Origin: Bacilli bacterium
GTDB lineage: Bacteria > Bacillota_I > Bacilli_A > RFN20 > CAG-826
Assembly (NCBI GenBank): GCA_041652475.1
Contig: JBAZHG010000002.1
Location: forward strand, 22,591 to 86,590
Direction of reading: 5' to 3'
DNA length: 64,000 nucleotides
Part shown: positions 1-64,000 of the stretch, piece by piece
How positions within the stretch are numbered: position 1 is the first letter of the stretch
Layout of the letters: each line of letters starts with the position of its first letter
Program-made: the position numbers and the translations under genes
The notes under the pieces: generated by a model
Told to the model about the DNA's origin: nothing
Seen by the model: only the letters and a program-made list of their open reading frames with translations
The model's database searches: none

Positions 1-12
1 CGTAAAAAGGTT

Positions 13-846
13 ATGACCTATGTCTTTTTGGTGCTTTTCGCCCTGGTCGCCCTTTTGCCGCTTTATTACCTGATCATCACCGCCATGAAAGACCTCGACG
101 AAGCCTCGACCCAAGCGACGATGTTCCCCCAAACGTTCGCCTTGTTCGAAAACATCAAGTTTGTAATCACCCATCCCGATTACCAGATCATCAGAATGTT
201 CCTGAACACGATGTTCATTTTCCTGATGAAGACGCTTGGGACCGTCTTGACCTGCTCGATGGCCGCCTACGCCTTCTCGATGTACAAATTCCCGGGCAAG
301 AACGTCATTTTCTTCATTCTTCTCTCAACCATGATGATTCCGGGCGAACTCCTCGGCATCCCGATTTACGAGTTCATGGTCAACGCCGGGCTCAAGGAGA
401 TCGCCTACATCCCGCTATGGATCGCCGCCTGGTTCGGAACCGACGTTTTCATGATTTTCCTGTTCAAGCAGTTTTTCCAAACGGTGCCCAAACCCCTGAT
501 CGAAGCCGCCCGCATGGACGGTTATGGCGAAGTGGCGATTTTCTTTAAGATCGTCCTGCCATTGAACGTCCCGGTCATCGTCACCGTGGTCCTCTTATAC
601 TTCGTCGGCACCTACAACGACTTGTATGGTCCGGCCCTCTATATTTCGGATAAATCGGCGTGGGTCATGGCCAACAGCATCTCAATTTTCGAAAACTTCT
701 ACCAGAGCGGTTCCAGTTCCTACCTCGTCCCGTGGAACTACGTCTCGGTGGCAAGCCTCATCGCCATGATCCCGGTTGTCCTCTTATTCAGTTTCATGCA
801 GAAAAAGTTCCTTCAAAGCATCGCCGGCGTCGGCATCAAAGGATAA
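13..846 (+). CDS. Carbohydrate ABC transporter permease (CUT1 family, MalG-type second permease)
   Basis: 277-aa ORF with multiple hydrophobic helices. It carries the EAA loop 'LIEAARMDGYGEVAIFFKIVLPL' typical of BPD_transp_1 sugar permeases. The partner permease and binding protein presumably lie upstream of the window. Confidence 0.85.
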   Translation: MTYVFLVLFALVALLPLYYLIITAMKDLDEASTQATMFPQTFALFENIKFVITHPDYQIIRMFLNTMFIFLMKTLGTVLTCSMAAYAFSMYKFPGKNVIFFILLSTMMIPGELLGIPIYEFMVNAGLKEIAYIPLWIAAWFGTDVFMIFLFKQFFQTVPKPLIEAARMDGYGEVAIFFKIVLPLNVPVIVTVVLLYFVGTYNDLYGPALYISDKSAWVMANSISIFENFYQSGSSSYLVPWNYVSVASLIAMIPVVLLFSFMQKKFLQSIAGVGIKG

Positions 847-852
847 ACCACT

Positions 853-1791
853 ATGAGCCAATTCAAATTGAATCTCGATTCACTGCTAGAAAGCCATCGC
901 TCCCGTCCGGGCATCGTTACCACCAAACGGCTTCATTTCTTAGGTTTGTCCGGCGCGGTCGATGTGTATAACATCTCGCGGGCTTTCACCTGGCGCGGCC
1001 AGGAATACATCGCCGGTCGGGTCGAACCCCGCGACAGCGAACTTTCCTCGGTCCGTTTCTTCAAACGGGTCGGCATCGATCTTTACGAAGCCCTGCCCCT
1101 CACCCTCAATAACCTGCAAGATCCCTGCGTCGCCTTCATCGACGGGTTTCTCCTTGTCGGGGGCACCGAAATCTATCCCGACGAATCCGGCCGCATCACC
1201 AGCTGGCGGACCGTCTATTACAAAGGCCAATCCCTCGACGACCTGCAACCAGTTATCTATGCCCCGATGCAAATGAAGGACGTCCGCCTCGCCCAATGCG
1301 GCCGTTATTACGTGATGTCGCGGCCTCAAGGCGGAAACGCCAAATGGGGCAAAATCGGTTTCACGACCAGCCCCGATTTGTCGGGCATCACCGCCGAGTT
1401 GATCGAAAAAGCCCCTTTGATCGAAGACCTGTTCGACGACGACCACTGGGGTGGGGCCAACCAAATTCATTGCTTGAAGAACGGCTGGCTCGGGATTCTC
1501 GGCCACGTGGCCCGCATGTCCGAGGGTTATGTCCGCCATTACTACGGGATGACCTTCGCCTTGAATCCCAAAACGTTGGAGCACACCCCCGTCAAAATCA
1601 TCTGCGAACGGGCCGACTTCGCCCCCGGGGCCGCCAAACGGCCCGACTTGACCGACGTCGTGTTCGTGGGCGGATTGGTCCGTCACAAAAACAAGACGGC
1701 GACGCTTTACACCGGTCTTTCGGACGCCGAGGCCCATTACGCCGTGATTGAAGATCCGTTCTTGGAGTACGAGGAGTTGCCGTCAAAATGA
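853..1791 (+). CDS. DUF1861-family beta-propeller protein (GH130-related), putative cytoplasmic beta-mannoside phosphorylase/hydrolase
   Basis: 312 aa with no signal peptide. The N-terminus 'GLSGAVDVYNISRAFTWRGQEYIAGRVEPRDSE' and overall size match my recollection of the DUF1861 family in the beta-fructosidase/GH130 clan. AAAGGA lies 9 nt upstream of the ATG. The gene sits directly after a sugar permease. Confidence 0.5.
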   Translation: MSQFKLNLDSLLESHRSRPGIVTTKRLHFLGLSGAVDVYNISRAFTWRGQEYIAGRVEPRDSELSSVRFFKRVGIDLYEALPLTLNNLQDPCVAFIDGFLLVGGTEIYPDESGRITSWRTVYYKGQSLDDLQPVIYAPMQMKDVRLAQCGRYYVMSRPQGGNAKWGKIGFTTSPDLSGITAELIEKAPLIEDLFDDDHWGGANQIHCLKNGWLGILGHVARMSEGYVRHYYGMTFALNPKTLEHTPVKIICERADFAPGAAKRPDLTDVVFVGGLVRHKNKTATLYTGLSDAEAHYAVIEDPFLEYEELPSK

Positions 1792-3257
1792 AACGACACC
1801 TTCCCATGGCATTGCTGGGTTTGACCCTCGTCATGTTGACGTCGTGCCTTTCGTCCAGCGGCGAAACGTCATCCGGAGAGTCTTCGTCCAGCCTCGAATC
1901 ATCGTCGAGCGAAACGACGCTCGCGGTCACCCCGGTGACCACCACGTTCGACTTTGACGCTCTTAATACCCTCGAATACCTTTACGACGTTGAGGAAATC
2001 GGCGCGATTTCCCATATCGAAGGCCATGGCATCGCCCAAGGCGACTATCTAGTCGGCCCGGACACGATTACCATATTGCCCAACTATTTGGTCGGGCTTG
2101 CCCCCGGCATCTATGAGCTCACGCTCATGACCACGCGGGGAAGCGCCATTCTTTCTTTCGACGTAATCGACCTCCACAATTTGAATCGGGTCGCTAACGC
2201 CTCGTTTGAAACCGGCGACCTGTTTGGATGGACGGCCCGCACGATATTCAAAGGGGAAGCCAACCTTCAATCTTTCACCGAGGAGGCGATCGTCCCCAAC
2301 GGCCAAGCCTTGATCGGCGAGGTCCCTTATGGGGCGGACGGGAATTTCCTCTTAGCCCGTCCCGGGACCATCGCCCGAACCGTTTATGAAGAGCGGATCG
2401 GCCGTTTGGCTTCGCGCCCCTTCGTTTTGGGCGGGAGCGGCTATATCACCTTCATGCTCGGGGCCGGCCAAGAAGCCGATTTGTCCCATGTGTCGATCAA
2501 ACGGGCCGAAGATCAAGTTGAAGTCGGCCGCTACGGCAATTCGAGTTTCGACGTCACCTCCGGGCTTTTGTCCTATTATGGGGAAAACCTCGTCGCCTAC
2601 CGAGCCGATTTGTCGGCGCAGCTCGGTCAATCGCTTTACGTCGAATTGATCGATATCGGGGGCCACGACTGGGATTATTTGACCTTTGACAACGTCGAGA
2701 CGTATCACGCTTCGATTCCGGAAGGGATCGACGCCATCGACATCCGGCCGACGTTTTTATCCGACATCGCCCCGAACCAAGTCCCGAATGGTACTTTCGC
2801 CGACTTGAGCTATTGGTCGGCGTCATCGGCCAGCGGCTGGAACGTGCCCGACAACACTTTCCGGGCCGATAACGGCTTATTGAAGAGCAATCAAGGCGGG
2901 GATGCCTCCCGGGGTTTGATCCGCTCGTCATTGTTCCGGGTCGACGGCTCAGGTTTCATCTCGATGCAGCTCGGGGCCGGGCAAGGATCACGTTTCGACA
3001 AGGATACCTTCGTCTCGATTCGACATGCGGGCACCAACGAAGAGTTATTCCGCTTTGCCAACACACGGCACGACGGAAGCACCATGCTCGCCTATTACCT
3101 CGACCTGAGCGATTATATGAACGATTCGTGCTACCTCGAAGTCCTCGACAATGGCAGCGGCAGTTGGGACGTTCTCTTCATTGACAATGTCATCACCTAT
3201 TACCCGGATCAGCCGAGCGTCACCTACGCGCTCATGGCCCGGAACCTCAATTATTGA
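1788..3257 (+). CDS. Surface lipoprotein with two LamG/CBM-like jelly-roll modules
   Basis: Lipobox 'VMLTSC' is followed by a Ser-rich linker. Two ~150-aa modules start 'NASFETGDLFGWT' and 'VPNGTFADLSYWS'. They contain 'GGSGYITFMLGAG' / 'DGSGFISMQLGAG' and end 'YVELIDIGGHDWDYLTFDNVETYH' / 'YLEVLDNGSGSWDVLFIDNVITYY'. The ATGA start overlaps the upstream stop. Confidence 0.75.
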   Translation: MKRHLPMALLGLTLVMLTSCLSSSGETSSGESSSSLESSSSETTLAVTPVTTTFDFDALNTLEYLYDVEEIGAISHIEGHGIAQGDYLVGPDTITILPNYLVGLAPGIYELTLMTTRGSAILSFDVIDLHNLNRVANASFETGDLFGWTARTIFKGEANLQSFTEEAIVPNGQALIGEVPYGADGNFLLARPGTIARTVYEERIGRLASRPFVLGGSGYITFMLGAGQEADLSHVSIKRAEDQVEVGRYGNSSFDVTSGLLSYYGENLVAYRADLSAQLGQSLYVELIDIGGHDWDYLTFDNVETYHASIPEGIDAIDIRPTFLSDIAPNQVPNGTFADLSYWSASSASGWNVPDNTFRADNGLLKSNQGGDASRGLIRSSLFRVDGSGFISMQLGAGQGSRFDKDTFVSIRHAGTNEELFRFANTRHDGSTMLAYYLDLSDYMNDSCYLEVLDNGSGSWDVLFIDNVITYYPDQPSVTYALMARNLNY

Positions 3258-3268
3258 AAGGATTGACC

Positions 3269-5800
3269 ATGCTCGCGACTTGGCGTAAAAAATGCTTGCT
3301 TCTTGGGACCCTCGTGACCGTTTTCGTCTTGCCTTCGTGCGCCTCGAGTTCCTCGGAATCTTCCCTAAGCGAAAGTAGTTCCAGTTCCATTTCCTCGAGT
3401 TCTCCGTCTTCAAGCGAAAGTTCCTCGAGCGAGGAACCGATCGTCCAAGAGATTGAAAACGGCGGTCTTGAGACCGGCGACCTGTCCGGCTGGACGATCG
3501 TCTCCGGACAAGCTTTTTCTAGTGGCGGGGTCAGTTCCCAAACCCAAGTCAACGGCTCGGTTGCTTATAATAAAGAAGGCACCTATTTCTACCGAGGCAC
3601 CAACGAAAACCTTGAAGGCATCCTCGAGTCGAGCGTGTTCGAGATCGCCGGGAGCGGTTACCTCACCTTCAAATTGGGCGGCGCCTACCTCCAGGCTTTG
3701 ACTTACATCTCTTTCGTCGACGCGACGACCGGAATCGAGTTTTACCGGGTCGGGAACAGCCGGTTCAACCTTCCCGCGAGCGGCTACGTCGACTACCGGG
3801 TCGAAAACATGGTCGATTATTACGTCGATTTGTCGGCCCACCGCGATCGGCTCGCCCGCGTACGCGTTGTCGACCAATCGACGGCCAATCACGGATATGT
3901 GACCTTCGACGGTTTTACCAGCTACCACGAAACGACGCCCGACCTCGCCGGTCGGACATTAGCCCCAAACATCATGCCGCTATTCACCGATTACGCGGGA
4001 ACGCCCGCTTCGCTATATAACGGCAATTTCGGCACCAAGACCTTGGCCGGCTATTCGGTCATCGGCGAAACGGGGGTCTACCGCGATTCGCACATCAACA
4101 GTTCGAATCGGCTTAGCAACCGCCCCGACGAAACCAAGATCGGCGTCTTGCGCTCAAGCGCCTTCAAGGTCGCCGGGTTGAACCTCATGTCCTTCCGGCT
4201 CGGGGCGACCAAACACCCCGATCTCACCTATATGTCGATTAAGAAAGTCGGCACCAACGAGGAAGTGTTCCGCACCTACTCCGACCGCTGGAAAGACGCC
4301 GACGAGGAAAATACCCACTTGTATCACGTCGATCTATCAAAGCATGAAAATTTGGCTTTGTATTTGGAATTCGTCGACAATTCCCGCGGCGATTGGGGAC
4401 TATTGACGATTGAAGCCATCGTCACCCACTATGCGGCCTGGCCTTCCGTCAATGACGAAATCGCCTATAACCTGCTCGATCGAATCGAGCAAAATCCGAC
4501 TTATCAAGCCATGCGCGCCTATGTCGACCCACGCATCGCCGCGATCGAAGACGCGACCACCCGCACCACCGTCAACAAAACTTTCTACGCTTCGATTGAC
4601 GGCATCTCGAATTCCAAGGGCACTTGGCCTAGCGTCATGAACTACTACAAAAACGGCAACACCTTCATCATCACCGGCGACATCGATGCCATGTGGCTGC
4701 GCGATTCCTCGGCCCAGGTATTGCCCTACCTCCAATTCATGACGATCGACGAAGACGTCCGGATCATGGTCAAGGGTTTATTGCGGCAGCAGTTCGAATT
4801 CCTTCGCCGCGAACAATACGCGAACGCCTACAACCCGGGCGGATCGGTCTTCGAACTCAAATTCGAAATCGATTCTTTGATTTACCCGTTATGGCTCGCC
4901 TACGAATACTATCGGATCACTAGCGACGACTCGATCTACGACCGTTTCTTCTGGATGGCCTTGACCGCGGTACTAGACACGCTTGACCAAGAACGCGACC
5001 ATGACGACGCCAATTATCGGATTTCGAATCAATCCGACCGCGACGCCGGCCCTCACGAAGTGAATACCGCTAGCGGCCTCATTTGGAGCGGCTACCGCCC
5101 GAGCGACGACGTCTGCTACTACAAATTCTTCATCCCCGGCAACATATTCGCCGTGGCTACGCTCGAAAAGATGGCCGACCTTTTAACCGCGCTCGGCCGC
5201 TGGCCGGAGACAGCCGCGCGCGCCGCGACCATGGCCAGCGAAGTCCGCTCCGCCATCGAAACCTACGGGGTCTACAACCATCCGACTTACGGCCGCATGT
5301 ACGCCTTTGAGGTCAACGGCTTCGCGAGCGACGCGAATTCTTCTTCCGGCAAGCTCTTGATGGACGCGGCCAACATCCCGAGCCTCCTAGCGATACCGTG
5401 GCTCGGCTACGCCCCCAAAGACGACGCCACCTATCTAAACACCCGCGCCTTCGCCTTGAGTAGCGGCAACCCCTATTATTACGAGGGAACCTACGCAAAA
5501 GGCATCGGCGATCCCCACGACGGCATCGGAGGGGCCAACCCCCATCCGGCGACGCCGGTACCCTGGCACATGGCCCTCGCCATGCAAGGGCTCACGAGCG
5601 AGGATCCCGCGGAAATCGAGACAATGATTTCCTACATGACGGCGACCACGGCGGGAACCTACGTCATGCACGAAGCCTTCAACGCCGACAACCCCAGCCA
5701 ATACAGCCGCGACTGGTTTACCTGGCCGTGCGCCCTATACGCCCATTTGTACCTGACCGAAATACTGAACATCGATCTCATCACGGAGGAGCTATCATGA
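3269..5800 (+). CDS. Lipoprotein: two LamG/CBM-like modules fused to a GH125 exo-alpha-1,6-mannosidase domain
   Basis: ATG 3269 lies 6 nt after AAAGGA; an in-frame TTG at 3254 is an alternative start. The signal 'LVTVFVLPSC' is followed by a poly-Ser linker. Modules open with 'IENGGLETGDLSGWT' and 'LYNGNFGTKTLAGYS'. The C-terminal ~400 aa carry the GH125 hallmark 'FIITGDIDAMWLRDSSAQVLPY'. Confidence 0.8.
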   Translation: MLATWRKKCLLLGTLVTVFVLPSCASSSSESSLSESSSSSISSSSPSSSESSSSEEPIVQEIENGGLETGDLSGWTIVSGQAFSSGGVSSQTQVNGSVAYNKEGTYFYRGTNENLEGILESSVFEIAGSGYLTFKLGGAYLQALTYISFVDATTGIEFYRVGNSRFNLPASGYVDYRVENMVDYYVDLSAHRDRLARVRVVDQSTANHGYVTFDGFTSYHETTPDLAGRTLAPNIMPLFTDYAGTPASLYNGNFGTKTLAGYSVIGETGVYRDSHINSSNRLSNRPDETKIGVLRSSAFKVAGLNLMSFRLGATKHPDLTYMSIKKVGTNEEVFRTYSDRWKDADEENTHLYHVDLSKHENLALYLEFVDNSRGDWGLLTIEAIVTHYAAWPSVNDEIAYNLLDRIEQNPTYQAMRAYVDPRIAAIEDATTRTTVNKTFYASIDGISNSKGTWPSVMNYYKNGNTFIITGDIDAMWLRDSSAQVLPYLQFMTIDEDVRIMVKGLLRQQFEFLRREQYANAYNPGGSVFELKFEIDSLIYPLWLAYEYYRITSDDSIYDRFFWMALTAVLDTLDQERDHDDANYRISNQSDRDAGPHEVNTASGLIWSGYRPSDDVCYYKFFIPGNIFAVATLEKMADLLTALGRWPETAARAATMASEVRSAIETYGVYNHPTYGRMYAFEVNGFASDANSSSGKLLMDAANIPSLLAIPWLGYAPKDDATYLNTRAFALSSGNPYYYEGTYAKGIGDPHDGIGGANPHPATPVPWHMALAMQGLTSEDPAEIETMISYMTATTAGTYVMHEAFNADNPSQYSRDWFTWPCALYAHLYLTEILNIDLITEELS

Positions 5801-8304
5801 ACACCCACAAACCGCTATTCGGCCTCTTGGCCATCATAACGTTGACGGTCACGGCCATCAACCTGCCGCTGCCGACTCAGGCGAGCGAACGGCTTTATGG
5901 CGTCGATTTGGCTTATAAGCGCCGGGTGGTGGCCACCGACCACACCGATGAGAATACGAACGTCAAAGCGGTCGACGCCGACCCGGGGACGCGCTATGCC
6001 GCCGCCAAGGAAAACGACGCCTACTTTTACGTCGACCTCGGTTCCCTCGAAAAGGTCGGCAAAGTAGTTATCGACTGGGAAGCGTCTTACGCCAGCCAGT
6101 ATCTCCTCCAGATGTCGCTGAACGCCATCGATTGGACGACGGTGGCCACGGTCAGCAAGGACAACAGCCAGAAAGACGAAATCGTCTTCCCGAATTGGCT
6201 CGAAACCAAATTTGTCCGTTTCCAAGGCGTCAGCCGCGCTTTGGAATATGGTTATTCCTTTTATAGCTTTGAAGTCTACGGACCGCAAAGCCTTGGGACT
6301 TCGGGTACCGTCGAATTCGTCTCCAGCAACGAGAACCCCGCCCAATTGCCAGGTCAAGCTATTCTTGACCTCCAAGCGCATACCCGCTGGGCTTCCTCCG
6401 TGGCCGACGACCAATACTTTTTGATCGATTTGAACTCGACCCAGACTTTCGACATGTTCAAAATCCGCTGGGAAGTGTCCTTTGCCCGCATCTTCCGCAT
6501 TTACGGGCATCCGGAAACGACGGGCGAAGCACCCGTTCGCGCCGATGAGGGGTGGACGCTCCTTGCCGGGACCGAAGCCGGGCTCGGCGAAGTCGACACT
6601 TTCAAGCTCGAGGCCGAAGCGACGACCCGTTTCATCAAGGTGGAACTGGTCCAGCGCGAGACTCACGAGACGACGAAGAAAACCGGACGCTACCCGTGGC
6701 AATCGACCTTTTCGATCTATTCGTTTGAATTGTTCGATTGGTCATCCATCATCGCCGCGCCTTTGGGTCGCCCGATGGAATTTTCCTACAACTCCCCGGC
6801 CTGGGCCAGCATGAGCAATATCACCCTGCACGACGGAGGGCTGATTCTCGCGCCGCAAGGCTATCCGATCGAAGCCGAAGGCCAAGTCACCAACATGGCC
6901 AGCATCGCCGACGGGGACATCCCCGGATTCGAATCTTACGGAACCTATAATCCGGCCGTCATCTACGACGAGGACCGGGCCATGTTCCATATGATCTACC
7001 GGTCGGAGCTCCCCGACCGTTTCGACACCTATTTCGGCGAGCGCTACGATCTCGGCCACATGTCGACGCTTTCGTACGCATATTCTTACGATGGCGTACA
7101 TTTCACCCGCGGCGAAAACAACCCGATTGCCTGGCCGACTTATAATTTCGAGGCAGGCGGCGGGCTCGAAGACCCGCGCATGTTCAAAATCAAAAACGAC
7201 CCCAACCGCGGCGGGGTGACGACTTATTACATCACCTACACGACGTATGACTATAGCATGACCCGCGAAGGGATGGTTTACACCACCGATTTCGAAACCT
7301 TCACCAAGGTCGAAGCCGGCCGGTTGGCCCCCAATTACGGCGACGCCCACAAATCGGGCACCTTCATCACCGATCCCGAAGGCAACGCCGTCAAAATACC
7401 CGATCCGCGTCCCGGGAAGCACGGCGAGGTCTACATGATGTACATGAAGGACGGCAGCTACACCCGGATCGGCTTCACCACCGACGTGATGAACATCGCC
7501 GCCGAGGACATCATCGACATCGACACCGGCGGTTATGGGACTAACGACATCGAGGATTTGACCAAAGGCAACGAATCGTGCATGGCCTTGACGAACATCT
7601 ACGGTCCCGACGACCAAGACATCTATCTGATGTACGGCGGCGGGGTCTTGTCCGATCCCAACATCGAAAAAGAGCAGCCGAACGTCACCGACTGGTTCTA
7701 TGCCCTCGGAGTCTTGAAGACGACCAAGAGCAACCCGTTTGAATTGACGAACGTCCGTCTCGACCTCGACGAGCCGACCATGTACCCGACCGACACCAAC
7801 AAGATCGATTACGGCCTGTTCCCGAACGGCTGCATGTTCGCCGATTCGATGATCCGCCACGAAGGCCGCTGGTACTTGTATTATGGAGCCGGCGACATGT
7901 ATGTCGGCTTGGCGACCGCCCGGGCCGATTTCGGCGCCGGAGCTTCTTCTTACAGCCATGATGGATCGCTAGTCACCGCCAGCACCATGGCCTTGAACAA
8001 ACGCTATGAAGGCACGAAAACGCCTTACGCCATCGAATACGTGCTCGAAGTCCGCGACTTGGACGGCAACCTTCTGGACACGGCCGTCAGTTCTTATTCG
8101 GTTCCGCATTTTTCAACCCTAGACTTAGGCAAGTACAGTTCCGGGATTCCCATCTCGGTTTCGATTGATCTCGACAATATCCTCGATTTGCCCAATGACT
8201 ATTACCTGACGAGTTATGTCCGCGAGGACGATACTTCCTCAATCGTCAATAATCCGTCCCACTACCTGGCCGTGACGCCCACCGTCACCCACATGCCGCG
8301 ATGA
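5797..8304 (+). CDS. Secreted CBM32-CBM32-GH130 beta-mannoside hydrolase/phosphorylase-family enzyme
   Basis: ATG 5797 follows GGAGGA (5785-5790) and forms an ATGA overlap with the GH125 stop. Signal peptide '...LPLPTQA'. Two F5/8-type-C (discoidin/CBM32) domains are present ('YFYVDLGSLEKVGKVVIDWEASYASQYLLQMSLNAIDW', 'YFLIDLNSTQTFDMFKIRWEVSFARIFRIYG'). GH130 motifs are 'TYNPAVIYDEDRAMFHMIYRSE', 'GGLEDPRMFKI' and 'GRWYLYYGAGDMYVGLATA'. Confidence 0.8.
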   Translation: MNTHKPLFGLLAIITLTVTAINLPLPTQASERLYGVDLAYKRRVVATDHTDENTNVKAVDADPGTRYAAAKENDAYFYVDLGSLEKVGKVVIDWEASYASQYLLQMSLNAIDWTTVATVSKDNSQKDEIVFPNWLETKFVRFQGVSRALEYGYSFYSFEVYGPQSLGTSGTVEFVSSNENPAQLPGQAILDLQAHTRWASSVADDQYFLIDLNSTQTFDMFKIRWEVSFARIFRIYGHPETTGEAPVRADEGWTLLAGTEAGLGEVDTFKLEAEATTRFIKVELVQRETHETTKKTGRYPWQSTFSIYSFELFDWSSIIAAPLGRPMEFSYNSPAWASMSNITLHDGGLILAPQGYPIEAEGQVTNMASIADGDIPGFESYGTYNPAVIYDEDRAMFHMIYRSELPDRFDTYFGERYDLGHMSTLSYAYSYDGVHFTRGENNPIAWPTYNFEAGGGLEDPRMFKIKNDPNRGGVTTYYITYTTYDYSMTREGMVYTTDFETFTKVEAGRLAPNYGDAHKSGTFITDPEGNAVKIPDPRPGKHGEVYMMYMKDGSYTRIGFTTDVMNIAAEDIIDIDTGGYGTNDIEDLTKGNESCMALTNIYGPDDQDIYLMYGGGVLSDPNIEKEQPNVTDWFYALGVLKTTKSNPFELTNVRLDLDEPTMYPTDTNKIDYGLFPNGCMFADSMIRHEGRWYLYYGAGDMYVGLATARADFGAGASSYSHDGSLVTASTMALNKRYEGTKTPYAIEYVLEVRDLDGNLLDTAVSSYSVPHFSTLDLGKYSSGIPISVSIDLDNILDLPNDYYLTSYVREDDTSSIVNNPSHYLAVTPTVTHMPR

Positions 8305-8318
8305 AGGAGGCTGAACCC

Positions 8319-10448
8319 ATGAACAAAAAACGTTTATTGCTACTGGCCTTGCTCGTCGCCATGCCACTGATTGCTTCTTGTGGAAGCAGTTCCCTCGCTT
8401 CTTCCGACTCATCGAGCCCCAGCAGCCAGGATTTGCCGCTTGTGGTTCCATCCGAAGTCGCCCTTGACGGACGAATCATCACTTGGTCGCCAGTATCCGG
8501 GGCCGAAGGCTATGACGTCAAACTCAACCAAGAAGACGATTACCAAACCCCAATTAACGAATTCGAACTGCCCGATTCCTATTTCGGGCCGCTTTCGATT
8601 GCCGTCAGGGCTTATCGCGGCGAAGAAACGACCGCATACAGCCCCGAGACGAACGTCACCGCCATTTTGACACTCGAAGCGCCGGGCAATTTCCGCCAAG
8701 AAGGCAGTGAACTCCTGTGGGACGCGGTCACTTACGCCACCGGCTATATGGTCAAGATCGATACCATCGAGCATTTCACCTTGTTGACCAGTTATGAACT
8801 GGATACGATCGCCCCAAGCCAAGCCCAAATCCGGGCCACGGGACGCAACGACGGCTATGTCGTCGCCAGCCCGTTCAGCGACCCGCTCCTGATTAAGGCG
8901 CCGCTGACCACCCCGACGAACATCACCTACACCGACGGCTTCCTGTCTTGGGACGCGGTCGCCAACGCCAGCTCTTATGAAATCGAAATCAACGAAATAC
9001 ACGATTTCACCAGCGACACGAACACAGTCAGTATCGGGTTCGATTTCGTGGGCGAGGTCGTCGCCCGCGTCAAGGCAAAAGCCACCGGGGATCAATATTT
9101 GGATTCCTCGTGGGGCGAAGCCAATCTATCAATCGACCCATTGACGCTGGCTCGTCCGACAAACCTATATATCGAAGCCGGGGTTTTGCACTTCAGCGAA
9201 GTGGCCCACGCGACCGAATACGAAATCTATTTGAACGATGAACTCGAAGACACCGTGACCGTGAATAGCTTTGTTTTAAGCGGCGAGATTCTGGCCCAGA
9301 TTAACAGTTACCTTCAAGTCAAAGCCATTTCCGCCATCCACAATCCTTCGCCATTGAGCGAAAAAGTCTTTATCGGCGCCGTTTTGGTCACGAACGAGGC
9401 CGAACTGCGGGCCATGGATAGCGTCGGGGCCTACACGCTCGCGAACAACATCGCGCTGACACTGCCTTGGATCCCGATTGATTTTGCCGGATACCTTAAC
9501 GGAGCCGGACACACGATCTCCGGCCTCAACCTGACCGGGAGTCAAAGCGCTACCGCGCTCGGCTTCTTTGGCACGCTGGAAGAAGCCACCGTCACCAACC
9601 TCTCACTAGAAGGTTCCTTCGACGTTACCTTAACCGGCTTTGAGCCTAATCTAGGCGGCTTAGCCGGAAGCGCCGAGTCGAGCATCCTAAGCAACCTTGA
9701 TATCGCCATCGACATCGCGGCCGTTGCCACGAACGGCATCGCCAATGTGGGCGGCATCGTCGGACAAAGCGCCTCGTCGACGTATACCAGGGTCATCTAT
9801 GAAGGAGCCATCGCAAGCGAACACGCCATCAGCGGCGGGTTCATCGGGGCAGCCGTCCAATCGAGCGAAGCGGTGACCATCCATAAAAGCGCCGCCCTCG
9901 GGACCATCGAGGTCGCCGGCGGAGAACAGAGCCCGACCGGCGGTTTCATCGGCCGCTTGATCGACAACTATCTGACCATCACCGAATCCAAAGCCCACAT
10001 CGACGTGACCGGCCCGAACTATGTCGGCGGCTTCGTCGGCTACATGGGCAGCGGCACGATTGAAAACTCCTATTCGAAAGGCGCGGTCACGGCGACGGGA
10101 ACGGCCATCGTCCACGTCGGAGGTTTCGTCGGACGGATGGAAGGCTACAACAACAAAGTCCGTTATTCAATCGCCATGACGACGATTGCCTATACCGCTG
10201 GCGACACGGTCCACGCCGGAGCCTTCGTCGGGGTGACCCCCGGAGGATCCATCGCCACCATCTATGTGTCCTGCCACTACGACAACACGATTTCGTCGCT
10301 TGACCGCATCGGCAATTACCCGGTCGGCCGGGGCGACGGCATCACCGGCAAGACTTCATCCGAACTGTTATCATTAGCAAACTATAGTTTGTCCATCTGG
10401 GATTTCAGCGGCGATTCGCCGCGGTTACTCTGGGAACTATTAGCTTAG
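8319..10448 (+). CDS. Surface lipoprotein: Fn3-like repeats followed by a GLUG-motif beta-helix domain
   Basis: ATG 8319 lies 8 nt after AAGGAGG (8304-8310). Lipobox 'PLIASC' plus Ser linker. There are at least four ~90-aa repeats with 'W..V..A..Y.(V/I)' ('ITWSPVSGAEGYDVKLN', 'LLWDAVTYATGYMVKID', 'LSWDAVANASSYEIEIN', 'LHFSEVAHATEYEIYLN'). These are followed by 'FAGYLNGAGHTISGLNL' and periodic 'GG(L/I/F)(A/V/I)G' turns (NLGGLAGS, NVGGIVGQ, YVGGFVGY, HVGGFVGR). Confidence 0.75.
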   Translation: MNKKRLLLLALLVAMPLIASCGSSSLASSDSSSPSSQDLPLVVPSEVALDGRIITWSPVSGAEGYDVKLNQEDDYQTPINEFELPDSYFGPLSIAVRAYRGEETTAYSPETNVTAILTLEAPGNFRQEGSELLWDAVTYATGYMVKIDTIEHFTLLTSYELDTIAPSQAQIRATGRNDGYVVASPFSDPLLIKAPLTTPTNITYTDGFLSWDAVANASSYEIEINEIHDFTSDTNTVSIGFDFVGEVVARVKAKATGDQYLDSSWGEANLSIDPLTLARPTNLYIEAGVLHFSEVAHATEYEIYLNDELEDTVTVNSFVLSGEILAQINSYLQVKAISAIHNPSPLSEKVFIGAVLVTNEAELRAMDSVGAYTLANNIALTLPWIPIDFAGYLNGAGHTISGLNLTGSQSATALGFFGTLEEATVTNLSLEGSFDVTLTGFEPNLGGLAGSAESSILSNLDIAIDIAAVATNGIANVGGIVGQSASSTYTRVIYEGAIASEHAISGGFIGAAVQSSEAVTIHKSAALGTIEVAGGEQSPTGGFIGRLIDNYLTITESKAHIDVTGPNYVGGFVGYMGSGTIENSYSKGAVTATGTAIVHVGGFVGRMEGYNNKVRYSIAMTTIAYTAGDTVHAGAFVGVTPGGSIATIYVSCHYDNTISSLDRIGNYPVGRGDGITGKTSSELLSLANYSLSIWDFSGDSPRLLWELLA

Positions 10449-10475
10449 TTTTCAAAAAATATAGGAGAATTGCTT

Positions 10476-12152
10476 ATGAAAAAGACCCTGTTACTGTCAC
10501 TAATAATGTTACCTTTCCTCTTTTTAGCACCTCGGCCAATCGAAGCCGAAGCCGCCCATACCCCGTATCAAATTCCAAACGGGGGTTTTGAAAACGGCGA
10601 CTTGACCGGGTGGCAGGCCTTTACTTTATGGAAAGGCGAATCGGGAATAGCCGCCTTCGATGAATCACTGGTGCACGGATACACCTATTTTGATGGGAAT
10701 TATACGTACAATCGTGACGACAACTATCAATTAGGCATTACTAGTCTGGCCGACAAAAATTCCGGCACCATCAAATGGAACCAAGCCGAGGAACGCATGG
10801 GCTATCTTCGTTCTTCCGATTTCATTCTTGGTGGAAGTGGCTGGGTAAGTTTTAAGCTCGGTGGGGGAAAAGCTCCCTCATTCGCTTATGTCTCGGTTAA
10901 AAAATCCTCCGACGACATTGAAGTGGCTCGATTCGGAAATCGGTGGTTCGATAATCGAACCGAAGCCAACCGCCAATTTGGCGGTAGTGGCAGCGACATC
11001 ACGAAAGCCGAGGCATTCTTGTTTCAGTATTATTTCGATTTATCTTCCGTGACAAGTCTAGGCACTTCCCTTTACTTCGTGCTGTCAGACACGAGCGCAT
11101 ATAACTGGAGCATTCTTTCGGCCGATAGTTTCATCACCTATTACGAAGATGAGCCAACCTATCATGCAAATGAGCTTGCAGTGAACATCTTACCGACGAT
11201 TCTTCTTGCCGGAGAGGCCACCGCCTCGATACCGAATGGGAATTTTGACACCGATTTGTCCAGTTGGTCAAACGTCGACGGCATCTTTAGATTGGATGCC
11301 AACACCGCGATTAGCAACCAAGGCGGCGACTCAATGCTTGGCGTGTTGCGCTCAAGCGCTTTTAAAGTGACTTCCGACTTAGATCATATTAGTTTCAAAT
11401 GGGCTGGAAGACTCGGCTTTGATAAGCAAGTGTTCGTCTCGATAAAAGAGGTCGGAACCAACATTGAGGTTTTGCGCTATGTCAAGAGATTAAATATTGC
11501 GAGCAGTTTTGCCGAAGGCACCCTGCAAAATCATATGTTAACCCTTACTTCGCTCAGTTATGAAAAAGAATACTATCTTGAATTTGCCGATAACGTCACG
11601 TCAAGTGAAAGTTTTTGGGCTGTCAGCAAGCTAGACGACGTTCAATTGATTACTGACACTCAGTATGACACTGAATATGGCGGAACCGGTTCTGGCGACA
11701 ACGCCGAACTAATTACCGGCTTACCTCTGTCGTTTGCCGTTAACTACAACCAAGACGCCGCTGCTTTCGCTTCATATTTCCTCGAGCAGACCGCACCTTA
11801 TTGCGAAACGCTCGAAGGGGATGATGTCGACTGGTCGGCATTGGCGAGTGAATATGCCACCCTATCGGGTGACGCCAAGGATTACTTCGTGGTCGACGGC
11901 ACCGATTCAGAAATCGTCGCCGCTCGGGAACGATATCTCTTTATGGTTGAAAAATACCCAACTTTGGCCGCAAACCTCTTCGTTGTGGATTCCGCCGGTG
12001 AACCATACAGCGACAGCTATGACCCGATTCTTCCGCCTGTTAATGGCGGCAGTAATTCCAACTTGGCCTTGATTTTAATGATTACCATCTCGGTTGGAAT
12101 GTTAGCCGGTACGGCCTTCATCTACCTACGGAAAAAGAACCGCGCTTACTAG
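10476..12152 (+). CDS. Secreted protein with two LamG/CBM-like modules, a Cys/Trp helical module and a C-terminal membrane anchor
   Basis: ATG 10476 lies 8 nt after AGGAG (10463-10467). Signal peptide 'LFLAPRPIEA'. Modules start 'IPNGGFENGDLTGWQ' and 'IPNGNFDTDLSSWS'. The C-terminal hydrophobic helix 'LALILMITISVGMLAGTAFIYL' is followed by 'RKKNRAY'. Confidence 0.75.
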   Translation: MKKTLLLSLIMLPFLFLAPRPIEAEAAHTPYQIPNGGFENGDLTGWQAFTLWKGESGIAAFDESLVHGYTYFDGNYTYNRDDNYQLGITSLADKNSGTIKWNQAEERMGYLRSSDFILGGSGWVSFKLGGGKAPSFAYVSVKKSSDDIEVARFGNRWFDNRTEANRQFGGSGSDITKAEAFLFQYYFDLSSVTSLGTSLYFVLSDTSAYNWSILSADSFITYYEDEPTYHANELAVNILPTILLAGEATASIPNGNFDTDLSSWSNVDGIFRLDANTAISNQGGDSMLGVLRSSAFKVTSDLDHISFKWAGRLGFDKQVFVSIKEVGTNIEVLRYVKRLNIASSFAEGTLQNHMLTLTSLSYEKEYYLEFADNVTSSESFWAVSKLDDVQLITDTQYDTEYGGTGSGDNAELITGLPLSFAVNYNQDAAAFASYFLEQTAPYCETLEGDDVDWSALASEYATLSGDAKDYFVVDGTDSEIVAARERYLFMVEKYPTLAANLFVVDSAGEPYSDSYDPILPPVNGGSNSNLALILMITISVGMLAGTAFIYLRKKNRAY

Positions 12153-12166
12153 ATCATCAAACCATC

Positions 12167-15019
12167 TTGAAACGTCCTCTCATTTTAATAATCGCCGTAT
12201 TGACCGCCACCGGTCTTCTCAATGCGAAACCGGCGCCTTATTTAGCAATGGCCGCCGCCGGATTTTCGCCGATTGCCATCTCAAGGATGGACAACCTTTC
12301 GACGAATCCGGCCGGTTATTCGTTCATCGACTGGAAAGACAAGACCGAAACCTACATCGATTTCTTATTCAACCGCGCGAACACGGTGACGACCATCGTC
12401 AACAGCACGCCCAGGGTTCAGCCAGTCAGTTGGTTGGCTACGGCTCCCAACGTCGATGCTTACTTTGGCGAATCAGGCAATCGAATCGTGGCTTTCCCAA
12501 GTTATTTTGGGATGAAGAACGATCCGAACATTGATACATCGCGAGGTGAAGGCATCGCCGTCCTGGCCGCGGTTTTGTCGGCCAGCCTCGTCGGTTACGA
12601 CATGACCGCTTACGCCCCCGAAGGTTCCATCCAGGCTCCGCTCGATTACGTCAGGCAAATGGTCAATTACTACGCCATCCATAATGGCGAAAAAGTCGTC
12701 TTGAACAACAGCTCAAGCAACACCGGGGGCAGCTGGTGGTATGAATTACTCCCCAGTTCCCTATTCACGGCGTTGGCCAGCATGTACCTCGAACGTCAAG
12801 ATTATGATGGGGCCTATCTTGAAGACATCCTGTTAAATATGGCCCGGCAATGGTACGCCGTCGTCGTGGCGGCCGGGGGAGCCAACGCCAATTTCAGCGA
12901 CCGCAAGTCATACAGCATCCGGAACGGTACCTTCACCTCCGGTGGCTGGAGCGAACCCGACGCGGCGGCCGGGATGGCCTTCGTGCTCTATATGGCCTAT
13001 AGCCACTTTAAAGCCGTACCCGCATATGAAAATGATGTCGTCAATTTTTTAAATGGCGCTAAATGGTGCATGAATTTCCTATCAAATCTCAGCTATAATC
13101 CGTTTTATGAGGTTTTGATTTACTTTGCGCCACTAGTGGCTGCCCGCATGAATCTCGAGCAAGGCACCAATTACAACGTCACCAAAATGATCAATTGGAC
13201 CTTGGACGGCTCCAGTGCCGTCCGGGGCGGTTGGGGTATGGTCAACGCCAATTGGGGCGGCTACAACACCCAAGGATTGATGGGCAGCCTGACCGACGGG
13301 GACGGCTACTCGTTCATGATGAACACGTTCGATGCCGCGCTCGGTTTCTTCCCTTTGGTCAAGTACCACCCCGGGTACGCCCGCAGCATCGGAAAATGGA
13401 TCCTTAACGTTTCCGACAGCGCCAAATACTATTATCCCGATTATTTGCCGGAGAATAACCAAACATGTTATGACTGGGCCGAGTTGAACGGAACCGGTTC
13501 TTTCATCGCTTATGAAGGACTTCGGAAAATCAATAAAAACAACGCCGCCAATTCACCGGCCGGATGGGGCGACCCGCTTGATTACGATTGGGGTCCCTTG
13601 ACCGATTTCGGCTACGGCAACAACCACGTCGGCTTTTTCGCTTCGATCGAAGCCACTAACGTCAACCGGGTCTTGCGGACCGATCTTAATGCCCATGATT
13701 TCTTTCAAGACCACGATTATGAAACCTACCTCTACTACAATCCCTATGACACTTACCAAAACATCGAAATCACGCTTGACGACGCCTACCTTTTCAACGT
13801 GACGTCGGGGCAGCGGCAAAGCCTCGATGCGATTGGATTCGGAAAATACTCATTCGCGCTTCCAAGCGGAGAAGCCGCGGTCATGGCCGTGATTCCAAAC
13901 GAAGCGACCATCACATTCGAAGGCGGGTGCATGTTCGCCGATGGGCGATTCGCGGCCCGGGTGCAACCAGGGTTGGTCACCTCGCGTCCATTGCCTCTGT
14001 CGGATGACAATCGCCTTGAAATCGCCACCAGTTATCCCGAATTCGTCAAACCCGACCAAATCGACATCTATTCCGGGACGGACCTGATCGGCCAAGCCGA
14101 GGTTGATGGAAATGCGGCCTCCGTTTCCATAACGATCAACCGAAGCGGAAATGGCTACCTACCAATCACCATCGTCCCGCTGCGAAACGATGTTCCAATC
14201 GAAACGAGAAACACGCGCGTCATCGTGATCGACGATGCGACGGTTCCGGTTTTAGACCCTCCGGGTGACTCCGATTTGGCCACCATGTTCCAATCGGCTT
14301 ACAGTGCTTGGAACGGAGGCACGAATCCCGATAAAGGCAGCTCCGACAATTACCGGGCCGCGGCCACGCTACTAGAATCCGGGGTCCGCTTGCGATTGAC
14401 GAGCGATACTTGGGGCGTAGCCGGAACAAGCCCGGTCAGCCTCGATTTTGATAAACTCGCCTTGCTTCAATTCCGCGTTATGGCCGTCTCGCATCGTTGG
14501 GCGGTCAAAATATTTGTCGCCGGAGGCGACCGTTGGGGCTATTACCTCAGCGGCGAAACCTCGGATACCGGTGTCGTCACCATCGACGTCGAAGAAAGCG
14601 CCCAAGCCCGCAATTCATCTTTTGCTTTTTCGGGCGTCAAGACTTGTTACGTTTGGTTTATTCCGGTTGGAGGCGCCAATGCCGAAATGACCATTTCCGA
14701 TTTGAATGTTTATTCAATGGCCAACGATCTGGAATATGAATTTCCTAACCCACAGGATTCTTCCAGTTCTTCATTAGATGAATCCTCAAGCGAATCATCC
14801 ACGAGCGAATCCTCTTCAAGCGAAAACGAATCGAGTTTCACTCCGTCAACATCATCGACCGGGAATTCTCTTCCCGCTTCGAATAGCGATCCGGATTCAA
14901 GCCCCGATTCGAATTCGACCATCAAAAAAGACGTATGGACCCGCAATCTTCCGGTCGTGTTGGTCAACTTGGCTTCGTTCGGAGCCTTCTTTATCCTCAA
15001 GAAAAAGAAGATGCTTTGA
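12167..15019 (+). CDS. Large (950 aa) secreted, C-terminally membrane-anchored protein of unknown function; candidate glycan-active enzyme
   Basis: TTG start gives 'MKRPLILIIAVLTATGLLNA', a signal-like N-terminus. The core is Trp/Tyr/Gly-rich. The distal part has a poly-Ser/Asp linker (~14755-14930) and the anchor 'LPVVLVNLASFGAFFILKKKKML'. I recognise no family motif. Confidence 0.6.
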   Translation: MKRPLILIIAVLTATGLLNAKPAPYLAMAAAGFSPIAISRMDNLSTNPAGYSFIDWKDKTETYIDFLFNRANTVTTIVNSTPRVQPVSWLATAPNVDAYFGESGNRIVAFPSYFGMKNDPNIDTSRGEGIAVLAAVLSASLVGYDMTAYAPEGSIQAPLDYVRQMVNYYAIHNGEKVVLNNSSSNTGGSWWYELLPSSLFTALASMYLERQDYDGAYLEDILLNMARQWYAVVVAAGGANANFSDRKSYSIRNGTFTSGGWSEPDAAAGMAFVLYMAYSHFKAVPAYENDVVNFLNGAKWCMNFLSNLSYNPFYEVLIYFAPLVAARMNLEQGTNYNVTKMINWTLDGSSAVRGGWGMVNANWGGYNTQGLMGSLTDGDGYSFMMNTFDAALGFFPLVKYHPGYARSIGKWILNVSDSAKYYYPDYLPENNQTCYDWAELNGTGSFIAYEGLRKINKNNAANSPAGWGDPLDYDWGPLTDFGYGNNHVGFFASIEATNVNRVLRTDLNAHDFFQDHDYETYLYYNPYDTYQNIEITLDDAYLFNVTSGQRQSLDAIGFGKYSFALPSGEAAVMAVIPNEATITFEGGCMFADGRFAARVQPGLVTSRPLPLSDDNRLEIATSYPEFVKPDQIDIYSGTDLIGQAEVDGNAASVSITINRSGNGYLPITIVPLRNDVPIETRNTRVIVIDDATVPVLDPPGDSDLATMFQSAYSAWNGGTNPDKGSSDNYRAAATLLESGVRLRLTSDTWGVAGTSPVSLDFDKLALLQFRVMAVSHRWAVKIFVAGGDRWGYYLSGETSDTGVVTIDVEESAQARNSSFAFSGVKTCYVWFIPVGGANAEMTISDLNVYSMANDLEYEFPNPQDSSSSSLDESSSESSTSESSSSENESSFTPSTSSTGNSLPASNSDPDSSPDSNSTIKKDVWTRNLPVVLVNLASFGAFFILKKKKML

Positions 15020-15055
15020 TTTACTCGGCATCTTCTCGTATATAACAATTAACCA

Positions 15056-16225
15056 TCAAATGATATGCAGCGCTTGGGCAGTGTCTTTCAAGATGGCGAC
15101 CGCATCGTCGAGCATGGTTTTGGTATGTAAAGCGTTGACCATGCAACGGATTCTCCCGGTACCCTTGGGTACGGTCGGAAAGACAATCCCCGACACGAAG
15201 ACGCCTCGTTTCAACAGTTCGCGCGAAAACTGAAGCGTCTTGGCTTCGTCGCCGACGATGATCGGGGTAATCGGCGTTTGGCTCCGACCGATGTCAAACC
15301 CGGCTTCGAGGAGTTTCTTTTTAAAGTGGCGGGCGTTGTCCCACAACTTAACGGTGTATTCATTCGATTCTTCGAGCATCTTGAAGGCTTCGATGATGGC
15401 CGCGGCCGCGCCCGGCATCAGCGAGGTTGAAAATAATAATGGCCTCCCTAAATGAAGCAAATATTCACGCGCTTCTTTGGAGCAGCAGACATATCCGCCG
15501 ACGACACCGATAGCTTTCGAGAGAGTCCCGATGATGTAATCGACCTGCCCGTGCAGTCCAAAGTGATCGACGGTGCCCCGGCCAGCCGTGCCCAGAACGC
15601 CGGAACCATGGGCGTCGTCGACATAGGTCTGAGCCTGGTATTTTTTGGCTAAACGGACGATTTCGGGGAGGTTGGCGATGTCGCCGTCCATCGAAAAGAC
15701 TCCGTCGGTAATGATCAAGACTTCTTCGTATTGGTCTCTTTTTTCGATTAATATCCGTTCGAGATCAGCCATGTCGGCGTGTTTAAAAACGGCGCGGCTA
15801 GCCTTCGACAAACGGACTCCGTCGATGATCGAAGCGTGGTTCAATTCATCGGATATGATCAAATCCTTTTCGCCGGTCACCGCTTGGATGACCCCGGAAT
15901 TGCAGGCAAAACCCGATTGGAATACGACGGATGCCTCTTCATGTTTGAATTTGGCAATCGTTTCGTCGAGCCGTTCGTGGATGTCCATGTTGCCGACGAT
16001 GGTCCGGACCGCCCCGGCGCCGACCCCGTATTTTTGGATCGCTTCGATGGCGGCTTTCTTCAAGCGTGGGTGATTGGCAAAACCAAGATAATTGTTCGAT
16101 GAGAGATTGATGACCGGGCGTCCGTTGAGGATGATCATCGCGTCGCAGGGCCCGGAGTTGACCGGCAAGACCCGATAGGTGCCGGCGTCTTTCAAGGCTT
16201 GAAGTTTTTCTTTGACGGTGGCCAT
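15056..16225 (-). CDS. kbl: Glycine C-acetyltransferase (2-amino-3-ketobutyrate CoA ligase)
   Basis: 389 aa. '[40 protein letters not shown]' and '[12 protein letters not shown]' (PLP Lys) are typical of Kbl/AONS-family enzymes. AAGGAG lies 5 nt upstream. The gene is immediately downstream of tdh. Confidence 0.9.
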
Positions 16226-16235
16226 ATGTTTCTCC

Positions 16236-17273
16236 TTAAGGTATGAGGACCACTTTCCCGCTGTTGCCGGAAATCATCGTCGCCATGGCCTCTTCCATTT
16301 GGTCGAGGCGATAGACGTGGGTCACGATTTGGTCCAAGTGCAACTTGCCGGAAGCGATCAACGTTTGGATCTGGTCCCAGGTTTTGAACATGAGGCGGCC
16401 GACCACCCCGTAAATGCTGATTCCTTTGAAGACGATGTCGTTTGAAAAATCGATCTGGAGATTCCCGTCCCCGATGCCGAGCATTGACATCTTGCCGCCG
16501 CGCTTCAGGTATTTGAAGGCGGCCTCGATTGCCGTCTTGGAGCCGGAAAACTCGGCCACGACGTCGACTCCTTCATGGTCGGTTTCTTCTAATACGCGTT
16601 TGATCACGTCTTCGTTTTTGGGATTGATGACGGCGTCGGCTCCTAATTTCATGGCGGCGTCGATCCGATATTGGTTGACTTCGACGGCGATGACTTTTTT
16701 GGCGCCCAGCGCCTTGGCGATGTCGAGACCCATGAGCCCGATTGGTCCGCAGCCGAGGATGGCTACCGTTTTACCGGCGATCGGGAACTGCATCATCGTG
16801 TGGACGGCATTCCCAAGCGGCTCTTGAATCGAAAGATATTTGGGATCGGTCTTCGTATTGTTGACGATGAGGTTACAGGCCGGCAGTTTCACGTATTCGG
16901 CGAAGCAACCGTCGGTATCCACCCCGATGATCTTGGTGTTTTCGCAAAGATGGTACTCGCCCCGGGCGCAAAACTCGCAGTGGTGACACACGATGTGGGT
17001 TTCGGCCGAAACGACGTCACCGACTTTGACTTGGGTGACTTTGGATCCGACTTTGATGACGCGGCCGGATAGTTCGTGCCCGACGGTGACCGGGGGCTTG
17101 ATGCGGTTTTGGCTCCATTGGTCCCATTTGTAAATGTGGACGTCGGTGCCGCAGATCGAGGTCGCCAAGACTTTGATCAAAGCCTCGTCGTCGCCGATGG
17201 CTTCAGGCACCGGTTTAATCACTCGCTTAAAGCCGGGAGCTCGCGCTTCCTTTATATAGGCAACCATTTCCAT
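16236..17273 (-). CDS. tdh: L-threonine 3-dehydrogenase (Zn-dependent MDR family)
   Basis: '[33 protein letters not shown]' and '[15 protein letters not shown]' are Zn-ADH motifs. The gene pairs with kbl. The ORF is open to ATG 17291, but ATG 17273 is the one preceded by GGAGG, so the start is uncertain by 18 nt. Confidence 0.88.
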
Positions 17274-17315
17274 ATTTTCGCTCGCCTCCATGTGATGGGT
17301 ACGAATTCCATAGAA

Positions 17316-17344
17316 ATTATACCCCGATTGGGAGCGACTTTCAA
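17316..17344 (-). promoter_or_regulatory. Sigma-A-type promoter of tdh-kbl
   Basis: On the minus strand: TTGAAA (17344-17339), a 17-nt spacer, then TATAAT (17321-17316), about 25 nt upstream of the tdh ORF. Confidence 0.55.
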
Positions 17345-17477
17345 AAACTTACGGATGGAAACGCCTTCGCCGAGCCAGCCTAACCGCATAAGGGCGATTA
17401 TATTCGGCCTGACACGATTCGTATCTTGATTATCAACATGGAATATTCATACAATTACTTCGACCGAGGACGTGAAA

Positions 17478-18719
17478 ATGGATTTCAATCAAAAACTCAA
17501 AACGTTGCGCGAAGGGTTGGGTTTGACCCAAGAGGAGTTGGCCCTGCGGCTGAACGTGTCGCGGAGCGCTATCGCCAAATGGGAACAAGGCCAAGGTTGG
17601 CCTTCCCTTGATTTACTTAAATCGCTGGCCCTTTTCTTTCATACCTCGATCGACGAATTGCTCGGCGAGCAAGGCGTCAAAATGTTCGATCGGCGCCAAA
17701 AGAAACGTTTTGGGATACTGACGGCCGTCGCCATCGTGGCCTTGGCCTTGACGATGGCCTCGACCACCTGGCTGATCATCGAATTGAAACGGGCCCAAAC
17801 CCCGGTTTTAACAAGCGAAATCATTTGCCTCGACGCCGTCAGCCTGATCGATGACCGCTATACGGTTTCTTATACCCAGGACGAGGAGGAGAAAACCCTG
17901 TCTTTCGATTGGAGTCTTGTCACCTTCCGCAACCTGGATGATTGGTCTTTCGCCTTGAATCCCCATGATTACCTAGCCATCGACCGTTATGGCGAGGAAG
18001 TGCGCCAAGCCGTGATCTTGGACAATGCCCAATCCTCCGCCATCAAGGGTTACGATTTGATATTCGAAACCACCGACGACGAATACCGGTATTTCTACCA
18101 TGAATACATGGATGGTTCCGCGGATTACCCATACCTGGTCCTTGACTCGGATATTCCCCATCTCGAAGGGGCGAACACGAACATTTCCAACCGCTCGATT
18201 GCCGGGCAGGAGTATTTTGTCTACGCGGCCTCACATACTATCTACGCCGATAACGACCTGCCCGAAGACATGCTCATGGGCTTTGCCTTGAAGCCGATAT
18301 CGATGGCGGGGGTCGACGGTGATCCGATCGTGACGAATTACCACGGGGGCTTGAATAGGATCCGAAGCCTGCGCGCCAAATTTCAAGGCTATCTAAATCA
18401 TTACGCCTATGAAGGCTCCTCGTATTCGATCCGCGATTTGGTTTCATTTGACGTCACGATCGAATTCGTGGCTTCGATCGACGTCTTGACGGTCCGCCAG
18501 TACGATGAATCGGACGCGCTGGTGGCCGAAGACGATATCCTTGACATTTCCGACATCGAAACCTTCTCGATTGAGGAAGAGGCCGCTTACTTGAAATACT
18601 ACATCGACGGTTCCGCCCGGGGACGTACCCTGGAAACCGGCGAAAATGAAACTTTCTTCATTGAAAACGGCACCCCGTTGGTGACCGTTTTCAACTTATG
18701 CCTCGATACCGATTATTAA
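17478..18719 (+). CDS. Membrane-anchored XRE-family HTH regulator with large extracytoplasmic domain
   Basis: ATG 17478 lies 7 nt after GAGGA. HTH_3 motif 'LREGLGLTQEELALRLNVSRSAIAKWEQGQGWPSLDLLKSLALFFHTSIDELLG'. A single TM helix 'FGILTAVAIVALALTMASTTWLII' is followed by a ~300-aa acidic domain of unknown family. An upstream TTGATT-18-TACAAT is promoter-like. Confidence 0.75.
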   Translation: MDFNQKLKTLREGLGLTQEELALRLNVSRSAIAKWEQGQGWPSLDLLKSLALFFHTSIDELLGEQGVKMFDRRQKKRFGILTAVAIVALALTMASTTWLIIELKRAQTPVLTSEIICLDAVSLIDDRYTVSYTQDEEEKTLSFDWSLVTFRNLDDWSFALNPHDYLAIDRYGEEVRQAVILDNAQSSAIKGYDLIFETTDDEYRYFYHEYMDGSADYPYLVLDSDIPHLEGANTNISNRSIAGQEYFVYAASHTIYADNDLPEDMLMGFALKPISMAGVDGDPIVTNYHGGLNRIRSLRAKFQGYLNHYAYEGSSYSIRDLVSFDVTIEFVASIDVLTVRQYDESDALVAEDDILDISDIETFSIEEEAAYLKYYIDGSARGRTLETGENETFFIENGTPLVTVFNLCLDTDY

Positions 18720-18746
18720 TCGAATTTTAAAAAATCAATTAGCAGA

Positions 18747-19643
18747 TCAGACAATCTTCTTGGCCAGGCGTATTTTCTTTTCTTCCTTGGATTCTTCTTG
18801 CGGCGGGTAATTGAAGATTTCGTAGTACCGCTTCAAATATTCGCCCCGACGTTGAGTCAAGGCCATGAACAGGATGTCGATGATGTTTTGTTGGACGACG
18901 CGCGAGCGAGTCGAGAAGCTGCGCATGCCCTTGCCCAAAGACGAGTGGCGAATCGTCAAATTGCAGACCTTGCTAAGGGCATTCTCACCGAATTTGGTGA
19001 TGCCGATCGTGTTGATGTTGCGCGAATTGGCGATTTCGGCGATGTTGATGATGTCTTTGGTCTCGCCCGAGTAGGAAATGAAGATGGCGACGTCGTTTGG
19101 CTTCAAAATCGTCGCCGATAAGATTTGCGAGTGGACCGTGTCGTAGACTTGGCAATCGATCCCGAGCCGTTCGAATTTGAAGGCGGCGTCCTCGGCGATG
19201 ACGATCGAACCGCTCAAAGCGTAGATGCAGACCCGATTGGCCTTGTCGATCGCAGCCACGGCTTTTTCGACGCAGCGTTCGTCGATGATCTTTAGGGTGC
19301 TCGACAATGCCTCGATGTTCAAACGGCTGACGATGCTGATCAATTCCTTGACCGTGTAGTCGGCCAGGTTTTTCTTATCGATGTCATAGAGGCTTTCCTC
19401 GTCGCCGTTATTGCTGACGACGTCGTGATAGAAGCTCTTGATGAAATCGCGGTAGCCCTTGTAACCGAGCACGGTGCAGAAACGGACGATGGTCGCCGTC
19501 GAACTCTTGCTTTTCTTGGCTAATTCGCTGATGGTCATTTGGCTGACCGCCTCTTGGTGGTTCAAGATGTATTCGGCCACCTTCTTCTCCTGGTTGGAGA
19601 ACGAGCTGAGCGATTCGTTGATGCGGATGATGCAGTTGTCCAT
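18747..19643 (-). CDS. MurR/RpiR-family transcriptional regulator (HTH_6 + SIS phosphosugar-binding domain)
   Basis: 'FSNQEKKVAEYILNHQEAVSQMTISELAKKSKSSTATIVRFCTVLGYKGYRDF' is the RpiR HTH. The SIS-like region is 'RVCIYALSGSIVIAEDAAFKFERLG'. Confidence 0.85.
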   Translation of the reverse strand: MDNCIIRINESLSSFSNQEKKVAEYILNHQEAVSQMTISELAKKSKSSTATIVRFCTVLGYKGYRDFIKSFYHDVVSNNGDEESLYDIDKKNLADYTVKELISIVSRLNIEALSSTLKIIDERCVEKAVAAIDKANRVCIYALSGSIVIAEDAAFKFERLGIDCQVYDTVHSQILSATILKPNDVAIFISYSGETKDIINIAEIANSRNINTIGITKFGENALSKVCNLTIRHSSLGKGMRSFSTRSRVVQQNIIDILFMALTQRRGEYLKRYYEIFNYPPQEESKEEKKIRLAKKIV

Positions 19644-19787
19644 GGGCGTACCTTCTTTAGATTGATTTCGTCTTGGAAATTATTTTCATTTATATTATAG
19701 GTTCATTTTCACGCCGGGGAAGATTCTATCGGCATATTTACGAAATATATCGTCAAATTGATGTTGTTTTGCGAATAGTCAACGATC

Positions 19788-20537
19788 CTAATCGTTTTCA
19801 AGATAGCGATTCTTCAGCCTTTCGATCTCGGTCGGGCCGAGGCCCAGCTGCTCGGCCACATATCGGTCAAGCGATCCGAATTCCCGGTCGATGGCGCTGA
19901 AATACTCGTCGAGGTATTCCTTTCTGGCGAGGTAAAACACCTCGTGGAAGTTTATTTCCTCTTCGTCGTCGGGATCGACATCGAGCAAAATTTGCTTTAG
20001 AAGCGGTTCCATGATCTCGTTGGTGAGGAGATGCTCGCGGTAAATCGTTTCCATGTCACACCCGAGCAGGTATAGAAGCAGGGCGCTGGCGACCCCGGTT
20101 CGGTCTTTGCCGGAAGTGCAATGCCACAAGATCGATCCTTGATCATGTTCCAAAATAATCTTGAAGTAACGTCTAAAAGCTTCGATGGCCTCGGGGTTGA
20201 CGGCCAAGGACCGGTAGATGCCCCGGAAGAATTCATCGGGTGGCACCGGGATATTTCGGTCATAGGAATGGTTTTCAAGGTAATGGAGGACGTAGAGATG
20301 ATGATGGGACACGGTTTCGTCGATCCGATCGGGTTTGTTCTTAAAGGATTTGGTCGACCGGAAATCGACCACCGTCTTCAGTTGGTAATCATCCTTCAAG
20401 ATCTTTAGATCTTCAGGGGTCAGCCGATGGAGGTCGCTGCTCCGGAGCAGCAGCTTGGCCTTGACGCGCCGGCCGTCTTTGGTCGTGGCGCCGCCGAGGT
20501 CGCGGATGTTTTCGATTGAGTCGAATTTCAGGAACAT
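19788..20537 (-). CDS. Protein-tyrosine-phosphatase-like protein (Y_phosphatase3 family, CX5R)
   Basis: 'IENIRDLGG' N-terminal motif and active-site loop 'HCTSGKDRTG'. Confidence 0.8.
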   Translation of the reverse strand: MFLKFDSIENIRDLGGATTKDGRRVKAKLLLRSSDLHRLTPEDLKILKDDYQLKTVVDFRSTKSFKNKPDRIDETVSHHHLYVLHYLENHSYDRNIPVPPDEFFRGIYRSLAVNPEAIEAFRRYFKIILEHDQGSILWHCTSGKDRTGVASALLLYLLGCDMETIYREHLLTNEIMEPLLKQILLDVDPDDEEEINFHEVFYLARKEYLDEYFSAIDREFGSLDRYVAEQLGLGPTEIERLKNRYLEND

Positions 20538-20542
20538 GGAGG

Positions 20543-21502
20543 TTATTTCACTCCTTCTTCAACGACTAAAGGAACGCGGCGAACCGGTATCTCGATGTCT
20601 TTATAAGCAATGACGTAGGTCTTCGAAGCCAAATCGTGGGGCCCCCGGAACCCCGAGACAATCGAAATCATGATCAAGGTGACGAAGTTTGGCACCAAGG
20701 TGAAATAGGCGAACTCGACGTAGAGGAGGATTGGTAACCACAAATTGAATAAGAGCAAAACCAAAAAACGTAAAACCACTTGATGGTTTTTAACCCGGGT
20801 GTCGTCACGGGCGTCGGCCAAGCCTAGTTTGAATAGGAGTTGGACGGGAGTGGATCCCTTTTTGCTGACGAGCGGCACGAGTAGATATACGATTGCCGCT
20901 CCAAGGGTCAAACTGAAGAGGCTCGTGAACACCACGATGTAGAAAGTCGCCCGCATATCGCTCACGTAGATCGGATTGTCTTCGAAGAAATCCAAGGCCG
21001 AATCATAAGCGTCTTTAAAGAATTCGAGCAAATCCTCATCGGAAACGGAATCTAGGGCTACCGGATTGGGACCTTCGTCCAGTTCGAAATAACCCGAATC
21101 CAATTTGGTTTGATAATAAAACTGAAGGCGACCGGCGGACAGGGCCCGCGCGTCATGGCCATAAAAATAAACGATGCCCGGATCATAATGTCCTTCCGGA
21201 TCGGTCTCTTCGACGTAAGCCTCCGTCAAGGTCAAATATCCGTTCGTGTCGTTTTCGACGTATAGATGGGAATCATCCATCAGTTGATGGATTTCGTCGA
21301 CGCGGGTGTGATAGCCGAACCACTCGAAGGCCGTATGGTATAGCGCGGTTTCGATCCCGGCGAAAAGGGCGGCCACCAAAAGGAAATCGACCAAGGCCAC
21401 GAACATGCGCGTCAATAGCGACGGCTTGGGCAAACTGCGCGGTTTGACGACATCGGCCGGAGTTGGTTTTTTTTGTTGCGAAAGCAGTTCGGATTGTTTC
21501 AT
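20543..21502 (-). CDS. RDD-family-like integral membrane protein
   Basis: 319 aa. After a basic N-terminus comes 'LLTRMFVALVDFLLVAALFAG', an RDD-like first helix. More TM helices lie at the C-terminus, with a ~130-aa soluble insert between. The family call is tentative. Confidence 0.45.
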   Translation of the reverse strand: MKQSELLSQQKKPTPADVVKPRSLPKPSLLTRMFVALVDFLLVAALFAGIETALYHTAFEWFGYHTRVDEIHQLMDDSHLYVENDTNGYLTLTEAYVEETDPEGHYDPGIVYFYGHDARALSAGRLQFYYQTKLDSGYFELDEGPNPVALDSVSDEDLLEFFKDAYDSALDFFEDNPIYVSDMRATFYIVVFTSLFSLTLGAAIVYLLVPLVSKKGSTPVQLLFKLGLADARDDTRVKNHQVVLRFLVLLLFNLWLPILLYVEFAYFTLVPNFVTLIMISIVSGFRGPHDLASKTYVIAYKDIEIPVRRVPLVVEEGVK

Positions 21503-21568
21503 TTAAATAACGCCATTAATCGAGGGATGGCTCATCCATCGTCAAAACGGATGGACGGCCGTCAATCG

Positions 21569-22681
21569 CTAGAGGACTTGGCACGACCCGATGGCGATGC
21601 TCTTCTTAGAAGCGGGATCGAATAAGACAATCGTATCTCCGACGATGTCGAATTGGATTTTTTGGTCGAAGGCATAGTCGACGGCGCCGAATTGGACCGC
21701 CGATAGGATCGTGCTGTCCAAATTGATTTTGACGGTCGTTTCCATGCCGGAGGGAAGCGTCGAATAGGCCAATCCTTCAATCGGGCCGTTTTCCTTGACG
21801 AGCAGGAATTCAGGCCGGATGCCGACGATGACTTGATCCGAGGCCAAATCGATCGGTCCCTTGGACGTGAAATTCACCTTGATGTTCAAGAATTCAAGGG
21901 CGACTTTCCGTTCGGACACCTTCTTGGCTCGAGCCGGGATGAAGTTCATGGTCGGGCTCCCGACGAAATCGGCCACGAAAAGGTTGGCCGGATTATTGTA
22001 AATGGTCAAGGGTTTGTCGTATTGCTGCATCAAACCTTTGTCTAATAGGCACGTCCGGGTGGCCAAGGTCATGGCCTCGAGTTGGTCGTGGGTCACGTAG
22101 ACGAAGGTCGAATCGGTGTCTTTATGGAGCCGTTTGAGTTCGGTCCGCATCTCGCCCCGGAGTTTGGCGTCAAGGTTGGAAAGCGGTTCGTCCATGAAGA
22201 GGACCTGGGGCCGGGGGGCCAAGGTCCGGGCGATGGCGACGCGCTGTTGCTGGCCGCCGCTGATCTCGTTGGGGTAGCGGTTTCGGAATTCTTCGATCCG
22301 AAGGGTCTTCATGACTTCTTCGACGCGGGCATCGATGTCAGCCTTTTTCCATTTGAGGTTTTCAAGCCCGAAGGAAATGTTCTTGTAGACGGTCATGTGG
22401 GGCCAAAGGGCATAATTTTGGAATAAAAAGCCGATGTCCCGCTTGGCCGGGGAAATGTTGACGCCGGTCGTGCTGTCATAGACGATCCGGTCGCCGATGA
22501 CGATCTTGCCTTCGGTCGGGGTCTCGAGGCCGGCAATCATGCGCAGCGTCGTCGTTTTGCCGCAGCCCGACGGGCCCAACAAGGTGACGAATTCGCGATC
22601 TTCGATCACCATGGTCAGGTGGTCGACGGCGACGAAAGAGCCCCATTTCTTGGTAACGTTGATTAATTCGATTTTTGGCAT
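21569..22681 (-). CDS. ABC importer ATP-binding protein (MalK/PotA/FbpC type with C-terminal regulatory/TOBE-like domain)
   Basis: Walker A 'GPSGCGKTT', signature 'ISGGQQQRVAIART', Walker B 'LFMDEPLSNLD', and a ~130-aa C-terminal extension. Confidence 0.9.
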   Translation of the reverse strand: MPKIELINVTKKWGSFVAVDHLTMVIEDREFVTLLGPSGCGKTTTLRMIAGLETPTEGKIVIGDRIVYDSTTGVNISPAKRDIGFLFQNYALWPHMTVYKNISFGLENLKWKKADIDARVEEVMKTLRIEEFRNRYPNEISGGQQQRVAIARTLAPRPQVLFMDEPLSNLDAKLRGEMRTELKRLHKDTDSTFVYVTHDQLEAMTLATRTCLLDKGLMQQYDKPLTIYNNPANLFVADFVGSPTMNFIPARAKKVSERKVALEFLNIKVNFTSKGPIDLASDQVIVGIRPEFLLVKENGPIEGLAYSTLPSGMETTVKINLDSTILSAVQFGAVDYAFDQKIQFDIVGDTIVLFDPASKKSIAIGSCQVL

Positions 22682-22687
22682 GGTTGC

Positions 22688-24568
22688 TTAGCCTCCGATT
22701 CCTTTGTCAATGGATGCGCCGGTCAGTTTATTGATCAAGAGATTGATTCCAATGACGAACAAGACAATCAACAAGTTGATGCCGTTGCTGATCTGGTTCA
22801 TTCCATAAATGTCGTAGAACTGCAAGACGTTGGTGATGAGCGAGAAACTCGACGTAATCAAAACGAAGAGCGTCAATTCGCGCATGCACGAGATAAACGG
22901 CAGAAGATAGCCGCTGATGAAGCTGGATTTTTGGATTGGGAACAAGACCCGGGTCATGCGTTTCCACCAGGGGCACCCGGTGATGATGGCCGCTTCCTCG
23001 ATTTCGCCGGATACTTGGAGCATGGCGTTGGTGCCGCTGCGCGAGGCGAAGGGCAAGAATTTGATCGAGGCGGCGATGACGCAGATCAAGACGGCCGACA
23101 TTTCGTTGTTGGTGCTGGCGACGTTAAGCCATTGAAATCCTGACTTGTACGACAGCGAGAAGAAAATGGCCCCGAAGCTGAGCGCCGGGATCAAATAGGG
23201 CAAGAAGGCCGTGCTCGAGACGAAATTGGCGATGCGCGAATGGCGTTTTTTGCTGACGGCGTAGCCGATTAGAATCCCAAAGGTTCCTGAGATCAACGAC
23301 ACGATTGCGGCCACGAGGACACTGCGTCCGAAAGCCCGCCAGACGGTGAAGTTGTGGAAGATGCCCTGAGCCGATTGGCCTTGGGCGGTAATCCGCACGT
23401 CGAACACTTCGGTACTGAACCAATATTTAAAGGTAAGCGACGACCAGTCACCCGAAGTTTCCTGAAGGCTTTCAAGCACGAACGAAATAAGGGGGAACAC
23501 GGCGAAGAAGGTCACGAAGATGACAATCAAGCCGCCGACGACCCAGCGGATCCATTCCTGGTTTCCGATGCGGAATTTGCTGACTTGGCCTGATTTGCCG
23601 CTGATGGTCGTGAAACTGCGGCGCGAGCGGGTGAACCAATTGTTGATCGTTAAGATCAACACGCTGAACAAGAGCAATATGACGGCCACGACGTAGCCTT
23701 GTCCTTTCTTGCCCGCAGTTATCAGCAATCCGCGCATAACGATTGATATCGAGGTGAAACTGTTGTTGGGATTGAGGAAGGCCGGCACCGTGTAGCTCGA
23801 GATTGAACTGGCAAAGACGAGCAAGATGGTCGAAATGAGGGCCGGGGCCACGATTGGGAGCGTGATCTTGTATAACACCCGGAGGCGGGAGGCCTTGAGG
23901 ATGGTGGCCGCCTCTTCGAGGTTGGCATCCATGTTGCGAAGGATGCCGCCAATCAGGATGTAGGCGAACGGAGCGTAGTGGATCCCCAAGACGATGGCGC
24001 ACGGCACGAGCCCATAGACGAAGTTCTCCGGGACGGCAATGCCGGTCAAGGATTGCAAGATTCCCATCTGATAGTTGGCCGAAGCGATGGTCGTGTTCTT
24101 GAAGAAGTTTTCCCAAAACATGGCAATCGACCACGAGGGCATGATGTACGGGAAGATGAATACGATCGAGATGTATTTTTTAAAGGGCAGGTTGCTCCTG
24201 GTAATGAGCCAGGCCAAGATTCCGCCACCCAAGACGGCGATGCCGCAGGCCAATAACGCCATTAAGATGGATTTCCAGAGCGGTTGCCAGAAGAAATAAG
24301 ACGAATAATCGCTGTTGACGTTGAAGAGTAAATTGGGCCAATGGGCCCAGGTGAAGTCGCCTTTGCGAATCGCTAATTCCCAAATATCGTTGATTTCATT
24401 GGCTTCCGAGATGCTTTGGACCGTGAATGAGTCGATAACCAATGAAATGAGCGGATAGACGACCGAAACCGACAAAAGGATCGTAAAGAATAACAAGATG
24501 ATGTTGGCCGGTTTCGAGAAAAAGGATTTCGTCGAATTCCACATTTTGCCAAATGACAGGGTGTTCAT
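22688..24568 (-). CDS. Fused double-domain ABC importer permease (COG1178 FbpB/AfuB/ThiP type)
   Basis: 626 aa with ~12 TM helices. Two BPD_transp_1-like halves each carry an EAA-type loop ('LEEAATILKASRLRVLYKITLPI', 'IEEAAIITGCPWWKRMTRVLFPI'). Confidence 0.85.
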   Translation of the reverse strand: MNTLSFGKMWNSTKSFFSKPANIILLFFTILLSVSVVYPLISLVIDSFTVQSISEANEINDIWELAIRKGDFTWAHWPNLLFNVNSDYSSYFFWQPLWKSILMALLACGIAVLGGGILAWLITRSNLPFKKYISIVFIFPYIMPSWSIAMFWENFFKNTTIASANYQMGILQSLTGIAVPENFVYGLVPCAIVLGIHYAPFAYILIGGILRNMDANLEEAATILKASRLRVLYKITLPIVAPALISTILLVFASSISSYTVPAFLNPNNSFTSISIVMRGLLITAGKKGQGYVVAVILLLFSVLILTINNWFTRSRRSFTTISGKSGQVSKFRIGNQEWIRWVVGGLIVIFVTFFAVFPLISFVLESLQETSGDWSSLTFKYWFSTEVFDVRITAQGQSAQGIFHNFTVWRAFGRSVLVAAIVSLISGTFGILIGYAVSKKRHSRIANFVSSTAFLPYLIPALSFGAIFFSLSYKSGFQWLNVASTNNEMSAVLICVIAASIKFLPFASRSGTNAMLQVSGEIEEAAIITGCPWWKRMTRVLFPIQKSSFISGYLLPFISCMRELTLFVLITSSFSLITNVLQFYDIYGMNQISNGINLLIVLFVIGINLLINKLTGASIDKGIGG

Positions 24569-24595
24569 TTATCAATCTCCGCTATTAATATTAAC

Positions 24596-24630
24596 AACGG
24601 GAGAAACCATAGTGATAGATTTCTCCCGTT
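24596..24630 (-). other. Intercistronic stem-loop between binding-protein and permease genes
   Basis: Perfect 11-bp inverted repeat AACGGGAGAAA (24596-24606) / TTTCTCCCGTT (24620-24630) with a 13-nt loop. It lies in the 96-nt gap between the two genes. Confidence 0.5.
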
Positions 24631-24664
24631 TTGAGTCAAAAACGACTAAGTAGCGTGATTCTTA

Positions 24665-25957
24665 TTAAGCTTTGTCGTTGCTGGAAACTAACGCGAGAAT
24701 GGTGTTGATCGTCGCGGCTTTGACGGTGCTTAAGTAAGCAAAGTCTTCGTTGATGGACTTGGCGATCCATTGATCCTTGGTCCAGTCGTTGTCATTGATG
24801 CCAACGGTGGTCGAGGTGCACGGATAGTAATAGCCGTACATGTTGGCGGGATCGCCAGCCTTGTTCGGGGTCGAGGCATTGTAGCACATCGTTTGGTAGC
24901 ATTCCGGCGTCAGTAAGAACCGGGCGTATAAGCAAGCGGTGTACGGGTGGGCGGCGTTCTTGACGATTTGGCTGTACATTGTGTACATGAAACCATTAAA
25001 GCCGTCGATTTCTTTGTCCCAGTCGACCGTGGTCATAGCGCTGACTTGTTCTTCACCGACGGTGAATTTGTTGCCGGCGGCGTCTTTCATCTTGGCAAAG
25101 GCTCCGTAATAAATGAACGGATCGACGCCTTCTTGGGCCGTTTCAAGGAATTGGGTTTCCTTCATCGCGGTGCCGTCGCTGCTGTGCCATCTGGAGATGT
25201 TGGCGATGAATTCATGAACGAATTGTTCGCCACAGGAAGTGTAATCTTCGCTTTCAGCCCAATCGGTTCCGTAATAATTCTCATAAGCGGTTTCCAATCT
25301 GGCTTGGTTCTCATCGGCAAAGAGGCTGAGGATGAACGACATGTTGATTTGTTCGGTAATCGGGCTTTGGAACGACAGGTTGTCGAGGTGTTCGGCATCA
25401 TCAGCCGATCCGGCTAATTGCCAGACGTTGTGAAGGTCGACGCCTAAAGTGCTGTTCGAGAAGAAAATCTTGTTGAAGTGGATTCCCTTGAGCGGATAGG
25501 TGTCGGCTTCGGCCAGGCCAAGCGCTTCGTGGTCGCTCGGGATGTAGTTCAAAGTGATTCCGGCTTCGAGGTAGTCCGCTAAACTGCGGGCGTCTTGCAC
25601 CAGGGCGAAGTCGGCAAAGTAGTTTTCGTCGGCTTGTTCAAGGGCGGTTAAAAGGGCGTAGTCCTTGTAGCTGTTGTTGACGAAAGTGTTGACATCGTAT
25701 TCCATCCATTCATAAGTATCGCAGAATTTTTGGAGGGCCTTGGCCAACGTTGAAGTTAATCCGACGACTTTGAACGTTTGGTCCGAAGCTTCCATTTCGG
25801 CCTGCGAGGCCGCTTCGAGTTCTTCGAGCGTCATTTCGCTGGCTTCGGCTACTTTGGCGGCAGTGGAATCATCGGGAGCTTCCGAAGATCCGCATCCAGC
25901 CAACACGGCCGTCGAGGCGAAAAGGGTCGCACATAAAATCAAAAAGGCTTTCTTCAT
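24665..25957 (-). CDS. ABC transporter substrate-binding lipoprotein (ligand unknown)
   Basis: Lipobox 'AVLAGC' is followed by 'GSSEAPDDS'. At 430 aa it is the first gene of the permease/ATPase operon. I see no ligand-specific motif. Confidence 0.7.
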   Translation of the reverse strand: MKKAFLILCATLFASTAVLAGCGSSEAPDDSTAAKVAEASEMTLEELEAASQAEMEASDQTFKVVGLTSTLAKALQKFCDTYEWMEYDVNTFVNNSYKDYALLTALEQADENYFADFALVQDARSLADYLEAGITLNYIPSDHEALGLAEADTYPLKGIHFNKIFFSNSTLGVDLHNVWQLAGSADDAEHLDNLSFQSPITEQINMSFILSLFADENQARLETAYENYYGTDWAESEDYTSCGEQFVHEFIANISRWHSSDGTAMKETQFLETAQEGVDPFIYYGAFAKMKDAAGNKFTVGEEQVSAMTTVDWDKEIDGFNGFMYTMYSQIVKNAAHPYTACLYARFLLTPECYQTMCYNASTPNKAGDPANMYGYYYPCTSTTVGINDNDWTKDQWIAKSINEDFAYLSTVKAATINTILALVSSNDKA

Positions 25958-26145
25958 GTTTTTACTAATCCTCCCCGGATTCTAGTTTATGAAAATATAT
26001 TACCATGTAGCATATTCATAAACAATATTTTTTTTGTAAGCATTTACATTTTTATATTTTTTTCATTTGTAATATGATAAATGGTAGTATTGTAGTAGCA
26101 ACAAATCCCTGATAGACGGTGGTTTGTCGCCCAAAGGAGCCGTCG

Positions 26146-27087
26146 ATGCCGTTAGTCAATACCATCGAAATGTTGAAGGAAGCCAATCGTCACCACTATG
26201 CCGTTGGCTGTTTCAACGTCGATAGCCTGGCGATGGTTCAAGCGGTTTTATGCGCTGCCGAGGCATCGCGCTCACCCGTGATTTTGTCATTTTCCGCGGG
26301 TTCCCGCGAATTCATGCACCCGGGCAACCTCAAAGCCTTAATCGAGACGGTGGCCCAAGACATCACGATTCCCTACGCCATCCACCTCGACCACGGCAAA
26401 TCGTTTGAAATCTGCCGCGCCTGCATCGACGAAGGTTTCACCAGCGTGATGATCGATGGCTCGGCTCACAGTTTCGAGGAAAACGTCGCCATTACAAAAG
26501 ATGTATGCGCCTATGCGCATGCACGAGGGGTCGCCGTCGAAGGCGAACTCGGAGGCCTTGACGCGATTGATAAAAACGACGGTTCCCATTTTACCAATCC
26601 CGAACAAGCGAAAGAATTCGTCTTGAGAACCGGCGTCGACAGTCTGGCGGTCTCCGCGGGCACCGGCCACGGCACCCAAAAGTTCCGCCCGGGAGAGATA
26701 CCTTCGCTCCGCCTTGACATATTGAAAGCCATCAAGGAACTTCTGCCTGATTTCCCGCTGGTGTTCCATGGTTCAAGCAGTGTGCCCAACGATCTAGTCG
26801 CCCAATTCAACCGCTATGGCGGCCAGCTTCAAGGAGCCGTCGGGATTCCCGAAGAACTCCTGAAAGAAGCCATCGCCATCAACGTCAGCAAGATCAACAT
26901 CGGAACCGATTTCCGGTTAGCCTACGTCGGCGCCTTACGGAAGTCCTTAGCCGAAATCGTCGACCGCTACGAACCGCGTCACTTCTTGGCCCCGGCCCGC
27001 ACCGCGGCTCAGAAACTAGTATCCGACAAAATCAATCGTGTCTTCATGAGCGCTAATCGCGTCGAGACAAACAAATCAAATCACTAA
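26146..27087 (+). CDS. Class II (metal-dependent) ketose-bisphosphate aldolase family protein, paralog 1
   Basis: ATG 26146 lies 6 nt after AAGGAG. 'YAVGCFNV', 'IHLDHGKS', 'GTGHGTQKF' and 'LVFHGSSSVP' retain the class II aldolase Zn and catalytic positions. Confidence 0.85.
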   Translation: MPLVNTIEMLKEANRHHYAVGCFNVDSLAMVQAVLCAAEASRSPVILSFSAGSREFMHPGNLKALIETVAQDITIPYAIHLDHGKSFEICRACIDEGFTSVMIDGSAHSFEENVAITKDVCAYAHARGVAVEGELGGLDAIDKNDGSHFTNPEQAKEFVLRTGVDSLAVSAGTGHGTQKFRPGEIPSLRLDILKAIKELLPDFPLVFHGSSSVPNDLVAQFNRYGGQLQGAVGIPEELLKEAIAINVSKINIGTDFRLAYVGALRKSLAEIVDRYEPRHFLAPARTAAQKLVSDKINRVFMSANRVETNKSNH

Positions 27088-27108
27088 AAGCATAGGGAGG
27101 AAATTGTT

Positions 27109-28047
27109 ATGCCGTTAGTTAATTCCAAAGAGCTGTTTCAAAAAGCCTATCGGGGAGGTTACGCCATTGGCGCTTTCAATGTCGACAACGTCGATATTTT
27201 AAAAGCGGTCCTCAAAGCGGCCGAAAAGACCCAATCGCCGGTCATCATCGCCCTTTCAAGCGGAGCTTTGAACTTCATCGGCAAGGATTTCATCCGGCCG
27301 GTGCTCGACGCCGCCATGAAATCGATTACGGTGCCGGTCGTCCTGCACCTCGATCACGGCAAAACCGTTGAACTATGCAAAGAGTGCGTCGACCTCGGTT
27401 TCACGAGCGTCATGATTGACGCTTCCGCATACGATTTTGAAACCAACATCAAGATGACGCGCGAAGTGGTCGAATACGCCCACGCCCACAACGTCACCGT
27501 CGAAAGCGAGCTTGGGGCTATCGCCGGCATCGAAGAAGATATCCACGTCGATGACAAGTACGGACATTTCACCCATCCATCCGACGTCGTCGAATTCGTC
27601 GGCAAGACCAACATCGACAGCCTGGCCATCGCCATCGGGACCGCCCATGGGGCTTTCAAATTCAAACCGGGTCAAAAACCGCAATTGCGGTTTGACATCC
27701 TGGCTGAAATCGAAGAAAAACTCCCGGATTTCCCCTTAGTGCTCCACGGCGCTTCAAGCGTCCCCAAAGCCTCTTTGGATGTCATCAACCAATACGGTGG
27801 CAAGATGGAAGAAGCCGTTGGTATTCCCGAGCCGATGCTTCGGGAAGCTTCCGAACACGCCATTTGCAAGATCAATGTCGGAACCGACCTACGAGTCGCC
27901 TATGTCGGCGCCTTGCGCAAAGCCCTAGTCGAAAATCCCGAGCAATTCGATGCCCGGATGTTCATTACTCCGTCTCTGGACGCCATCACCGCCCTCGTGG
28001 CCGATAAGATGATCAACGTTTTCGGTTCAGCCGGACACGCGCACTAA
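27109..28047 (+). CDS. Class II (metal-dependent) ketose-bisphosphate aldolase family protein, paralog 2
   Basis: Starts 'MPLVNSKE', like paralog 1's 'MPLVNTIE'. 'YAIGAFNV', 'LHLDHGKT', 'GTAHGAFKF' and 'LVLHGASSVP' are present. GGGAGG lies upstream. Confidence 0.85.
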   Translation: MPLVNSKELFQKAYRGGYAIGAFNVDNVDILKAVLKAAEKTQSPVIIALSSGALNFIGKDFIRPVLDAAMKSITVPVVLHLDHGKTVELCKECVDLGFTSVMIDASAYDFETNIKMTREVVEYAHAHNVTVESELGAIAGIEEDIHVDDKYGHFTHPSDVVEFVGKTNIDSLAIAIGTAHGAFKFKPGQKPQLRFDILAEIEEKLPDFPLVLHGASSVPKASLDVINQYGGKMEEAVGIPEPMLREASEHAICKINVGTDLRVAYVGALRKALVENPEQFDARMFITPSLDAITALVADKMINVFGSAGHAH

Positions 28048-28078
28048 TAACCTGTTTTACCTCCTTTTCTATCAAGGG

Positions 28079-28122
28079 AACCGCAACCGACATGCTCCTG
28101 ACGGTTGTGGTTTTCTTTTTTT
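28079..28122 (+). terminator. Rho-independent terminator after the aldolase pair
   Basis: AACCGCAACCG (28079-28089) pairs with CGGTTGTGGTT (28102-28112, one G-U pair). A TTCTTTTTTTG tract follows. Confidence 0.7.
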
Positions 28123-28198
28123 GTGACGCCATCAACCCTTTTGCCAAACCACGGCGTTTATGTCAAAATGGATGGGTTGCCAAGGAGATCTTCCAGAT

Positions 28199-29160
28199 AT
28201 GAAATGGTTGATTGGGCTAAAAGTCGTCGCTCCGTTGTTCATCTTCATGTTCATTGGCTACCTCCTCAAAAAGACGCGTCTCGTCACTCCGTCTTTTATT
28301 GAAGGATTGAATCGATTTTCGTACAAATTCACGATACCAATCGTCGTATTCTATAGTATTTGCTACGCCGATTTTTCCAATTTAAACCTTGATTTGCTAT
28401 GGTTTACGCTTTTGGCATCCACGGTTTTGTTTGGAATCTTAGCGTTGGTCATCCATCTATCGATCGGCGACAACAAGAAAAAGGGCGCCGTCATCCAGGG
28501 TTTCGTCCGGATCAACCAAGTGTTGTTTGCCATCCCCTTGCTCACCAACATGTACGGGCCTCGGCCTCCGGGGTGTCGGCTGTTTTGACCTCCTTGATGA
28601 TTCCAATCAGCAACATCATCGCCGTGTCGATGCTCACCTATTACCAAAACAACGGCCATGTCTCTTGGAAACTGATATTGCTCGGCATCGTCAAGAATCC
28701 GTTCATCATCGCGACCTTGGCCGGTTTAGCCGTTTTCCTAATCAATTCATGGTTTCCGATCGTCGCCGCCTATACGCCCGATCTATTGGTCGACACCCTG
28801 GCGACCATCGCCGCTTTCGCCACCCCGTTGGCCTTGATTGCCTTGGGGGCCGACATGTCCTTTTCGAAACAGGAAATCTTCTATGACGTCAAGCATACGG
28901 TTTTGATTGCCGTCCTCCGATTGATCGTCGTTCCGGCGGCCATCGTCTCGCTCGGTGTTTGGTATGGTTTCCGCGGGGTTGAACTCGGTGGCCTTCTCGT
29001 CGTCTTGGGGGCCCCCTCGGCCGTGTCCGGCTATCAAATGGCGATCCAGCTCAACTCCGATGCGCGCCTGGCCCGTCAAGCCATCATCTATACCAGCCTC
29101 CTTTCTCTTGTCACCTTGTCCCTATTCATAACCCTTCTTTACAATTTGAATTTGCTATAA
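28199..29160 (+). pseudogene. AEC-family (auxin efflux carrier-like) transporter interrupted by a single-base frameshift
   Basis: The N-terminal half 'MKWLIGLKVVAPLFIFMFIGYLL...LTNMYG' is in one frame (stop at 28586-28588). The C-terminal half '...ASASGVSAVLTSLMIPISN...LGAPSAVSGYQMA...' continues in the -1 frame. The junction is at the GGG run 28556-28558. Confidence 0.7.
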
Positions 29161-29276
29161 AATCGCCTCGAGACGACCAACGAGCCCTCCGCCTTTAGGC
29201 GCCGCCGTCATTTTCTTAACGTTTTTAGTGCAAATCGGCCTCCATAGGACTATGCTTATCACGTTGGACCCGCACT

Positions 29277-31094
29277 ATGAACATTCGCAATATCGCCATT
29301 ATCGCCCACGTTGACCACGGCAAAACCACCATGGTCGACCAATTATTCAAAACCGCTCATCTTTTCCGCGACAACGAAACCGCCTCGGAACGCATGATGG
29401 ACTCGAACGACATCGAACGCGAACGGGGCATCACCATCTTGGCCAAAGCCACCGGAATCCAATACAAAAATTGTCAAATCAACATCATGGATACGCCCGG
29501 CCACGCCGATTTCGGCGGTGAGGTCGAACGGATCATGAACATGGTCGACGGCTGTTTGCTCCTAGTCGATGCTTTTGAAAGCACGATGCCCCAAACCCGT
29601 TTCGTCTTGAAAAAAGCTTTGGAAGCGCGCGTCAAACCAATCGTCGTCATCAACAAGGTCGATCGCCCCAACATCAACGTCCAGGCGACGCTCGACGACG
29701 TTTTGGAATTGTTCATCGCCCTCGACGCCCCCGAGGATTTTCTCGATTTCAAAGTGGCTTACGCCTCCGGACTTTTGGGCACAAGCGGGCTTAAATCCAA
29801 CCTCAGCGACCAAAAGCACGACATGGAGGCCATCCTTGACCTCATCATCAACGAAATACCAAGCCCGCGCGTCAATCCCGGCGGCCACCTTCAATTCCAA
29901 CCGAGCCTCTTCGATTACAACGATTTCGTTGGCCGCATCGGCATCGGGCTGGTCAAGTCCGGGGTCATCGCTTTAGGCCAAAACGTGATCCTATCCCGAC
30001 TTGACGGCAGTCAAAAAGCTTGCAAGATCATGAAATTATTCCGCTTCGTCGGCATCAATCGGATCGAATTGGAACGAGCTTCGGCCGGGGACATCATCGG
30101 CATTGCCGGCATCAGTGACATCAACGTCGGGGAAACATTATGCGAACCCGGATTCGTGGAGCCGCTACCGCCCATCGCCGTGAGCGAACCAACCCTCCAA
30201 ATGACCTTTGCCCCCAACAGCTCACCCTTTTCGGGCCAAGCCGGCAAATTCGTGACCTATCGGCAACTGCAAGCCCGGCTAGAAAAAGAAATCCAGCGCG
30301 ACGTCGCCTTAAAAGTCACCCTCATCGAGGGAAGCGACCGTTTTCTCGTGTCCGGGCGCGGCGAATTGCATCTCGGCATCTTGATTGAAAAGATGCGCCG
30401 CGAAGGCTATGAGATGGAAGTCAGCAAACCGAAAGTCATCATCAAGATGATCGACGGCGCCCCCCACGAACCTTTCGAAGAATTGGTGCTTGACATCCCG
30501 AGTGAACACCTCGGCCTCGTCATGGACGCCATTTCGGAACGGCGCGGGGAGATGATCCACATGGATAACGGCCCGATTAACACCCGTTTAGTCTATGAAA
30601 TATCCGCGGCCGGGCTCATCGGCCTCCACGATCAAATCATGACCTTGACCAAAGGTTACGGTTTGATGAGCCACATCTACAAACGCCATCGCCCTTTGAC
30701 CAATTTTCAGGTCAAAGGCCGGAACCAAGGCGTCCTCGTCGCTTCGGAGATGGGTCAAAGCACCACCTACGCCCTTGAAGGCCTCGAAGCTCGGGGCACG
30801 ATGTTCATCACACCCCAGACACCGGTCTACGCCGGGATGATCGTCGGGGAAAACAAATACGCCCGCGATCTGGTCGTCAACATCGCCAAGCTGAAACCCC
30901 TCACCAATGTCCGCAGTTCCACCAAGGAAGCCAAAGTCGTTTTGAAAGCCGCGCGGTTGATGTCGCTAGAAAACTGCTTGGCGTACTTAAACGACGACGA
31001 ATTATTGGAAATCACCCCGATCGCCTTCCGGATGCGCAAAGCCATCTTGAACAGCGTTGAGCGCAAACGCGCCTCGTTCGACAACGAAGATTGA
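29277..31094 (+). CDS. typA: Translational GTPase TypA/BipA
   Basis: '[21 protein letters not shown]', '[14 protein letters not shown]' and 'NKVDR', with a 605-aa length typical of BipA. Confidence 0.95.
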
Positions 31095-31178
31095 TATTTA
31101 TCAATTATCATTAATTTCATTTGTGTTTGTTTTGTCGACGCGACATAGTATCCTAATCAATAAAAGGAAACCGTCTTT

Positions 31179-33347
31179 ATGAAAAAATCGTTGATCGCCC
31201 TCGTTTTATCATTGGCCGTTTTGTCGGGCTGTTCCAGCCTATCAAGCGGCTCACTCGAATCAGAATCGTCCGATTCGGCCACTTCACTGACCGAAAGCGG
31301 CACTTCGGGCACCGATACCGAAACGAGTTCTGAGGGAACCGATAGCTCATCAAGCTCGGAATCGTCCTCGTCGGAGTCGAGTTCTAGCTCCAGTTCCTCA
31401 TCCAGTTCTTCATCCAGTTCTTCCTCGGAAACGAGCTCCAGTTCCTCTTCTTCGTCCAGCTCCTCGTCGGAAAGTTCCTCTTCTTCGTTTGAAGAAGAAC
31501 CGATTCAGCAAACCCTGACCATTTCCCGCGACACGTGGCCGAGCCTCGGAGCCTATCCCGGCACCGGCGTCGCCACCGACGTTTCGTTTGGGGGTTTGGC
31601 CTTCAAATACCTCCAAGCCGGTAGTTACACCGATGGATACATTCAAGGCAAAAAGAACGAATTCCAAATCTACAACGTCGACAGTTTGACCCATATCGAT
31701 CAAATCGTCATGACCTTGAGGGATGCGGCGCTCTCCTCAATGTATGCCGGAAATTCATCCGAGCCGACCGCCACCACGATTACCCCTTCGATTAGCGGCA
31801 CGGTCTACACCTTTAATTTTTCCGTCGGCAATTATTCGTACTTCAACCTGAAGAACGGCAGCGCGGCCATCTATATCCAGAGCCTCGTCATCACCTATAC
31901 CGCCTCGGGCGGTACCACGATTCCGGATACCGGCGACGGATTTTACCAGACGACCTCCGCGTCGATTTCCCGCGATGACTATAAACAAGCGGCCGAAATC
32001 TTCAGTCTTGGCCACGTCGGGACCCAGAAACTTCTGGTCATCCCGGTCGTCTTCACCGATTACGCCATGAGCGGCAGCGCCATGACGTCCTGGGTCGAGA
32101 AACTCGATGCGATGTTCTTCGGCGAGGCCGAAGACACCGGCTGGGAATCGGTCAGTTCCTATTATGAAAAATCTAGTTATGGCAAATTGCACCTGACCGG
32201 GACCGTCACCCCGTTTTATAGCCCTGGCGTGACGACGACCGCTTTCAGCCAATGGGACGACGCCCGCAATCCGGAGCTAGCCGGTTATTACGACCCGACC
32301 TGGACTTTGCTTGAAAACGCCGTCGCCTGGTATAAGAGTTTCATCGGCTCGTCGCTAACCGAATATGACACCGACTCCGATGGTTATATCGACGCCGTTT
32401 GGCTCGTCTACGCCAACCCCTACAGCGACGGGAGCATCTACGGCGACGATCGCGACGACTTTTTCTGGGCCTATACCTATTGGGATTATGACAATTACTA
32501 CGAAGAATACATCGAGACCGACCCGGCCACGATGACTTACGCCTGGGCGAGCCTCCATTTCATGTCCGAAGGTTACGGCGACGCCTTTAGCGAAGTCGAC
32601 GCCCATACGTTCATCCATGAAACCGGGCATATCCTCGGACTCGACGATTACTACACCTACGATTACGACGATTACGGGGCCGCCGGCGGCCTCGACATGA
32701 TGGACTACAACGTGCTTGACCACAACGCCTACACCAAATACTTGATGGAATGGACCAATCCGATCGTCGTCGACAACAGCAAGGCCAACTTTTCAATCAC
32801 GCTCGATCCGTTCGAAAGTTCCGGCGACTTCGTCTTGATTAACAACTTCTGGAACGGTTCGCCCTACGACGAATACCTCTTGCTGGAGTTTTACACCCCG
32901 ACCGGCTTGAACCAGTCCGATTCATCCGAAGAATACGCTAACGGGGTCCAAGGCTTCACCGTCCCGGGCGTGAAGATCTACCATATCGATAGCCGGCTTG
33001 GAAAATACAGCGCCAGCACCGGGGTCTTCTCGTCTTACACCGACACCTTGTCGATGTCGAGCAGCTATTATCCTTTCGTCGCCATGAGCAACACCGCTTC
33101 CTCCAGCCAAGAGGAAGATTATAAACTCGTGCATCTAATCGACAAAGGCCACGACGTCTATTTCTCGTCGACCGGCATTGCCGACAACGGCTCCTTGTTC
33201 GTCCAAGGCGACTCCTTCTCCCCGGCCGCCTATTCAAGTTCCTTCCCCGAAAGCGGACGCTTCAACGACTTCGGGGCCATTGGCTATAGCATTTTCTTCA
33301 CTTCGATTACGAGCGAGCAAGCCGTCATCCAAATCAACCGCATCTAG
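31179..33347 (+). CDS. Surface lipoprotein, M6 (InhA-like) zinc metalloprotease family candidate
   Basis: Lipobox 'AVLSGC', then a ~100-aa Ser/Thr/Glu linker. The zinc motif is 'FIHETGHILGLDDYY' (HExxH...LGL.D.Y, as in M6 peptidases). Confidence 0.6.
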   Translation: MKKSLIALVLSLAVLSGCSSLSSGSLESESSDSATSLTESGTSGTDTETSSEGTDSSSSSESSSSESSSSSSSSSSSSSSSSSETSSSSSSSSSSSSESSSSSFEEEPIQQTLTISRDTWPSLGAYPGTGVATDVSFGGLAFKYLQAGSYTDGYIQGKKNEFQIYNVDSLTHIDQIVMTLRDAALSSMYAGNSSEPTATTITPSISGTVYTFNFSVGNYSYFNLKNGSAAIYIQSLVITYTASGGTTIPDTGDGFYQTTSASISRDDYKQAAEIFSLGHVGTQKLLVIPVVFTDYAMSGSAMTSWVEKLDAMFFGEAEDTGWESVSSYYEKSSYGKLHLTGTVTPFYSPGVTTTAFSQWDDARNPELAGYYDPTWTLLENAVAWYKSFIGSSLTEYDTDSDGYIDAVWLVYANPYSDGSIYGDDRDDFFWAYTYWDYDNYYEEYIETDPATMTYAWASLHFMSEGYGDAFSEVDAHTFIHETGHILGLDDYYTYDYDDYGAAGGLDMMDYNVLDHNAYTKYLMEWTNPIVVDNSKANFSITLDPFESSGDFVLINNFWNGSPYDEYLLLEFYTPTGLNQSDSSEEYANGVQGFTVPGVKIYHIDSRLGKYSASTGVFSSYTDTLSMSSSYYPFVAMSNTASSSQEEDYKLVHLIDKGHDVYFSSTGIADNGSLFVQGDSFSPAAYSSSFPESGRFNDFGAIGYSIFFTSITSEQAVIQINRI
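31341..31487 (+). repeat. Poly-serine low-complexity coding tract
   Basis: The tract translates to '...DSSSSSESSSSESSSSSSSSSSSSSSSSSETSSSSSSSSSSSSESSSSS'. The DNA is degenerate TCN/AGY triplet repeats. Confidence 0.9.
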
Positions 33348-33367
33348 CGGATGATCCCGGTTAAATT

Positions 33368-33405
33368 AAAAAGTGGTCTGATTAAAATAATCATGCCACT
33401 TTTTT
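33368..33405. terminator. Bidirectional rho-independent terminator between convergent genes
   Basis: An A5 run, the stem GTGGTCTGATT/AATCATGCCAC (2x2 internal mismatch, 5-nt loop), then T6. Confidence 0.6.
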
Positions 33406-33412
33406 AATCGAG

Positions 33413-34597
33413 TTAAGCGACGACCGGAGTTTGCCAAATGGTAACCGTGTCGTTGACTTGGGTAGGACCCGGCGCAATGGCTAAAGCCCGATTGGCTAAA
33501 TTATCACCATTGTAGGCTTCCCAACAATATGAAGTTGGGGTTTTTAAAATATATTTGTAAGATATGTTGGTTTTGGCAATGAAAGAAGTGAATGTCGCCG
33601 AATAAACTAGATTGTTATTTTCGCTCTTGGTGAGTTTATAGCTGGGGTCGGTGACCGTCCAATTGTTGAATGATCCTACAAGGTATACTTCATAACCCTC
33701 GCCTAGAACTTGGGGAATGGTAACCGTGAAAGATACGACCGCCGGTAAAACTTCATTGACCGTAATTTGGATGTCGGCCTCAGCCCCATTACTACAATGA
33801 GCCTCGATGGTAGCCACTCCCACCGCGAGCCCGGAAATGGTGCCATTGGATCCGACGTAAACGGTATCCGGATTCGAACTTGAAAAAGTTATCATGTCAC
33901 TATCATCAAGACGAGGCAACCGAACCAATGTAAGTGTTCGCGATTCGCCTTGATCGATAAATAAGCTCGGACCCTCTTCAAAATATATGGCCGGAAGTAC
34001 TTCAATGTAGCAATAAGCTGGTATGTAACCATGTTTGGAGACCGTGATTGTCGCTACGCCAACATTCATTGGTGAAATTAACCCATTTTCTATTAAAATG
34101 AGGCCTGACACTGAAACCGAATAGATTAGATTCGTGGCTAGACCGGTGCTTAAACTGGCATCTAGTTGATAAACATCATCCATTTTTAAGGATATCGACG
34201 AAGTATTGAGAAGAATATAGCCAATGATGCTTTCGGTGTATTCGCATTCAAGGATTTCACTCCAGTAACTCGAAAGAAAGTTCGTTTCGCTATTGGCTAA
34301 AGCCCGAATTCTTACCGAATAGGTGCCATATTCCTCAAATTCGTATTCATTGTCGATAACCAATAATGACGCCGAATCAATCTCAAGTTCATATTTTTCA
34401 GCATGAGCAATCGCATCCCAAGATAATAATCCGGCTTCGTCATAAACCAAAATTGGGGTTGCCAATCTCGTGATGATTTCTTCAGAACTAGAATATTCCG
34501 AATTGGATTGGTCACTTATGCTTGAACTGTTTCCACAGCCAACGATTGATAAAACAGTAATGACTAATGCCAATGCTTTGATGTGTGTTCGATTCAT
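33413..34597 (-). CDS. Surface lipoprotein: Fn3-like + two Big_2 Ig-like domains + C-terminal CBM48-like module
   Basis: ATG 34597 lies 5 nt after AGGAG. Lipobox 'SIVGC'. 'LLSWDAIAHAEKYELEID' is the Fn3-like repeat. Big_2-like segments include 'GVATITVSKHGY' and 'GVATIEAHCSNG'. The C-terminus 'GYEVYLVGSFNNWTV...ISYKYIL' resembles the AMPK-beta/CBM48 glycogen-binding module. Confidence 0.7.
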   Translation of the reverse strand: MNRTHIKALALVITVLSIVGCGNSSSISDQSNSEYSSSEEIITRLATPILVYDEAGLLSWDAIAHAEKYELEIDSASLLVIDNEYEFEEYGTYSVRIRALANSETNFLSSYWSEILECEYTESIIGYILLNTSSISLKMDDVYQLDASLSTGLATNLIYSVSVSGLILIENGLISPMNVGVATITVSKHGYIPAYCYIEVLPAIYFEEGPSLFIDQGESRTLTLVRLPRLDDSDMITFSSSNPDTVYVGSNGTISGLAVGVATIEAHCSNGAEADIQITVNEVLPAVVSFTVTIPQVLGEGYEVYLVGSFNNWTVTDPSYKLTKSENNNLVYSATFTSFIAKTNISYKYILKTPTSYCWEAYNGDNLANRALAIAPGPTQVNDTVTIWQTPVVA

Positions 34598-34605
34598 AAC
34601 GTCTC

Positions 34606-36540
34606 CTAATACTGTGAGTGCAAGAAATCCTGCGGTTGTTCTAACTGAAGAAGATGAAAATAGCATTGCACATATATTTTTTGGTTCATCGTTAAAGCAT
34701 CGTAGGCTAGTCGGACTTGCTGTATCTCATGACTTGATGAATTGGAGGTTAATGACGTAATCAATGCATCGACATCAGCCGCCGATTGACGATCGTTGTA
34801 TTCAATGCGGCATTGGGTATATTTGGAGTAGTTTTCGACAAATGTCTTTGCGATGTTCGTCAAAGCGTTATATTTAATCAAAATATTATCTAGATGATTT
34901 AAATAAGCCGCGTTTAAACGAACCGGTTCAAGTTCGCCTATTAGTTGAACCACTTCTCGAGCGGTTTGATAAGCGTCGACATTTGTGTAATTAGCGAATG
35001 ATTGTATTTTGTCGACCGCTTCGTCGGATATTTTGTCCAACTCATTTTGAGACAAATGTTCAAAATAAGACATCGTCGCCGCCAATTGATATTTAATACC
35101 GCTAGAATAGGCGTTTGGTAACGATTGGATTTGTTTTTCGGCTTGCTTTGCGGTGTATTTCTTAACACCAAAGTAATCATATAAAACGACTTCATCATTG
35201 GTTAATACTTCATAAGCTTTATAAAGCATCCGGTCTTCCTGGAACGATAAATATCCGAACATAGGCAAATATGGTTGTTGGTTGAGATATAAACCATTAA
35301 TATTGGACGTGGCCAAATGATAATAATCCATTAATTCGCTGTTGTCAGCATTTGGGGATAAATTGGCTTCATGAGCGGCAACCGTGTTTGGAATCACATA
35401 GTAGGTCCCAGGGTTAACGGCATATTCATATGAGAAATTGTCTTGAACAAACGCAACTTTTTCATACTGTGTTGAGGGTGTTTTGCCATCACTATCCCAT
35501 AAATACGGTTCCGTCCGGGCATAAACATGGTCATGGCCTTGCAACACTAAATCGACATCGTACTCACTGATGATCGGATACAACTGATTGCGTAGGAGTT
35601 CAATGTCGCTCTCCTTATAATGGCGGCCGGTCGTGTACAACCCTTTATGCAAAGCGAGTATTTTCCAAGTGGCATTTGTGGTAGCCAGATCATTCTCAAG
35701 CCAATCTATTTGGGCTTGGGCTAAAGGAGCCGACGTCGTCAGTTCATCATTGGTGTTGACAACCGCAACATGGATATCGCTAACGTCATACGAATAATAG
35801 AAGCCATTAAGCGTCGCCGATTCATCTGGCAATTCAGCATTGAAATGGTTATAAAACATGTGTTCAGCTTGATCGTGATTGCCGGATACCGGTGTCAAAG
35901 GTGTCGTTGTCAATTGGTCAGCTATGGCGTTTAGATTATAACCCCATTCCTTGATATTGGTCGCGGGGTTTTTATAAGTTTGAGAAAAATCGCCAGTGCA
36001 AATAAGACTGTCGGGAGCGCCAATTTTATCATAAGCAATATCAATCGTTCTCGCTAAATAAGCATAGTCATTATAACTATATCCTTGGGGGTCGGTGTAG
36101 TGCAGGAATTCAAACGAGTCATCGCCATCCGAAACTTCAAATTCAAAGATTGATGTCGATGTGGCATTGGCCGTTATCCGATAATAATATGAGGCCTTGT
36201 ACTCTAAATCGGTGACGTGGGCTTTCCAAGCGCGATGACCAGTATAAAAATCATTATATGTACCATCAATAGAGACGGCGTTGTTCCAGTCGATGCCACT
36301 AGAAACTAAACCCGGTTCTTTTTTGATTAATTGAAAAGCGCTGACGGTCACCGTCGTATCGGTTAACCAATTAAGACCTCGAGAATTGATCTTCCCATCG
36401 TAATACAACATCGTGATGCGGGAAGGAATCCCCGACACAATGCCATCGTCAGCATTGGCTTTCGTAAAAGAAGTCAAATGCTGATTGGAAATGATTAAGA
36501 CGAATAAGCCCGTCAGCGCTATTTGGGTAATCTTTCTCAT
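34606..36540 (-). CDS. Secreted calcineurin-like metallophosphoesterase with purple-acid-phosphatase-like N-terminal domain and helical C-terminal region
   Basis: ATG 36540 gives a signal-like 'MRKITQIALTGLFVLIISNQ...ANA'. Motifs are 'FLHYTDPQG', 'CTGDFSQ', 'VSGNHD', 'ALHKGLYTTGRH' and 'VLQGHDHVYART'. Confidence 0.8.
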   Translation of the reverse strand: MRKITQIALTGLFVLIISNQHLTSFTKANADDGIVSGIPSRITMLYYDGKINSRGLNWLTDTTVTVSAFQLIKKEPGLVSSGIDWNNAVSIDGTYNDFYTGHRAWKAHVTDLEYKASYYYRITANATSTSIFEFEVSDGDDSFEFLHYTDPQGYSYNDYAYLARTIDIAYDKIGAPDSLICTGDFSQTYKNPATNIKEWGYNLNAIADQLTTTPLTPVSGNHDQAEHMFYNHFNAELPDESATLNGFYYSYDVSDIHVAVVNTNDELTTSAPLAQAQIDWLENDLATTNATWKILALHKGLYTTGRHYKESDIELLRNQLYPIISEYDVDLVLQGHDHVYARTEPYLWDSDGKTPSTQYEKVAFVQDNFSYEYAVNPGTYYVIPNTVAAHEANLSPNADNSELMDYYHLATSNINGLYLNQQPYLPMFGYLSFQEDRMLYKAYEVLTNDEVVLYDYFGVKKYTAKQAEKQIQSLPNAYSSGIKYQLAATMSYFEHLSQNELDKISDEAVDKIQSFANYTNVDAYQTAREVVQLIGELEPVRLNAAYLNHLDNILIKYNALTNIAKTFVENYSKYTQCRIEYNDRQSAADVDALITSLTSNSSSHEIQQVRLAYDALTMNQKIYVQCYFHLLQLEQPQDFLHSQY

Positions 36541-36542
36541 TT

Positions 36543-39500
36543 TCAACTCGCAATAACGCCAATCTCGTATGCGCTTCCTGCAATTGTGATTGTGGCGGTT
36601 TGCGCAACTTCTTCCACCATCCATAAAGACATCTCATCAAGAGTTAATGTCAATAAATCATCAATGGTTAAAGTGGTGGTGGAACGAAGAAGCGAATCTG
36701 CCAAAGTCGCTCGAGTCGACACATCGCTTTCAGTCATGAGAATGACTCCGCTAGAAGTAACGACATTAGTCGTATTGCCGCTATCGAATTTCACCGAAGA
36801 ACTACTGGCGTGTTTATTCGTGTAATTGGCTTCGATCACGGTATTCTTGATGTTGGTTACTGGCATATTATTACCAACTAGAGCCCCGGCATTACTCCAC
36901 CAACCGGATACGTTGAATTTGATATAACTGTTTTTGATTGTCAAGGCTTCATTGGTGCCCGCTTGGAAAGTGCCAAAGATAGCACCGATGTTACTTTGGG
37001 CTTTTTCCGTTCGAACCACATTATGGGTGTAGTCGACATAAACGTGATCGAGCGTGATATTGATGTTGTTGTCGGTCGCATCTTTATAGTTGCCAAATAC
37101 GCCACCTTGCGTCGATGAGGAATTGCTGAAAAGCGTCTGAGCCACGATGTTCACGAAAGCGACGTTGATGACTTTGACTTTTGCGTTTGCGGCTACGGTG
37201 GAGGCTAATATGGCTATGTTGCCGCCTCCGGCCGTAATCGTGCAATCCATGAAGGACAGGTTACGAACGATTGCGCCATTGCCAATCGTTCTAATCAAAG
37301 CCGAGTTCGCCGAAGTAAAGGCTAAATCCGATAAGACGTGATTATTTCCGTCGATGATTCCGGTGAAGGTCAAGGTGCTCGCCGTGGTATAAGCGGCCAG
37401 GTTAATATCGTTGGCGATGTCAATATAACCGACGTTAGCGTTAATGGCGTCTCTTAGTTCGGTCGCCGTGGTCACTTCAAATTTGTTCGCGAAAATGACT
37501 TCGTTTGATAGATAACTGTTGATATTGGTAATATTGTCGGCAACCGCTATAACTTGAATGTGGTATTCGCCATAGGCATAGCTCGACAAATCAATCGATA
37601 GATTTGTGATGACACCGCCAGAGGCGGCGTCGTTGACATAGACTTGATAACCAACGGCTCCCGCTACGGCGGTCCATAAGGCCGTAGTTCCATCGAGAGT
37701 TATCGTTGTTTGAGGCAAAGGATCCAACACGATTGGTTCAATCGTGACAGTCATTAATTCGCTCGGATCGCTATTGACGATGTCATAGCCGTTGCCAACG
37801 GCAACTACTTGAATCGTATGATCGCCAACGGCAAAGGCGGCGAAATCATAAATGCGCGTTGCCATCGCCACGGGATCTCCACCATCAATGGTCACTAAAT
37901 AACCACGCGCTCCGAGAACTGTAGCCCACGTGACGACATATTCGTTTTTTTCAAGAATCGGTGTCGCCAATTTGCTTTCGGGCGCTTTTTCAACCTCGTG
38001 GCTGCTTCCGTTGACAAGTATCGACAACACATTGTCTTCGGTATCAAAACTGAAGACGCCTTCACTGTCGGAAATAAGATCGGCGACTGATAATGCCGTG
38101 ATTTGATTAACATCGCTGACAATGACTGATCCAAAGTTCGCATTTGTGCACGTGTACGATAAATATATTACGTTGTCTTCGGTCCAAACAAGGGTAGTAT
38201 CACTACGTTTGCTTCCGATATCAAGATAGAAATTGGAGCCGATATTACTGCCATTTTCTTTTTCGGCATGGACGACGACGTTTGTTAAGCTAACGACTCC
38301 GCTGCCTTGACCAATTAAACCGCCGGCATTACCGAAGTTACCCGTCACATAGATATCAACAAAGACGTTGGTCATTGTTAATGCTTTGCTCGAAGCCGAA
38401 ACGAAGGTGCCAAAAATCGCACCGATGTTCCAAGTCTGAGTTGCTCGAGTAATATCAAGACGATAATCAATGTAGGTGTTGTCGATGATCAATTCAAGCG
38501 AAGAATCGGACGCATAATTGTATTCGCCGAATAAACAAGCGGCCGTGGATCGAGATGAGCCATCAATGGCGGCATTCATATAAGTGTTTTCAAATGCGAC
38601 GTTTCGAATAATTACCCGGGCATCTTTTTCCAAATCCGAAGATAGAATCGTATTCTTGGCGCCACTAAAGCCCGTAGCCGTTACATCGGCAATCGTCATG
38701 TTCTTAATAACGGCGTGGTTTCCAAGTTTCTTGAAAATGCCTGTTCCGCCACCCGAGAGTGTCAGTTCGTATAATTTGTGATGATTGCCGTCTAGCGTTC
38801 CCGTAAAGATCGTCTCAATCCGCGTCCAAGCACCGCCGACACGAATATCATTGTCTAATACGATGTATTCATCGTTAGCCGATAAAGCTGCTTGAAGTTC
38901 GGTTGCGGTCGTTACATGAGTACGCACGGCGTTGAGCGGCAAATTCAATAAATCATATATGTGTGAATTGCCAACGACTTCTTCGTTCAATGTGCAGACC
39001 AACACGAAGTAAACGTTGATATCTTCACCGCGAGGCGCGCCGAGATCCATCAGTATATCTTGATTGCCGGCAACGATAGCGGCTTGATGGGCATCGACTG
39101 CGGATATAACGTCACTATACGAAGCGGGTTCTTCATCAAGCCAGGCATAATATAACGTTCCATCATAAGCTGATGTAACTGACATGATATTGTTAGCCGG
39201 TGTAACTTTGTCATATGAAGCGATAGTGACGGTAATGGTCGGACGATCAAGAATCGTGACCTGTTGGGTCGCTACAACTTCATTTTCCAAATCAAGAACG
39301 GCTTCAATCGTCACGGAACCGACTTCCAAGGTCGTTAATTGACCCGAAGATGCATCAATCGTGGCCGCGCTACCGGAAACGATACTCCAAACGACTTCAT
39401 CGTCGATATTTGAAATGTCGCCGCCTAAGGTGTCCGACAAATTAGCCGCATAAGCAAAGCTGTCTCCTAAAAAGACATTGCGATTACCGATTATTTCAAG

Positions 39501-40190
39501 TTCTAGCCGGTCTTTATAGGTGGCTGGATCAATCAATTCGAGGACAATTTCATTTGAAACCGGACTTTCCTTATAAGTCACACTGTCTTCGGGCAAAGCG
39601 CTAACCGTTAGCGTAAAAGTACCATAATCAAAGTCTTCAATCGAAAAATCGAATCCCGTAGTCGGATTGCCGTATGATTCGCTATCAACATAAACTTGAT
39701 AGGAAATGGCGTTGTCGACTGGAAGCCAATAAATCGTTTGATAATCTTCCTTATCAATGATCGGCGCTTCCAGCGGTGAGCGTGGATCCTCATAATTCAA
39801 AGTAACCACGTTTGAGTAATCACTATCGAGATAAACCTCGGCATCACCGCTGATGGCTTTCACTTTAATGACATAAGTACCATAATCGACGACCGAATAA
39901 GTCGTTTCCGTCACCGGAACCTCTACCCCATCGACATCGACCACATAGCTCGCCGCATAAATGACGGCATTCCAGGACACGGTGTCTTCGTCAAGGCTTG
40001 ATAAGACAGGTGTTTCCAATTTTGTAACAATTGGAACACTGGAAATACTGGATACATCAATGGACGTGCTGGTGGATGACGACGGTTCTGACGAATCGCT
40101 CGATTCGGATAAGACGCTCGATCCACAACCGGTCAACATGCCTAAAGCAATGACCAAAACAGTACAAAACGACCAATAATTTTTTTTCAT
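36543..40190 (-). CDS. 1215-aa surface lipoprotein with duplicated [Fn3-like x2 + beta-helix] architecture and a Big_2 domain
   Basis: Lipobox 'GMLTGC' plus Ser linker. Fn3-like repeats are 'VSWNAVIYAASYVVDVDG', 'IYWLPVDNAISYQVYVD', 'VTWATVLGARGYLVTIDG' and 'ALWTAVAGAVGYQVYVN'. Two beta-helix entries are 'ATELQAALSANDEYIVLDNDI...FTGTLDGNHHKLYELTL' and 'ATELRDAINANVGYIDIANDI...FTGIIDGNNHVLSDLAF', with 'NAGGLIGQG' / 'NAGALVGNN' turns. Confidence 0.8.
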   Translation of the reverse strand: MKKNYWSFCTVLVIALGMLTGCGSSVLSESSDSSEPSSSTSTSIDVSSISSVPIVTKLETPVLSSLDEDTVSWNAVIYAASYVVDVDGVEVPVTETTYSVVDYGTYVIKVKAISGDAEVYLDSDYSNVVTLNYEDPRSPLEAPIIDKEDYQTIYWLPVDNAISYQVYVDSESYGNPTTGFDFSIEDFDYGTFTLTVSALPEDSVTYKESPVSNEIVLELIDPATYKDRLELEIIGNRNVFLGDSFAYAANLSDTLGGDISNIDDEVVWSIVSGSAATIDASSGQLTTLEVGSVTIEAVLDLENEVVATQQVTILDRPTITVTIASYDKVTPANNIMSVTSAYDGTLYYAWLDEEPASYSDVISAVDAHQAAIVAGNQDILMDLGAPRGEDINVYFVLVCTLNEEVVGNSHIYDLLNLPLNAVRTHVTTATELQAALSANDEYIVLDNDIRVGGAWTRIETIFTGTLDGNHHKLYELTLSGGGTGIFKKLGNHAVIKNMTIADVTATGFSGAKNTILSSDLEKDARVIIRNVAFENTYMNAAIDGSSRSTAACLFGEYNYASDSSLELIIDNTYIDYRLDITRATQTWNIGAIFGTFVSASSKALTMTNVFVDIYVTGNFGNAGGLIGQGSGVVSLTNVVVHAEKENGSNIGSNFYLDIGSKRSDTTLVWTEDNVIYLSYTCTNANFGSVIVSDVNQITALSVADLISDSEGVFSFDTEDNVLSILVNGSSHEVEKAPESKLATPILEKNEYVVTWATVLGARGYLVTIDGGDPVAMATRIYDFAAFAVGDHTIQVVAVGNGYDIVNSDPSELMTVTIEPIVLDPLPQTTITLDGTTALWTAVAGAVGYQVYVNDAASGGVITNLSIDLSSYAYGEYHIQVIAVADNITNINSYLSNEVIFANKFEVTTATELRDAINANVGYIDIANDINLAAYTTASTLTFTGIIDGNNHVLSDLAFTSANSALIRTIGNGAIVRNLSFMDCTITAGGGNIAILASTVAANAKVKVINVAFVNIVAQTLFSNSSSTQGGVFGNYKDATDNNINITLDHVYVDYTHNVVRTEKAQSNIGAIFGTFQAGTNEALTIKNSYIKFNVSGWWSNAGALVGNNMPVTNIKNTVIEANYTNKHASSSSVKFDSGNTTNVVTSSGVILMTESDVSTRATLADSLLRSTTTLTIDDLLTLTLDEMSLWMVEEVAQTATITIAGSAYEIGVIAS

Positions 40191-40300
40191 GATGAATTAC
40201 CTGTCCTTCAAATATTTCGTCATTTTTAAGTATAGTCGTGCTAATATGTAATATATAGAACCAATTCGTATTTTCGTATAGAACCAATAAGAGGTTCATA

Positions 40301-41686
40301 ATGATCAAAATTGATCGACGATTGAAGTCACCCCTTTACATGCAAATATATAGTCAAATCCGCGATGGCGTTATCTTTGGCTTTCTTCCGCCTGGATATC
40401 ATCTGACCGATACTCGCCAACTAGCAAAAACGCTTGGAGTCGGCCGCATTACGGTTTTGAATGCCTATGAGAAACTCAAGAGCGAAGATTTGATTGTTTC
40501 CCGACTCGGCTCTGGATATTTGGTCAACCCGTCTTTTATTCCAATCTCACAAAAAACGATGAATGATAAGGGGTTGTTACCACGCCAATACAAAGTAAGT
40601 TTTTCAGATTTAAACACTAAAATTTCTTATCAGATTTCTCAAATGTGGTATAAATTTTTGTCTGATGAGCTTAAAAATTTCAGTTTTGCCGACATTAAAG
40701 AGAACTACACTTTCCGCGGCATTAATCAACTTTTGCAAACTATTCGGGCTTATGTTTTTAACTACGCACATATCGTCTGCGATCCGCGCGCTTTAGTAAT
40801 CGGCAATGCCATTGAATATGCTTTGGAAATCGTGGTTGCCTTAACCAAGGGTCATATTCAAAAAGTCGCCATCGGCAACTTAAACGACAAGCGCATCATG
40901 AATTTCTTTGCCAAACGTGGGGTGGAAGTAATCGGTTATTACGCGATTGACGAAGACACACTGGAAAGTTTCAACGCGCAAAATGTCGACGCCGTGTTCA
41001 TCACGCCTTCGCACCTTCATGATTTAGGGGAAATATTATCCTATGAAAAGCGCCGGCTTCTTATGACTTGGGTTCACGCTAAAAATCATCGCTACATCAT
41101 TGAGAATGATTACTGCCGTGAGTATGTCTTCGGTAACGCTTTAATGAGTCTCAAAGCCATGGATGGCGATGACGATCGCGTATTTTATCTCAATTCGTTT
41201 TCCCGGACGCTGGGCAGCGATCTTCGAACCAACTATCTGATAGTCCCCAAGACGATGGAAACTTTGCTGGAGGAAGAATATTGGTATCGTTCCTGTTCCA
41301 ACCCATTTATCACCCAGTGGCTGATTTATCGTTTCATGGAAACCGGAAATTACGAACGTTTGATTCGAGTGGAAAAAAAGAAAATGCTCATTGATCAGGC
41401 GTATATGATAAACGTGTTCAAAAAAAACTTTCAAGACCGGGTTACATTTTACGGCACCCAATCAGGTCAATCAATCTGTGTAAGTTTTAAAACAAAATTG
41501 TCAAATAGCCGTTTGGTTAGCCTCTTAAAAGACCAAGGAGTGCGCGTCAGTTTTACTGACGATTTGTTTGCCGAGGAAAAGAAGGTCGGTAATAGTTTGG
41601 TGTTCAATGGTTCTGCGCTTGAGCGATGGCAGATCGATTACGGTATTGCATTAATAAAAGAGACATTTGGGCCTTACCTCGATTAA
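40301..41686 (+). CDS. MocR/GabR-type regulator (GntR HTH + aminotransferase-fold domain) lacking the PLP lysine
   Basis: GntR HTH 'LPPGYHLTDTRQLAKTLGVGRITVLNAYEKLKSEDLIVSRLGSGYLV'. The fold-type-I motifs 'ITPSHLHDLGE' and 'IENDY' are retained. The PLP-site motif reads 'YLNSFSRTLGSDLRTNYLIVP', with Arg (CGG 41204-41206) where GabR-type proteins have 'SFSK'. Confidence 0.8.
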   Translation: MIKIDRRLKSPLYMQIYSQIRDGVIFGFLPPGYHLTDTRQLAKTLGVGRITVLNAYEKLKSEDLIVSRLGSGYLVNPSFIPISQKTMNDKGLLPRQYKVSFSDLNTKISYQISQMWYKFLSDELKNFSFADIKENYTFRGINQLLQTIRAYVFNYAHIVCDPRALVIGNAIEYALEIVVALTKGHIQKVAIGNLNDKRIMNFFAKRGVEVIGYYAIDEDTLESFNAQNVDAVFITPSHLHDLGEILSYEKRRLLMTWVHAKNHRYIIENDYCREYVFGNALMSLKAMDGDDDRVFYLNSFSRTLGSDLRTNYLIVPKTMETLLEEEYWYRSCSNPFITQWLIYRFMETGNYERLIRVEKKKMLIDQAYMINVFKKNFQDRVTFYGTQSGQSICVSFKTKLSNSRLVSLLKDQGVRVSFTDDLFAEEKKVGNSLVFNGSALERWQIDYGIALIKETFGPYLD

Positions 41687-41719
41687 AAACTTAAGTGGTC
41701 TGGTTAATGAATACTTATT

Positions 41720-42982
41720 TTACTCAAGGCCGATTAACCAGCGATAGGCAATTGGAAAATATTCTGCCCACGCACTTTCATTGTGATTTTTATTCGAATC
41801 GATCAAGGTGGCGATTTTTTCTCCGTCATAGCCACGCTCGATCAAGCCGTTTTTGATGATGTCGACATAGGGGGTGATGGTCGTTTCCAAGCCCCCGGCA
41901 TATACATATAGGCGCGGCCAGTCCAACGATTGAGAAAAATCCATCCCGTCAAGGAAAGTGTCCAAAGCCTCGGTTTGATAAACGTACATAGCCGGTGAGA
42001 AGATTAAAGCGTAACCAAACACGTCGGGATAAGTCATCGCCATATATAACGAGATGATGCCGCCCATCGAAGAGCCGCCAATTCCGGTTTGATCCCGCCC
42101 GGGATCCGTATTGAAATGGGAATCGATATATGGTTTTACCGTCGTGACGATGAACTCGGCGTATTCTTCCCCCGAAGTGTCATTGAACATGTTTTCATAA
42201 GCCGAAGAGCCAATCGGCCAGGAGGGCGAGAGTTCGTTAAGGCGGTCAGCGCTGTTGTCGATGCCGACCACGATGGCGCCCTCATAACCTTCATCCATCA
42301 TCGCTCCGATGGCTTCGTCGATTTTCCATTCGCCCGCAAACGACGTATAGCGATCAAAGAGGTTTTGCCCATCATGCATGAAGAGGACTGGGTATTTTTT
42401 TACAGTGTCCTCGGGGTCGTATCCATCAGGCAGCCAAATGCGAAGGCGACGCGTGCGCCCATCCGCATATGGGGTCATGTCCAAGGTGACGAATTGCAGC
42501 GTCCCCCGGGTTAACGAAGTCATGCCGGTGTGGTTTTTAAAAGTTTGGATATCGTCGTTCACGGTTTGCGCCCCCTGTTTGATTTGGTAACGGCGATTGG
42601 ATGTTTCTCCGCCGACGCTCGTTCCTTCGACATAGGTCCATGGGTCTTCGATCTGTCCGTCGAGGAGCAATACGTATTTATATTCAATCGTCTCGCCGAT
42701 CATCGTTTCGTCAAATGTCAGATTGGTCGCATATTGGTAGTCGGATTGTTTAGTAAGGGTATATCCATCGGCTTCCGGGTCCCACCCATTGAAGCTCCCG
42801 GCGATTTGGAGTCGGTCATTGATTCCGATTTTTCTCGGGATCGACACCAAGAAGTCGATCTTCGTTGGCTCGAGCCCGCTTGATGGCGCGAATCCGCATC
42901 CCGAGCAAGCGACAAGGACAACCGCGGCGAAAATCCGCCATACGTATCGCGATTTGTTTGGTTGAAGGCGGCGCCGTTCCAT
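41720..42982 (-). CDS. Lipoprotein esterase (alpha/beta hydrolase, 'putative esterase'/CE1-like) with N-terminal CBM48-like module
   Basis: ATG 42982 gives 'MERRRLQPNKSRYVWRIFAAVVLVACSGC'. 'LQIAGSFNGWDPE...IEYKYVLL' is the CBM48-like part. 'YPVLFMHDGQNLFD' and the nucleophile elbow 'GGSSMGG' follow. Confidence 0.75.
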   Translation of the reverse strand: MERRRLQPNKSRYVWRIFAAVVLVACSGCGFAPSSGLEPTKIDFLVSIPRKIGINDRLQIAGSFNGWDPEADGYTLTKQSDYQYATNLTFDETMIGETIEYKYVLLLDGQIEDPWTYVEGTSVGGETSNRRYQIKQGAQTVNDDIQTFKNHTGMTSLTRGTLQFVTLDMTPYADGRTRRLRIWLPDGYDPEDTVKKYPVLFMHDGQNLFDRYTSFAGEWKIDEAIGAMMDEGYEGAIVVGIDNSADRLNELSPSWPIGSSAYENMFNDTSGEEYAEFIVTTVKPYIDSHFNTDPGRDQTGIGGSSMGGIISLYMAMTYPDVFGYALIFSPAMYVYQTEALDTFLDGMDFSQSLDWPRLYVYAGGLETTITPYVDIIKNGLIERGYDGEKIATLIDSNKNHNESAWAEYFPIAYRWLIGLE

Positions 42983-43026
42983 GATTCTTGTTCCAAAAAG
43001 AATGATAGCACAGGTCAATCACGACG

Positions 43027-43066
43027 CCTAAAAAGAAAGATGGCCACCTTCATGTGCGGCCATCTT
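43027..43066 (-). terminator. Rho-independent terminator after the acyltransferase gene
   Basis: On the minus strand, AAGATGGCC / GGCCATCTT form a 9-bp stem with a 12-nt loop. TCTTTTTAGG follows. Confidence 0.7.
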
Positions 43067-43074
43067 CGTCTATT

Positions 43075-44220
43075 TCATTTTGTCGCCAGTTTGTGTAAGT
43101 ATTCGCCGGCGATGACGAATTTCTGAGGCATGATCTTGTCTTCCATTTGGAACATGTACAGTTCGTTATCGGCGTAGATCTGGACGTTTTTGCCGATGTC
43201 GGAAGGAAGATATTCGATTGTTTTGGTACTGAACGACAAGACGACTTGTTTGCCTTGATCTTCGCCTTCATAGCGGTATCGCTCGCGGTCGAGCGACAAG
43301 ACGCCGGTCCCAACCGGAGCCAAAACCGAGCCTTGGTAGCGGATCAAGGTGACCGGGACGCTTAAGGCGAAACCCGGGTCGGCGTCGATTTTGGCGACGA
43401 GGTCAGCCCGCTGCTTTTCGAAGAGTTCATAAACGCTTTCGCCGTTTAAGAACCCATACTCGTCGTAAGTGAGGACATGGCCGCACTTCAGACATACGAG
43501 GGTGTTTTTGTTGACGGACAACCCTTCATGAAGGCATTTCGGACAGCGATAGACCAAGGTTTCAAGATTGTCGATGGCTTGAATCTGATATTTGTGGCGC
43601 TGGACGCGGTTGAATTCCCCGGTGTTGAAAGAGAGCTTTTCGTTGATGGCCTGATAAATCGACGCTTCGTCGAGGGACTTGAGTTCCTCGGCTTGGAAGA
43701 GAGGAAAGACGCGCGTGAAGACCTTGCCCTTAAAGACTTTGTCGCTCCAGGGCGGGGACATCAGGTAGTCGTTTTGGATTTGGGCGACATAGACGTTGAC
43801 GCCGGCCTTCTTGATGAATTTGGCAATCGAATACGGCGGTCTTAGACTCGTCCCGTGATAGGAAATCTGCCCTTCCGGGAAAATGCTCAATATGCCTTTT
43901 TGCTTCAAAATCGACAAGGCGTCGATAACCGATCGGGTGTCGCTTTGAAACGACGATTTCGGGATGGCGCGGGCCATGCGTAAAAACGGGCCTCGCTCCG
44001 GTTCGTTGAACATCTTGGCGGCCGCCATGTAAGTGATCCGATGGGGATAAAGGGCCGCCGTCGTGAAGATGTAATCGCGGAACGAGGTGTGATTCGTCAG
44101 GATGATGGCCGGGCGCTTGATTCTGGTTTTTTGAACGACGCGCCCGCCTTGAAGATAAGCCGATATTTTCAAAATGCCGGCCAAAGGGAGCCACAAGAAA
44201 GGATTGGGTCGTTTAATCAT
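43075..44220 (-). CDS. PlsC/LPLAT-family acyltransferase with internal zinc-ribbon and C-terminal extension
   Basis: ATG 44220 is chosen because the upstream gene stops at 44243. The H(X)4D box is 'ILTNHTSFRDY', followed by 'IFPEGQISYHG' and the CxxC...CxxC ribbon 'CPKCLHEGLSVNKNTLVCLKCGH'. Confidence 0.75.
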   Translation of the reverse strand: MIKRPNPFLWLPLAGILKISAYLQGGRVVQKTRIKRPAIILTNHTSFRDYIFTTAALYPHRITYMAAAKMFNEPERGPFLRMARAIPKSSFQSDTRSVIDALSILKQKGILSIFPEGQISYHGTSLRPPYSIAKFIKKAGVNVYVAQIQNDYLMSPPWSDKVFKGKVFTRVFPLFQAEELKSLDEASIYQAINEKLSFNTGEFNRVQRHKYQIQAIDNLETLVYRCPKCLHEGLSVNKNTLVCLKCGHVLTYDEYGFLNGESVYELFEKQRADLVAKIDADPGFALSVPVTLIRYQGSVLAPVGTGVLSLDRERYRYEGEDQGKQVVLSFSTKTIEYLPSDIGKNVQIYADNELYMFQMEDKIMPQKFVIAGEYLHKLATK

Positions 44221-44242
44221 TAAAGTCCTTTTTAAATCCAAC

Positions 44243-46297
44243 TCAAGCGGCGGAATCAAGCATTCCGAAAACCAAGCCCATGTAGCCATCGCCGCCCATG
44301 TTGTAATAAAGATTCAAATAGTCACCCGTAAAGTAGTTGGCATTGCTTGTTGCGTAATACGGTGCCGGCAACTGTGTCAACGGATTAATGACTTCCATGC
44401 CTGAATATCCAGTATAAATACCCATCACGCCATTGGTATCTTGCAAGCGCGGAGCCGCTTTGTCGAAACTTGCGACCGCAGTCATGAATTGGCCTGAGAA
44501 ATCAAGGGCGACGCCGTCGTCAATTTGAAAAGTGCCGTTGATCTTGGTCGAAGAGGGAGCCGACGCGGCGCCGTCTTTGATTAAGCCTACCATATTGAAT
44601 TGAGTGACCGGCTCGCCACCGATGTCATACGTCTTTGTGATGGAATTCGTGCCGAATAGGCGCAAATCGTCGCCTAGGTCTTTGATTGGTCCGATTGCGG
44701 CCGTTGCGGACACGAGCCGGAACCAGTTCTCGCCACCATGAACGAGCGATTCGAGGACTGAATTCTCAACTCTGGTGTGCGGGATATTCCCTTCGGTGCC
44801 GTCGGGACCCGGATTGACGTGATCGGAAATGATGATCGGGCCGCCGGCGCCAATGAATTCGGAATCCTTGATGAGGAAGTCAGGCGAACCCCAGTTATAC
44901 AGCATGCTCGAGAAGGAGTCGTAGCCACGGCATTTTTCGAGTATGACCGTGGGAGCGCTGATCTCGGAGAGGTAAATCGTGAAGCATTGAGTGGCAATCG
45001 CGTTGTAGACCCAGGCATCGACGCTCACCATTTTCATGAAGATGGCGCCGCCGGATTTCTCCGGGTCCTCGGTTCGGTTGGCGTTGCCAACGATGAGAAG
45101 GTTCTTCAAGGTGTAGTCGCCCAGATCTTCGCCGGTTTGTACTGCGCCGGCTTTGATTAAGGTGGAGTGGGAAATGACGAGTCCCGGTTCGGCGTCGACC
45201 CGTCCCGATTCGCGGACGACGACCGGCAAGGTCGAATAGTCGAGGCTGAAGTAGTTGCCGTTGATGGTGAACTCCTCTTCGGGCAGGATGTCGCGATGGT
45301 AAAGGTCGACGTTGTCGCGCAAGGAGCCGTAGACGCGGTCGACGTCCGAATCAGTTGGCAAGACATCGGCATCTCCCGCCATGTAGAAAAAGCTGTCGGG
45401 GAGGTTTTCACGGACAATCTCGATGTCATTTTGGAAAACCAATCCGTTGATGTTTGAAGTTGTCAAACCCTTTTCGGTCCGATAAGCGTCCCAATGGGTT
45501 CCGACGTTGTTGAAAATCGCCAAATCATCTTGTTCGTAAACGTTATGTCCATCGACCACGTTGAATTCGAACGAGGTCATGAACTTGGCTTCGACCGCGT
45601 ATTGGTCGCCGTAAGGACGGACCGAGAGACGGAAGGTGTGCCCGACGGCTGCTTCGGTGAAGTCATAGGTCGACGCGAATTCGTCGATGGCCACCATCTC
45701 GTCGAGAGCACTCCCGGTCAAGGTGACCCATTCGGTCTCGTTTTCCATCTGAACGGTGGACACGCTATGGTAAGAGGTGACTTCGATTTCTTCGTCATCG
45801 CTGTTATAAGCGTAAATGTTCGGGAAGAATTTGAAGGCGTTGTCGTCGCCGACGGCATAGCCTTGCTCACGATCCATGAACTCGCTTCGCTTGTTGCCTT
45901 CGCTCTTCTCGGTGATGTTTTCAAAGTAGGTGGTGACGAAATCGGGAGCCGAGATGTTGTCGATTTCGAAGTATTCGACGACCGTGTAGGTCCAGACGAC
46001 GCTTTCGGTCAAGTAGGTGATTGTCAATTCGAATTCACCGACGGTCGAGGTGTCGAGGGTTTCCGGGGCAAAGGTCAATTCCGATCCTTCGATTGTCTCT
46101 TCGTCGTTTTCGAACGTGGCGGTGACGGTGATCTCGTCGAGGTCGACGACCGCGTTTTGTTCATACTCTTCTTCCAAGCCGGAAACGACTTCGATTGACA
46201 GCAAATCGCCGGGGTCGAACGAGGAGCCTTCGCTTGATGAATTGCATCCGACGAGGGCCAGCGCCAATAATGGGATTATCGCCAAGTATTTTTTCAT
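44243..46297 (-). CDS. 684-aa surface lipoprotein, Ig-like N-terminal domain + probable beta-helix; function unknown
   Basis: Lipobox 'ALVGC' followed by 'NSSSEGSS'. The Ig-like segment is 'ITVTATFENDEETIEGSELTFAPETLDTSTVGEFELTITY'. The later part is Gly/Asn-rich with a beta-strand periodicity. Confidence 0.65.
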   Translation of the reverse strand: MKKYLAIIPLLALALVGCNSSSEGSSFDPGDLLSIEVVSGLEEEYEQNAVVDLDEITVTATFENDEETIEGSELTFAPETLDTSTVGEFELTITYLTESVVWTYTVVEYFEIDNISAPDFVTTYFENITEKSEGNKRSEFMDREQGYAVGDDNAFKFFPNIYAYNSDDEEIEVTSYHSVSTVQMENETEWVTLTGSALDEMVAIDEFASTYDFTEAAVGHTFRLSVRPYGDQYAVEAKFMTSFEFNVVDGHNVYEQDDLAIFNNVGTHWDAYRTEKGLTTSNINGLVFQNDIEIVRENLPDSFFYMAGDADVLPTDSDVDRVYGSLRDNVDLYHRDILPEEEFTINGNYFSLDYSTLPVVVRESGRVDAEPGLVISHSTLIKAGAVQTGEDLGDYTLKNLLIVGNANRTEDPEKSGGAIFMKMVSVDAWVYNAIATQCFTIYLSEISAPTVILEKCRGYDSFSSMLYNWGSPDFLIKDSEFIGAGGPIIISDHVNPGPDGTEGNIPHTRVENSVLESLVHGGENWFRLVSATAAIGPIKDLGDDLRLFGTNSITKTYDIGGEPVTQFNMVGLIKDGAASAPSSTKINGTFQIDDGVALDFSGQFMTAVASFDKAAPRLQDTNGVMGIYTGYSGMEVINPLTQLPAPYYATSNANYFTGDYLNLYYNMGGDGYMGLVFGMLDSAA

Positions 46298-46393
46298 GGT
46301 GCTCTTTCCTTTTATTTTAATATGCTAAAAAGATTATACTCCACTTGCCTTGGTTCGGCTATATTGACCTCACTGGGACCAAATCCCGGAAAA

Positions 46394-46846
46394 TCATATT
46401 TTGGCGCGGATCCGCAGGCGTGACGAGCGGTTGGAGTTGTCGGTCGCCCGCAGGGTGAAAGTCTCGGTCCCTTCCGACAGGAAGCTGATGCGGCCGGTCT
46501 GCCCGTCGACTTGGGCTACCGAACTGTGAGGATCGGTATAGAAACTGATCGTCTGCCGGGTGGCGTCGAAAGGCCACACCTCGTAGATGATGTCGAGGGC
46601 GAGCCCGTCGTGATAACGGAGCGTCAGCGGCGTCCCGGGCTTGTTTTCGTCATACAGCCGGTACAAATCGTCTTCCTCGTCGAAATAGGTCGGGAAATAT
46701 TCGTCGCCGATGCGGAGGCTCGTGATTACGATGTCGTTGACGTAGATCGTTTCGTTATAGATTTCGGCGCGTTGGAAAAGGAGCCCAATCAAGATGACGG
46801 CTAGAAGCGAAATGGTGGAAATGATCAAAATGACGGATTTTTTCAT
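46394..46846 (-). CDS. Small N-terminally anchored protein with Big_2-like Ig domain
   Basis: ATG 46846 lies 1 nt after the upstream stop. The TM helix is 'VILIISTISLLAVILIGLLF'. 'VAQVDGQTGRISFLSEGTETFTLRATD' resembles a Big_2 C-terminal strand pair. Confidence 0.6.
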   Translation of the reverse strand: MKKSVILIISTISLLAVILIGLLFQRAEIYNETIYVNDIVITSLRIGDEYFPTYFDEEDDLYRLYDENKPGTPLTLRYHDGLALDIIYEVWPFDATRQTISFYTDPHSSVAQVDGQTGRISFLSEGTETFTLRATDNSNRSSRLRIRAKI

Positions 46847-46847
46847 G

Positions 46848-48524
46848 TTAGCGCACCGGATCGTAATAATACGCTTTGACTTTGTTGACGAACATGTAGA
46901 CACCCGTGCCGAAGAAAAGCGCCCCGATGATCAAGACCTTGGCAAATGCCGGATTGTAGGACGCTTCCGGCATCACCTGTTCCTCAATCATGAAGCCAAA
47001 GGTGACCATAGCCACCAGGAACGAGACTATGAAGGCGATGACGGTGGCCTTCGTTTCGTTTGGGTTGTTAATTTGATCTCCGGTCGTCGCGTATTGCTCG
47101 TTCTGGGGGTTCATGATGTCGAGCAAGGCCGAAAAAAGGATGTGCCCTACTTGGATGAAGCCCAGGCCCAAGCCCAGGAAGAGGATGTTGGTCAGTTCGT
47201 AATGCATGTGCGCGTCGAAGATGTAGACGGAGACTCCCAGCGAAATCAAGGACAAGACGATATTCGGCAAAATCTTCGCCAATAAGGGAAAGACGATTTT
47301 GATCGGTTTGGTCCGTTTCATGTAACCGACGCGGCCTTCTCTAGAATAAACCGTGGCCAGAATGCTGTTCGAAGCTAAAAGCGGCAAAAGGATGATAAAT
47401 ACGTTAAAAGCCTGCACGATGAATTCGCCGTTGGGGTAGAGATCCATCGAATCGAAAATCTGGTTCAACAACAAAACGATCAAGGGGATGGAAATATACG
47501 TCGCCATAAAATTATAAGCAAACGCGCCCGAGCGCGCGGCGAGGCGGATTTCCTTCACGATGAACGACACGAAAGGCGGCCACGGCCGGTTTTTCGGTTT
47601 TTGGATGCGGATGTTCTTCTCGTATTCGAAACTGCGGCTTGTCATTTTTATGAAATAGAAACGCGAGAGGAAATAGGTCATGAAGAACAGGGCCGCCAAT
47701 ACGGCAATCAATGACAAAAACACCAAGACTGGTTCTTGATGCCAGTAGGTGTAGTGCATTGAAGCGTCGTATTTTCCGATGACCATCACCACGACGTAAT
47801 AAACCGGCAAAAACCACGTTTGAAAGAAGGTGGTGAGGTTGGTCAGCATGTTCTTGATCGGCCCCCAGTAGTTGATAACGTTAATCTCATCGGGAATGAT
47901 TAAAATCAAGCGCACGATCAAGTACACGAACGCGGCCACGAGTAGGGTCGAGAACAAATTCTTGAAAAAGGGCGCCCGGGCAAACAAGCGGTTGATCAAC
48001 AAAACAGGTAACGACAGTACGACCCCAAGGACGACCGGAATCAAAGACACGAACAAGAAGGCGACGAACACCCATAGATAAAACACCCACGAGACCGGGG
48101 ACATGATGCCGTAAGCAATGAAAATCGGTAGCGTAAACGTCACGTTTTTGTAAATTTCATAAATATAGAAAATAATGATTTTCGAGAGGAATATGCGATT
48201 GGCGGATACCGGAAAGGTCACCAATATCTGGTTGTCTTGAGCTAAGTAAAGCGACTGGACAAGCCCGTTCGTGCAGGTGAAGGTCGAAATGACCAGCATA
48301 ATCGAAAGAATCATCGTCATGACCGAAGTCGGCAGATACGGAGAGTTGTGAAAGATTTTTAAAAACGACGCTAAGAAGAATAACCCCAGGGCCACCAAGG
48401 TGACGATGATGAAGCGGAGAACGAAAAAGACGATTCTCCGAATCAGGTTCGCCCGTTCGCGCAAGAAGCCGAAATCGAGCTTGTCGGTCAACTGCATCAT
48501 GACTAAAGTCTTGACGTCGTTCAT
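46848..48524 (-). CDS. Large polytopic ABC-exporter-type permease (about 12 or more TM helices)
   Basis: 558 aa, almost entirely hydrophobic helices. It lies 6 nt downstream of the ABC ATPase fusion gene. I recognise no specific family motif. Confidence 0.65.
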   Translation of the reverse strand: MNDVKTLVMMQLTDKLDFGFLRERANLIRRIVFFVLRFIIVTLVALGLFFLASFLKIFHNSPYLPTSVMTMILSIMLVISTFTCTNGLVQSLYLAQDNQILVTFPVSANRIFLSKIIIFYIYEIYKNVTFTLPIFIAYGIMSPVSWVFYLWVFVAFLFVSLIPVVLGVVLSLPVLLINRLFARAPFFKNLFSTLLVAAFVYLIVRLILIIPDEINVINYWGPIKNMLTNLTTFFQTWFLPVYYVVVMVIGKYDASMHYTYWHQEPVLVFLSLIAVLAALFFMTYFLSRFYFIKMTSRSFEYEKNIRIQKPKNRPWPPFVSFIVKEIRLAARSGAFAYNFMATYISIPLIVLLLNQIFDSMDLYPNGEFIVQAFNVFIILLPLLASNSILATVYSREGRVGYMKRTKPIKIVFPLLAKILPNIVLSLISLGVSVYIFDAHMHYELTNILFLGLGLGFIQVGHILFSALLDIMNPQNEQYATTGDQINNPNETKATVIAFIVSFLVAMVTFGFMIEEQVMPEASYNPAFAKVLIIGALFFGTGVYMFVNKVKAYYYDPVR

Positions 48525-48530
48525 GGATAT

Positions 48531-50753
48531 TTATCCTGCTGTTTGCGGATTCAGGTCGGCCTTTTCTTCTTCGATGACGGCCATCTTCAGATAATAGGCT
48601 TCCAAGGTTCCTTGTTTGTGGACTTCTTCGATTGAAATCGGATCGAACAAATGACCTTTCTTGATGACGACAATGCGGCCGCAGATGTTCTCGACCACGT
48701 CGATGATGTGGCTTGAAAACATGACGATGTTGCCCTTGGCGGCGTGTTGCCGCATGCATTCCTTGACTTGGTAGATGCTGTCGGGATCAAGCCCGGTCAA
48801 AGGTTCGTCCAAGAGCCATAGCTTCGGGTCATGGACCAAGGCGGCGATGATGGTGACTTTTTGCTTGGTTCCGTGCGAATAGGTTTTGATTTGGCTGTCG
48901 AAAACGTCTTCAAGGTGGAAGAGCTTAATATAGTGGGCGATCCGCTCGTTGCGATCGGTCTGGTTGACGCCGTAGATGTCGGCGATGTAGTTGACGTATT
49001 CGCGGGCGCTCAGTTTTTCATACAAAGCGTAGTGGTCGGGGACGTAACCGATCAAGCGTTTGGCTTCGACCGGCTGCTTTTCGACGTCATAGCCGCAGAT
49101 GGAAATCGATCCCTCGGTGATCGTTTGGATGCCGACGATTGATTTGATGGTGGTCGATTTCCCGGCCCCGTTGGGTCCGAGAAAACCAAAAATTTCCCCG
49201 CCGTGGACCACAAGCGAGGCGTCTTTTACTGCAAAGTTCTTATTGCGCCCGTATCGTTTCGAGAAATGTCTGAGTTCGAGCCGGATGCCGACATTAGGTT
49301 CCATGGGTTCTTGTAACCCCCTTCCATTCAAGGCGGCCATTAGGGCCAACCGATTCATCTGGATAGCTTGCTTCCGATGTTTCAAATCCCCGAGCGAATC
49401 GGCCACGTTGAAACCCAGGGTATAGACAAACCACATCGCGAAGGACACGCCGATGTAGACGAATAGAAACATCGTCTGGTAGAGCGGGTGGAATTCGAAG
49501 TCCAGCTCACCGATCGAGAAACTGACCGACAAGTTGAAAATGCGTTCGGCCCAAATGCCGAGCTTATCGACGATGAAGTCGCTGTTGATGAAGAAGAAAT
49601 CGACCGTCGCGTAATTGGAAAACCACACGTTGATGAATAGCACCGACACGAAATAGACCGTGAAGGTCACAAGCGAATAGTACATCTGCTTCATCTGGGG
49701 ACGAGGGAACAGTTTCAGCGCCACCAAAAGCAGCGGCATGAAAAAGGCCATCGAATGGTTGTACCAGAAATGGACGATCAGGTGATTGGTCAGGTTGGTC
49801 GTCTCGGCGTAATTGGGCATCAACATCGCCATCAAGGCCCCAAAGACGTTGATGAAATAAGTGAAATAGAATAGGCGCTTGGCGTTGAAAATCAAGCAAA
49901 TGGGAATCAAGAACATCGCCGTGTTGCAAAGGTGGATCGGCCAAGTCCATGGCGTCAAGAAGTCGGCGTAGGAGTACATACGACAGAAGGTGATCATCGT
50001 GGCGACGCTTAAAAACACCATCGAAAAGCGGATGATTTCCTGATTTTTGTTTCTTAAGGCGAAATACAAGGAAAAAGGGATGATGACCGTCGCATAGATG
50101 AACAGGCGATGGGTTAGACTGATGTCAATGACCTCATAGCGGATGTTGGCGTTCCCGAAGATGATCTGCGGGGCGTAGATCGGCATCGCGGCCAGCAAGA
50201 CCGGGACGATGACGATCAAGAGGTTGATGACTTCATCCTTGGCAATCTTGATTTTAGGGTCGGCTTTCCAAACGAGAAACAGCCCATAAGCCACGAGACC
50301 GGCTTCCAACGCCGTCATGATTGAAGGGATGATGAGCGCCCAACCGACCATCCCGGTCAGTTGCATCGCCGTCGAGTGATAGGAGAACCCGAGATAAATG
50401 GCAAAGGCCGGCGTGAAGACGAACTTCAAAAGGTTGGCGATTGTCTTGACCTTGAAGAACGGGTAGCACATCAGCAAAATCGCCGCGGCCAACTCGAACC
50501 AAATGCCGAGGGTCGCCATCAGGTTGACGGTCGGAGCAAAGGGACCATTTCCCAATCCAATCACATTCAAGGATTGGTCAGAATATGAAAAATACCGAAT
50601 GGCGAAAATCACCATCAGGACAACGGCATAAACTTTGTACTTGGGCACGGTCTTACCCCGGTCGATCGATCGGGAAGTAAGGATGGCTCCGAGACCGGCC
50701 AATAGAAGGGCGATTCCGGCGGAGACTAAGTATATCAATTGTGACCTCTTCAA
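48531..50753 (-). CDS. Fusion protein: polytopic membrane domain containing a TMEM164/YwaF (TIGR02206)-like core + C-terminal ABC ATPase
   Basis: TTG start at 50753. The N-terminal ~490 aa are polytopic. 'TWPIHLCNTAMFLIPICLIF...NVFGALMAMLMPN...HFWYNHSMAFFMPLLLVALKLFPRP' matches my recollection of the YwaF/TMEM164 pattern (P-x-H-L-C ... G-A ... P ... H). The C-terminal ABC domain has 'GPNGAGKST', 'YSHGTKQKVTIIAAL' and 'LWLLDEPLTGLD'. Confidence 0.7.
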   Translation of the reverse strand: MKRSQLIYLVSAGIALLLAGLGAILTSRSIDRGKTVPKYKVYAVVLMVIFAIRYFSYSDQSLNVIGLGNGPFAPTVNLMATLGIWFELAAAILLMCYPFFKVKTIANLLKFVFTPAFAIYLGFSYHSTAMQLTGMVGWALIIPSIMTALEAGLVAYGLFLVWKADPKIKIAKDEVINLLIVIVPVLLAAMPIYAPQIIFGNANIRYEVIDISLTHRLFIYATVIIPFSLYFALRNKNQEIIRFSMVFLSVATMITFCRMYSYADFLTPWTWPIHLCNTAMFLIPICLIFNAKRLFYFTYFINVFGALMAMLMPNYAETTNLTNHLIVHFWYNHSMAFFMPLLLVALKLFPRPQMKQMYYSLVTFTVYFVSVLFINVWFSNYATVDFFFINSDFIVDKLGIWAERIFNLSVSFSIGELDFEFHPLYQTMFLFVYIGVSFAMWFVYTLGFNVADSLGDLKHRKQAIQMNRLALMAALNGRGLQEPMEPNVGIRLELRHFSKRYGRNKNFAVKDASLVVHGGEIFGFLGPNGAGKSTTIKSIVGIQTITEGSISICGYDVEKQPVEAKRLIGYVPDHYALYEKLSAREYVNYIADIYGVNQTDRNERIAHYIKLFHLEDVFDSQIKTYSHGTKQKVTIIAALVHDPKLWLLDEPLTGLDPDSIYQVKECMRQHAAKGNIVMFSSHIIDVVENICGRIVVIKKGHLFDPISIEEVHKQGTLEAYYLKMAVIEEEKADLNPQTAG

Positions 50754-50850
50754 CTTCCGTCTCTTGGTTCCAAGAGATTAACATAAGTATTCTATCACAG
50801 GAAACGGTATTTTCGTTTTGATTGATGAACGGGTCAATTTTCTTGTGGGC

Positions 50851-50886
50851 CCATAAAGAAAAAGCCAATGGCGAACCATTGGCTTT
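50851..50886 (-). terminator. Rho-independent (bidirectional) terminator immediately after the heliorhodopsin gene
   Basis: Perfect 11-bp stem AAAGCCAATGG (50861-50871) / CCATTGGCTTT (50876-50886) with a 4-nt loop. On the minus strand TTCTTTAT follows. It begins 16 nt after the stop codon. Confidence 0.8.
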
Positions 50887-50902
50887 TTGGGTCATTCGGA
50901 CA

Positions 50903-51721
50903 TTAGCTCGGCTGCATCGCCCCGAAGAGCACCAGCCAGGCGAGGATCGACTTGGCCACGAGCGACAAAATGATGTAAACGCGCTCGCCGTAAAGGTAAT
51001 TTTTCCATTTGCCGACTTGTAGATACTGCAGGATCATATTGATCGGGAAGGTGTTGAAAGCCACGAAGTAGGTGGCCACGATCGCCCAGACAAACCACGG
51101 GACTTGATCGTAGTTGCCGGTTCCCGTCATGTAGATGATGATGACGGCCCACGGCGCCAATCCGGCGATGGTGCCCCAAACGAAAGGACCCCAACGGAGC
51201 TGGGACCTTTCCTTATTGACATTCAGTTGCTCCATCACCAAGCCGAACAAGTTCATGGAGGCGTTGACGATGAAAATCAAAATCAAGGAAGCGATGTCTT
51301 TGACGCCAAACAAGGTGGCAATCAAGACGATCATGATCGAGCTTGAGAAGGCGTACTCGAACCACCGGAATTTGTTGATGCCTTGTTTTAAATCGCGTTC
51401 ATAAATGGCAAAAGTCGGATTGGGAACCGAAATGAGCGCATGGGCCAACGCGGAAAGCAACAAGAACGAGGCGACGAGGATGCCAAAGGGCAGATTAAAC
51501 AAGAATTTTGAATCGACGACAAGGGCTTCGGCAATCGGATCGTAGGTAATGAAGAACTGGACAATCTCGGGTTGGAACTCGGCGATCGTTTGGATCACGG
51601 TTCCGGCTAGGAAGATCATGATGATGCCTTGCAATAGATGGATGGCCCCCATGATCACGTTGAAGCGGCGCAGACGATCTATCTCGGTCGCACCTTTAAA
51701 GAATTGAGAATATTTTCCCAT
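50903..51721 (-). CDS. Heliorhodopsin (7-TM retinal-binding protein, inverted topology family)
   Basis: ATG 51721 is preceded by GGGAGAG. The 272-aa protein has seven hydrophobic helices. 'NKFRWFEYAFSSSIMIVLIA' (counterion Glu122), 'VNASMNLFG', 'KWKNYLYGERVYIILSLVAKSILAW' (Schiff-base Lys257, AAG at 50951-50953), 'MGAIHLLQ' (His28) and 'LSALAHALI' (His94) closely parallel the heliorhodopsin 48C12 sequence as I remember it. Confidence 0.85.
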   Translation of the reverse strand: MGKYSQFFKGATEIDRLRRFNVIMGAIHLLQGIIMIFLAGTVIQTIAEFQPEIVQFFITYDPIAEALVVDSKFLFNLPFGILVASFLLLSALAHALISVPNPTFAIYERDLKQGINKFRWFEYAFSSSIMIVLIATLFGVKDIASLILIFIVNASMNLFGLVMEQLNVNKERSQLRWGPFVWGTIAGLAPWAVIIIYMTGTGNYDQVPWFVWAIVATYFVAFNTFPINMILQYLQVGKWKNYLYGERVYIILSLVAKSILAWLVLFGAMQPS

Positions 51722-51939
51722 ATAAACTCTCTCCCTTATTTTCATAATATATGAAATTATTGAAAAGTGGTACATTGTCCGATATTTCGAATGGGAAAAC
51801 GATTATAATCCGTTTGATAACCTCTCAATGTCGTCGGAGTCATGAATCGAAACGCATATTTTGCTATTGGAACGTCGGCTCTATTATGTATAATAGAACG
51901 AGCGCCCTTTGTTCGGCACTTAAGGATCCGATACCCGCC

Positions 51940-54108
51940 ATGCACCAAACCCTACGCAAATCACTTCTCGGACTCGTCTTGTTATCAACCGTTTTCGCTA
52001 GCGGAGCTTCCGTCTCATTCTTCCATGAAAAACATGCTGAACCACTCACCGTCGAAGCCGCCGTCGGCACCTATTACGACGGCATCAACGATTCATTGAC
52101 CGAAACATCATTATTGAGCGCCCTGCGTAGTTTAAACTCGACCAAACGCACACGTACGGTCGGTTATGACAATATGGATGATTATTATGAGGAAACCGAC
52201 GGGGATCCAAGTAATCAAAATAATCTAATTGCCTTCTACTCTGGCACTTCGGCATATTTCAACGGCAGTTTCAGCAGCGGAAACTTCAACCGCGAGCACG
52301 TCTGGCCCAATTCCCGGGGCGGCAGCGTGGTTGAAGGTGACATCCACATGACGCGCCCGACCTTGGTGGCTGAAAATAGCAGCCGCGGCAACTCCTTTTA
52401 CGTTGAAGGAATGACCAGTTCCACCAGCGGATGGGATCCCGGAGCCGAATCATGGGGTCTCGACAAATACCGAGGCATCGCTGCCCGGATCGTCTTCTAT
52501 GCGGTGGTCGCCAGTTCTACTTTATCACTGGTGGACACCACTAATGACGCTACATCAAACAAAACCATGGGCAAACTCTCGACCTTGCTCGATTGGAACC
52601 TTCGCTATGGCATCGACGCGACTGAAAATCAACGAAACGAGGCGGCCCAAGGAATCCAAGGCAACCGCAATCCCTTCATCGACCACCCCGAGTACGCCTG
52701 CAAGATTTGGGGTTCCTACAATGCGAACACCCAAAGCGTCTGTTCGGCCTCGCAAATTAGCCCGACTTCGATCAGTTTGACCCCGTCGTCGGCCTCGATA
52801 TCCAAAGGTGGGACCCGGCAGTTGTCCGTCAACGTCACCCCGAGCAACGCCGACGCCTCGGTTACTTGGTCGTCTTCGAACACCAACGTGGCCACCGTCT
52901 CTAACGGACTCGTAACCGCCGTAGCCGAAGGTTCGGCCACCATCACGGCCACCTCGACCGTGGATACAGCCATCAAAGGTACCTGCGCCGTCACGGTAAC
53001 CCCGCAAGTCGCCCCAACGTCTTTGACGATGAATAAATCCACGGCGACTATTTCCGTCGGCAATACCACGACTTTGGGCGTGACCGCCTCTCCGGCGGGA
53101 GCCAACAATTCGGTCATCTGGTCGTCTTCGAATACCGGCGTGGCCTTGGTCAACAATGGGGTCGTCTCGGGCATCAGCGAAGGCTCGGCCACGATAACCG
53201 CCACTTCGACCGTTGCCCCATCGGTGTCAGCCACGTCCACCATTACCGTCAATCAAGTCAGCGAAGAAACCACTACTTATACCTTTACCAGCAATAATTG
53301 GAATGCCACCAGCGGCGGGAGTTCCGCCAATTGGTATTCGGGCATGGCTGGCAATTTATTTTTGAACAACGGCGTCCAAGTGTCGACCGGGGTTTCCGGG
53401 GCCTATGCCAACAGCCCGACAACCTTCAGCGATCTGCAGTCGGTTACCATCACCTATTGCACCAACAGCAGCTCTGGCGCCGGCACGATCAATCTCTTTG
53501 CGGTGACGACGGCGACCGCGGCCGCCCAAAGCGGCACCCGAATCGGGACCTCGCAAAGCGTGACCACGTCCGGCGGAACCGCTTCCCGCACCTTGACGTA
53601 CACGCCTTCGGGCATCGGCAACGACGTTTATATCCAAATATACGTGGCGACGACCACCAATTCGATTTACATCCAGCAAGCCACGATCGTGTCCGGAGCC
53701 GAATCGAGCGCCGATCCTCAGGAAGAAGCCACCACCTGGGCGAGCGCTTTCCTGACGCAGACCAATAACGGATGCTCGCTTCAAAGCTACAATATACTTT
53801 CCAACGCCTGGACCGGGGTTTCGAGTAGCTACTCCAGCATGAGCGAAGCCGCCCAAATGATCGTCGAATTGGCCGCGCCTAACGCCGAGGGCACCACGGT
53901 CGAGCACGCCAAAGCCCGCTACTTGATCATCATCGACAAGTACCCGCTCGACGATTTCATCCTCAACTCAGGAAGCAGTTCTTCCCCGGCGATGGTTTAC
54001 GTCCCGGTGGCGACGAGCGCTTTCCTGATATTCGCCTTCTCGGCCTTCGCGTTGAGCTCGCTCGCGGCTTTGATTTGTCTCCAATGCCGTAAACGAAAGG
54101 CCGATTAG
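51940..54108 (+). CDS. Surface-anchored Endonuclease I-family nuclease with two Big_2 domains, a beta-rich domain, a Cys/Trp helical module and a C-terminal TM anchor
   Basis: Start ATG 51940 gives a signal-like 'MHQTLRKSLLGLVLLSTVFASGASV'; ATG 51886 is also possible. The Endonuclease_1 motifs are 'FNREHVWPNSRGG' and 'GNRNPFIDHPEYA'. Two Big_2 repeats are present ('TRQLSVNVTPSNADASVTWSSSNTNVATVSNGLVTAVAEGSATITATS' and its paralog). The terminal helix is 'AFLIFAFSAFALSSLAALICL', followed by 'QCRKRKAD'. Confidence 0.8.
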   Translation: MHQTLRKSLLGLVLLSTVFASGASVSFFHEKHAEPLTVEAAVGTYYDGINDSLTETSLLSALRSLNSTKRTRTVGYDNMDDYYEETDGDPSNQNNLIAFYSGTSAYFNGSFSSGNFNREHVWPNSRGGSVVEGDIHMTRPTLVAENSSRGNSFYVEGMTSSTSGWDPGAESWGLDKYRGIAARIVFYAVVASSTLSLVDTTNDATSNKTMGKLSTLLDWNLRYGIDATENQRNEAAQGIQGNRNPFIDHPEYACKIWGSYNANTQSVCSASQISPTSISLTPSSASISKGGTRQLSVNVTPSNADASVTWSSSNTNVATVSNGLVTAVAEGSATITATSTVDTAIKGTCAVTVTPQVAPTSLTMNKSTATISVGNTTTLGVTASPAGANNSVIWSSSNTGVALVNNGVVSGISEGSATITATSTVAPSVSATSTITVNQVSEETTTYTFTSNNWNATSGGSSANWYSGMAGNLFLNNGVQVSTGVSGAYANSPTTFSDLQSVTITYCTNSSSGAGTINLFAVTTATAAAQSGTRIGTSQSVTTSGGTASRTLTYTPSGIGNDVYIQIYVATTTNSIYIQQATIVSGAESSADPQEEATTWASAFLTQTNNGCSLQSYNILSNAWTGVSSSYSSMSEAAQMIVELAAPNAEGTTVEHAKARYLIIIDKYPLDDFILNSGSSSSPAMVYVPVATSAFLIFAFSAFALSSLAALICLQCRKRKAD

Positions 54109-54135
54109 CAAGTCGTTTTTGATGACAATCAAATT

Positions 54136-54162
54136 AACGGAAATGAAAATTTCCGTTTTTTT
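54136..54162. terminator. Bidirectional rho-independent terminator between convergent genes
   Basis: AACGGAAAT (54136-54144) / ATTTCCGTT (54149-54157) with a GAAA loop, followed by T5. On the minus strand it reads the same with an A/T-rich tail. Confidence 0.75.
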
Positions 54163-55573
54163 ATGCTTCGAGATCGTAGTGAAGCCGTAATTGGCTGTTT
54201 AAGACGTAACTGTCGCTAATGACGACGCCCGATCCCTCGAACATTTCGTTGACCTTCTCTTTAGGAATCACCAGGGTGTTGTCGACCATCAGATTATCAT
54301 CGAAAGTGGCGATGAGGGCCGCCAGCATCGCTTGGTCGATGTCCACCTCGCCGAGGTTCGACTCGATCACGGTCAGCACCATGTCGCCAGAGGCGTTCAT
54401 GTCGACGTTCGTGGTCAGGTTGAATTGCATGTCGAAGGAACCGGCCATCCCGGTCTTGGTCAAACCCATGCGCAGGTGGGCCGACAAGACGTCGTCGTCC
54501 AGGCATAGAAACAAATTCGTCGAGGCGAAGGTGTATTCAACGTCCGCTCCGTCGAGCGTGAATTCGATCGGCAGTTCGAACCGGACGTCTTCTTCGAGGG
54601 TATAGTCGAGGATGGCGTTGATGTCGGATTCGGTCAAATCAATGTAGGGGTCGGTCGGGTTCATGACGGCGTTGATGGCCGCTTGGGCGGCAAAGGAAGC
54701 CATGAAGGCGGCTTTGTCGGCTTCGTCTTCCCACGGGGTGAAGGCCGGTTGGTCCGGGTCGGTCAGAAGGCGCCGGAACACGCCGATGTTCAATTCAACG
54801 TCGAAGCCCCCATCGGAGATGTCGAGCGTCAAAAGCGATTCTTGGTAAACGAGTTTCAGCATGGCGGCGAAGGTCGGGTCGATTCCGTATAAGTATTCGG
54901 TAAGGCCCTCTTCCCCGACCACGAGGCTCAGTTCTTCTTCGTCGAATTGCCCGAAGCTCAATTGTTCGGCAATCATGTCGTTGAGGCTCTTGCTCGTGAT
55001 TGCCTTGACGATCGAACTGGCGAAATCGAAAGCGGCCTGCTTCGGCAGTTTCATGCTGCCGATCTGAATCTTGTCGATTTGAAGGAAATACTGGTCGTCT
55101 TCCGAAAGGACGATGTTGAAAGCCAACTCCAGGCCGGTTTGGTACACCGGGGTCCCGCTGATCAAGACGTCGGCCCCGGCCGTGATCGTCAACTGGTCGT
55201 CGGTCAAGGTGGTCCAAACCCCTTTGAGCCCGACGAACCCGGCGGCCACCATCATGTAGTCGTGCTCGGGTTCCCCGTCAAAGGATGGATCGAGGTATTT
55301 TGGGTTGCCGGAGGATAACTGTTTTTGAATCATCCGGTTGATGAAGGCATCGGTCACCCGGAGGGTGAAGTTATCTTCTTCCTCATCGAGGATCAAGGCC
55401 GAAAGATTGTCGTCTAAGGCCTGGAAGAACCCGTTTTCGACTTCTTCGTCATAATCTTCGGTCGGAGCCGCGCTCTTCATATGGAACAAGATCAAGGGTA
55501 AGCCGATCAATAAGAAGAAAATCACCGACAAAGTTATCAAGGTGCGAATCAGTCGTCTCAATCCTCGTTTCAT
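54161..55573 (-). CDS. N-terminally membrane-anchored acidic protein of unknown function
   Basis: 470 aa. 'MKRGLRRLIRTLITLSVIFFLLIGLPLILF' is the anchor. The rest is Asp/Glu-rich and soluble. I recognise no motif. Confidence 0.6.
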   Translation of the reverse strand: MKRGLRRLIRTLITLSVIFFLLIGLPLILFHMKSAAPTEDYDEEVENGFFQALDDNLSALILDEEEDNFTLRVTDAFINRMIQKQLSSGNPKYLDPSFDGEPEHDYMMVAAGFVGLKGVWTTLTDDQLTITAGADVLISGTPVYQTGLELAFNIVLSEDDQYFLQIDKIQIGSMKLPKQAAFDFASSIVKAITSKSLNDMIAEQLSFGQFDEEELSLVVGEEGLTEYLYGIDPTFAAMLKLVYQESLLTLDISDGGFDVELNIGVFRRLLTDPDQPAFTPWEDEADKAAFMASFAAQAAINAVMNPTDPYIDLTESDINAILDYTLEEDVRFELPIEFTLDGADVEYTFASTNLFLCLDDDVLSAHLRMGLTKTGMAGSFDMQFNLTTNVDMNASGDMVLTVIESNLGEVDIDQAMLAALIATFDDNLMVDNTLVIPKEKVNEMFEGSGVVISDSYVLNSQLRLHYDLEA

Positions 55574-55691
55574 AAGCGGAGTCTCCTTTGGCCTGAATAT
55601 GGCATTTTGGTAAATTCATCATACATCAATTCGGTCCTCCCTCGGAAGGGACGCTCAGGGCGGCGGGAGGAAAAAGACATCATCGGAAAAC

Positions 55692-55876
55692 AAAAAACGC
55701 ATCATTGGATGCGTTTTTCATGACGGAACGAGTAGTTTTCTTGAAAAGGGAGGGCAAGAACCGGCGACTAGAACATGCTTCACTTGTCTCCAAATCACTG
55801 ACGTAACTGCTCGAATCAAACGAACGGCTAGGAGGGCGACGAATCGAAATGACATCTGAGTTTGGTTCCTGCCCTC
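55692..55876 (-). ncRNA. Candidate structured small RNA (or small-ORF mRNA) with its own promoter and terminator
   Basis: On the minus strand a promoter lies at 55912-55883. A 13-bp closing helix forms between GAGGGCAGGAACC (55876-55864) and GGTTCTTGCCCTC (55762-55750, one G-U pair) and encloses ~100 nt. The terminator AAAAACGCATC-CAAT-GATGCGTTTTT lies at 55718-55692. The unit also contains a 45-codon ORF (55855-55718). I could not assign an Rfam class by eye. Confidence 0.4.
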
Positions 55877-55882
55877 AATTAA

Positions 55883-55912
55883 ATTATACCCTCTTATCCC
55901 GGATAATGGCAA
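55883..55912 (-). promoter_or_regulatory. Sigma-A-type promoter of the candidate small RNA
   Basis: TTGCCA (55912-55907), an 18-nt spacer, then TATAAT (55888-55883). Confidence 0.5.
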
Positions 55913-55960
55913 TTGCTTTCTTATGGTCGATCAGGTCGCCGCCATCAAAATAATCGTTTG

Positions 55961-55996
55961 CCAAGAAGAAAAGCCGTTCTCAAAAGAAAACGGCTT
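55961..55996 (-). terminator. Rho-independent terminator after the NADH-oxidase-family gene
   Basis: On the minus strand, AAGCCGTT / AACGGCTT form the stem (55996-55989 / 55978-55971). TTCTTCTTGG follows. Confidence 0.6.
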
Positions 55997-56018
55997 AACA
56001 AAAATATTGTCAAGGCGA

Positions 56019-57368
56019 TTAGCGCAATAATTTGACCAAGGCGTTCTCGGCCGCGTTCACGAGTTGATAGGCCACGGGCGAAGCCGTCAAAGCTGGATGG
56101 GTCCCGGCTTGGAACAAAACGATATCTTCGGCCGTCACTTTCGAAGAAATGAGAGCTCCGATGACATTGATGAGCTCGCCGCCTGAAGTCGCCCCGTAAA
56201 CCTGTCCCCCCAATAACACCTTGTTGCCTTTTTCGAAAACGAGCCGTACTTTGAGGGCTTCGCCCCCAGGCATGCCGCCCGGATGGCGATTGATCGATTC
56301 GGCGTCGCTGCTGACGATTTGATAACCTTTGGCTTGCGCATCTCGGATGGTCAATCCGGCCGCGGCGAACGTCTTCTTGCCGATAAAGGTCGAAAAGACG
56401 CCGATAGCTCCCTGATTGACGCGTTTGGTATTATACAGGTTGGCGCCGGCGATTCGGGCTTCTTGGGTGGCGATTGAAGCTAATCTCAAAGCCGAAGGAA
56501 CCCCGTCGAAGAACGAAATTTTGTCGGCGACGTCGCCACAGGCATAAATATCGGGATCGCTCGTCTGCATGTACCGATTGACGGCTACGCCGCGGGCCGG
56601 GCCGATTTTGAGTTCGGCCATTTTAGCTAATTCGGTGTTGGGCGTGCAACCGATGCCTAGAATCACGCGGTCGGCGGGAATCGTTTCGCCATCGGATATG
56701 CGGACGCCGGCGACATCGCCGGTTCCCTCAAGGGCTACCACGGTTTTACCGGTTACCAAGTTAATGCCTTGTTCGCGCAAAGCTTGTTCGGCTAGAGCCG
56801 AAAAATCCTCATCGTAAACGAGCTGCAGGCAGTGGTTTTGCATCTCGATGACGGTGACAGCGGCTTCGGGATTCATCTTTTTGAGTTCTTCGGCCATTTC
56901 GACGCCGATGAAGCCGCCGCCGATGATGACGAAACGCTTGCCGCTTTTCATGTTCTCAAACATCTTTTTCAAGGCATCGATATCTTTGATAATGGGATAA
57001 ACGTGGCCAAGATCGATGCCGGGAAGGCGGGGAATCATCGGGAGCGAACCATTGGCTAGAATCATCTTTTCGTATTTGATGGTCAATCCGCCTTTGGTGG
57101 ATGCGGTTTTATTGGCCCGATCGATTTTTATGACTTCATCTTGGATCGTTTCAACCGAATTGGACTCCATCATCTTGTCGGTCGGAAGCGTGTTCTTGCT
57201 TGGATCGCCGATGGTTCCGAAAATATAAGGGATGCCGCATGGAATCGGAACGTTGACAACGTTCTTTACCATCACGATTTTCTTATCAGAATAGTGTTTT
57301 CTGGCGGTGACGGCGGCAGTAATGCCCGCGGCGCTGCCTCCAACAATTAAAATGTCGACTTCTTTCAT
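56019..57368 (-). CDS. FAD-dependent pyridine nucleotide-disulfide oxidoreductase (NADH oxidase / CoA-disulfide reductase family)
   Basis: ATG 57368 lies 4 nt after GGAGG. The FAD fold is 'VDILIVGGSAAGITAA'. A single redox Cys sits in 'NVPIPCGIPYIFG'. The NAD(P) fold is 'RFVIIGGGFIGVEMAEEL', and 'YACGDVA' is present. Confidence 0.85.
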   Translation of the reverse strand: MKEVDILIVGGSAAGITAAVTARKHYSDKKIVMVKNVVNVPIPCGIPYIFGTIGDPSKNTLPTDKMMESNSVETIQDEVIKIDRANKTASTKGGLTIKYEKMILANGSLPMIPRLPGIDLGHVYPIIKDIDALKKMFENMKSGKRFVIIGGGFIGVEMAEELKKMNPEAAVTVIEMQNHCLQLVYDEDFSALAEQALREQGINLVTGKTVVALEGTGDVAGVRISDGETIPADRVILGIGCTPNTELAKMAELKIGPARGVAVNRYMQTSDPDIYACGDVADKISFFDGVPSALRLASIATQEARIAGANLYNTKRVNQGAIGVFSTFIGKKTFAAAGLTIRDAQAKGYQIVSSDAESINRHPGGMPGGEALKVRLVFEKGNKVLLGGQVYGATSGGELINVIGALISSKVTAEDIVLFQAGTHPALTASPVAYQLVNAAENALVKLLR

Positions 57369-57424
57369 AAATCCTCCGTGCATGCTTTAAAAAGCATATT
57401 ACGGCTTAATCGTATGCTTGTATG

Positions 57425-57436
57425 TGACATATGTCA
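57425..57436. promoter_or_regulatory. Palindromic operator-like site 1 (TGACATATGTCA)
   Basis: Perfect 12-bp palindrome. Read on the minus strand it supplies TTGACA, followed after 17 nt by TACGAT, a possible promoter for the oxidoreductase gene. Confidence 0.5.
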
Positions 57437-57468
57437 ACAATGGCAAGGCTAAAAACTGCTGCATTTAT

Positions 57469-57480
57469 TGACATATGCCA
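57469..57480. promoter_or_regulatory. Palindromic operator-like site 2 (TGACATATGCCA)
   Basis: 11/12 match to site 1, centred 44 bp from it. Confidence 0.45.
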
Positions 57481-57508
57481 TATATAACGATTATGCTGTT
57501 GTTGTATT

Positions 57509-57520
57509 TGACATATGTCA
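57509..57520. promoter_or_regulatory. Palindromic operator-like site 3 (TGACATATGTCA)
   Basis: Perfect copy, 40 bp from site 2 and 10 nt upstream of the DUF5320 Shine-Dalgarno sequence. Confidence 0.5.
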
Positions 57521-57547
57521 TTATCAAATCAAGGAGGAATGCATATT

Positions 57548-57802
57548 ATGCCAGGAAGAAATCAAACCGGTCCCCAAGGAATGGGGCCGCGAACCGGACG
57601 CGGATTCGGAATTTGCGAATCAGGGCAAACTGTCGATTATCAATCCACGCCTCGTCAAGGAATGAGACAAGGATGTGGCCGCGGAATGGGCCGTGGGGGC
57701 GGCCGATGCTGCGGTTATCGGGGTGTTGCCTATCCGATATCGCGCATTGAAGAATCAAGTGCCGAAAATCAGAAAAGCGAAAACCAATCCCAAAAAAAGT
57801 AA
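57548..57802 (+). CDS. DUF5320-family small Gly/Arg/Cys-rich protein
   Basis: ATG 57548 lies 10 nt after AAGGAGG. 'MPGRNQTGPQGMGPRTGRGFGIC' matches the DUF5320 N-terminal consensus (MP..D.TGP.G.GP.TGRG.G.C) as I recall it. Confidence 0.75.
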   Translation: MPGRNQTGPQGMGPRTGRGFGICESGQTVDYQSTPRQGMRQGCGRGMGRGGGRCCGYRGVAYPISRIEESSAENQKSENQSQKK

Positions 57803-57932
57803 ACAACCAAGAAATCATTCATTTTAAAGAGTTATCCGTTCGTCTCGCGCCTTTGTCGCCAACCGACGTCAATTGACTTATGTTTCAAACAAACATAGAC
57901 TTTCCTATGAAAGAGTACGTTGAGGTGATATT

Positions 57933-58301
57933 ATGCCACGTCCAATCCGCACGCGCCGCGTCTGCTGTCTACCGCGAGATAAAAAATTTGGCCCGCTGAA
58001 CCCCGGGGTCACGAAACGCCCCTCCCTTCAGATGCTCGTCGACGAGTTTGAATCGATTCGGCTTTTGGACTACGAGGGTTTGAAACAAGAGGAAGCCGCC
58101 GTATACATGAATGTGACGCGGACGACGGTAACCGCCATTTATGAAAGTGCCCGAAAAAAAATGGCCCAAGCTTTGATTGAAGGCTTGCCGCTTGAAATCA
58201 AAGGGGGGCATTTTCACCTATACGACGAAAACGAGCAACGGCAAATCGGATGCCATTGGCGCCATCATCGCCGCTTGAACGAAACCCCTGAAGACAAATA
58301 A
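57933..58301 (+). CDS. DUF134/UPF0251-family putative DNA-binding protein
   Basis: 'MPRPIRTRRVCCLPRDKKFGP...LQMLVDEFESIRLLDYEGLKQEEAAVYMNVTRTTVTAIYESARKKMAQALIEG' has the conserved MPRP..R.V start and a sigma-70-region-4-like HTH. GAGGTGA lies upstream. Confidence 0.85.
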   Translation: MPRPIRTRRVCCLPRDKKFGPLNPGVTKRPSLQMLVDEFESIRLLDYEGLKQEEAAVYMNVTRTTVTAIYESARKKMAQALIEGLPLEIKGGHFHLYDENEQRQIGCHWRHHRRLNETPEDK

Positions 58302-58338
58302 GGACAAACCTGCTAGGCAAAACAGAAACTCCGACTAA

Positions 58339-58378
58339 AAAACCCCGACCGAACATCATATCGGCGGGGTTTTGTTTG
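58339..58378 (+). terminator. Rho-independent terminator after the DUF134 gene
   Basis: AAAACCCCGACCGA / TCGGCGGGGTTTT form the stem (one bulge). GTTTGT follows. Confidence 0.7.
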
Positions 58379-58485
58379 TCTTCAACCAAAATATTTACTT
58401 AGTCCCCGACCTCTGACGCCGGAAGTAAGTAACTCGCCTTCAAGAGCTTTGCCATAATTTTCAAACAAAGTCGCTTCTGACCGGG

Positions 58486-59280
58486 TCAGTCGTTGCGCTT
58501 TTCTTCGTGGATCAGCCGTTGGTTCTCGCCGCCGGCGCCATATTCGAAGACTTTAATCGAAACCTCGTCCACGGCCAAGCCGAGGCATAGTTCGGTGCCG
58601 GTTTCGATTTGGGAGCACCAGTATTCCTTGTTGGATTCCATCCGGATGTATTCGCCCGGGAGGAGCGTCAGCTCGTCGAGGTTATGAAACTCGGGGCGGA
58701 TGCTTCTGATTTGATCGAACAAAGCCGGGTTGTTATCGATTGTCAGCTTGTCGAACCGGACCGGCTCGCCCATGTATTTCTTGATGAGTTTTTTGAGTTT
58801 CTCCGACTTGAGGTAGGGTTCCAGCTCCTCATAATCAAGCGTATACCCGTCGGATAAATACTGCATGATGGCTTCCCCAATGAGGAATTCCTTTTGGCTC
58901 GGGCTCTTGACCAGCTCCTCGAAGTCGATGTTCATCTTGTGGTTGATGCCTTCAATCGCTCCGCGGTAAAAGAGGTTCTTCTCGCCGAGGAGTTGTTTCA
59001 GATTGACGAGCGATTCGATCCCGGTAACGACGTTGGCCACGTTGATGCGCCGCCCTTTGCGGATGATCAGGGTCCCGCCCGAGAGGATTTTGTCGGTGGT
59101 CGTGTTCAAAAGATCGGCCAGCGGCAAGAGGAGCCCGGCATCGGGTAAGGTCTCCCCGTTCTCCCATTTGGAAACGGCTTGATAACTGATTCCCAACCGT
59201 TCGGCGACGTCTTTCTGGGTCAAGCCCAATCCCTTGCGGGTTTTTTGGAGGTATTGCCCGATTTCGATTTGATTGATCAT
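58486..59280 (-). CDS. XRE-family HTH regulator with ~200-aa C-terminal domain of unknown function
   Basis: Start ATG 59280. HTH_3 motif 'TRKGLGLTQKDVAERLGISYQAVSKWENGETLPDAGLLLPLADLLNTTTDKIL'. No TM segment. Confidence 0.75.
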   Translation of the reverse strand: MINQIEIGQYLQKTRKGLGLTQKDVAERLGISYQAVSKWENGETLPDAGLLLPLADLLNTTTDKILSGGTLIIRKGRRINVANVVTGIESLVNLKQLLGEKNLFYRGAIEGINHKMNIDFEELVKSPSQKEFLIGEAIMQYLSDGYTLDYEELEPYLKSEKLKKLIKKYMGEPVRFDKLTIDNNPALFDQIRSIRPEFHNLDELTLLPGEYIRMESNKEYWCSQIETGTELCLGLAVDEVSIKVFEYGAGGENQRLIHEEKRND

Positions 59281-59603
59281 TTGATGATTCTTCCTTTCGC
59301 CTAAATTGTAGCAAGGCAAGCGAAAATCCACCATCAATTGATTTTTGAATTAATTCCCTTATTGGTTGCGCGAGGACTTTGATAAGCTCTGACACAACTA
59401 ATATTGTGGGGAATAGAATAAAGACTATAGTTAGTCTTTTACCATGAAGGGAATCCTCGAATCTCGGCGGCTGGCCCTATGAGGTCGCCTAGCGGCTGAT
59501 TAAGATTGTGACTTCGCCGGCATCCTCGTTGAGAGCGGCCTCCACATATGCGGCATCGCATGGGTCTGGGGGCGTTAGATTATATCAAGGTGTCATGACC
59601 CAA

Positions 59604-60032
59604 TTATTCGGCGTAAGTCAACTCCGTCAAAGGAGCGAGGTGTTTCTTCGTTTCTTCGTTGGTCAATATCTTGATTAGGTAATCGAGCGCCTCAACGACG
59701 TTCGATTCGATCACAGCGTCGATGATTGGGTGTTTGAAGGCTAAAAAGCTGTTTTCGTTCACATAGGCCTTGAGCCAATGGATATTTTCGTTGAAGGCAT
59801 TGATCCGTAGCATCGTCTCCAAAGTCAAGTCGATTTTGTCAAAGATGAAGGTGATTGTGGCCGAGCCTTCCTCATAAGCGGTGATGCGGAGGTAGACCCC
59901 GTCGTCGAAATCCCGAAATTTGATGTTGCATTTGGCCACCATGAAATCTTTATCTTCTTCGAACAACGGTTCCAGCTTGTACTTGGTCGTCAAGTATTTT
60001 TCAAGTTCGTTTCGCAAAACCACGAGTCTCAT
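59604..60032 (-). CDS. Hypothetical cytoplasmic protein (possibly YbjN/secretion-chaperone-like fold)
   Basis: 142-aa acidic protein with alternating beta/alpha character. The fold assignment is a guess from size and composition only. Confidence 0.4.
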   Translation of the reverse strand: MRLVVLRNELEKYLTTKYKLEPLFEEDKDFMVAKCNIKFRDFDDGVYLRITAYEEGSATITFIFDKIDLTLETMLRINAFNENIHWLKAYVNENSFLAFKHPIIDAVIESNVVEALDYLIKILTNEETKKHLAPLTELTYAE

Positions 60033-60167
60033 GTGCGGTTACCTTCCTGGCCTGGCATCGGGGGCGTCAGTGCCTATGTCAATCGGCTTCATTCCATTAT
60101 TCCAAACAAAAAGCCATCCGTAAAGGGACGGCTTCTGGATTATGGACTTTTACTTAATAATGCGACC

Positions 60168-62273
60168 CTAGAATAGCGAAACCATTAAGAACAAGGTGCT
60201 GAACAGGCTTGAAAGCAGGCTGACGACGGTAATCTGGGTATTGAGGCTCGGACCGGCCGTATCCTTGAACGGATCGCCGACGGTGTCCCCAATCACGGCC
60301 GCTTTGTGGGTCAAACTTCCTTTGCCGCCATGATGTCCGGCTTCGACGTATTTTTTGCCGTTGTCCCATAAACCGCCGCTGTTGGACATGAACAAAGCCA
60401 AGAGCAGCCCGGTGACGATATTGCCGACCAAGAACCCTCCGATGGCTTTGACCCCGCCAATGAAGCCGACGGCCAGCGTCAAGACGATGGCGACCAGCCC
60501 GGCTTTGATTAATTCGCGGAGCGAACCCTTGGTGGCGATGGTAATGCACTTGTCATATTCGGGGACGACCCCGGCTTTTCCTTCTTTAAGACCGATTATC
60601 TCATCGAACTGGCGATGGATTTCCTTGACCATCCGCTCGGCGTTGGTCGTCACTCCCAGCATCAAGAGAGCACTGAAGATGGCCGGAAGGGCGGCTCCGA
60701 CCAATAATCCGAAGAACACCAGGGGATCGGTGACGTCAAACCCAGTGATATAGGCTTGACCCGGGAGGGCCATGCCCAAATCGATGGCGGCGCCGTTGAC
60801 TTCCAATATGAAAGCGCCCAGCAAAGCGATGACCGTGAGCCCGGCCGCCCCGATCGAAAAACCTTTGGTGATCGCTTTGACGGTGTTGCCGGCCGAATCA
60901 AGTTTGTCTGTTATGGCCAATACTTCATCGCCGAGACCACCCATTTCGGCCAAGCCCCGGGCGTTGTCGACGATGGGGCCGTAGGCGTCGTTGGATATGA
61001 TCATTCCGACGATCGAGAGCATCCCGACCGCGGCCATGGCGATGCCGAACATCCCATAACCGGTTCCGATCGTCTCGCCAATCTTATATGAAAGGAGGGC
61101 GGCCAATCCGATGCCAACCATGGCCGGGAACACGCTTAGAAAGCCATAGCTGACACCGGTGACAATCGTCAAAGCCGGACCTTTGGTGCTGGCTTCGGTC
61201 ACTTTGCGGACCGGGCGTTTTTCATCGTTCGTGAAATAGTCGGTCGTAATCCCAATCAAGAGCCCGACCGCCAGGCCGATCACGGCGATGAGCCACAAGC
61301 GCCAATCGTAAGAACGGATCAAGGTGATGATTCCGGTTAAAAGGATATAGATGCCGGTGGTGACATACGTGCTGGCATTGAGGGCATGGTTCGGATTGCC
61401 TTTCTTGCCCATGCGGGCGCAGGCCACCCCGATGATCGAAGACAATAACCCGAGTCCGGCAAAGGCGAACACCATTTCGACGTTGAGGCCAAAGACCCCA
61501 TCTCCGTCAATCGACATTGCGATGACGAGAGCGGCCACCATCGAGGCCACGTGTGAATCGAACAAATCGGCGCCCATTCCGGCCACGTCGCCGACGTTGT
61601 CGCCGACATTGTCGGCGATGACGGCCGGGTTACGCGGATCGTCCTCGGCGATGCCCAGTTCGATTTTGCCGACCAAATCGGCACTGATGTCGGCCGCCTT
61701 GGTGAAAATGCCGCCTCCGGCCTTGGCGAATAGCGCCAAGCTCGAGGCTCCGAAACTAAAACCTAATAGCGAAGTCGAATGACCGGTGAGCCAGAATAGG
61801 AGGGTAATACCCAGAATGCTAGCCCCAACGACGGCCATTCCCATGACCGACCCACCTCGAAAACCGACCAAAAAACTGTCTTTGATCCCTTTTTGAGCGG
61901 CTATCGCCGTCCGGCCGTTGGCGGCCGTGGCCACGAAAATGCCGACTTTTCCGGCAATGGCGCTGAAGACGGTGCCGAAAACATAGGCAAGAGCCATCGT
62001 TAAATTGGTCAACCAGCCCGAAAACCCGTTAGTCCAAATCGGTTTCGGCAAGAATACCAAAATGATGATTGCGAGTCCACCGGCGAATTTTGCCAAGGCG
62101 ACGTATTCTTTGTTTAGAAAAGTATTGGCTCCCTGGCGGATCAGCCGACATATCGATTTGATTCGATCGGTTCCGTCAGGTTGCTTTCGGAGCCAAGCAT
62201 ATAGAAGGAAGGCAAATCCGAAAGCCAGCAGCGAGATGAGGGTCGTTGAAAATAGAAAGATGAGTTTCTCCAT
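60168..62273 (-). CDS. hppA: Membrane-integral translocating pyrophosphatase, K+-independent subtype
   Basis: 701 aa with ~16 TM helices. '[17 protein letters not shown]' and 'DNVGDNVGD' are present. '[15 protein letters not shown]' has Lys at the position that distinguishes K+-independent (GNTTKA) from K+-dependent (GNTTAA) enzymes. Confidence 0.92.
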
Positions 62274-62449
62274 TGATTTTCACTCTTATTCCTTATACTA
62301 GTTCTAATTCTATCTTGTCATGTAAGCGTTTTCAAATTATTATTTTCGGTTTTTCGGAGGCGATAAAGATAAAAACGCCATAAATAAATTATTTAAAAAA
62401 AGTCGTTAATCGGATTTTTTTGAGTTACTCAAGAATGGATTAAGAATCG

Positions 62450-63454
62450 TCATAGCGTCGCCATCATGATGGCTTTGATTGTATGCAACCGATTCTCGGC
62501 TTGGTCGAACACCCGGCTTTGCTTCGATTCGAACACTTCGTTCGTGACCTCGACTTCGCCATGGCTCAGCATTGGATATTGATGTCCGAAGTCGAAGGCG
62601 ATTTGCCTTCCTATTTCGGTGTCCATTCCGTGGAAGGCAGGCAGGCAGTGCAAAAAGATGGCCTTTTTGCCGGCTTTTTCCATCAAGGTTCGGTTAACTT
62701 GGTATGGGGACAATTGTTCGATACGCTTAGCCCAGGTCTCCTTTGGCTCGCCCATCGATACCCAAACGTCGGTATATATGACGTCGGCGTTTTTGACGCC
62801 TTGGTCGATGTCGGAGGTCAACTCGATCGTGGCCTTGGTCCCAAGTGCAACTTTCCGGCAAGTTTCGACCAGTACTTCTTCCGGCCACAGTTCCTTGGGG
62901 GCGACGGCCCGGAAATGAAGGCCCATTTTGGCACAGCCGACCATTAGGCTATTGGCGACGTTGTTATGGGCATCCCCGACATAAGCTAGCGTGATGCCTT
63001 TGAGATGGTTGAATGCTTCTTGGATCGTTAAAAAGTCGGCCAGCACCTGGGTCGGATGGAATTTGTCGGTCAATCCATTCCAAACCGGGACGCCGCTATG
63101 GCGGGCCAACAGGTCGACGTCTTCATGCCGATAACCGCGGAATTCGATGCCCTGGTACATGCGTCCCAGCACGCGGGCGGTGTCCATGATCGATTCTTTA
63201 ACGCCCATCTGGGAACCGCTTGGGCCGATGTAGGTGGCGCTCATGCCCAAATCGTGGGCGGCCACTTCAAAGGCGCATCGGGTTCGGGTCGAATCTTTTT
63301 GGAATAACAGGGCGATTTGTTTCCCTTCATGGATGCGATGGCTTACTCCGTCCCGTTTTTCTTTTTTAAGACGGGCGGCCAAATCGAGAAAATAAGAAAA
63401 ATCCTTTGGGGAATAATCAAGCCAGGTCAACAAACTTTTGCTTTGGTAATTCAT
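62450..63454 (-). CDS. argF: Ornithine carbamoyltransferase
   Basis: 'KDSTRTRCAFEVAAHDLG', 'HPTQVLADFLTI' and 'FLHCLPAFH' are present. An anabolic versus catabolic (arcB) role cannot be decided from sequence. Confidence 0.88.
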   Translation of the reverse strand: MNYQSKSLLTWLDYSPKDFSYFLDLAARLKKEKRDGVSHRIHEGKQIALLFQKDSTRTRCAFEVAAHDLGMSATYIGPSGSQMGVKESIMDTARVLGRMYQGIEFRGYRHEDVDLLARHSGVPVWNGLTDKFHPTQVLADFLTIQEAFNHLKGITLAYVGDAHNNVANSLMVGCAKMGLHFRAVAPKELWPEEVLVETCRKVALGTKATIELTSDIDQGVKNADVIYTDVWVSMGEPKETWAKRIEQLSPYQVNRTLMEKAGKKAIFLHCLPAFHGMDTEIGRQIAFDFGHQYPMLSHGEVEVTNEVFESKQSRVFDQAENRLHTIKAIMMATL

Positions 63455-63455
63455 G

Positions 63456-64000
63456 TTATTTCACCTCGGCAAGCACAGCCCTTATTTGACGGAGGGCATC
63501 GTCGAGTTGCGACTTTTTGATAATCAGGGGCGGTGCGAAGCGAATCGTGTCTTCGTGCGTCTCCTTGGCCAAAACGCCTCGGGCCTTGAGCGCCTCGGTG
63601 TAGGGACGGGCCTTTTTGGTCAAGGTGATGGCCATCAGCAAACCCTTACCGCGAGCTTCCTTGATGAGTGGGCTTTTGATTTTTTTCAGTTTGGCGAGGA
63701 AATAAGCGCCCAGTTCGGCGCTGCGTTCCGGCAGTTTCTCTTCAATCAAGACGTCGATGGCCGCCGTGCCGACGGCGCAGGCAAGCGGATTGCCGCCAAA
63801 GGTGCTGCCGTGGACCCCGGGCGTGATCACGTCCATGATGTTCTTGTTTGACAAGACCGCCGACACCGGCAATACGCCGCCGCCAAGGGCCTTGCCAACG
63901 ATTAAAACGTCGGGGCATATATCCTCGTGCTGGAAGCAAAACAATTTCCCGGTGCGTCCGAATCCGGTTTGGATTTCGTCGAGCATCAACAAAACGCCAT
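63456..64000 (-). CDS. rocD: Ornithine/acetylornithine aminotransferase (class III PLP), 5' end outside the window
   Basis: 'LDEIQTGFGRTGKLFCFQHEDICPDVLIVGKALGGGVLPVSAV' and 'HGSTFGGNPLACAV' are present. The reading frame stays open to the window edge. The stop lies 1 nt upstream of the argF start. Confidence 0.8.
   Translation of the reverse strand, partial: GVLLMLDEIQTGFGRTGKLFCFQHEDICPDVLIVGKALGGGVLPVSAVLSNKNIMDVITPGVHGSTFGGNPLACAVGTAAIDVLIEEKLPERSAELGAYFLAKLKKIKSPLIKEARGKGLLMAITLTKKARPYTEALKARGVLAKETHEDTIRFAPPLIIKKSQLDDALRQIRAVLAEVK

Follow-up and report, generated by a model that had tools for sequence, protein, structure and literature searches.

Loci of Gram-positive bacteria that combine a regulator, an ABC transporter and glycosidases ('gpPULs') are an established concept, and in Bacteroides the GH92, GH38 and GH76 enzymes strip the alpha-1,2/1,3 side chains of mannan and cut its alpha-1,6 backbone. 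In the yeast-mannan locus of B. thetaiotaomicron, the GH130_3 beta-1,2-mannosidase BT3780 (PDB 5A7V) takes the beta-1,2 caps off Candida mannan (PMC4599007), and the same locus supplies the GH125 enzyme BT3781 (PDB 2P0V). Among monoderms, the Teth514_1785-1796 cluster of Thermoanaerobacter sp. X-514 encodes an ABC transporter, the beta-1,2-oligomannan phosphorylase Teth514_1788 and the beta-1,2-mannobiose phosphorylase Teth514_1789 (PMC4264767). A further family, GT108, comprises the Leishmania mannogen transferase/phosphorylases and is a structural relative, not a member, of GH130 (PMC12814180). The sole characterised bacterial GT108, AsGT, is a phosphorylase/transferase (PMC10913872), and no bacterial GT108 assigned to a physiological pathway was found in the literature that could be searched.

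The locus described here comes from a small-genome, probably wall-less, uncultured Bacilli bacterium. Positions 1-15019 of the window (the whole 64,000-nucleotide stretch analysed) hold eight closely spaced genes on the forward (+) strand, among them genes for a DUF1861 protein, a GH125 lipoprotein and a GH130 with a signal peptide and two CBM32 modules. Re-examination of the open reading frames and junctions agreed with the earlier note on this run and on its overlaps (ATGA at 1788-1791 and 5797-5800, TTGA at 3254-3257) and added a fourth, ATGA at 8301-8304, while starts at ATG 3269 (GH125 gene), ATG 8319 (715-aa gene) and ATG 10476 (560-aa gene) have Shine-Dalgarno sequences and are better supported. 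No intergenic gap in the run exceeds 27 nt, and because the next gene (15056-16225) is convergent, the run stops at 15019. The tight packing behind the proposed single transcript of ~15 kb was therefore confirmed but its extent was not, as the locus begins 8.5 kb upstream of the window with a LacI gene and five further operon genes, two of which encode a solute-binding protein and another GH130 that is cytoplasmic (g04). In all, a LacI gene and six more genes lie in G000:C2:14101-22590. The whole operon spans ~23-23.5 kb and 13 genes (G000:C2:15258-37609), with window positions 1-15019 as its distal two thirds; all 13 genes are co-oriented and overlap or are separated by at most 27 nt, after a 158-nt regulatory gap behind lacI. 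A LacI/cre-type palindrome, AGAAACCGCTTTCA, lies just 5' of a TATACT box ahead of the first operon gene, and the operon is most likely LacI-controlled and catabolic.

About 25 genomes of uncultured Bacilli and Clostridia carry the core genes of the locus. The block g09-g10-g11-g12 occurs together in about 25 of the 31 species-representative loci, and every locus whose flank extends far enough has the GT108 gene and the importer/phosphorylase block. The distribution is patchy (8 of the 301 genomes of the order) across diverse anoxic habitats, with many carriers from digesters, sediments and lakes and some represented by gut or rumen MAGs. It is fairly probable that the operon harvests an external glycan containing beta-1,2- and alpha-1,6-linked mannose, imports the fragments and phosphorolyses them. 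Pfam upheld the GH125, GH130 and DUF1861 assignments of the earlier note, and its theme of combined beta-1,2- and alpha-1,6-mannoside use also stands. The solved structures most closely related to the GH125 and GH130 domains are BT3781 and BT3780.

The GH125 protein, g10 (3254..5800), is a lipoprotein (lipobox LPSC) with its catalytic domain at residues 450-832 of 848 (Pfam PF06824, 362 bits), where the acid D618, the base E807 and R819 are kept (mapped via PMC9425025). It matches PDB 3on6 and BT3781 (2p0v) at E 1e-85 to 1e-83 and CpGH125 of Clostridium perfringens and SpGH125 of Streptococcus pneumoniae at E 1e-73. The catalytic domain, its residues and a monoderm host are shared with the latter two; however, those are single-domain enzymes of N-glycan breakdown, whereas g10 is a lipoprotein in a beta-1,2-mannoside context that carries, at residues ~64-440, two copies (internal repeats) of a CBM-like module shared with g09, an addition that also separates it from BT3781. 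Outside the cell, g10 would act as an exo-alpha-1,6-mannosidase.

The secreted GH130 protein, g11 (5797..8304), has 835 aa. Pfam, PDB and NCBIfam comparisons, together with alignments that included bridging sequences, divide it into a cleavable signal peptide that lacks a lipobox, a pair of CBM32 modules (aa ~49-330), a GH130 propeller of divergent sequence (aa ~365-708) and, at the C-terminus, a further domain of ~125 aa. Pfam detects two F5/8-type-C (CBM32) stretches and GH130 at 57.2 bits against a cut-off of 26, at model positions 34-140 only, and the CBM32 modules are nearest to the chitosan-binding DD modules of Paenibacillus glucanase/chitosanase (E 2e-17). Hydrolase-type GH130 structures (3taw, 5a7v, 3r67, 3qc2) align along the entire length with E-values of 4e-13 to 6e-11, whereas phosphorylase structures match the N-terminal part alone. 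The GH130 domain is nevertheless only remotely similar to any characterised enzyme (E about 1e-13, at roughly 25-30% identity) and forms an isolated clade of only two 50%-identity clusters, beyond which similarity drops to E 4e-25. Assignment as a BT3780 equivalog or subfamily member was ruled out (66.7 bits versus the NCBIfam cut-off of 550), and the two CBM32 modules, a family-specific DPRPG insertion (536-540) and the extra C-terminal domain further set g11 apart from that enzyme. Its key residues are N385, R402, E458, D459, K519, K551-D552, E593, G614, Y635, F681 and D700; compared with the BT3780 active site, 10 of 12 residues are identical and the other two conservative. The proton donor is kept, as is the Glu/Lys pair diagnostic of the beta-1,2 linkage, with a Tyr/Arg pair being tied instead to beta-1,4 enzymes (PMC7660257). 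The earlier prediction that this exported GH130 is a hydrolase came with a proposed check of the phosphate-binding residues, and that check bears it out: Glu593 and Asp552 occupy the two base positions and a Gly stands where the phosphate-binding His is expected, so g11 is most likely a beta-1,2-mannoside hydrolase. Because K551 occupies the column of a phosphate-binding Arg, residual phosphate use is possible; the alignment near the E227 position is ambiguous without 3D superposition.

Around these enzymes lie surface proteins that would be held at the membrane by lipid anchors or C-terminal transmembrane helices. The 489-aa lipoprotein g09 (1788..3257; lipobox LTSC, Ser-rich linker) had no match in sequence searches of Pfam, NCBIfam and PDB; homologue domains and structural modelling resolve it into a CBM_X2-like Ig domain and a duplicated, unclassified CBM-like module with a jelly-roll fold (motif NxxFExGDLxGW). 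Among 22 homologues, CBM_X2 is detected in 15 and CBM_4_9, weakly, in 6. Its AF2 model (pLDDT 86.7) is best matched in Foldseek by the B. thetaiotaomicron SGBP-B 7kwb (E 1e-9), with CBM22/CBM4 and CBM-like domains ranking next, which makes g09 a candidate surface glycan-binding protein on modelled fold. The same module recurs in the 560-aa secreted protein g13 (10470..12152, likely start ATG 10476), making three surface proteins that contain it (g09, g10 and g13); g13 has two copies together with a C-terminal region and is anchored by a transmembrane segment at its C-terminus, and BLASTP aligns it with g09 (36% identity, E 1e-49) and with the N-terminal half of g10. Both g09 and g13 would be non-catalytic. 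Directly downstream of the secreted GH130 in nearly all related loci is g12 (8301..10448, likely start ATG 8319), a 715-aa lipoprotein (lipobox IASC) that contains about four Fn3-like repeats as well as a beta-helix region of the GLUG type (Pfam Glug) and weakly matches the IgA1 protease of S. pneumoniae in its N-terminal, non-catalytic part (E 7e-4). It is a candidate non-catalytic scaffold or tether and may hold g11 at the cell.

The last gene of the run encodes g14 (12167..15019), a 950-aa secreted protein without a match among Pfam, NCBIfam or PDB sequences, which combines an (alpha/alpha)6 barrel and beta-sandwiches with a Ser-rich linker and is anchored by a transmembrane segment at its C-terminus. 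Its paralogue is g02, a lipoprotein encoded upstream (29% identity across 595 aa, E 9e-60), whose model (pLDDT 90.2) has GH127/GH146 as closest folds (E 5e-8, TM ~0.3). The pair shares with the beta-L-arabinofuranosidases HypBA1 and BT3674 the order of (alpha/alpha)6 barrel then beta-sandwich domains, but at about 10% identity and a TM of about 0.3, and lacks the conserved cysteines needed by the GH127 mechanism: the sole near-invariant Cys is that of the lipobox, and invariant Asp and Glu residues are present instead. Distant g02 homologues adjoin GT108 and GH130 genes in a Clostridia MAG and, in a T9SS-bearing genome, a GH2 beta-mannosidase and an E-D/K/HRP-type GH130. Both proteins are candidate new glycanases and may provide the missing chain-cutting activity.

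Oligosaccharides would enter through a CUT1 ABC importer formed by a lipoprotein solute-binding protein (g05) and two permeases with an ATPase from elsewhere, as no ATPase gene of the importer lies within the locus. Permease 2, g07 (1..846; Pfam BPD_transp_1, NCBIfam UgpE/MalG-like), is truncated by the window edge; its real start is an ATG 57 nt before that edge (C2:22534), immediately behind permease 1. A MalK/MsmK-type ATPase on the reverse (-) strand (21569..22681; Pfam ABC_tran and OB_MalK) is a candidate shared energiser, by inference only. In the cytoplasm, the 312-aa DUF1861 protein g08 (853..1791; no signal peptide; Pfam PF08950, 298.8 bits) would phosphorolyse longer beta-1,2 chains. 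The earlier note called its family GH130-related, which is correct as a structural relationship but not as membership, the family being CAZy GT108 (PMC12814180). Like Leishmania mexicana MTP1-7 (PDB 6Q4W-6Q50) and Anaerocolumna sedimenticola AsGT, g08 belongs to GT108, of which it is a full-length member, and it matches MTP-4, MTP-2 and MTP-1 at E 1e-38 to 8e-30; g08 sits within a bacterial uptake/catabolic operon whereas the Leishmania GT108s turn over an internal reserve. Alignment mapping (PMC10913872) places the catalytic D90, the phosphate pocket K142, R157, H218 and Y230, and D291; the K/H/Y pocket and both Asp are thus retained, and R157 is the Arg at the R150 position of phosphorylase-competent MTP4. 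GT108 enzymes may be pure transferases, and an active-site Arg is no proof of phosphorylase activity (PMC10913872); g08 is a candidate beta-1,2-mannoside phosphorylase/transferase.

Di- and trisaccharides would be taken by g04, upstream of the window, which aligns over its full length with two GH130_4 enzymes (PDB 5B0P, 9EQQ), Lin0857 of Listeria innocua (E 2e-89) and human-gut Uhgb_MS (E 1e-80), but with UhgbMP at E 6e-32 only. It keeps E128-D129, K176, R194, R234 and H253. In common with Lin0857 and Uhgb_MS it has the long lid loop of GH130_4, the catalytic Asp, the E/K pair and the Arg/Arg/His that bind phosphate, yet it falls under the NCBIfam equivalog cut-off (384.7 versus 550 bits); it is predicted to be a beta-1,2-mannobiose phosphorylase like Lin0857. 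This gene was missed by the earlier note, and it strengthens the beta-1,2 reading. The resulting mannose-1-phosphate and mannose would reach glycolysis via phosphomannomutase and mannose-6-phosphate isomerase, and the genome has three PGM/PMM-family genes and one PMI. If both surface enzymes are exo-acting and mannose-releasing, the locus has no known source of beta-1,2-oligosaccharides for its two cytoplasmic phosphorylases.

The nature of the substrate can be weighed from the same evidence. The earlier note proposed a monoderm equivalent of the yeast-mannan PULs known from Bacteroides, acting on fungal, Candida-type mannan with an alpha-1,6 backbone and beta-1,2 caps. BT3781 and BT3780 as closest solved relatives, CBM32 modules like chitosan-binding DD modules that would fit a fungal wall, two GH30 genes in one relative's neighbouring divergent locus, and the gut or rumen MAGs among the carriers all point this way. 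However, no GH92, GH38 or GH76 was found in the genome assembly (78% complete, which makes gene absences provisional), leaving no known enzyme here for the alpha-1,2/alpha-1,3 side chains or the backbone, and a substituted backbone would be inaccessible to an exo-GH125. In addition, the presence of two beta-1,2 phosphorylases in the cytoplasm implies that beta-1,2 oligomers rather than short caps are taken up, and many carriers come from digesters, sediments and lakes. Other sources of beta-1,2-mannose are the O-antigens and capsules of bacteria, further yeasts, moulds, and the mannogen of protists (PMC4264767, PMC7660257). Fungal mannan was therefore not borne out as the substrate and remains a tentative proposal. 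A bacterial or protist beta-1,2-mannose polymer or oligomer, such as polymannose O-antigens or capsules or mannogen-like beta-1,2-mannan from lysed cells, with the GH125 serving a second, alpha-1,6-linked component, is possible but doubtful. Three of the four recognisable catalytic proteins indicate beta-1,2-mannosides, the classical alpha-mannan enzymes are missing from the assembly, the patchy occurrence in varied anoxic habitats is compatible, and Thermoanaerobacter pairs an ABC importer with long- and short-chain beta-1,2 phosphorylases for a source polymer that is itself unknown (PMC4264767). Against it, the GH125 is almost always kept beside the GH130, which suggests alpha-1,6- and beta-1,2-mannose in one substrate, and alpha-1,6-mannose is not reported in known bacterial beta-1,2-mannose polymers.

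It is very improbable that the locus serves N-glycans, with the GH125 trimming the alpha-1,6 arm and the GH130s acting on the core Man-beta-1,4-GlcNAc, after the pattern of the N-glycan pathways in pneumococci and Bacteroides. [quoted passage not shown] Equally hard to sustain is a partly anabolic locus in which the GT108 and GH130_4 build or recycle an internal beta-1,2-mannan reserve. GT108s make mannogen and GH130_4s have weak GDP-mannose transferase activity (PMC12814180, PMC10913872), but these genes share their orientation, and overlaps, with those for a solute-binding protein, both permeases and the exported hydrolases, all downstream of a LacI-type repressor, which is an uptake and catabolism layout, and nucleotide-sugar genes were not found in the locus.

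On the preferred reading, harvest of an external beta-1,2- and alpha-1,6-mannoside, the operon resembles two known systems in part. As in B. thetaiotaomicron, a GH125 is paired with a non-phosphorolytic-type GH130, active-site residues of BT3781 and BT3780 are conserved in g10 and g11, and surface lipid-anchored enzymes accompany a glycan-binding lipoprotein that is SGBP-B-like in fold; unlike that PUL, there is no SusC/SusD, import is by ABC transporter into a cell without an outer membrane, the GH92, GH76, GH38 and GH99 partners are absent, and two predicted cytoplasmic beta-1,2 phosphorylases are added. As in Thermoanaerobacter, a unidirectional monoderm operon places an ABC importer before two phosphorylases expected to split the work by chain length and to yield mannose-1-phosphate, but the pair is a GT108 and a GH130_4 rather than two GH130_6, a large extracellular stage (GH125, secreted GH130, binding and barrel proteins), missing from the Thermoanaerobacter cluster, is present, and there is no mannose-1-phosphate guanylyltransferase gene. 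A monoderm equivalent of the Bacteroides systems, which the earlier note had presented as new, is thus new in content but not in principle, given the gpPULs. The enzyme logic of the operon is known, while several of its surface proteins are without described relatives.

The gene run at the start of the window belongs to a larger unit of 13 co-oriented genes spanning ~22.4 kb, together with a LacI-family regulator. Within the window, forward-strand open reading frames (ORFs) encode an ABC permease (g07; 1-846), g08 (312 aa; 853-1791), g09 (489 aa; 1788-3257), g10 (848 aa; 3254-5800), g11 (835 aa; 5797-8304), g12 (715 aa; 8301-10448), g13 (560 aa; 10470-12152) and g14 (950 aa; 12167-15019). An earlier note, made without database searches, had placed all eight at these positions and had proposed overlaps at 1788 (ATGA), 3254 (TTGA) and 5797 (ATGA), each of which can be read in the sequence; a further ATGA overlap lies at 8301. 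Good ribosome-binding sites accompany ATG 3269, ATG 8319 and ATG 10476 as starts of g10, g12 and g13, and with these starts the spacing is 11-27 nt, so that the picture of close packing is unaltered. The gene past 15019 is a convergent aminotransferase, and the gene run therefore stops at 15019. The same note had the unit begin at the permease; its genes stand, but the locus begins upstream, outside the window. The window covers C2:22591-86590 of the host assembly (G000; 1.07 Mb in 60 contigs, 78% complete). Ahead of it on the same contig (C2), the LacI-family gene (C2:14101-15099) is separated by a 158-nt gap from g02 (a 686-aa lipoprotein), which is followed by g03 (a lipoprotein of 646 aa containing a Big_2 domain), g04 (a 342-aa cytoplasmic GH130), g05 (a lipoprotein solute-binding protein), g06 (permease 1) and g07 (permease 2), whose ATG at C2:22534 lies 57 nt before window base 1.

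A Gram-positive PUL (gpPUL) consists of co-located genes for a regulator, a transporter and at least one glycoside hydrolase, and the locus has this composition, with LacI, a solute-binding protein, two permeases, one GH125 and two GH130 genes on one strand. Sus-type PULs of Bacteroidota have a SusC/SusD pair, whereas the locus described here uses an ABC transporter, and neither a TonB-dependent receptor nor a SusD family was found among the Pfam matches of the 14 locus proteins. The suggestion that a monoderm equivalent would be new does not hold in principle, since the Gram-positive arrangement of regulator, ABC transporter and glycosidase is already known, as is the rule separating GH130 hydrolases from phosphorylases.

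The gap separating the LacI gene from g02 contains a palindrome, AGAAACCGCTTTCA, that is an exact match to the LacI/cre type (positions 12612-12625 of the analysed stretch L003, equivalent to C2:15211-15224), with a TATACT box a few bases downstream. The motif occurs once in 20 kb, a count that is not significant by itself, while its position is suggestive; judging from sequence, it could be the operator of the LacI repressor or a catabolite-control site. Promoter and terminator scans gave results at chance level. The base composition of the locus (53.9% GC, compared to a genome mean of 52.4% and 52.8 ± 1.9% in 20-kb windows) shows no sign of recent transfer, and this possibility was rejected. 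Elsewhere in the window, the composition profile of positions 34001-42000 (G+C 0.40-0.455) is markedly below that of the remainder (about 0.50-0.57), and this stretch may be of foreign origin or distinct in some other way. The genes flanking the locus (15056-22681) encode a class I/II aminotransferase, a Zn-dependent alcohol dehydrogenase, a 415-aa HTH_3 protein, an RpiR/SIS regulator, a Y_phosphatase3 protein, an RDD-family protein and a MalK-type ABC ATPase, the last being the only one with a plausible link to the locus.

The two exported enzymes that the earlier note had assigned to GH125 and GH130 were both confirmed at the family level. The GH125 profile PF06824 matches g10 at 362 bits (cut-off 23.4) over model positions 26-412 of 414, and GH125 structures in the PDB match it at E 7e-85 to 6e-73, the nearest solved relatives being Bacteroides 3on6 and BT3781 (E about 1e-84), followed by CpGH125 and SpGH125 (about 1e-73). 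The catalytic Asp of the reference enzymes is D266 in BT3781, D218 in Sp and D220 in Cp, accompanied by E393 and R405 (PMC9425025); g10 retains the acid D618 (RPSDD), the base E807 (MHE) and R819, which is located at +12 from E807 as in the reference GH125s. With a full-length match above the cut-off and the catalytic Asp, Glu and Arg kept, g10 is predicted to be a candidate exo-alpha-1,6-mannosidase. An unclassified CBM-like module occurs twice within its residues 1-440, together with a lipobox and a Ser-rich linker.

In g11, a signal peptide without a lipobox is followed by two CBM32 domains, a five-bladed GH130 propeller and, at the C-terminus, a further domain of ~125 aa. The CBM32 profile PF00754 matches in two stretches (80.2 bits), and PF04041 matches at 57.2 bits (cut-off 26), covering model positions 34-140 only, which is the first third of the model. 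Hydrolase-type structures (3taw, 5a7v [BT3780], 3r67 and 3qc2) align with the whole GH130 domain (E 4e-13 to 6e-11), while alignment with phosphorylase structures is limited to its N-terminal part. The CBM32 modules resemble those of Paenibacillus DD1/DD2 (E 2e-17) and can be described, on sequence grounds, as chitosan-binding-like. The score of g11 against NF058598, the NCBIfam equivalog for BT3780-type beta-1,2-mannosidases, is 66.7 bits where the cut-off is 550, indicating a relative of the BT3780 group and not a member. Exhaustive searching of 1.84 billion representatives with HMMER showed its clade to be isolated, with two 50%-identity clusters and then a drop to E 4e-25. None of the 6308 GH130 sequences in a 2020 survey carried a CBM (PMC7660257), and the CBM32-CBM32-GH130 architecture of g11 is therefore unusual.

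The active-site residues reported for BT3780 (Cuskin et al., PMC4599007) were mapped onto g11. About 20 bridging homologues from the HMMER search, which align end-to-end with the g11 propeller, were added to the GH130 alignment. The correspondences from BT3780 to g11 are N74 to N385, R89 to R402, E141/D142 to E458/D459, W160 to Y484, K199 to K519, Y302 to Y635, Y338 to F675, F344 to F681 and D363 to D700; the proton donor D459 and the -1 subsite residues N385, Y635, F681 and D700 are invariant across 21 family members. A first MAFFT alignment was ambiguous at the two base positions and set the invariant DPRPG of the g11 family beside the phosphorylase HRP motif, but DPRPG was rejected as an HRP-type phosphate site because with the 20 bridging homologues it appears as a family-specific loop insertion. 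The bridged alignment instead places HRP of the phosphorylases, WGE of BT3780 and MKD of g11 in common columns, so that BT3780 E227 corresponds to g11 D552. In addition, E593 (motif NESC, where the following blade begins) corresponds to E268 of BT3780, the phosphate-Arg column holds K551 and Gly614 stands in the phosphate-binding His column, and all four of these g11 residues are invariant in the 21 members.

Hydrolases and phosphorylases of GH130 can be told apart by whether a signal peptide and a base are present and whether the phosphate residues have been lost (Li et al., PMC7660257). The signal peptide, the carboxylates E593 and D552 and Gly614 of g11 are of the hydrolase type, yet K551 occupies the Arg column and the E227 region allows two registers. 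The residue inspection proposed for the exported GH130 thus came out mixed, favoring hydrolysis through the lost phosphate His and the carboxylates at the base positions, with K551 pointing the other way; g11 is accordingly predicted to be a hydrolase with K551 as a reservation. One rule for the family takes an E/K pair in the +1 subsite, E141/K199 in BT3780, as the mark of beta-1,2 specificity (PMC7660257), and its presence as E458/K519 in g11 and E128/K176 in g04 leads to a predicted beta-1,2 linkage for g11. A 343-aa GH130 of the g11 clade (motifs STEDPK, NAVKLNGKYLMY and YEVACAI) was also observed in a Clostridia MAG (stretch L042, 7539-8570), near a GT108 gene and a g02 homologue. It has no signal peptide, so the clade also has apparently cytoplasmic members, an observation that bears on the question of hydrolase versus phosphorylase.

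Both cytoplasmic enzymes of the locus resemble beta-1,2-mannoside phosphorylases. Full-length matches link g04 to Lin0857 (5b0p; E 2e-89, residues 6-339) and Uhgb_MS (E 1e-80), and it has the GH130_4 lid loop (aligned to Lin0857 52-105) that restricts these two enzymes to di- and trisaccharides (PMC12814180). The catalytic D129 and the phosphate-binding R194, R234 and H253 are kept; its score against the NCBIfam equivalog (384.7 bits) does not reach the cut-off of 550. The DUF1861 profile PF08950 matches g08 over its full length (298.8 bits, cut-off 28), and the PDB matches of g08 are the Leishmania MTPs (E about 1e-38). These belong to CAZy family GT108 and not to GH130, with fold and mechanism alike (PMC12814180, PMC10913872); the description of the DUF1861 protein as GH130-related is thus right as to fold and mechanism but not as to family. 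The catalytic Asp of g08 is kept as D90 (D94 of MTP2), as is D291, and the GT108 phosphate pocket (K136, R153, H212 and Y229 of AncA; R150 of MTP4; PMC10913872) is represented by K142, R157, H218 and Y230. R157 stands at the position of MTP4 R150, where the pure transferase MTP2 has His. Active-site residues of GT108 are not diagnostic for phosphorylase versus transferase (PMC10913872), and R157 would be a necessary-like feature for phosphorylase activity, neither sufficient nor proof. AsGT of Anaerocolumna sedimenticola, the sole bacterial GT108 assayed, catalyzes both phosphorylase and transferase reactions (PMC10913872).

The remaining surface proteins are less easily classified, and NCBIfam gave no match for g02, g03, g09, g12, g13 or g14, nor for the cytoplasmic g08. 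BLASTP within the locus revealed a module that is present as a tandem pair in each of g09, g13 and the N-terminal half of g10 (31-36% identity). No match to g09 was found in Pfam, NCBIfam or PDB sequences; among 22 homologues, 15 contain a CBM_X2 Ig-like domain and six a weak CBM_4_9. Some JGI records label g09 homologues 'fructan beta-fructosidase', which is taken as a domain-level mislabel. The AlphaFold model of g09 is all-beta (pLDDT 86.7), and its top Foldseek match is surface glycan-binding protein B of B. thetaiotaomicron (7kwb; E 1e-9), followed by CBM-like domains of Vip3 and GH101, reelin repeats and CBM22/CBM4, with low TM scores because the domain arrangement differs. We read g09 as a putative non-catalytic glycan-binding lipoprotein; the shared module is taken for a CBM-like unit, as yet unclassified, and would also target the GH125 protein and g13.

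The paralogues g02 and g14 share 29% identity over 595 aa (BLASTP), and a PDB sequence search with g14 returned no match. The g02 model (pLDDT 90.2) has an (alpha/alpha)6 barrel followed by beta-sandwiches; its closest folds are GH127/GH146 beta-L-arabinofuranosidases (E 5e-8, TM about 0.3, 10% identity), with GH9, GH15 and an epimerase more remote. The GH127 mechanism depends on conserved cysteines. Among 33 g02 homologues, the sole near-invariant Cys is C21 of the lipobox, while invariant Asp and Glu residues are present; assignment to GH127/GH146 was rejected given the weak fold match and the lack of a conserved Cys nucleophile and Cys/Glu metal site. One distant g02 homologue, in a Clostridia MAG, directly follows a GT108 gene 51% identical to g08, with a LacI gene nearby, as well as a GH130 and a Big_2 protein; another has as its neighbors a GH2 beta-mannosidase and a GH130 showing E-D, NKN, HRP and YH motifs, in a genome that encodes T9SS-tailed proteins. 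This recurring association with mannoside genes makes it likely that the g02 family has a part in mannoside breakdown, as a cleaving or as a binding protein. Among cultured organisms, a g02 homologue (31% identity) was found only in Cohnella candidum, which was set aside as uninformative because the gene stands alone beside a gene-free stretch; this adjoining 6.4 kb of CP033433 (L041, 2076-8486) has no ORF of at least 150 aa and is probably an rRNA operon. Of the other lipoproteins, g12 combines Fn3-like repeats with a GLUG region whose match to the N-terminal, non-catalytic portion of the pneumococcal IgA1 protease is weak, and the only match of g03 is Big_2.

The CBM32-CBM32-GH130 architecture is common to about 90 protein clusters, and a scan of species-representative genomes identified 31 loci, all in MAGs labeled Bacilli, Izemoplasmatales, Acholeplasmatales, 'Tenericutes', Erysipelotrichia or Clostridia. 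When the 14 locus proteins were compared to these loci and their 10-kb flanks by tblastn, g09-g10-g11-g12 occurred together in about 25 of the 31 and GT108 in most, and the g03-g07 block was present in every locus where the flank extends far enough. A true counterpart of g14 was found in one locus only (68% identity); g13-like matches are widespread (32-54% identity) and are difficult to distinguish from cross-matches that the shared module itself produces. GH125 is missing from two distant loci that retain GT108, GH130 and a GLUG protein. In one Bacilli MAG (L005, 14822-20569) with core genes about 67-80% identical, the locus stops after the GLUG protein, and a CBM26-like protein and two GH30 genes on the other strand replace g13 and g14, indicating that the distal end is variable. 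The g11-type GH130 occurs in eight of 301 sampled genomes and four of 65 genera of the host's order, so the locus is an accessory trait.

On the most probable reading, these genes would allow surface capture and trimming of a glycan carrying beta-1,2- and alpha-1,6-linked mannose, import of oligomers by the ABC system and their phosphorolysis to mannose-1-phosphate, which could enter glycolysis via a PGM/PMM-family enzyme and PMI; G000 encodes three PGM/PMM-family genes and one PMI. The cytoplasmic stage mirrors a Thermoanaerobacter cluster with an importer and long- and short-chain beta-1,2 phosphorylases (PMC4264767). There is a logical gap in this scheme, as two exo-acting surface enzymes would release mannose and not the oligomers implied by the phosphorylases; the barrel proteins g02/g14, or an endo-acting g11, could fill it. 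One joint reading, which we consider unlikely as a whole, is a surface glycan-harvesting machine of wall-less Bacilli with largely undescribed parts, in which g02/g14 would form a new GH family cutting beta-1,2-mannoside-containing chains endo-wise to supply the importer and the two phosphorylases, the ever-present GLUG/Fn3 lipoprotein g12 would tether g11 at the membrane, and the recurring module with the motif NxxFExGDLxGW would define a new family of CBMs that bind mannan. We know of no endo-acting enzyme described for such chains.

As to the substrate of the harvesting operon, the Candida-type mannan proposed in the earlier note and a non-fungal beta-1,2-mannoside polymer appear about equally probable. 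The parallel with BT3780/BT3781 and the chitosan-binding-like modules of g11 favor fungal mannan, but GH92, GH38 and GH76 were not found in the 78%-complete assembly, beta-1,2-mannose is also present in bacterial O-antigens and capsules, moulds and protists (PMC4264767, PMC7660257), and the carriers come from varied habitats, some being from rumen, caecum or human gut and others from digesters and waters. Use of N-glycans is unlikely, given the E/K pairs in both GH130s and the missing partner enzymes.

The host family has genomes of 1.0-1.4 Mb, no penicillin-binding transpeptidase (PF00905) was found in the 78%-complete G000 assembly, and our analysis has every exported locus protein anchored by a lipid or a transmembrane helix, with g11 carrying its signal peptide without a lipobox. 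These features fit a wall-less, single-membrane, Mollicutes-like Bacilli lineage. In the searchable literature, we found no paper on this gene combination and no description of a bacterial GT108 in a catabolic operon, of a CBM-bearing GH130 or of the three unnamed surface families. The beta-1,2-mannoside phosphorylases of GH130_4, GH130_6 and GT108 have been studied as enzymes; to our knowledge, their natural substrates in bacteria and the upstream steps are not known. The locus ties such phosphorylases genetically to exported enzymes and binding proteins, giving a testable pathway, and is, as far as the searchable literature shows, the first catabolic context for a bacterial GT108. Three families deserve attention, namely the barrel proteins, the CBM-like module and the GLUG partner. 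Bacteria with genomes of ~1.1-1.4 Mb, apparently without a wall, here devote about 2% of their DNA to one glycan.

Follow-up and report, generated by a model that had tools for sequence, protein, structure and literature searches.

The four genes immediately downstream of a heliorhodopsin gene in this Bacilli genome form a conserved unit, a widespread four-gene set that encodes a TMEM164/YwaF-type membrane domain fused to an ABC ATPase, an ABC permease, a small membrane-anchored Ig-like protein and a large lipoprotein. We propose, with a probability of roughly 0.45, that these genes are a self-contained envelope cassette for an ATP-coupled acyl-transfer machine acting on an envelope lipid or lipoprotein. 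No published description of the cassette was found.

The window, by which we mean the whole analysed stretch of 64,000 nucleotides, holds five consecutive ORFs on its minus strand, with intergenic gaps of 6, 1, 96 and 22 nt from gene 1 to gene 5. An ORF check agreed in coordinates and gaps with the initial annotation, which had described a tightly packed run of same-strand genes. The features of the region are as follows.

50903..51775, minus strand: heliorhodopsin gene (PF18761, E=5e-95); a neighbour, not a component
50888-50859, minus strand: hairpin and T-run 3' of the heliorhodopsin stop codon, read directly as AAAAAGCCAATGG-TTCG-CCATTGGCTTTTT
50837-50809, minus strand: alternative promoter TTGACC-17-GAAAAT (consensus match only)
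50797-50789, minus strand: extended -10-like element TGATAGAAT, 36 nt 5' of the TTG start of the fusion (consensus match only)
50753..48531, minus strand: gene 1, the fusion, 740 aa, TTG start
50118..50753, minus strand: N-terminal extension of the fusion, residues 1-212, five to six membrane helices
49419..50117, minus strand: TMEM164/YwaF core of the fusion, residues 213-445, with invariant H215, R216, C276, N277 and H333
48573..49283, minus strand: ABC ATPase domain of the fusion, residues 491-727, four motifs
48524..46848, minus strand: gene 2, permease, 558 aa
46846..46394, minus strand: gene 3, small anchored Ig-like protein, 150 aa
46297..44243, minus strand: gene 4, lipoprotein, 684 aa, lipobox LVGC, Cys18
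44220..43075, minus strand: gene 5, PlsC-like protein, 381 aa
43067-43036, minus strand: intrinsic terminator at the end of the transcription unit, 12-bp stem and T-run, from a scan and direct reading

The hairpin at 50888-50859 parts the heliorhodopsin gene from the cassette. The two terminators and the extended -10-like element that had been annotated around the gene run are thus all present in the DNA. Which codon starts the fusion is uncertain, as database relatives begin 5-17 codons further in. The sequencing runs that contain the locus are DNA metagenomes only.

The membrane core of the fusion belongs to the YwaF/TMEM164 family, as had been suggested from its motifs, and is not an ordinary ABC-2 permease. 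Residues 219-402 match PF14808 (TMEM164) with 65.4 bits against a cut-off of 25 (E=7e-18), and residues 510-652 match PF00005 (ABC_tran; 92 bits, E=6e-26); together with AAA_21, these are the only Pfam families on the protein. Its score of 50.6 bits against the NCBIfam model TIGR02206, under the cut-off of 75, makes the fusion a relative, not a member, of the ‘TMEM164-related integral membrane acyltransferase’ family as NCBI defines it. The extension of residues 1-212 has no Pfam or NCBIfam match, and it is not a duplicate of the core (hhalign probability 0.1%). It is kept both in fused proteins and in unfused relatives of ~475 aa, which match PF14808 too.

C276 and H333 are invariant in the alignments of 20 fused proteins and also in a stand-alone paralogue of 18% identity. 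In an AF2 model of the fusion (pLDDT 82.6), 13 membrane helices precede the ATPase domain, with C276 on helix 275-289 and H333 on helix 324-345; among the last six helices, these are the second and the fourth. In human TMEM164, the corresponding residues of the 6-TM core, C123 and H181, lie on TM2 and TM4 (bioRxiv 10.1101/2022.07.06.498872), and an acyl-Cys123 intermediate has been seen by cryo-EM (PMC12830759). The two proteins are alike in their Pfam family, which the fusion matches above the gathering score, and in a six-helix core whose second helix bears a Cys nucleophile and whose fourth bears an invariant His, a correspondence of position and invariance rather than of superposition because only the Pfam model links the two. 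Neither phmmer nor hmmsearch matched the fusion to any PDB sequence, the human TMEM164 chain included, and Foldseek of the whole model gave only ATPase-domain matches among the top 50 PDB matches listed. CoA-independent transfer via an acyl-Cys intermediate would be the chemistry expected for the fusion as well. It differs from the human protein in the five to six extra helices before the core, the ABC ATPase after it, the motif HLCN in place of NPCH, and the setting of its gene, a fixed operon that also encodes a permease and two surface proteins.

When the C-terminal ATPase domain is taken as cytoplasmic, the odd-numbered loops of the fusion are short and rich in K/R. In this predicted topology C276 is at the outer end of its helix, and the helix of H333 enters the membrane from outside. 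Using the positive-inside rule and helix counting, we infer that the C276/H333 pair lies in the outer half of the membrane.

The ATPase domain is of the ABC-2/DrrA type, and its motifs are all intact and invariant in the alignment: Walker A GPNGAGKS (526), signature YSHGTKQ (625), Walker B LWLLDE (645) and H-loop SSH (680). Its best NCBIfam matches are GldA and DrrA (ABC-2 type), both under the equivalog cut-offs, and the best PDB matches in Foldseek are isolated ABC ATPase domains (such as 4rvc and LptB) and the ATPase domains of ABCA1/4/7. The joining of a membrane domain to an ABC-2-type ATPase, as initially annotated, therefore stands. The initial annotation did not recognise the fusion as a described architecture, a suggestion of novelty that is not supported: the fusion is uncommon in the literature but not in databases, where members already carry the NCBI labels ‘YwaF family protein’ or ‘ATP-binding cassette domain-containing protein’.

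Genes 2 to 4 likewise encode the permease, anchored Ig-like protein and beta-helix lipoprotein originally read from the DNA. The permease matches PF16949 (ABC_tran_2) with 39.5 bits (cut-off 25.7). Alignment-averaged hydropathy predicts 12 helices in a 6+6 arrangement, with a K/R-rich loop (residues 293-336) at the centre, and the two halves have no detectable homology to each other. The gene 3 protein has one Big_2-type Ig-like domain and, at residues 1-28, its single hydrophobic segment, an N-terminal membrane anchor. The lipoprotein has an invariant Cys18, two Ig-like domains (with a Big_3 match in Pfam) and, at its C-terminus, a beta-helix-like domain that belongs to no known family. In its AF2 model (pLDDT 90.1), triplets of short strands repeat from around residue 419 to 516; matches to PDB structures are confined to the Ig-like domains, and the BFVD database yields pectin-lyase-fold and tailspike matches (E~1e-5).

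The fusion occurs in 80 species-level genomes of uncultured Bacilli and Clostridia, and in 49 of 401 genomes in a sample of the same class; the cassette is common in MAGs labelled Christensenellaceae and Clostridia by their depositors. Its hosts are Firmicutes of gut, digester, groundwater and landfill, and we put the breadth of the cassette at hundreds of species. Exactly four families recur across the 80 related loci: the fusion (80/80), the 12-helix PF16949 permease (76/80, the remainder being cut contigs), the anchored Ig-like protein of ~150 aa (64/80) and the Ig/beta-helix lipoprotein of ~630-890 aa (59/80). The next most frequent family is found in 9 loci only. Two genomes (G275 and G268) have a split variant, in which a membrane enzyme, an ATPase (54% identity), a PF16949 permease, an anchored Big_2 protein and a large Big_2 protein are encoded by five separate genes in the same order as in the cassette, with the membrane enzyme adjoining the ATPase. 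The gene 3 profile aligns with the anchor and first Ig-like domain of the Big_2 proteins of this variant (hhalign 96% and 92%). The cassette is dispensable, because its distribution is patchy: two genomes of the same genus and most of the family do not have it.

We hypothesize that the permease binds two copies of the gene 1 product via their ATPase domains, and that two Cys-His acyl-enzyme domains of the TMEM164/YwaF type flank each transporter, their active sites lying in the membrane's outer half. The two surface proteins, one anchored and Ig-like and the other the Ig/beta-helix lipoprotein, would be located outside. ATP hydrolysis would shift or present a membrane lipid, which could be the acyl donor or a lipid-anchored acceptor. 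An acyl group would be loaded on Cys276 as a thioester; the acceptor that then receives it at the outer face would be a lipid, glycolipid or lipoprotein held by the two surface proteins. The host agrees with this reading: its genome encodes Lgt, and we found no PBP transpeptidase there or in 55 of the 61 genomes of its family, so that the cassette would here work at a bare membrane. The lineage appears to be wall-less and depends on surface lipoproteins. The presence of a YwaF-type domain covalently on an ABC motor, with the same three partners, leads to the testable prediction that acyl transfer at the surface is coupled to ATP-driven lipid movement. The cassette thereby bears on how acylation outside the cytoplasm is powered and supplied.

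A more specific version, somewhat unlikely but worth stating, is that the cassette is an undescribed outer-face acylation machine in which the transporter hands lipid directly to the acyltransferase domains fused to its ATPases. The ABC-2 transporter would flip or present either an acyl donor borne on a lipid or an acceptor anchored by one, and the two outward Cys-His domains would acylate a molecule at the surface that the Ig-like adaptor and the beta-helix lipoprotein hold. The acceptor might be the N-terminus of the cassette’s own lipoprotein. Direct handover, if true, would give bacterial YwaF-type proteins a first function, and would provide a donor-delivery step of the sort still missing for LhaT (PMC12345273).

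LhaT (YpjA, DUF1405) of B. subtilis, a member of the ATGY superfamily, transfers acetyl groups from a lipid carrier to the N-termini of lipoproteins on the extracellular side (PMC12345273). It is bacterial and, according to the literature, belongs to the same superfamily as the fusion; its acyl group comes from a lipid-borne donor made in the cytoplasm (PMC12345273), and its acceptor is a lipoprotein, a kind of protein that is always among those of the cassette. However, LhaT is of another Pfam family (the fusion has no DUF1405 match in Pfam), has six helices only, and is neither fused nor linked to an ABC transporter, and its donor pathway (PcrB, YvoF) is not in the cassette. The ATGY superfamily includes hydrolases (AIG1/ADTRP), so the TMEM164 domain of the fusion could hydrolyse rather than transfer. 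On the transporter side, lipid and glycolipid exporters of the ABC-2/type V group (TarGH, Wzm/Wzt, ABCA/ABCG) and LptB2FG share the ATPase subfamily, but have no enzyme domain on the ATPase polypeptide and use a permease of another family.

Nitrous oxide reductase is matured by the ABC-2 machinery NosDFY(L), which combines an ABC-2-type ATPase and a permease with a lipoprotein and a beta-helix protein outside the cytoplasm. The cassette has parallels to NosF, NosY, NosD and NosL as parts of one membrane machine, and might be a force-transmitting ABC system of the NosDFY/FtsEX kind that transports nothing. ATP would then move the docked beta-helix lipoprotein and the Ig-like adaptor, for instance to switch an extracellular enzyme or adhesin on or off, with the fused TMEM164 domain as an accessory lipid editor or sensor. 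The BFVD matches favour a beta-helix, and both surface proteins are as strictly conserved as the transporter. Yet no NosD family match (E<=0.01) is found among the families reported for 31 cassette lipoproteins, and the lipoprotein's 50 best PDB matches in Foldseek contain no NosD structure, a fold-level comparison that is limited because Ig-like domains dominated the ranking. The 12-helix permease is of family PF16949 and has no ABC2_membrane match even at E<=10. By these results membership of NosDFY(L) was rejected. NosDFY(L) is without an acyltransferase domain, the cassette is without copper or NosZ context, and force transmission offers no reason for an invariant Cys-His enzyme domain covalently tied to the ATPase. 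We consider it unlikely.

A further alternative is lipid scavenging by a bacterium without a cell wall or fatty-acid synthesis, in which the lipoprotein would capture foreign lipid, the ABC part would move it into the membrane, and the TMEM164 domain would re-acylate the cell’s own lysolipids without CoA. We found neither a PBP nor a ketoacyl synthase (PF00109) in this genome, absences that are provisional at a completeness of only 78%. Scavenging would also agree with a set of four PF01553 acyltransferase genes within about 1.1 Mb, of which one lies directly behind the cassette, and with the phospholipid to lysophospholipid acyl transfer of human TMEM164 (bioRxiv 10.1101/2022.07.06.498872). 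However, the cassette is lacking in same-genus and most same-family genomes of the same lifestyle, and it is common in the MAGs labelled Christensenellaceae and Clostridia. Moreover, ABC-2/DrrA-type systems are exporters, and a beta-helix is not a typical lipid-binding fold. These points make scavenging decidedly unlikely.

Highly improbable is an ABC-2 transporter for self-protection or drug efflux, of the type of DrrAB or of lantibiotic immunity, whose fused membrane domain would be an accessory: DrrA and a lantibiotic-protection ATPase family are among the best NCBIfam matches of the ATPase, but far under the family cut-offs, no biosynthetic or regulatory genes are conserved beside the cassette in the related loci, and efflux leaves no role for two strictly conserved surface proteins or the invariant Cys-His pair.

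Gene 5 had been included in the system as a second acyltransferase. Its identity as an LPLAT-type enzyme with a zinc ribbon is well founded: it matches PF01553 (45.1 bits against a cut-off of 23, E=1e-11), its translation contains NHTSFRD (HX4D) and FPEG, and it carries a CxxC...CxxC ribbon. The 22-nt gap before it contains no terminator, an AAAGGA ribosome-binding site lies 8 nt 5' of its ATG, and in this window the gene is probably co-transcribed with the cassette. However, it is beside the cassette in 0/80 loci, and downstream in none of the 59 that extend past the lipoprotein gene. An orthologue (57% identity) is present in a same-genus genome without the cassette (G091), and this genome has three such paralogues, gene 5 among them. 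The absence from the loci and the cassette-free orthologue rule it out as a cassette member, and the best explanation is that it shares the cassette transcript in this lineage only.

Light-linked control through the adjoining photoreceptor, also raised initially, fares no better. In the co-occurrence survey proposed at that stage, the fusion proved common and unlinked to heliorhodopsin, one of the outcomes that the initial annotation had named as its refutation: heliorhodopsin is present in 11 of 49 genomes with the fusion (22%) versus 73 of 351 without it (21%). The adjacency and gene order are kept only in relatives of 86% and 88% identity; in genomes of the class sample with both genes, these are 15-280 kb apart or on different contigs, never adjacent, and a same-genus genome has no synteny around heliorhodopsin. 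By these comparisons, which argue against a heliorhodopsin-linked system, the heliorhodopsin is an incidental, unrelated neighbour. A five-gene system that remodels and exports lipid or lipoprotein, with the TMEM164 domain and PlsC as cooperating acyltransferases and a functional link to heliorhodopsin, is largely refuted by the same comparative data, has the intervening hairpin against it as well, and is scarcely credible despite the local gene order. Neither heliorhodopsin nor gene 5 should be used in interpreting the cassette.

Stand-alone YwaF proteins (TIGR02206, about 220-270 aa) share the catalytic core and motif of the fusion, but are without its N-terminal extension, ATPase and operon partners. 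This genome encodes one such protein, of 268 aa with YFCN and SH motifs, on contig C21.

The locus comprises five minus-strand genes separated by gaps of 6, 1, 96 and 22 nt and ending at an intrinsic terminator, as the initial annotation had stated from the sequence; its domain calls are likewise borne out by Pfam and NCBIfam. The G+C content of the first four genes, the cassette, is 0.49-0.53, similar to the remainder of the window, and we reject a recent acquisition on this ground.

Features of the locus (window positions; genes 1-5 from the ORF list)
51775..50903, minus strand: heliorhodopsin gene (PF18761, E=5e-95)
50888-50859: heliorhodopsin terminator, a hairpin with a T-run of its own
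50797-50789: TGATAGAAT, upstream of the fusion gene
50753..48531, minus strand: fusion gene (gene 1), 740 aa
48524..46848, minus strand: permease gene (gene 2), 558 aa
46846..46394, minus strand: small protein gene (gene 3), 150 aa
46297..44243, minus strand: lipoprotein gene (gene 4), 684 aa
44220..43075, minus strand: PlsC-like gene (gene 5), 381 aa
43067-43036: intrinsic terminator after gene 5, a strong hairpin with a T-run

When the window proteins were compared with 80 related loci by tblastn and all flanking ORFs were clustered, exactly four gene families recurred, always co-directional and in constant order: the fusion (80/80 loci), a 545-575-aa permease (76/80), a ~135-190-aa protein (64/80) and a lipoprotein of ~630-890 aa whose lipobox Cys is invariant (59/80). 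Counts below 80 are due to cut contigs, and the fifth-ranked family is found at 9 of the 80 loci. This recurrence, together with the Pfam and NCBIfam domains, supports the core of the initial annotation, a TMEM164/YwaF domain fused to an ABC ATPase and accompanied by a permease and two surface proteins. In relatives with 63-72% identity the cassette has rnhB on one side and convergent rluD-lspA-ileS on the other; at L083, L093 and L094, lspA (lipoprotein signal peptidase) is within ~1 kb of the cassette end. This closeness is probably due to chance, because it is limited to 4-5 of the 80 loci.

Two genomes of the class (G275 and G268) carry a split variant, in which five separate adjacent genes keep the cassette order: a TMEM164-type membrane protein of ~480-493 aa comes first, then an ABC ATPase sharing 54% identity with the fused ATPase, a permease of the PF16949 type and two Big_2 proteins, the first anchored and the second large. 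The variant provides independent support for the suggestion that membrane enzyme and transporter work together. The neighbours of four unfused ~475-aa relatives are unrelated (MatE, CitMHS, kinase, subtilase, V-ATPase, GH18). A full-text literature search found no published description of the fusion or the cassette. The parts of the cassette are known, but their combination is undescribed and its function putative.

In a collection of 5.8 billion proteins, the TMEM164+ABC_tran architecture of the fusion recurs in more than 120 clusters (48-88% identity), some of them with NCBI names such as 'YwaF family protein'. Scanning a single genome for each prokaryote species gave 561 related stretches. 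The top 80 of these are without exception full-length fusions, and their source MAGs carry labels such as Bacilli, Erysipelotrichales, Christensenellaceae and Clostridia. Within the window's class, 49 of 401 sampled genomes have the fused form, which was not found in two same-genus genomes (96-98% complete) or in most of the family. When 1.84 billion cluster representatives were searched exhaustively with phmmer, only 230 clusters reached E<=0.001, a mixture of fused (~700-830 aa) and unfused (~450-500 aa) forms. On the basis of the class-sample pattern and these 230 clusters, the fusion is widespread yet patchy, and the YwaF-family branch to which it belongs is extended and fairly small. Some genomes (G218, G129, G310 and G067) have two fused copies of the first gene, and the system is therefore duplicated within genomes.

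In the fusion protein, Pfam places TMEM164 at residues 219-402 (65.4 bits) and ABC_tran at residues 510-652; the ATPase motifs are all intact and invariant. The AF2 model (pLDDT 82.6) has 13 membrane helices, which a long helix connects to an ATPase domain of the standard kind. With the ATPase domain taken as cytoplasmic, alternate loops in 20 fusion sequences are short and K/R-rich (32-38, 100-102, 165-171, 234-237, 290-291 and 346-353), and the remaining loops are longer and acidic. The last six predicted helices (238-445) appear to match the 6-TM core of the ATGY superfamily. Assuming the same orientation, the invariant C276 starts the second of these helices at its outer end, and the fourth, entering from the outside, contains the invariant H333; these helix positions agree with those of C123 (TM2) and H181 (TM4) in TMEM164 (bioRxiv 10.1101/2022.07.06.498872; PMC12830759). 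Both residues are also present in a stand-alone YwaF/TMEM164-like protein of the window's own genome (G000:C21:12642-13304; locus L002, ORF 1435-2241), which has 268 aa with YFCN and SH motifs and shares 18% identity with the fused core. Searches of PDB sequences with the fusion (phmmer, profile hmmsearch) gave no match to the solved TMEM164, and the best 50 Foldseek matches listed for the whole model all concern the ATPase domain. Residues 1-212 form five to six additional helices with no detected relative; that they are a decayed duplicate of the TMEM164 core, mimicking the TMEM164 dimer, is rejected at the sequence level (hhalign probability 0.1-0.2%).

The permease matches PF16949 and has 12 hydrophobic segments, arranged 6+6 about a K/R-rich loop. 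As a test for internal duplication, its halves align in register but without significance (probability 0.1%). From the 6+6 topology we infer that one permease pairs with two ATPases, and thus with two copies of the fusion. The small protein has an N-terminal anchor, and its profile aligns with its counterpart in the split variant, over that protein's anchor and first Big_2 domain, with 96% and 92% probability. The lipoprotein matches Big_3, and its model (pLDDT 90.1) shows two Ig-like domains followed by a domain of repeated short-strand triplets, for which no Pfam family was found across 31 members. Foldseek and profile matches in the PDB are confined to the Ig-like domains; in BFVD the lipoprotein matches pectin-lyase-fold and tailspike proteins (E~1e-5, low TM-scores). 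The split variant's large protein shows only a weak local likeness to it (probability 6%).

The best-supported reading is that the cassette would encode an ABC-2-type transporter with two acyl-enzyme domains at its flanks, both facing outward, accompanied by an adaptor at the surface and a beta-helix lipoprotein. Among characterised enzymes, the nearest in chemistry is TMEM164, which transfers a phospholipid acyl chain to a lysolipid via an acyl-Cys intermediate (bioRxiv 10.1101/2022.07.06.498872; PMC12830759), and among bacterial ones LhaT/YpjA, which modifies the N-termini of lipoproteins on the extracellular side, drawing on a lipid-borne acetyl donor; the route of this donor across the membrane is reported as open (PMC12345273). 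The TMEM164 domain could also be a hydrolase rather than a transferase. We regard a force-transmitting, NosDFY-like machine as rather unlikely.

The second acyltransferase and the heliorhodopsin, which made the window look special, are both incidental. The PlsC-like gene (PF01553 plus zinc ribbon) has its own ribosome-binding site, is not preceded by a terminator and is probably co-transcribed with the cassette. It belongs to a ~400-450-aa PlsC/zinc-ribbon family with three paralogues in the window's genome. By tblastn it accompanies the cassette at none of the 80 loci, and an orthologue (57% identity) is present in G091, a same-genus genome without the cassette; it is a lineage-specific passenger, and its proposed role as a second acyltransferase of the system is rejected. 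The link to the neighbouring heliorhodopsin, from which light-linked control had been suggested, is rejected as well. The adjacency is limited to relatives with 88% and 86% identity (L003 and L092), and co-occurrence in the class sample is at background level (11/49 fusion-bearing genomes versus 73/351 without the fusion). Ten further genomes have both genes, at distances of 15-280 kb or on separate contigs. The heliorhodopsin of G091 is 84% identical, in an entirely different neighbourhood. The initial annotation had itself named such a pattern, a common fusion that elsewhere shows no linkage to heliorhodopsin, as one that would refute its interpretation.

The locus was found in groundwater, landfill and lagoon metagenomes, and all matching runs are DNA. 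The window's genome (1.07 Mb) contains Lgt; at 78% completeness, it yielded neither a PBP transpeptidase nor a PF00109 ketoacyl synthase, despite four PF01553 acyltransferase genes in total. PBPs are likewise missing in 55 of the 61 family genomes. The host belongs to a small-genome Bacilli lineage that seems to have no cell wall, so that the cassette would act at a bare membrane here. The lineage probably depends on external fatty acids; that the cassette is a lipid-scavenging system seems to us more doubtful still than a force-transmitting machine.

Directly past the cassette terminator lies a putative esterase (PF00756, 432 aa, 41720-43018, minus strand) with an N-terminal lipoprotein-like signal. 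The stretch at 34000-42000 has a lower G+C content (0.40-0.45 versus 0.50-0.57 elsewhere) and may have been acquired separately; it encodes a Big_2 surface protein (1215 aa), a metallophosphoesterase (672 aa), a Big_2/CBM_20 protein (417 aa) and a GntR-type regulator. A gene at 51751-54108 (plus strand) diverges from that of the heliorhodopsin; its 785-aa product combines an Endonuclease I domain with two Big_2 domains and ends in a hydrophobic anchor. This endonuclease-heliorhodopsin pairing recurs in L092, and the relatives with 63-72% identity likewise have Endonuclease I genes in the vicinity of the cassette.

What the first reader, a model, noticed from the sequence alone, without database searches (positions are those of the whole stretch)
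50903..51721. Stand-alone heliorhodopsin gene with every key chromophore residue intact
**Family match.** The 272-aa product has seven hydrophobic helices. It aligns block-for-block with the founding heliorhodopsin (48C12) as I remember it:
- 'NKFRWFEYAFSSSIMIVLIA' vs 'NIFRWVEYSLSSSVMIVLIA'
- 'VNASMNLFG' vs 'VNASMILFG'
- 'KWKNYLYGERVYIILSLVAKSILAW' vs 'KWSNYLRGERAYIVLSLVAKSALAW'

**Key residues.** The Schiff-base Lys (K257, AAG at 50951-50953), the counterion Glu (E122, GAG at 51356-51358) and both signature His residues (H28, H94) are present.

**Transcription unit.** The gene looks monocistronic. It has its own GGGAGAG ribosome-binding site and a perfect 11-bp terminator 16 nt after the stop.

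**Why it matters.** Heliorhodopsins were described in 2018 and still lack a general function. This one sits in a saccharolytic genome rich in surface lipoproteins, with no retinal-synthesis genes (blh, crtEBIY) in the window. It lies between a surface nuclease gene and an unusual ABC/acyltransferase operon.
Basis: partly seen in the sequence, partly recalled or inferred. Interest (0 to 1): 0.85.

Follow-up and report, generated by a model that had tools for sequence, protein, structure and literature searches.

The report
Ordinary, already annotated heliorhodopsin gene
The gene is a genuine, intact heliorhodopsin (a retinal-binding light-sensor membrane protein) in an uncultured Bacilli bacterium, but the identical protein is already annotated as such in GenBank and nothing about it or its neighbours sets it apart from thousands of known relatives.

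Summary
Window 50903-51721 (-) encodes a 272-aa protein that matches Pfam Heliorhodopsin end to end (318 bits) and NCBIfam's HeR equivalog model (294 bits). An AlphaFold model superposes on solved heliorhodopsins at TM 0.86-0.92. Fifteen of 15 residues of the 48C12 Schiff-base and hydrogen-bond network are identical, including K257, E122, H28 and H94. Lys is on helix 7 and Glu on helix 3. Loop charges (12 vs 2 K+R) predict an N-terminus-inside topology. dN/dS against a 93% relative is 0.04. A strong terminator hairpin follows the stop, so the gene is probably monocistronic.

It is not new. The identical protein is GenBank MFA5235420.1, "heliorhodopsin HeR [Bacilli bacterium]". The closest characterised relative, Trichococcus flocculiformis TfHeR (70% identity), is a non-pumping helper of a photolyase. 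Gene neighbours differ among 86 related loci. The downstream YwaF-ABC cassette occurs in relatives without HeR, so that adjacency is incidental. Missing retinal-synthesis genes are the rule for HeR-only genomes.

Most likely it is a slow-cycling retinal photosensor that regulates a partner encoded elsewhere in the genome; that partner is unidentified. Interest is low.

The parts
50903..51721 (-). Heliorhodopsin coding sequence, 272 aa plus stop. Predicted elements: helices 13-41, 79-98, 117-137, 143-166, 178-200, 209-233 and 242-268; a short helix at 101-112; AB-loop beta-hairpin at 52-76.
   Evidence: - Pfam PF18761, 318 bits, profile positions 1-242 of 242.
- NCBIfam NF038020 equivalog, 294 bits.
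- PDB sequence hits to TaHeR and 48C12, E = 5e-52 and 6e-47.
- AF2 model, mean pLDDT 88.8.
- Foldseek: the top 10 hits are all heliorhodopsins, TMt 0.86-0.92.
50951..50953 (-). AAG codon of K257, the retinal Schiff-base lysine (48C12 K241, TfHeR K249), on helix 7.
   Evidence: Alignment to 6su3. Helix 242-268 in the model. Invariant in 86 relatives.
51356..51358 (-). GAG codon of E122, the Schiff-base counterion (48C12 E107, TaHeR E108), on helix 3.
   Evidence: Alignments. PDB 7clj, which differs from 6is6 by E->D at exactly this aligned column, is the TaHeR E108D mutant. Invariant in 86 relatives.
51729..51735 (-). Shine-Dalgarno-like GGGAGAG, 7 nt upstream of the ATG.
   Evidence: Read from the sequence. 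AAGGAGA is conserved at the same place in L007.
50859..50888 (-). Intrinsic-terminator hairpin: 13-bp perfect stem, UUCG loop, U-rich 3' arm and tail.
   Evidence: RNA fold -21.6 kcal/mol, z = -3.8, 0 of 200 shuffles as stable. Conserved in L007.
51722..51885 (.). Divergent intergenic region between HeR and the nuclease gene. It holds a candidate HeR promoter: TTGAGA at 51823-51828, a 15-nt spacer, and TATAAT at 51802-51807 on the - strand. This is an inference only.
   Evidence: Read from the sequence. Only ATAAT is conserved in L007. The consensus scan did not call this site because the spacer is 15 nt.

Best explanation
**Identity (shown).** The gene encodes a functional heliorhodopsin. It is a seven-helix, N-terminus-inside membrane protein that would bind all-trans-retinal through a Schiff base at K257, with E122 as counterion.

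**Photochemistry (inferred from the family and from the 70%-identical TfHeR).**
- It absorbs green light; TfHeR's ground state is monitored at 544 nm.
- It does not pump ions.
- After photoisomerisation, the Schiff-base proton moves via E122 towards the H94/H28 pair.
- A long-lived (about a second) intermediate changes the cytoplasmic loops.

**Signalling (inferred).** That conformational change modulates a partner protein by direct contact, as shown for three other bacterial HeRs.

**This genome.** The gene is transcribed on its own. The partner is not encoded next to it and is unidentified. The most plausible class is a light- or oxidative-damage response protein encoded elsewhere, such as a photolyase.

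**Chromophore supply.** Retinal is probably scavenged or made from an imported carotenoid or retinol. The lateral fenestration motif that a 2025 preprint links to binding of an external xanthophyll antenna is also present.
For: **Family and fold.**

**Photochemical core.** All 15 residues of the 48C12 Schiff-base and hydrogen-bond network listed in PMC9726877 are identical in the window protein by the 6su3 alignment:

| 48C12 | window |
|---|---|
| N16 | N21 |
| H23 | H28 |
| Q26 | Q31 |
| S76 | S90 |
| H80 | H94 |
| Y92 | Y107 |
| R104 | R119 |
| E107 | E122 |
| Y108 | Y123 |
| S111 | S126 |
| E149 | E164 |
| E230 | E246 |
| S237 | S253 |
| K241 | K257 |
| W246 | W262 |

All 15 are also invariant in the 44-sequence alignment.

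**Topology.** 12 K+R lie on the N-terminal-side loops and 2 on the other side.

**Selection.** dN/dS = 0.04 against L007. dN is 0.10-0.19 against more distant relatives, where synonymous sites are saturated or nearly so.

**Closest characterised relative.** TfHeR is 70% identical, has no ion pumping, and binds and stimulates a photolyase (PMC9769723).

**Recurrent neighbours of this HeR clade elsewhere.** Class-2 CPD photolyase occurs in 16 of 86 loci. Others are MsrB, TspO, a tocopherol-cyclase-like protein, DUF2238, an SDR-like cluster and an old-yellow-enzyme-type (Oxidored_FMN) reductase. This agrees with the light and oxidative-stress switch proposal of Bulzu et al..

**Own transcription unit.**

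**Fenestration motif.** F180, T184, G187, F222, N223 and P226 match Cv06 F212, C216, G219, F254, N255 and P258.
Against: - No partner is identified.
- No photolyase, and no homologue of any recurrent HeR neighbour, is in the 64-kb window.
- Two of the three TfHeR residues reported as important for photolyase binding differ: E97->A105 and K227->Q235. Q235 is the same substitution as the binding-dead K227Q mutant. These positions also vary among photolyase-linked HeRs, except that 235 is K or R in 16 of 16.
- No retinal source is visible in the window.
- Many relatives come from MAGs whose names suggest dark, anaerobic reactors and sediments (Bulzu et al.), which makes a purely light-driven role less obvious.
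- Pigment formation and the photocycle are not tested.
Confidence: 0.75

Rival explanations
1. The HeR light-modulates the downstream YwaF(TMEM164)-ABC fusion and its cassette (window 44243-50753). This would be analogous to OcHeR up-regulating the OmrDE ABC exporter.
For: - The ABC gene is the immediate same-strand downstream neighbour, 149 bp away.
- The arrangement nuclease / HeR / YwaF-ABC is also present in L007, whose HeR is 93% identical.
- There is a precedent for HeR-ABC regulation (PMC11109279).
Against: - A strong terminator, conserved in L007, separates the two genes, and a promoter-like site precedes the ABC gene.
- Relatives with 82-85% identical HeRs have entirely different downstream genes.
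- The four-gene cassette is conserved at 63-72% identity in other Bacilli MAGs, with RNase HII or a metallo-beta-lactamase-fold gene upstream instead of HeR.
- In MAG JBAZED01, HeR (L011) and the cassette (L087) are on different contigs.
- The ABC system is of a different type from OmrDE.
Confidence: 0.06
2. It is a TfHeR-type helper of a class-2 CPD photolyase that is encoded elsewhere in the genome, broadening and boosting photorepair.
For: - TfHeR is the closest characterised homologue, at 70% identity (PMC9769723).
- Photolyase is the single most frequent neighbour in this HeR clade, in 16 of 86 loci across Trichococcus, Peloplasma, Acholeplasmataceae and Erysipelothrix.
Against: - There is no photolyase in the window.
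- None of the ten loci whose HeR is most similar to the window's (76-100% identity) has a photolyase nearby; among those with long flanks are L003, L006, L008 and L009.
- Q235 replaces the K/R found in all 16 photolyase-linked HeRs, and A105 replaces TfHeR E97.
Confidence: 0.15
3. It is an ion-transporting heliorhodopsin, a light-gated proton conductance like the viral V2HeR3.
For: The fold and counterion are shared with the transporting viral HeRs (PMC12873467, abstract seen).
Against: - Bacterial HeRs tested so far, including the 70%-identical TfHeR, show no ion transport (PMC11109279).
- The protein carries the fenestration motif that the transporting viral subfamily is reported to lack.
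Confidence: 0.03
4. It has a light-independent or relic role. The organism lives in the dark without retinal, and the opsin either serves another purpose (for example a structural or lipid-related one) or is decaying.
For: - No retinal genes are in the window.
- Many relatives are from digesters, sludge and sediments.
- A dark function has been reported for a proteorhodopsin (PMC10730872, abstract seen).
Against: - Strong purifying selection (dN/dS 0.04).
- Invariance specifically of the chromophore and proton-relay residues in 86 relatives argues that the retinal photochemistry itself is under selection.
- HeRs are reported to capture exogenous retinal efficiently.
Confidence: 0.05

Closest known systems
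TfHeR, Trichococcus flocculiformis heliorhodopsin (Shim et al. 2022, PMC9769723)
   Same: - 70% identical over 261 aligned residues.
- Same clade of Bacillota HeRs.
- Identical Schiff-base Lys, counterion Glu and both His residues.
- Same length class and loop architecture.
   Different: - TfHeR sits in an operon with a class-2 CPD photolyase and DUF2238. The window gene is alone, and no photolyase is within 64 kb.
- The TfHeR binding residues E97, R162 and K227 correspond to A105, K170 and Q235 here.
48C12, the founding heliorhodopsin (PDB 6su3, 6su4, 6uh3)
   Same: - 39-41% identity; TMt 0.86-0.89.
- 15 of 15 hydrogen-bond network residues are identical.
- Same fenestration positions.
   Different: - The AB loop and the 4-5 loop differ in length.
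- P226 replaces A210 at the fenestration, as in Cv06.
- The source is an uncultured Bacilli bacterium.
TaHeR, Thermoplasmatales archaeon heliorhodopsin (PDB 6is6, 7clj, 7u55)
   Same: - Best PDB sequence hit (E = 5e-52) and best structural hit (TMt 0.92, 42% identity).
- E122 aligns with the E108 position mutated in 7clj.
   Different: - TaHeR is archaeal.
- Its AB loop is 7 residues shorter.
- Y164 replaces F at the fenestration.
OcHeR-OmrDE, heliorhodopsin that up-regulates a heterodimeric ABC multidrug exporter (Cho et al. 2024, PMC11109279)
   Same: A heliorhodopsin lies next to an ABC-transporter gene on the same strand.
   Different: - OcHeR is predicted to be co-transcribed with OmrDE. 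Here a terminator intervenes.
- The ABC protein here is a YwaF/TMEM164-NBD fusion with a PF16949 partner.
- The adjacency is not conserved.
AbHeR-glutamine synthetase (Cho et al. 2022, PMC9529153)
   Same: Same family. Same proposed mode of action: light-dependent regulation of a partner enzyme through cytoplasmic contacts.
   Different: AbHeR is actinobacterial and shares an operon with GS. No GS gene is near the window HeR.

Membership tests
Heliorhodopsin (Pfam PF18761 / NCBIfam NF038020) | Significant full-length match to the family profile, above the curated cut-off | tested here: met
   PF18761: 318.2 bits against a cut-off of 26.7, covering profile positions 1-242 of 242. NF038020 equivalog: 294.5 bits against a cut-off of 100.
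Heliorhodopsin (Pfam PF18761 / NCBIfam NF038020) | Seven transmembrane helices with the retinal Schiff-base Lys on helix 7 | tested here: met
   The AF2 model has seven long helices, and K257 lies in helix 242-268. K257 aligns with 48C12 K241. Foldseek TMt is 0.86-0.92 to solved HeRs.
Heliorhodopsin (Pfam PF18761 / NCBIfam NF038020) | Single Glu counterion on helix 3 (48C12 E107 / TaHeR E108) | tested here: met
   E122 lies in helix 117-137. It aligns with E107 and with the residue changed in the TaHeR E108D structure 7clj.
Heliorhodopsin (Pfam PF18761 / NCBIfam NF038020) | Inverted topology: N-terminus cytoplasmic, C-terminus outside | tested here: met
   By the positive-inside rule, 12 K+R lie on the N-terminus, 2-3, 4-5 and 6-7 loops, against 2 on the opposite side. 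This is a prediction, not an experiment.
Heliorhodopsin (Pfam PF18761 / NCBIfam NF038020) | Long extracellular AB-loop beta-hairpin | tested here: met
   Strands 52-61 and 66-76 lie between helices 1 and 2 in the model.
Heliorhodopsin (Pfam PF18761 / NCBIfam NF038020) | His pair and the polar hydrogen-bond network around the Schiff base (N16, H23, Q26, S76, H80, Y92, R104, Y108, S111, E149, E230, S237, W246 in 48C12) | tested here: met
   All are identical in the window protein and invariant in 44 relatives.
Heliorhodopsin (Pfam PF18761 / NCBIfam NF038020) | Binds all-trans-retinal, slow photocycle, no ion pumping | not testable with these tools
   This needs expression and spectroscopy. It is inferred from TfHeR at 70% identity.
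Heliorhodopsin (Pfam PF18761 / NCBIfam NF038020) | Host is a monoderm (distribution rule of Bulzu et al.) | tested here: met
   The identical protein is deposited from a Bacilli MAG. The closest relatives are Bacilli, Izemoplasmatales and other Bacillota.
Photolyase-helper HeRs (TfHeR type) | Class-2 CPD photolyase in the same operon or neighbourhood | tested here: not met
   tblastn with 16 clade photolyases against the window gave nothing better than E = 0.17. There is no PF00875 hit among the window ORFs.
Photolyase-helper HeRs (TfHeR type) | Cytoplasmic-loop residues E97, R162 and K227 needed for photolyase binding | tested here: inconclusive
   The window has A105, K170 and Q235. K or R at position 235 holds in 16 of 16 photolyase-linked HeRs, but the other two positions vary among them.
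ABC-transporter-linked HeRs (OcHeR type) | Co-transcription with the ABC transporter genes | tested here: not met
   A terminator hairpin lies between the genes, and it is conserved in L007. The cassette occurs without HeR in L087 and L088.
Carotenoid-site ('two-antenna') HeRs, preprint 10.1101/2025.11.27.691015 | Opposing aromatics at 48C12 positions 162 and 206, Gly at 169, non-bulky residues at 166 and 210, and Asn at 207 | tested here: met
   The window has F180, F222, G187, T184, P226 and N223 by the 6su3 and 9vfc alignments. Actual carotenoid binding is untested, both here and in the preprint, where it rests on docking only.

The most novel reading that the evidence does not exclude
In this lineage (the window organism and L007), a recent rearrangement placed the heliorhodopsin directly upstream of the YwaF/TMEM164-ABC envelope cassette. 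The HeR has since acquired the lineage-specific Q235 change in the 6-7 cytoplasmic loop. It could have been recruited as a light switch for a lipid- or envelope-remodelling ABC system, which would be a new partner class for HeRs. Alternatively, the clade's abundance in dark anaerobic reactors could reflect a light-independent role.
Probability: 0.07. Interest if true: 0.5.

Novelty: already known. Interest (0 to 1): 0.15.

Why it matters
It matters little beyond correct annotation. The gene adds one more intact, stand-alone heliorhodopsin from an uncultured Bacilli bacterium to a family with thousands of catalogued members, and the exact protein is already named in GenBank.

Its only modest value is as an example of the majority class of HeRs that have no adjacent partner gene. 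For that class the physiological target is still unknown. It is also one more data point for the unexplained abundance of this HeR clade in anaerobic, presumably dim habitats.

Tried and rejected
1. **Conserved gene neighbourhood.** I compared 86 loci (the window, 6 exact-match contigs and 80 species-representative genomes) by ORF clustering. No neighbour of the window HeR recurs except in the same species and in L007.
2. **HeR linked to the YwaF-ABC cassette.** I searched the fusion protein (more than 800 homologues) and inspected the contexts of 72% and 63% relatives. The cassette is conserved but HeR is absent. Rejected as incidental adjacency.
3. **Photolyase-partner signature.** I mapped TfHeR E97, R162 and K227 across the clade. 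Only position 235 (K/R) tracks photolyase adjacency, and phylogenetic non-independence makes even that weak.
4. **Consensus terminator scan.** It missed the hairpin; direct folding showed it.
5. **Promoter.** No consensus sigma-70 site was called upstream of HeR. The TTGAGA-15-TATAAT candidate is only partly conserved in L007.
6. **The window's own long contig and habitat.** Exact look-ups of BipA and of the JGI call of the fusion protein found nothing. A literature search for the sample and protein accessions found nothing.
7. **RNA elements.** An Rfam gathering-threshold scan and a tRNA scan of the window found nothing.

Full report

Yes. On the minus strand, an ORF ends at 50903. It has in-frame starts at 51775 and 51721. 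The 272-aa product from 51721 is the form found in databases and in all close homologues.

- The start is preceded by GGGAGAG (51729-51735) at a 7-nt spacing.
- The K257 and E122 codon coordinates are correct.
- The hairpin after the stop codon has a 13-bp perfect stem and a UUCG loop. Its free energy is -21.6 kcal/mol (z = -3.8), and none of 200 shuffles folds as well.
- The consensus terminator scan missed the hairpin, probably because the A/U extension of the stem uses up the T-run. The hairpin is conserved in the 93%-identical relative L007.

**2. What is it?**

It is a heliorhodopsin, beyond reasonable doubt.

*Profile and sequence evidence*
- Pfam PF18761 matches at 318 bits over the entire model.
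- NCBIfam's equivalog model NF038020 matches at 294 bits.
- The only PDB sequence hits are heliorhodopsins: TaHeR at 5e-52, the eukaryotic Cv06 (9vfc) at 2e-50, and 48C12 at 6e-47.

*Structure*
- An AlphaFold2 model built on 44 homologues has mean pLDDT 88.8.
- It shows seven long helices plus the AB-loop beta-hairpin typical of the family.
- Foldseek returns ten heliorhodopsin chains at TMt 0.86-0.92. Scores then drop sharply to type-1 rhodopsins at TM of about 0.55-0.6.

*Helix placement*
- K257 lies in helix 7 (242-268) and aligns with 48C12 K241.
- E122 lies in helix 3 (117-137) and aligns with 48C12 E107. It also aligns with the single position that differs between PDB 6is6 and the TaHeR E108D mutant 7clj.

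*Hydrogen-bond network*
- I mapped all 15 residues treated as the Schiff-base and hydrogen-bond network of 48C12 in PMC9726877.
- These are N16, H23, Q26, S76, H80, Y92, R104, E107, Y108, S111, E149, E230, S237, K241 and W246.
- All are identical in the window protein (N21, H28, Q31, S90, H94, Y107, R119, E122, Y123, S126, E164, E246, S253, K257, W262).
- All 15 are invariant among 44 aligned relatives. H28, H94, E122 and K257 are also invariant in all 86 loci.

*Topology and selection*
- Loop charges give 12 K+R on the N-terminal side and 2 on the other. This predicts the inverted, N-inside topology.
- The gene is under strong purifying selection. dN/dS is 0.04 against L007, and synonymous sites are saturated or nearly so against more distant relatives while dN stays at 0.10-0.19.
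- It is single-copy in the window.

**3. Whose gene is it, and is it already known?**

- The identical protein is GenBank MFA5235420.1, "MAG: heliorhodopsin HeR [Bacilli bacterium]". It is also present in JGI and Logan assemblies.
- 4,921 database clusters match it at E <= 1e-10.
- Relatives at 69-93% identity occur in many MAGs and isolates. These include Bacilli, Izemoplasmatales, Acholeplasmataceae, Trichococcus, Christensenellaceae and Anaerolineaceae.
- This corresponds to the HeR clusters of anaerobic Firmicutes and Chloroflexota from sediments and sludge described by Bulzu et al..

**4. Surroundings**

*Upstream.* A divergent gene encodes a secreted Endonuclease_1 + Big_2 protein. Its start is at 51886.

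*Downstream.* After the terminator and a 149-bp spacer comes a 740-aa YwaF/TMEM164 + ABC-NBD fusion on the same strand. It is followed by a PF16949 protein, a small ORF, a Big_3 protein, an acyltransferase and an esterase.

*Is this context meaningful?* I tested it against 86 loci.
- Only the same species (L001, L002) and L007 share it.
- Relatives with 82-85% identical HeRs have quite different flanks. L003/L004/L005 and L008 have a TetR regulator. L006 has a cold-shock-protein gene and a large Big_2 surface-protein gene.
- The four-gene YwaF-ABC cassette is conserved at 63-72% identity in other Bacilli MAGs, with RNase HII or a metallo-beta-lactamase-fold gene upstream and no HeR.
- In MAG JBAZED01, HeR and the cassette are on different contigs (L011 and L087).
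- The adjacency is therefore a lineage-specific accident of rearrangement, not an operon.

*Recurrent neighbours of this HeR clade elsewhere*:
- class-2 CPD photolyase, in 16 of 86 loci;
- DUF2238 and a Cdd1/HhH protein;
- MsrB, TspO and a tocopherol-cyclase-like protein;
- an SDR-like cluster and an old-yellow-enzyme-type (Oxidored_FMN) reductase.

These overlap the neighbour groups catalogued by Cho et al. 2024 and the oxidative-stress theme of Bulzu et al.. None has a homologue in the window.

*Retinal genes.* Pfam scans of the 44 large window ORFs found no carotenoid or retinal enzyme, no photolyase and no other rhodopsin; 8 of those ORFs had no Pfam hit at all. This is expected. Only 1 of 381 HeR-only genomes had the complete retinal pathway.

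**5. How it most likely works**

*Shown here:* an intact retinal pocket, counterion, proton-relay network, fold, predicted topology, purifying selection and a separate transcription unit.

*Inferred from the family and from TfHeR* (70% identical; no ion pumping, ground state monitored at 544 nm, O decay of about 1 s):
1. The protein binds scavenged all-trans-retinal.
2. It absorbs green light.
3. It passes the Schiff-base proton via E122 towards H94 and H28.
4. It enters a long-lived state in which its cytoplasmic face alters the activity of a bound partner. This has been demonstrated for glutamine synthetase, photolyase and an ABC exporter (PMC9529153, PMC9769723, PMC11109279).

*The partner here is unknown and unlinked.*
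- A photolyase elsewhere in the genome is the best specific guess.
- That guess is weakened by Q235, which is the same change as the binding-dead TfHeR K227Q. All 16 photolyase-linked HeRs in my set keep K or R at that position.
- It is also weakened because none of the ten loci whose HeR is most similar to the window's has a photolyase nearby.

*Carotenoid antenna.* The protein carries the full lateral-fenestration motif (F180, T184, G187, F222, N223, P226). A 2025 preprint interprets this motif as a site for an exogenous xanthophyll antenna and finds it in 91% of HeRs. That idea is compatible with the sensor model, and it is untested.

**6. Comparison with the known, and novelty**

- The protein passes every sequence- and structure-based defining feature of the heliorhodopsin family.
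- It fails the operon criterion for the photolyase-linked and ABC-linked functional subgroups.
- It belongs to the majority (about 61%) of HeR genes reported as not co-transcribed with a neighbour.
- The exact protein is already deposited and correctly named, and it has no unusual residue, domain or context. It is therefore "already known".

**7. Verdict**

The significance is overstated: interest is 0.15 rather than 0.85.

The most novel reading still open is recruitment of this HeR as a light switch for the adjacent YwaF-ABC envelope cassette, or a dark function. I put it at about 7%, and it would be moderately interesting if true.

Noticed in passing
window 44243-50753 (-); L087 6001-12526; L088 6001-12571: A YwaF/TMEM164 (PF14808) membrane domain fused to an ABC nucleotide-binding domain heads a conserved four-gene cassette. 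The other members are a PF16949 'ABC_tran_2' protein of about 560 aa, a protein of about 160 aa, and a protein of about 690 aa (Big_3 in the window). More than 800 database homologues share the same Pfam pair, in Bacilli and Clostridia MAGs. The function is unknown. In the window only, an acyltransferase and an esterase follow.
   Followed up: partly
L017, L039, L048 (all on contig CAXXXL010000003.1, 804-864 kb); L014 and L019 (MAG JAAYJD01): One Christensenellaceae genome carries three heliorhodopsin paralogues within about 60 kb. A Clostridiaceae MAG carries two. This suggests HeR gene-family expansion in some anaerobic Bacillota.
   Followed up: no
L013 (2.6 kb), L016 (8 kb), L079 (24 kb): HeRs 66-73% identical to the window protein lie on contigs binned as Verrucomicrobiota, Desulfovibrionaceae and Sumerlaeota, which are diderm phyla. 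This is either mis-binning of short contigs or horizontal transfer, and it bears on the 'monoderm-only' rule.
   Followed up: no
window 18747-27087 versus L006 1-8186: In the 82%-identical relative L006, the HeR sits 2-10 kb from a block of genes: sugar-ABC permease and ATPase, an RDD protein, Y_phosphatase3, an RpiR regulator and fructose-bisphosphate aldolase. In the window the same block lies about 25-30 kb from HeR. The HeR locus has been rearranged among close relatives.
   Followed up: partly
window 26119-28047 (+): Two tandem class-II fructose-bisphosphate aldolase family paralogues (322 and 312 aa) sit next to the sugar-transport cluster.
   Followed up: no
window 51016-51018 (codon of Q235, - strand): Q235 in the 6-7 cytoplasmic loop is nearly unique among the 86 related HeRs; it is otherwise seen only in L071, and L007 has K. 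It corresponds to TfHeR K227, whose K227Q mutant loses photolyase binding.
   Followed up: partly
window 51751-54108 (+): The longest ORF of the divergent nuclease gene (785 aa) overlaps the HeR 5' region. The likely true start is the ATG at 51886 (MYNRTSAL...). This matches the 740-aa gene call on L001 and the block conserved in L007.
   Followed up: yes
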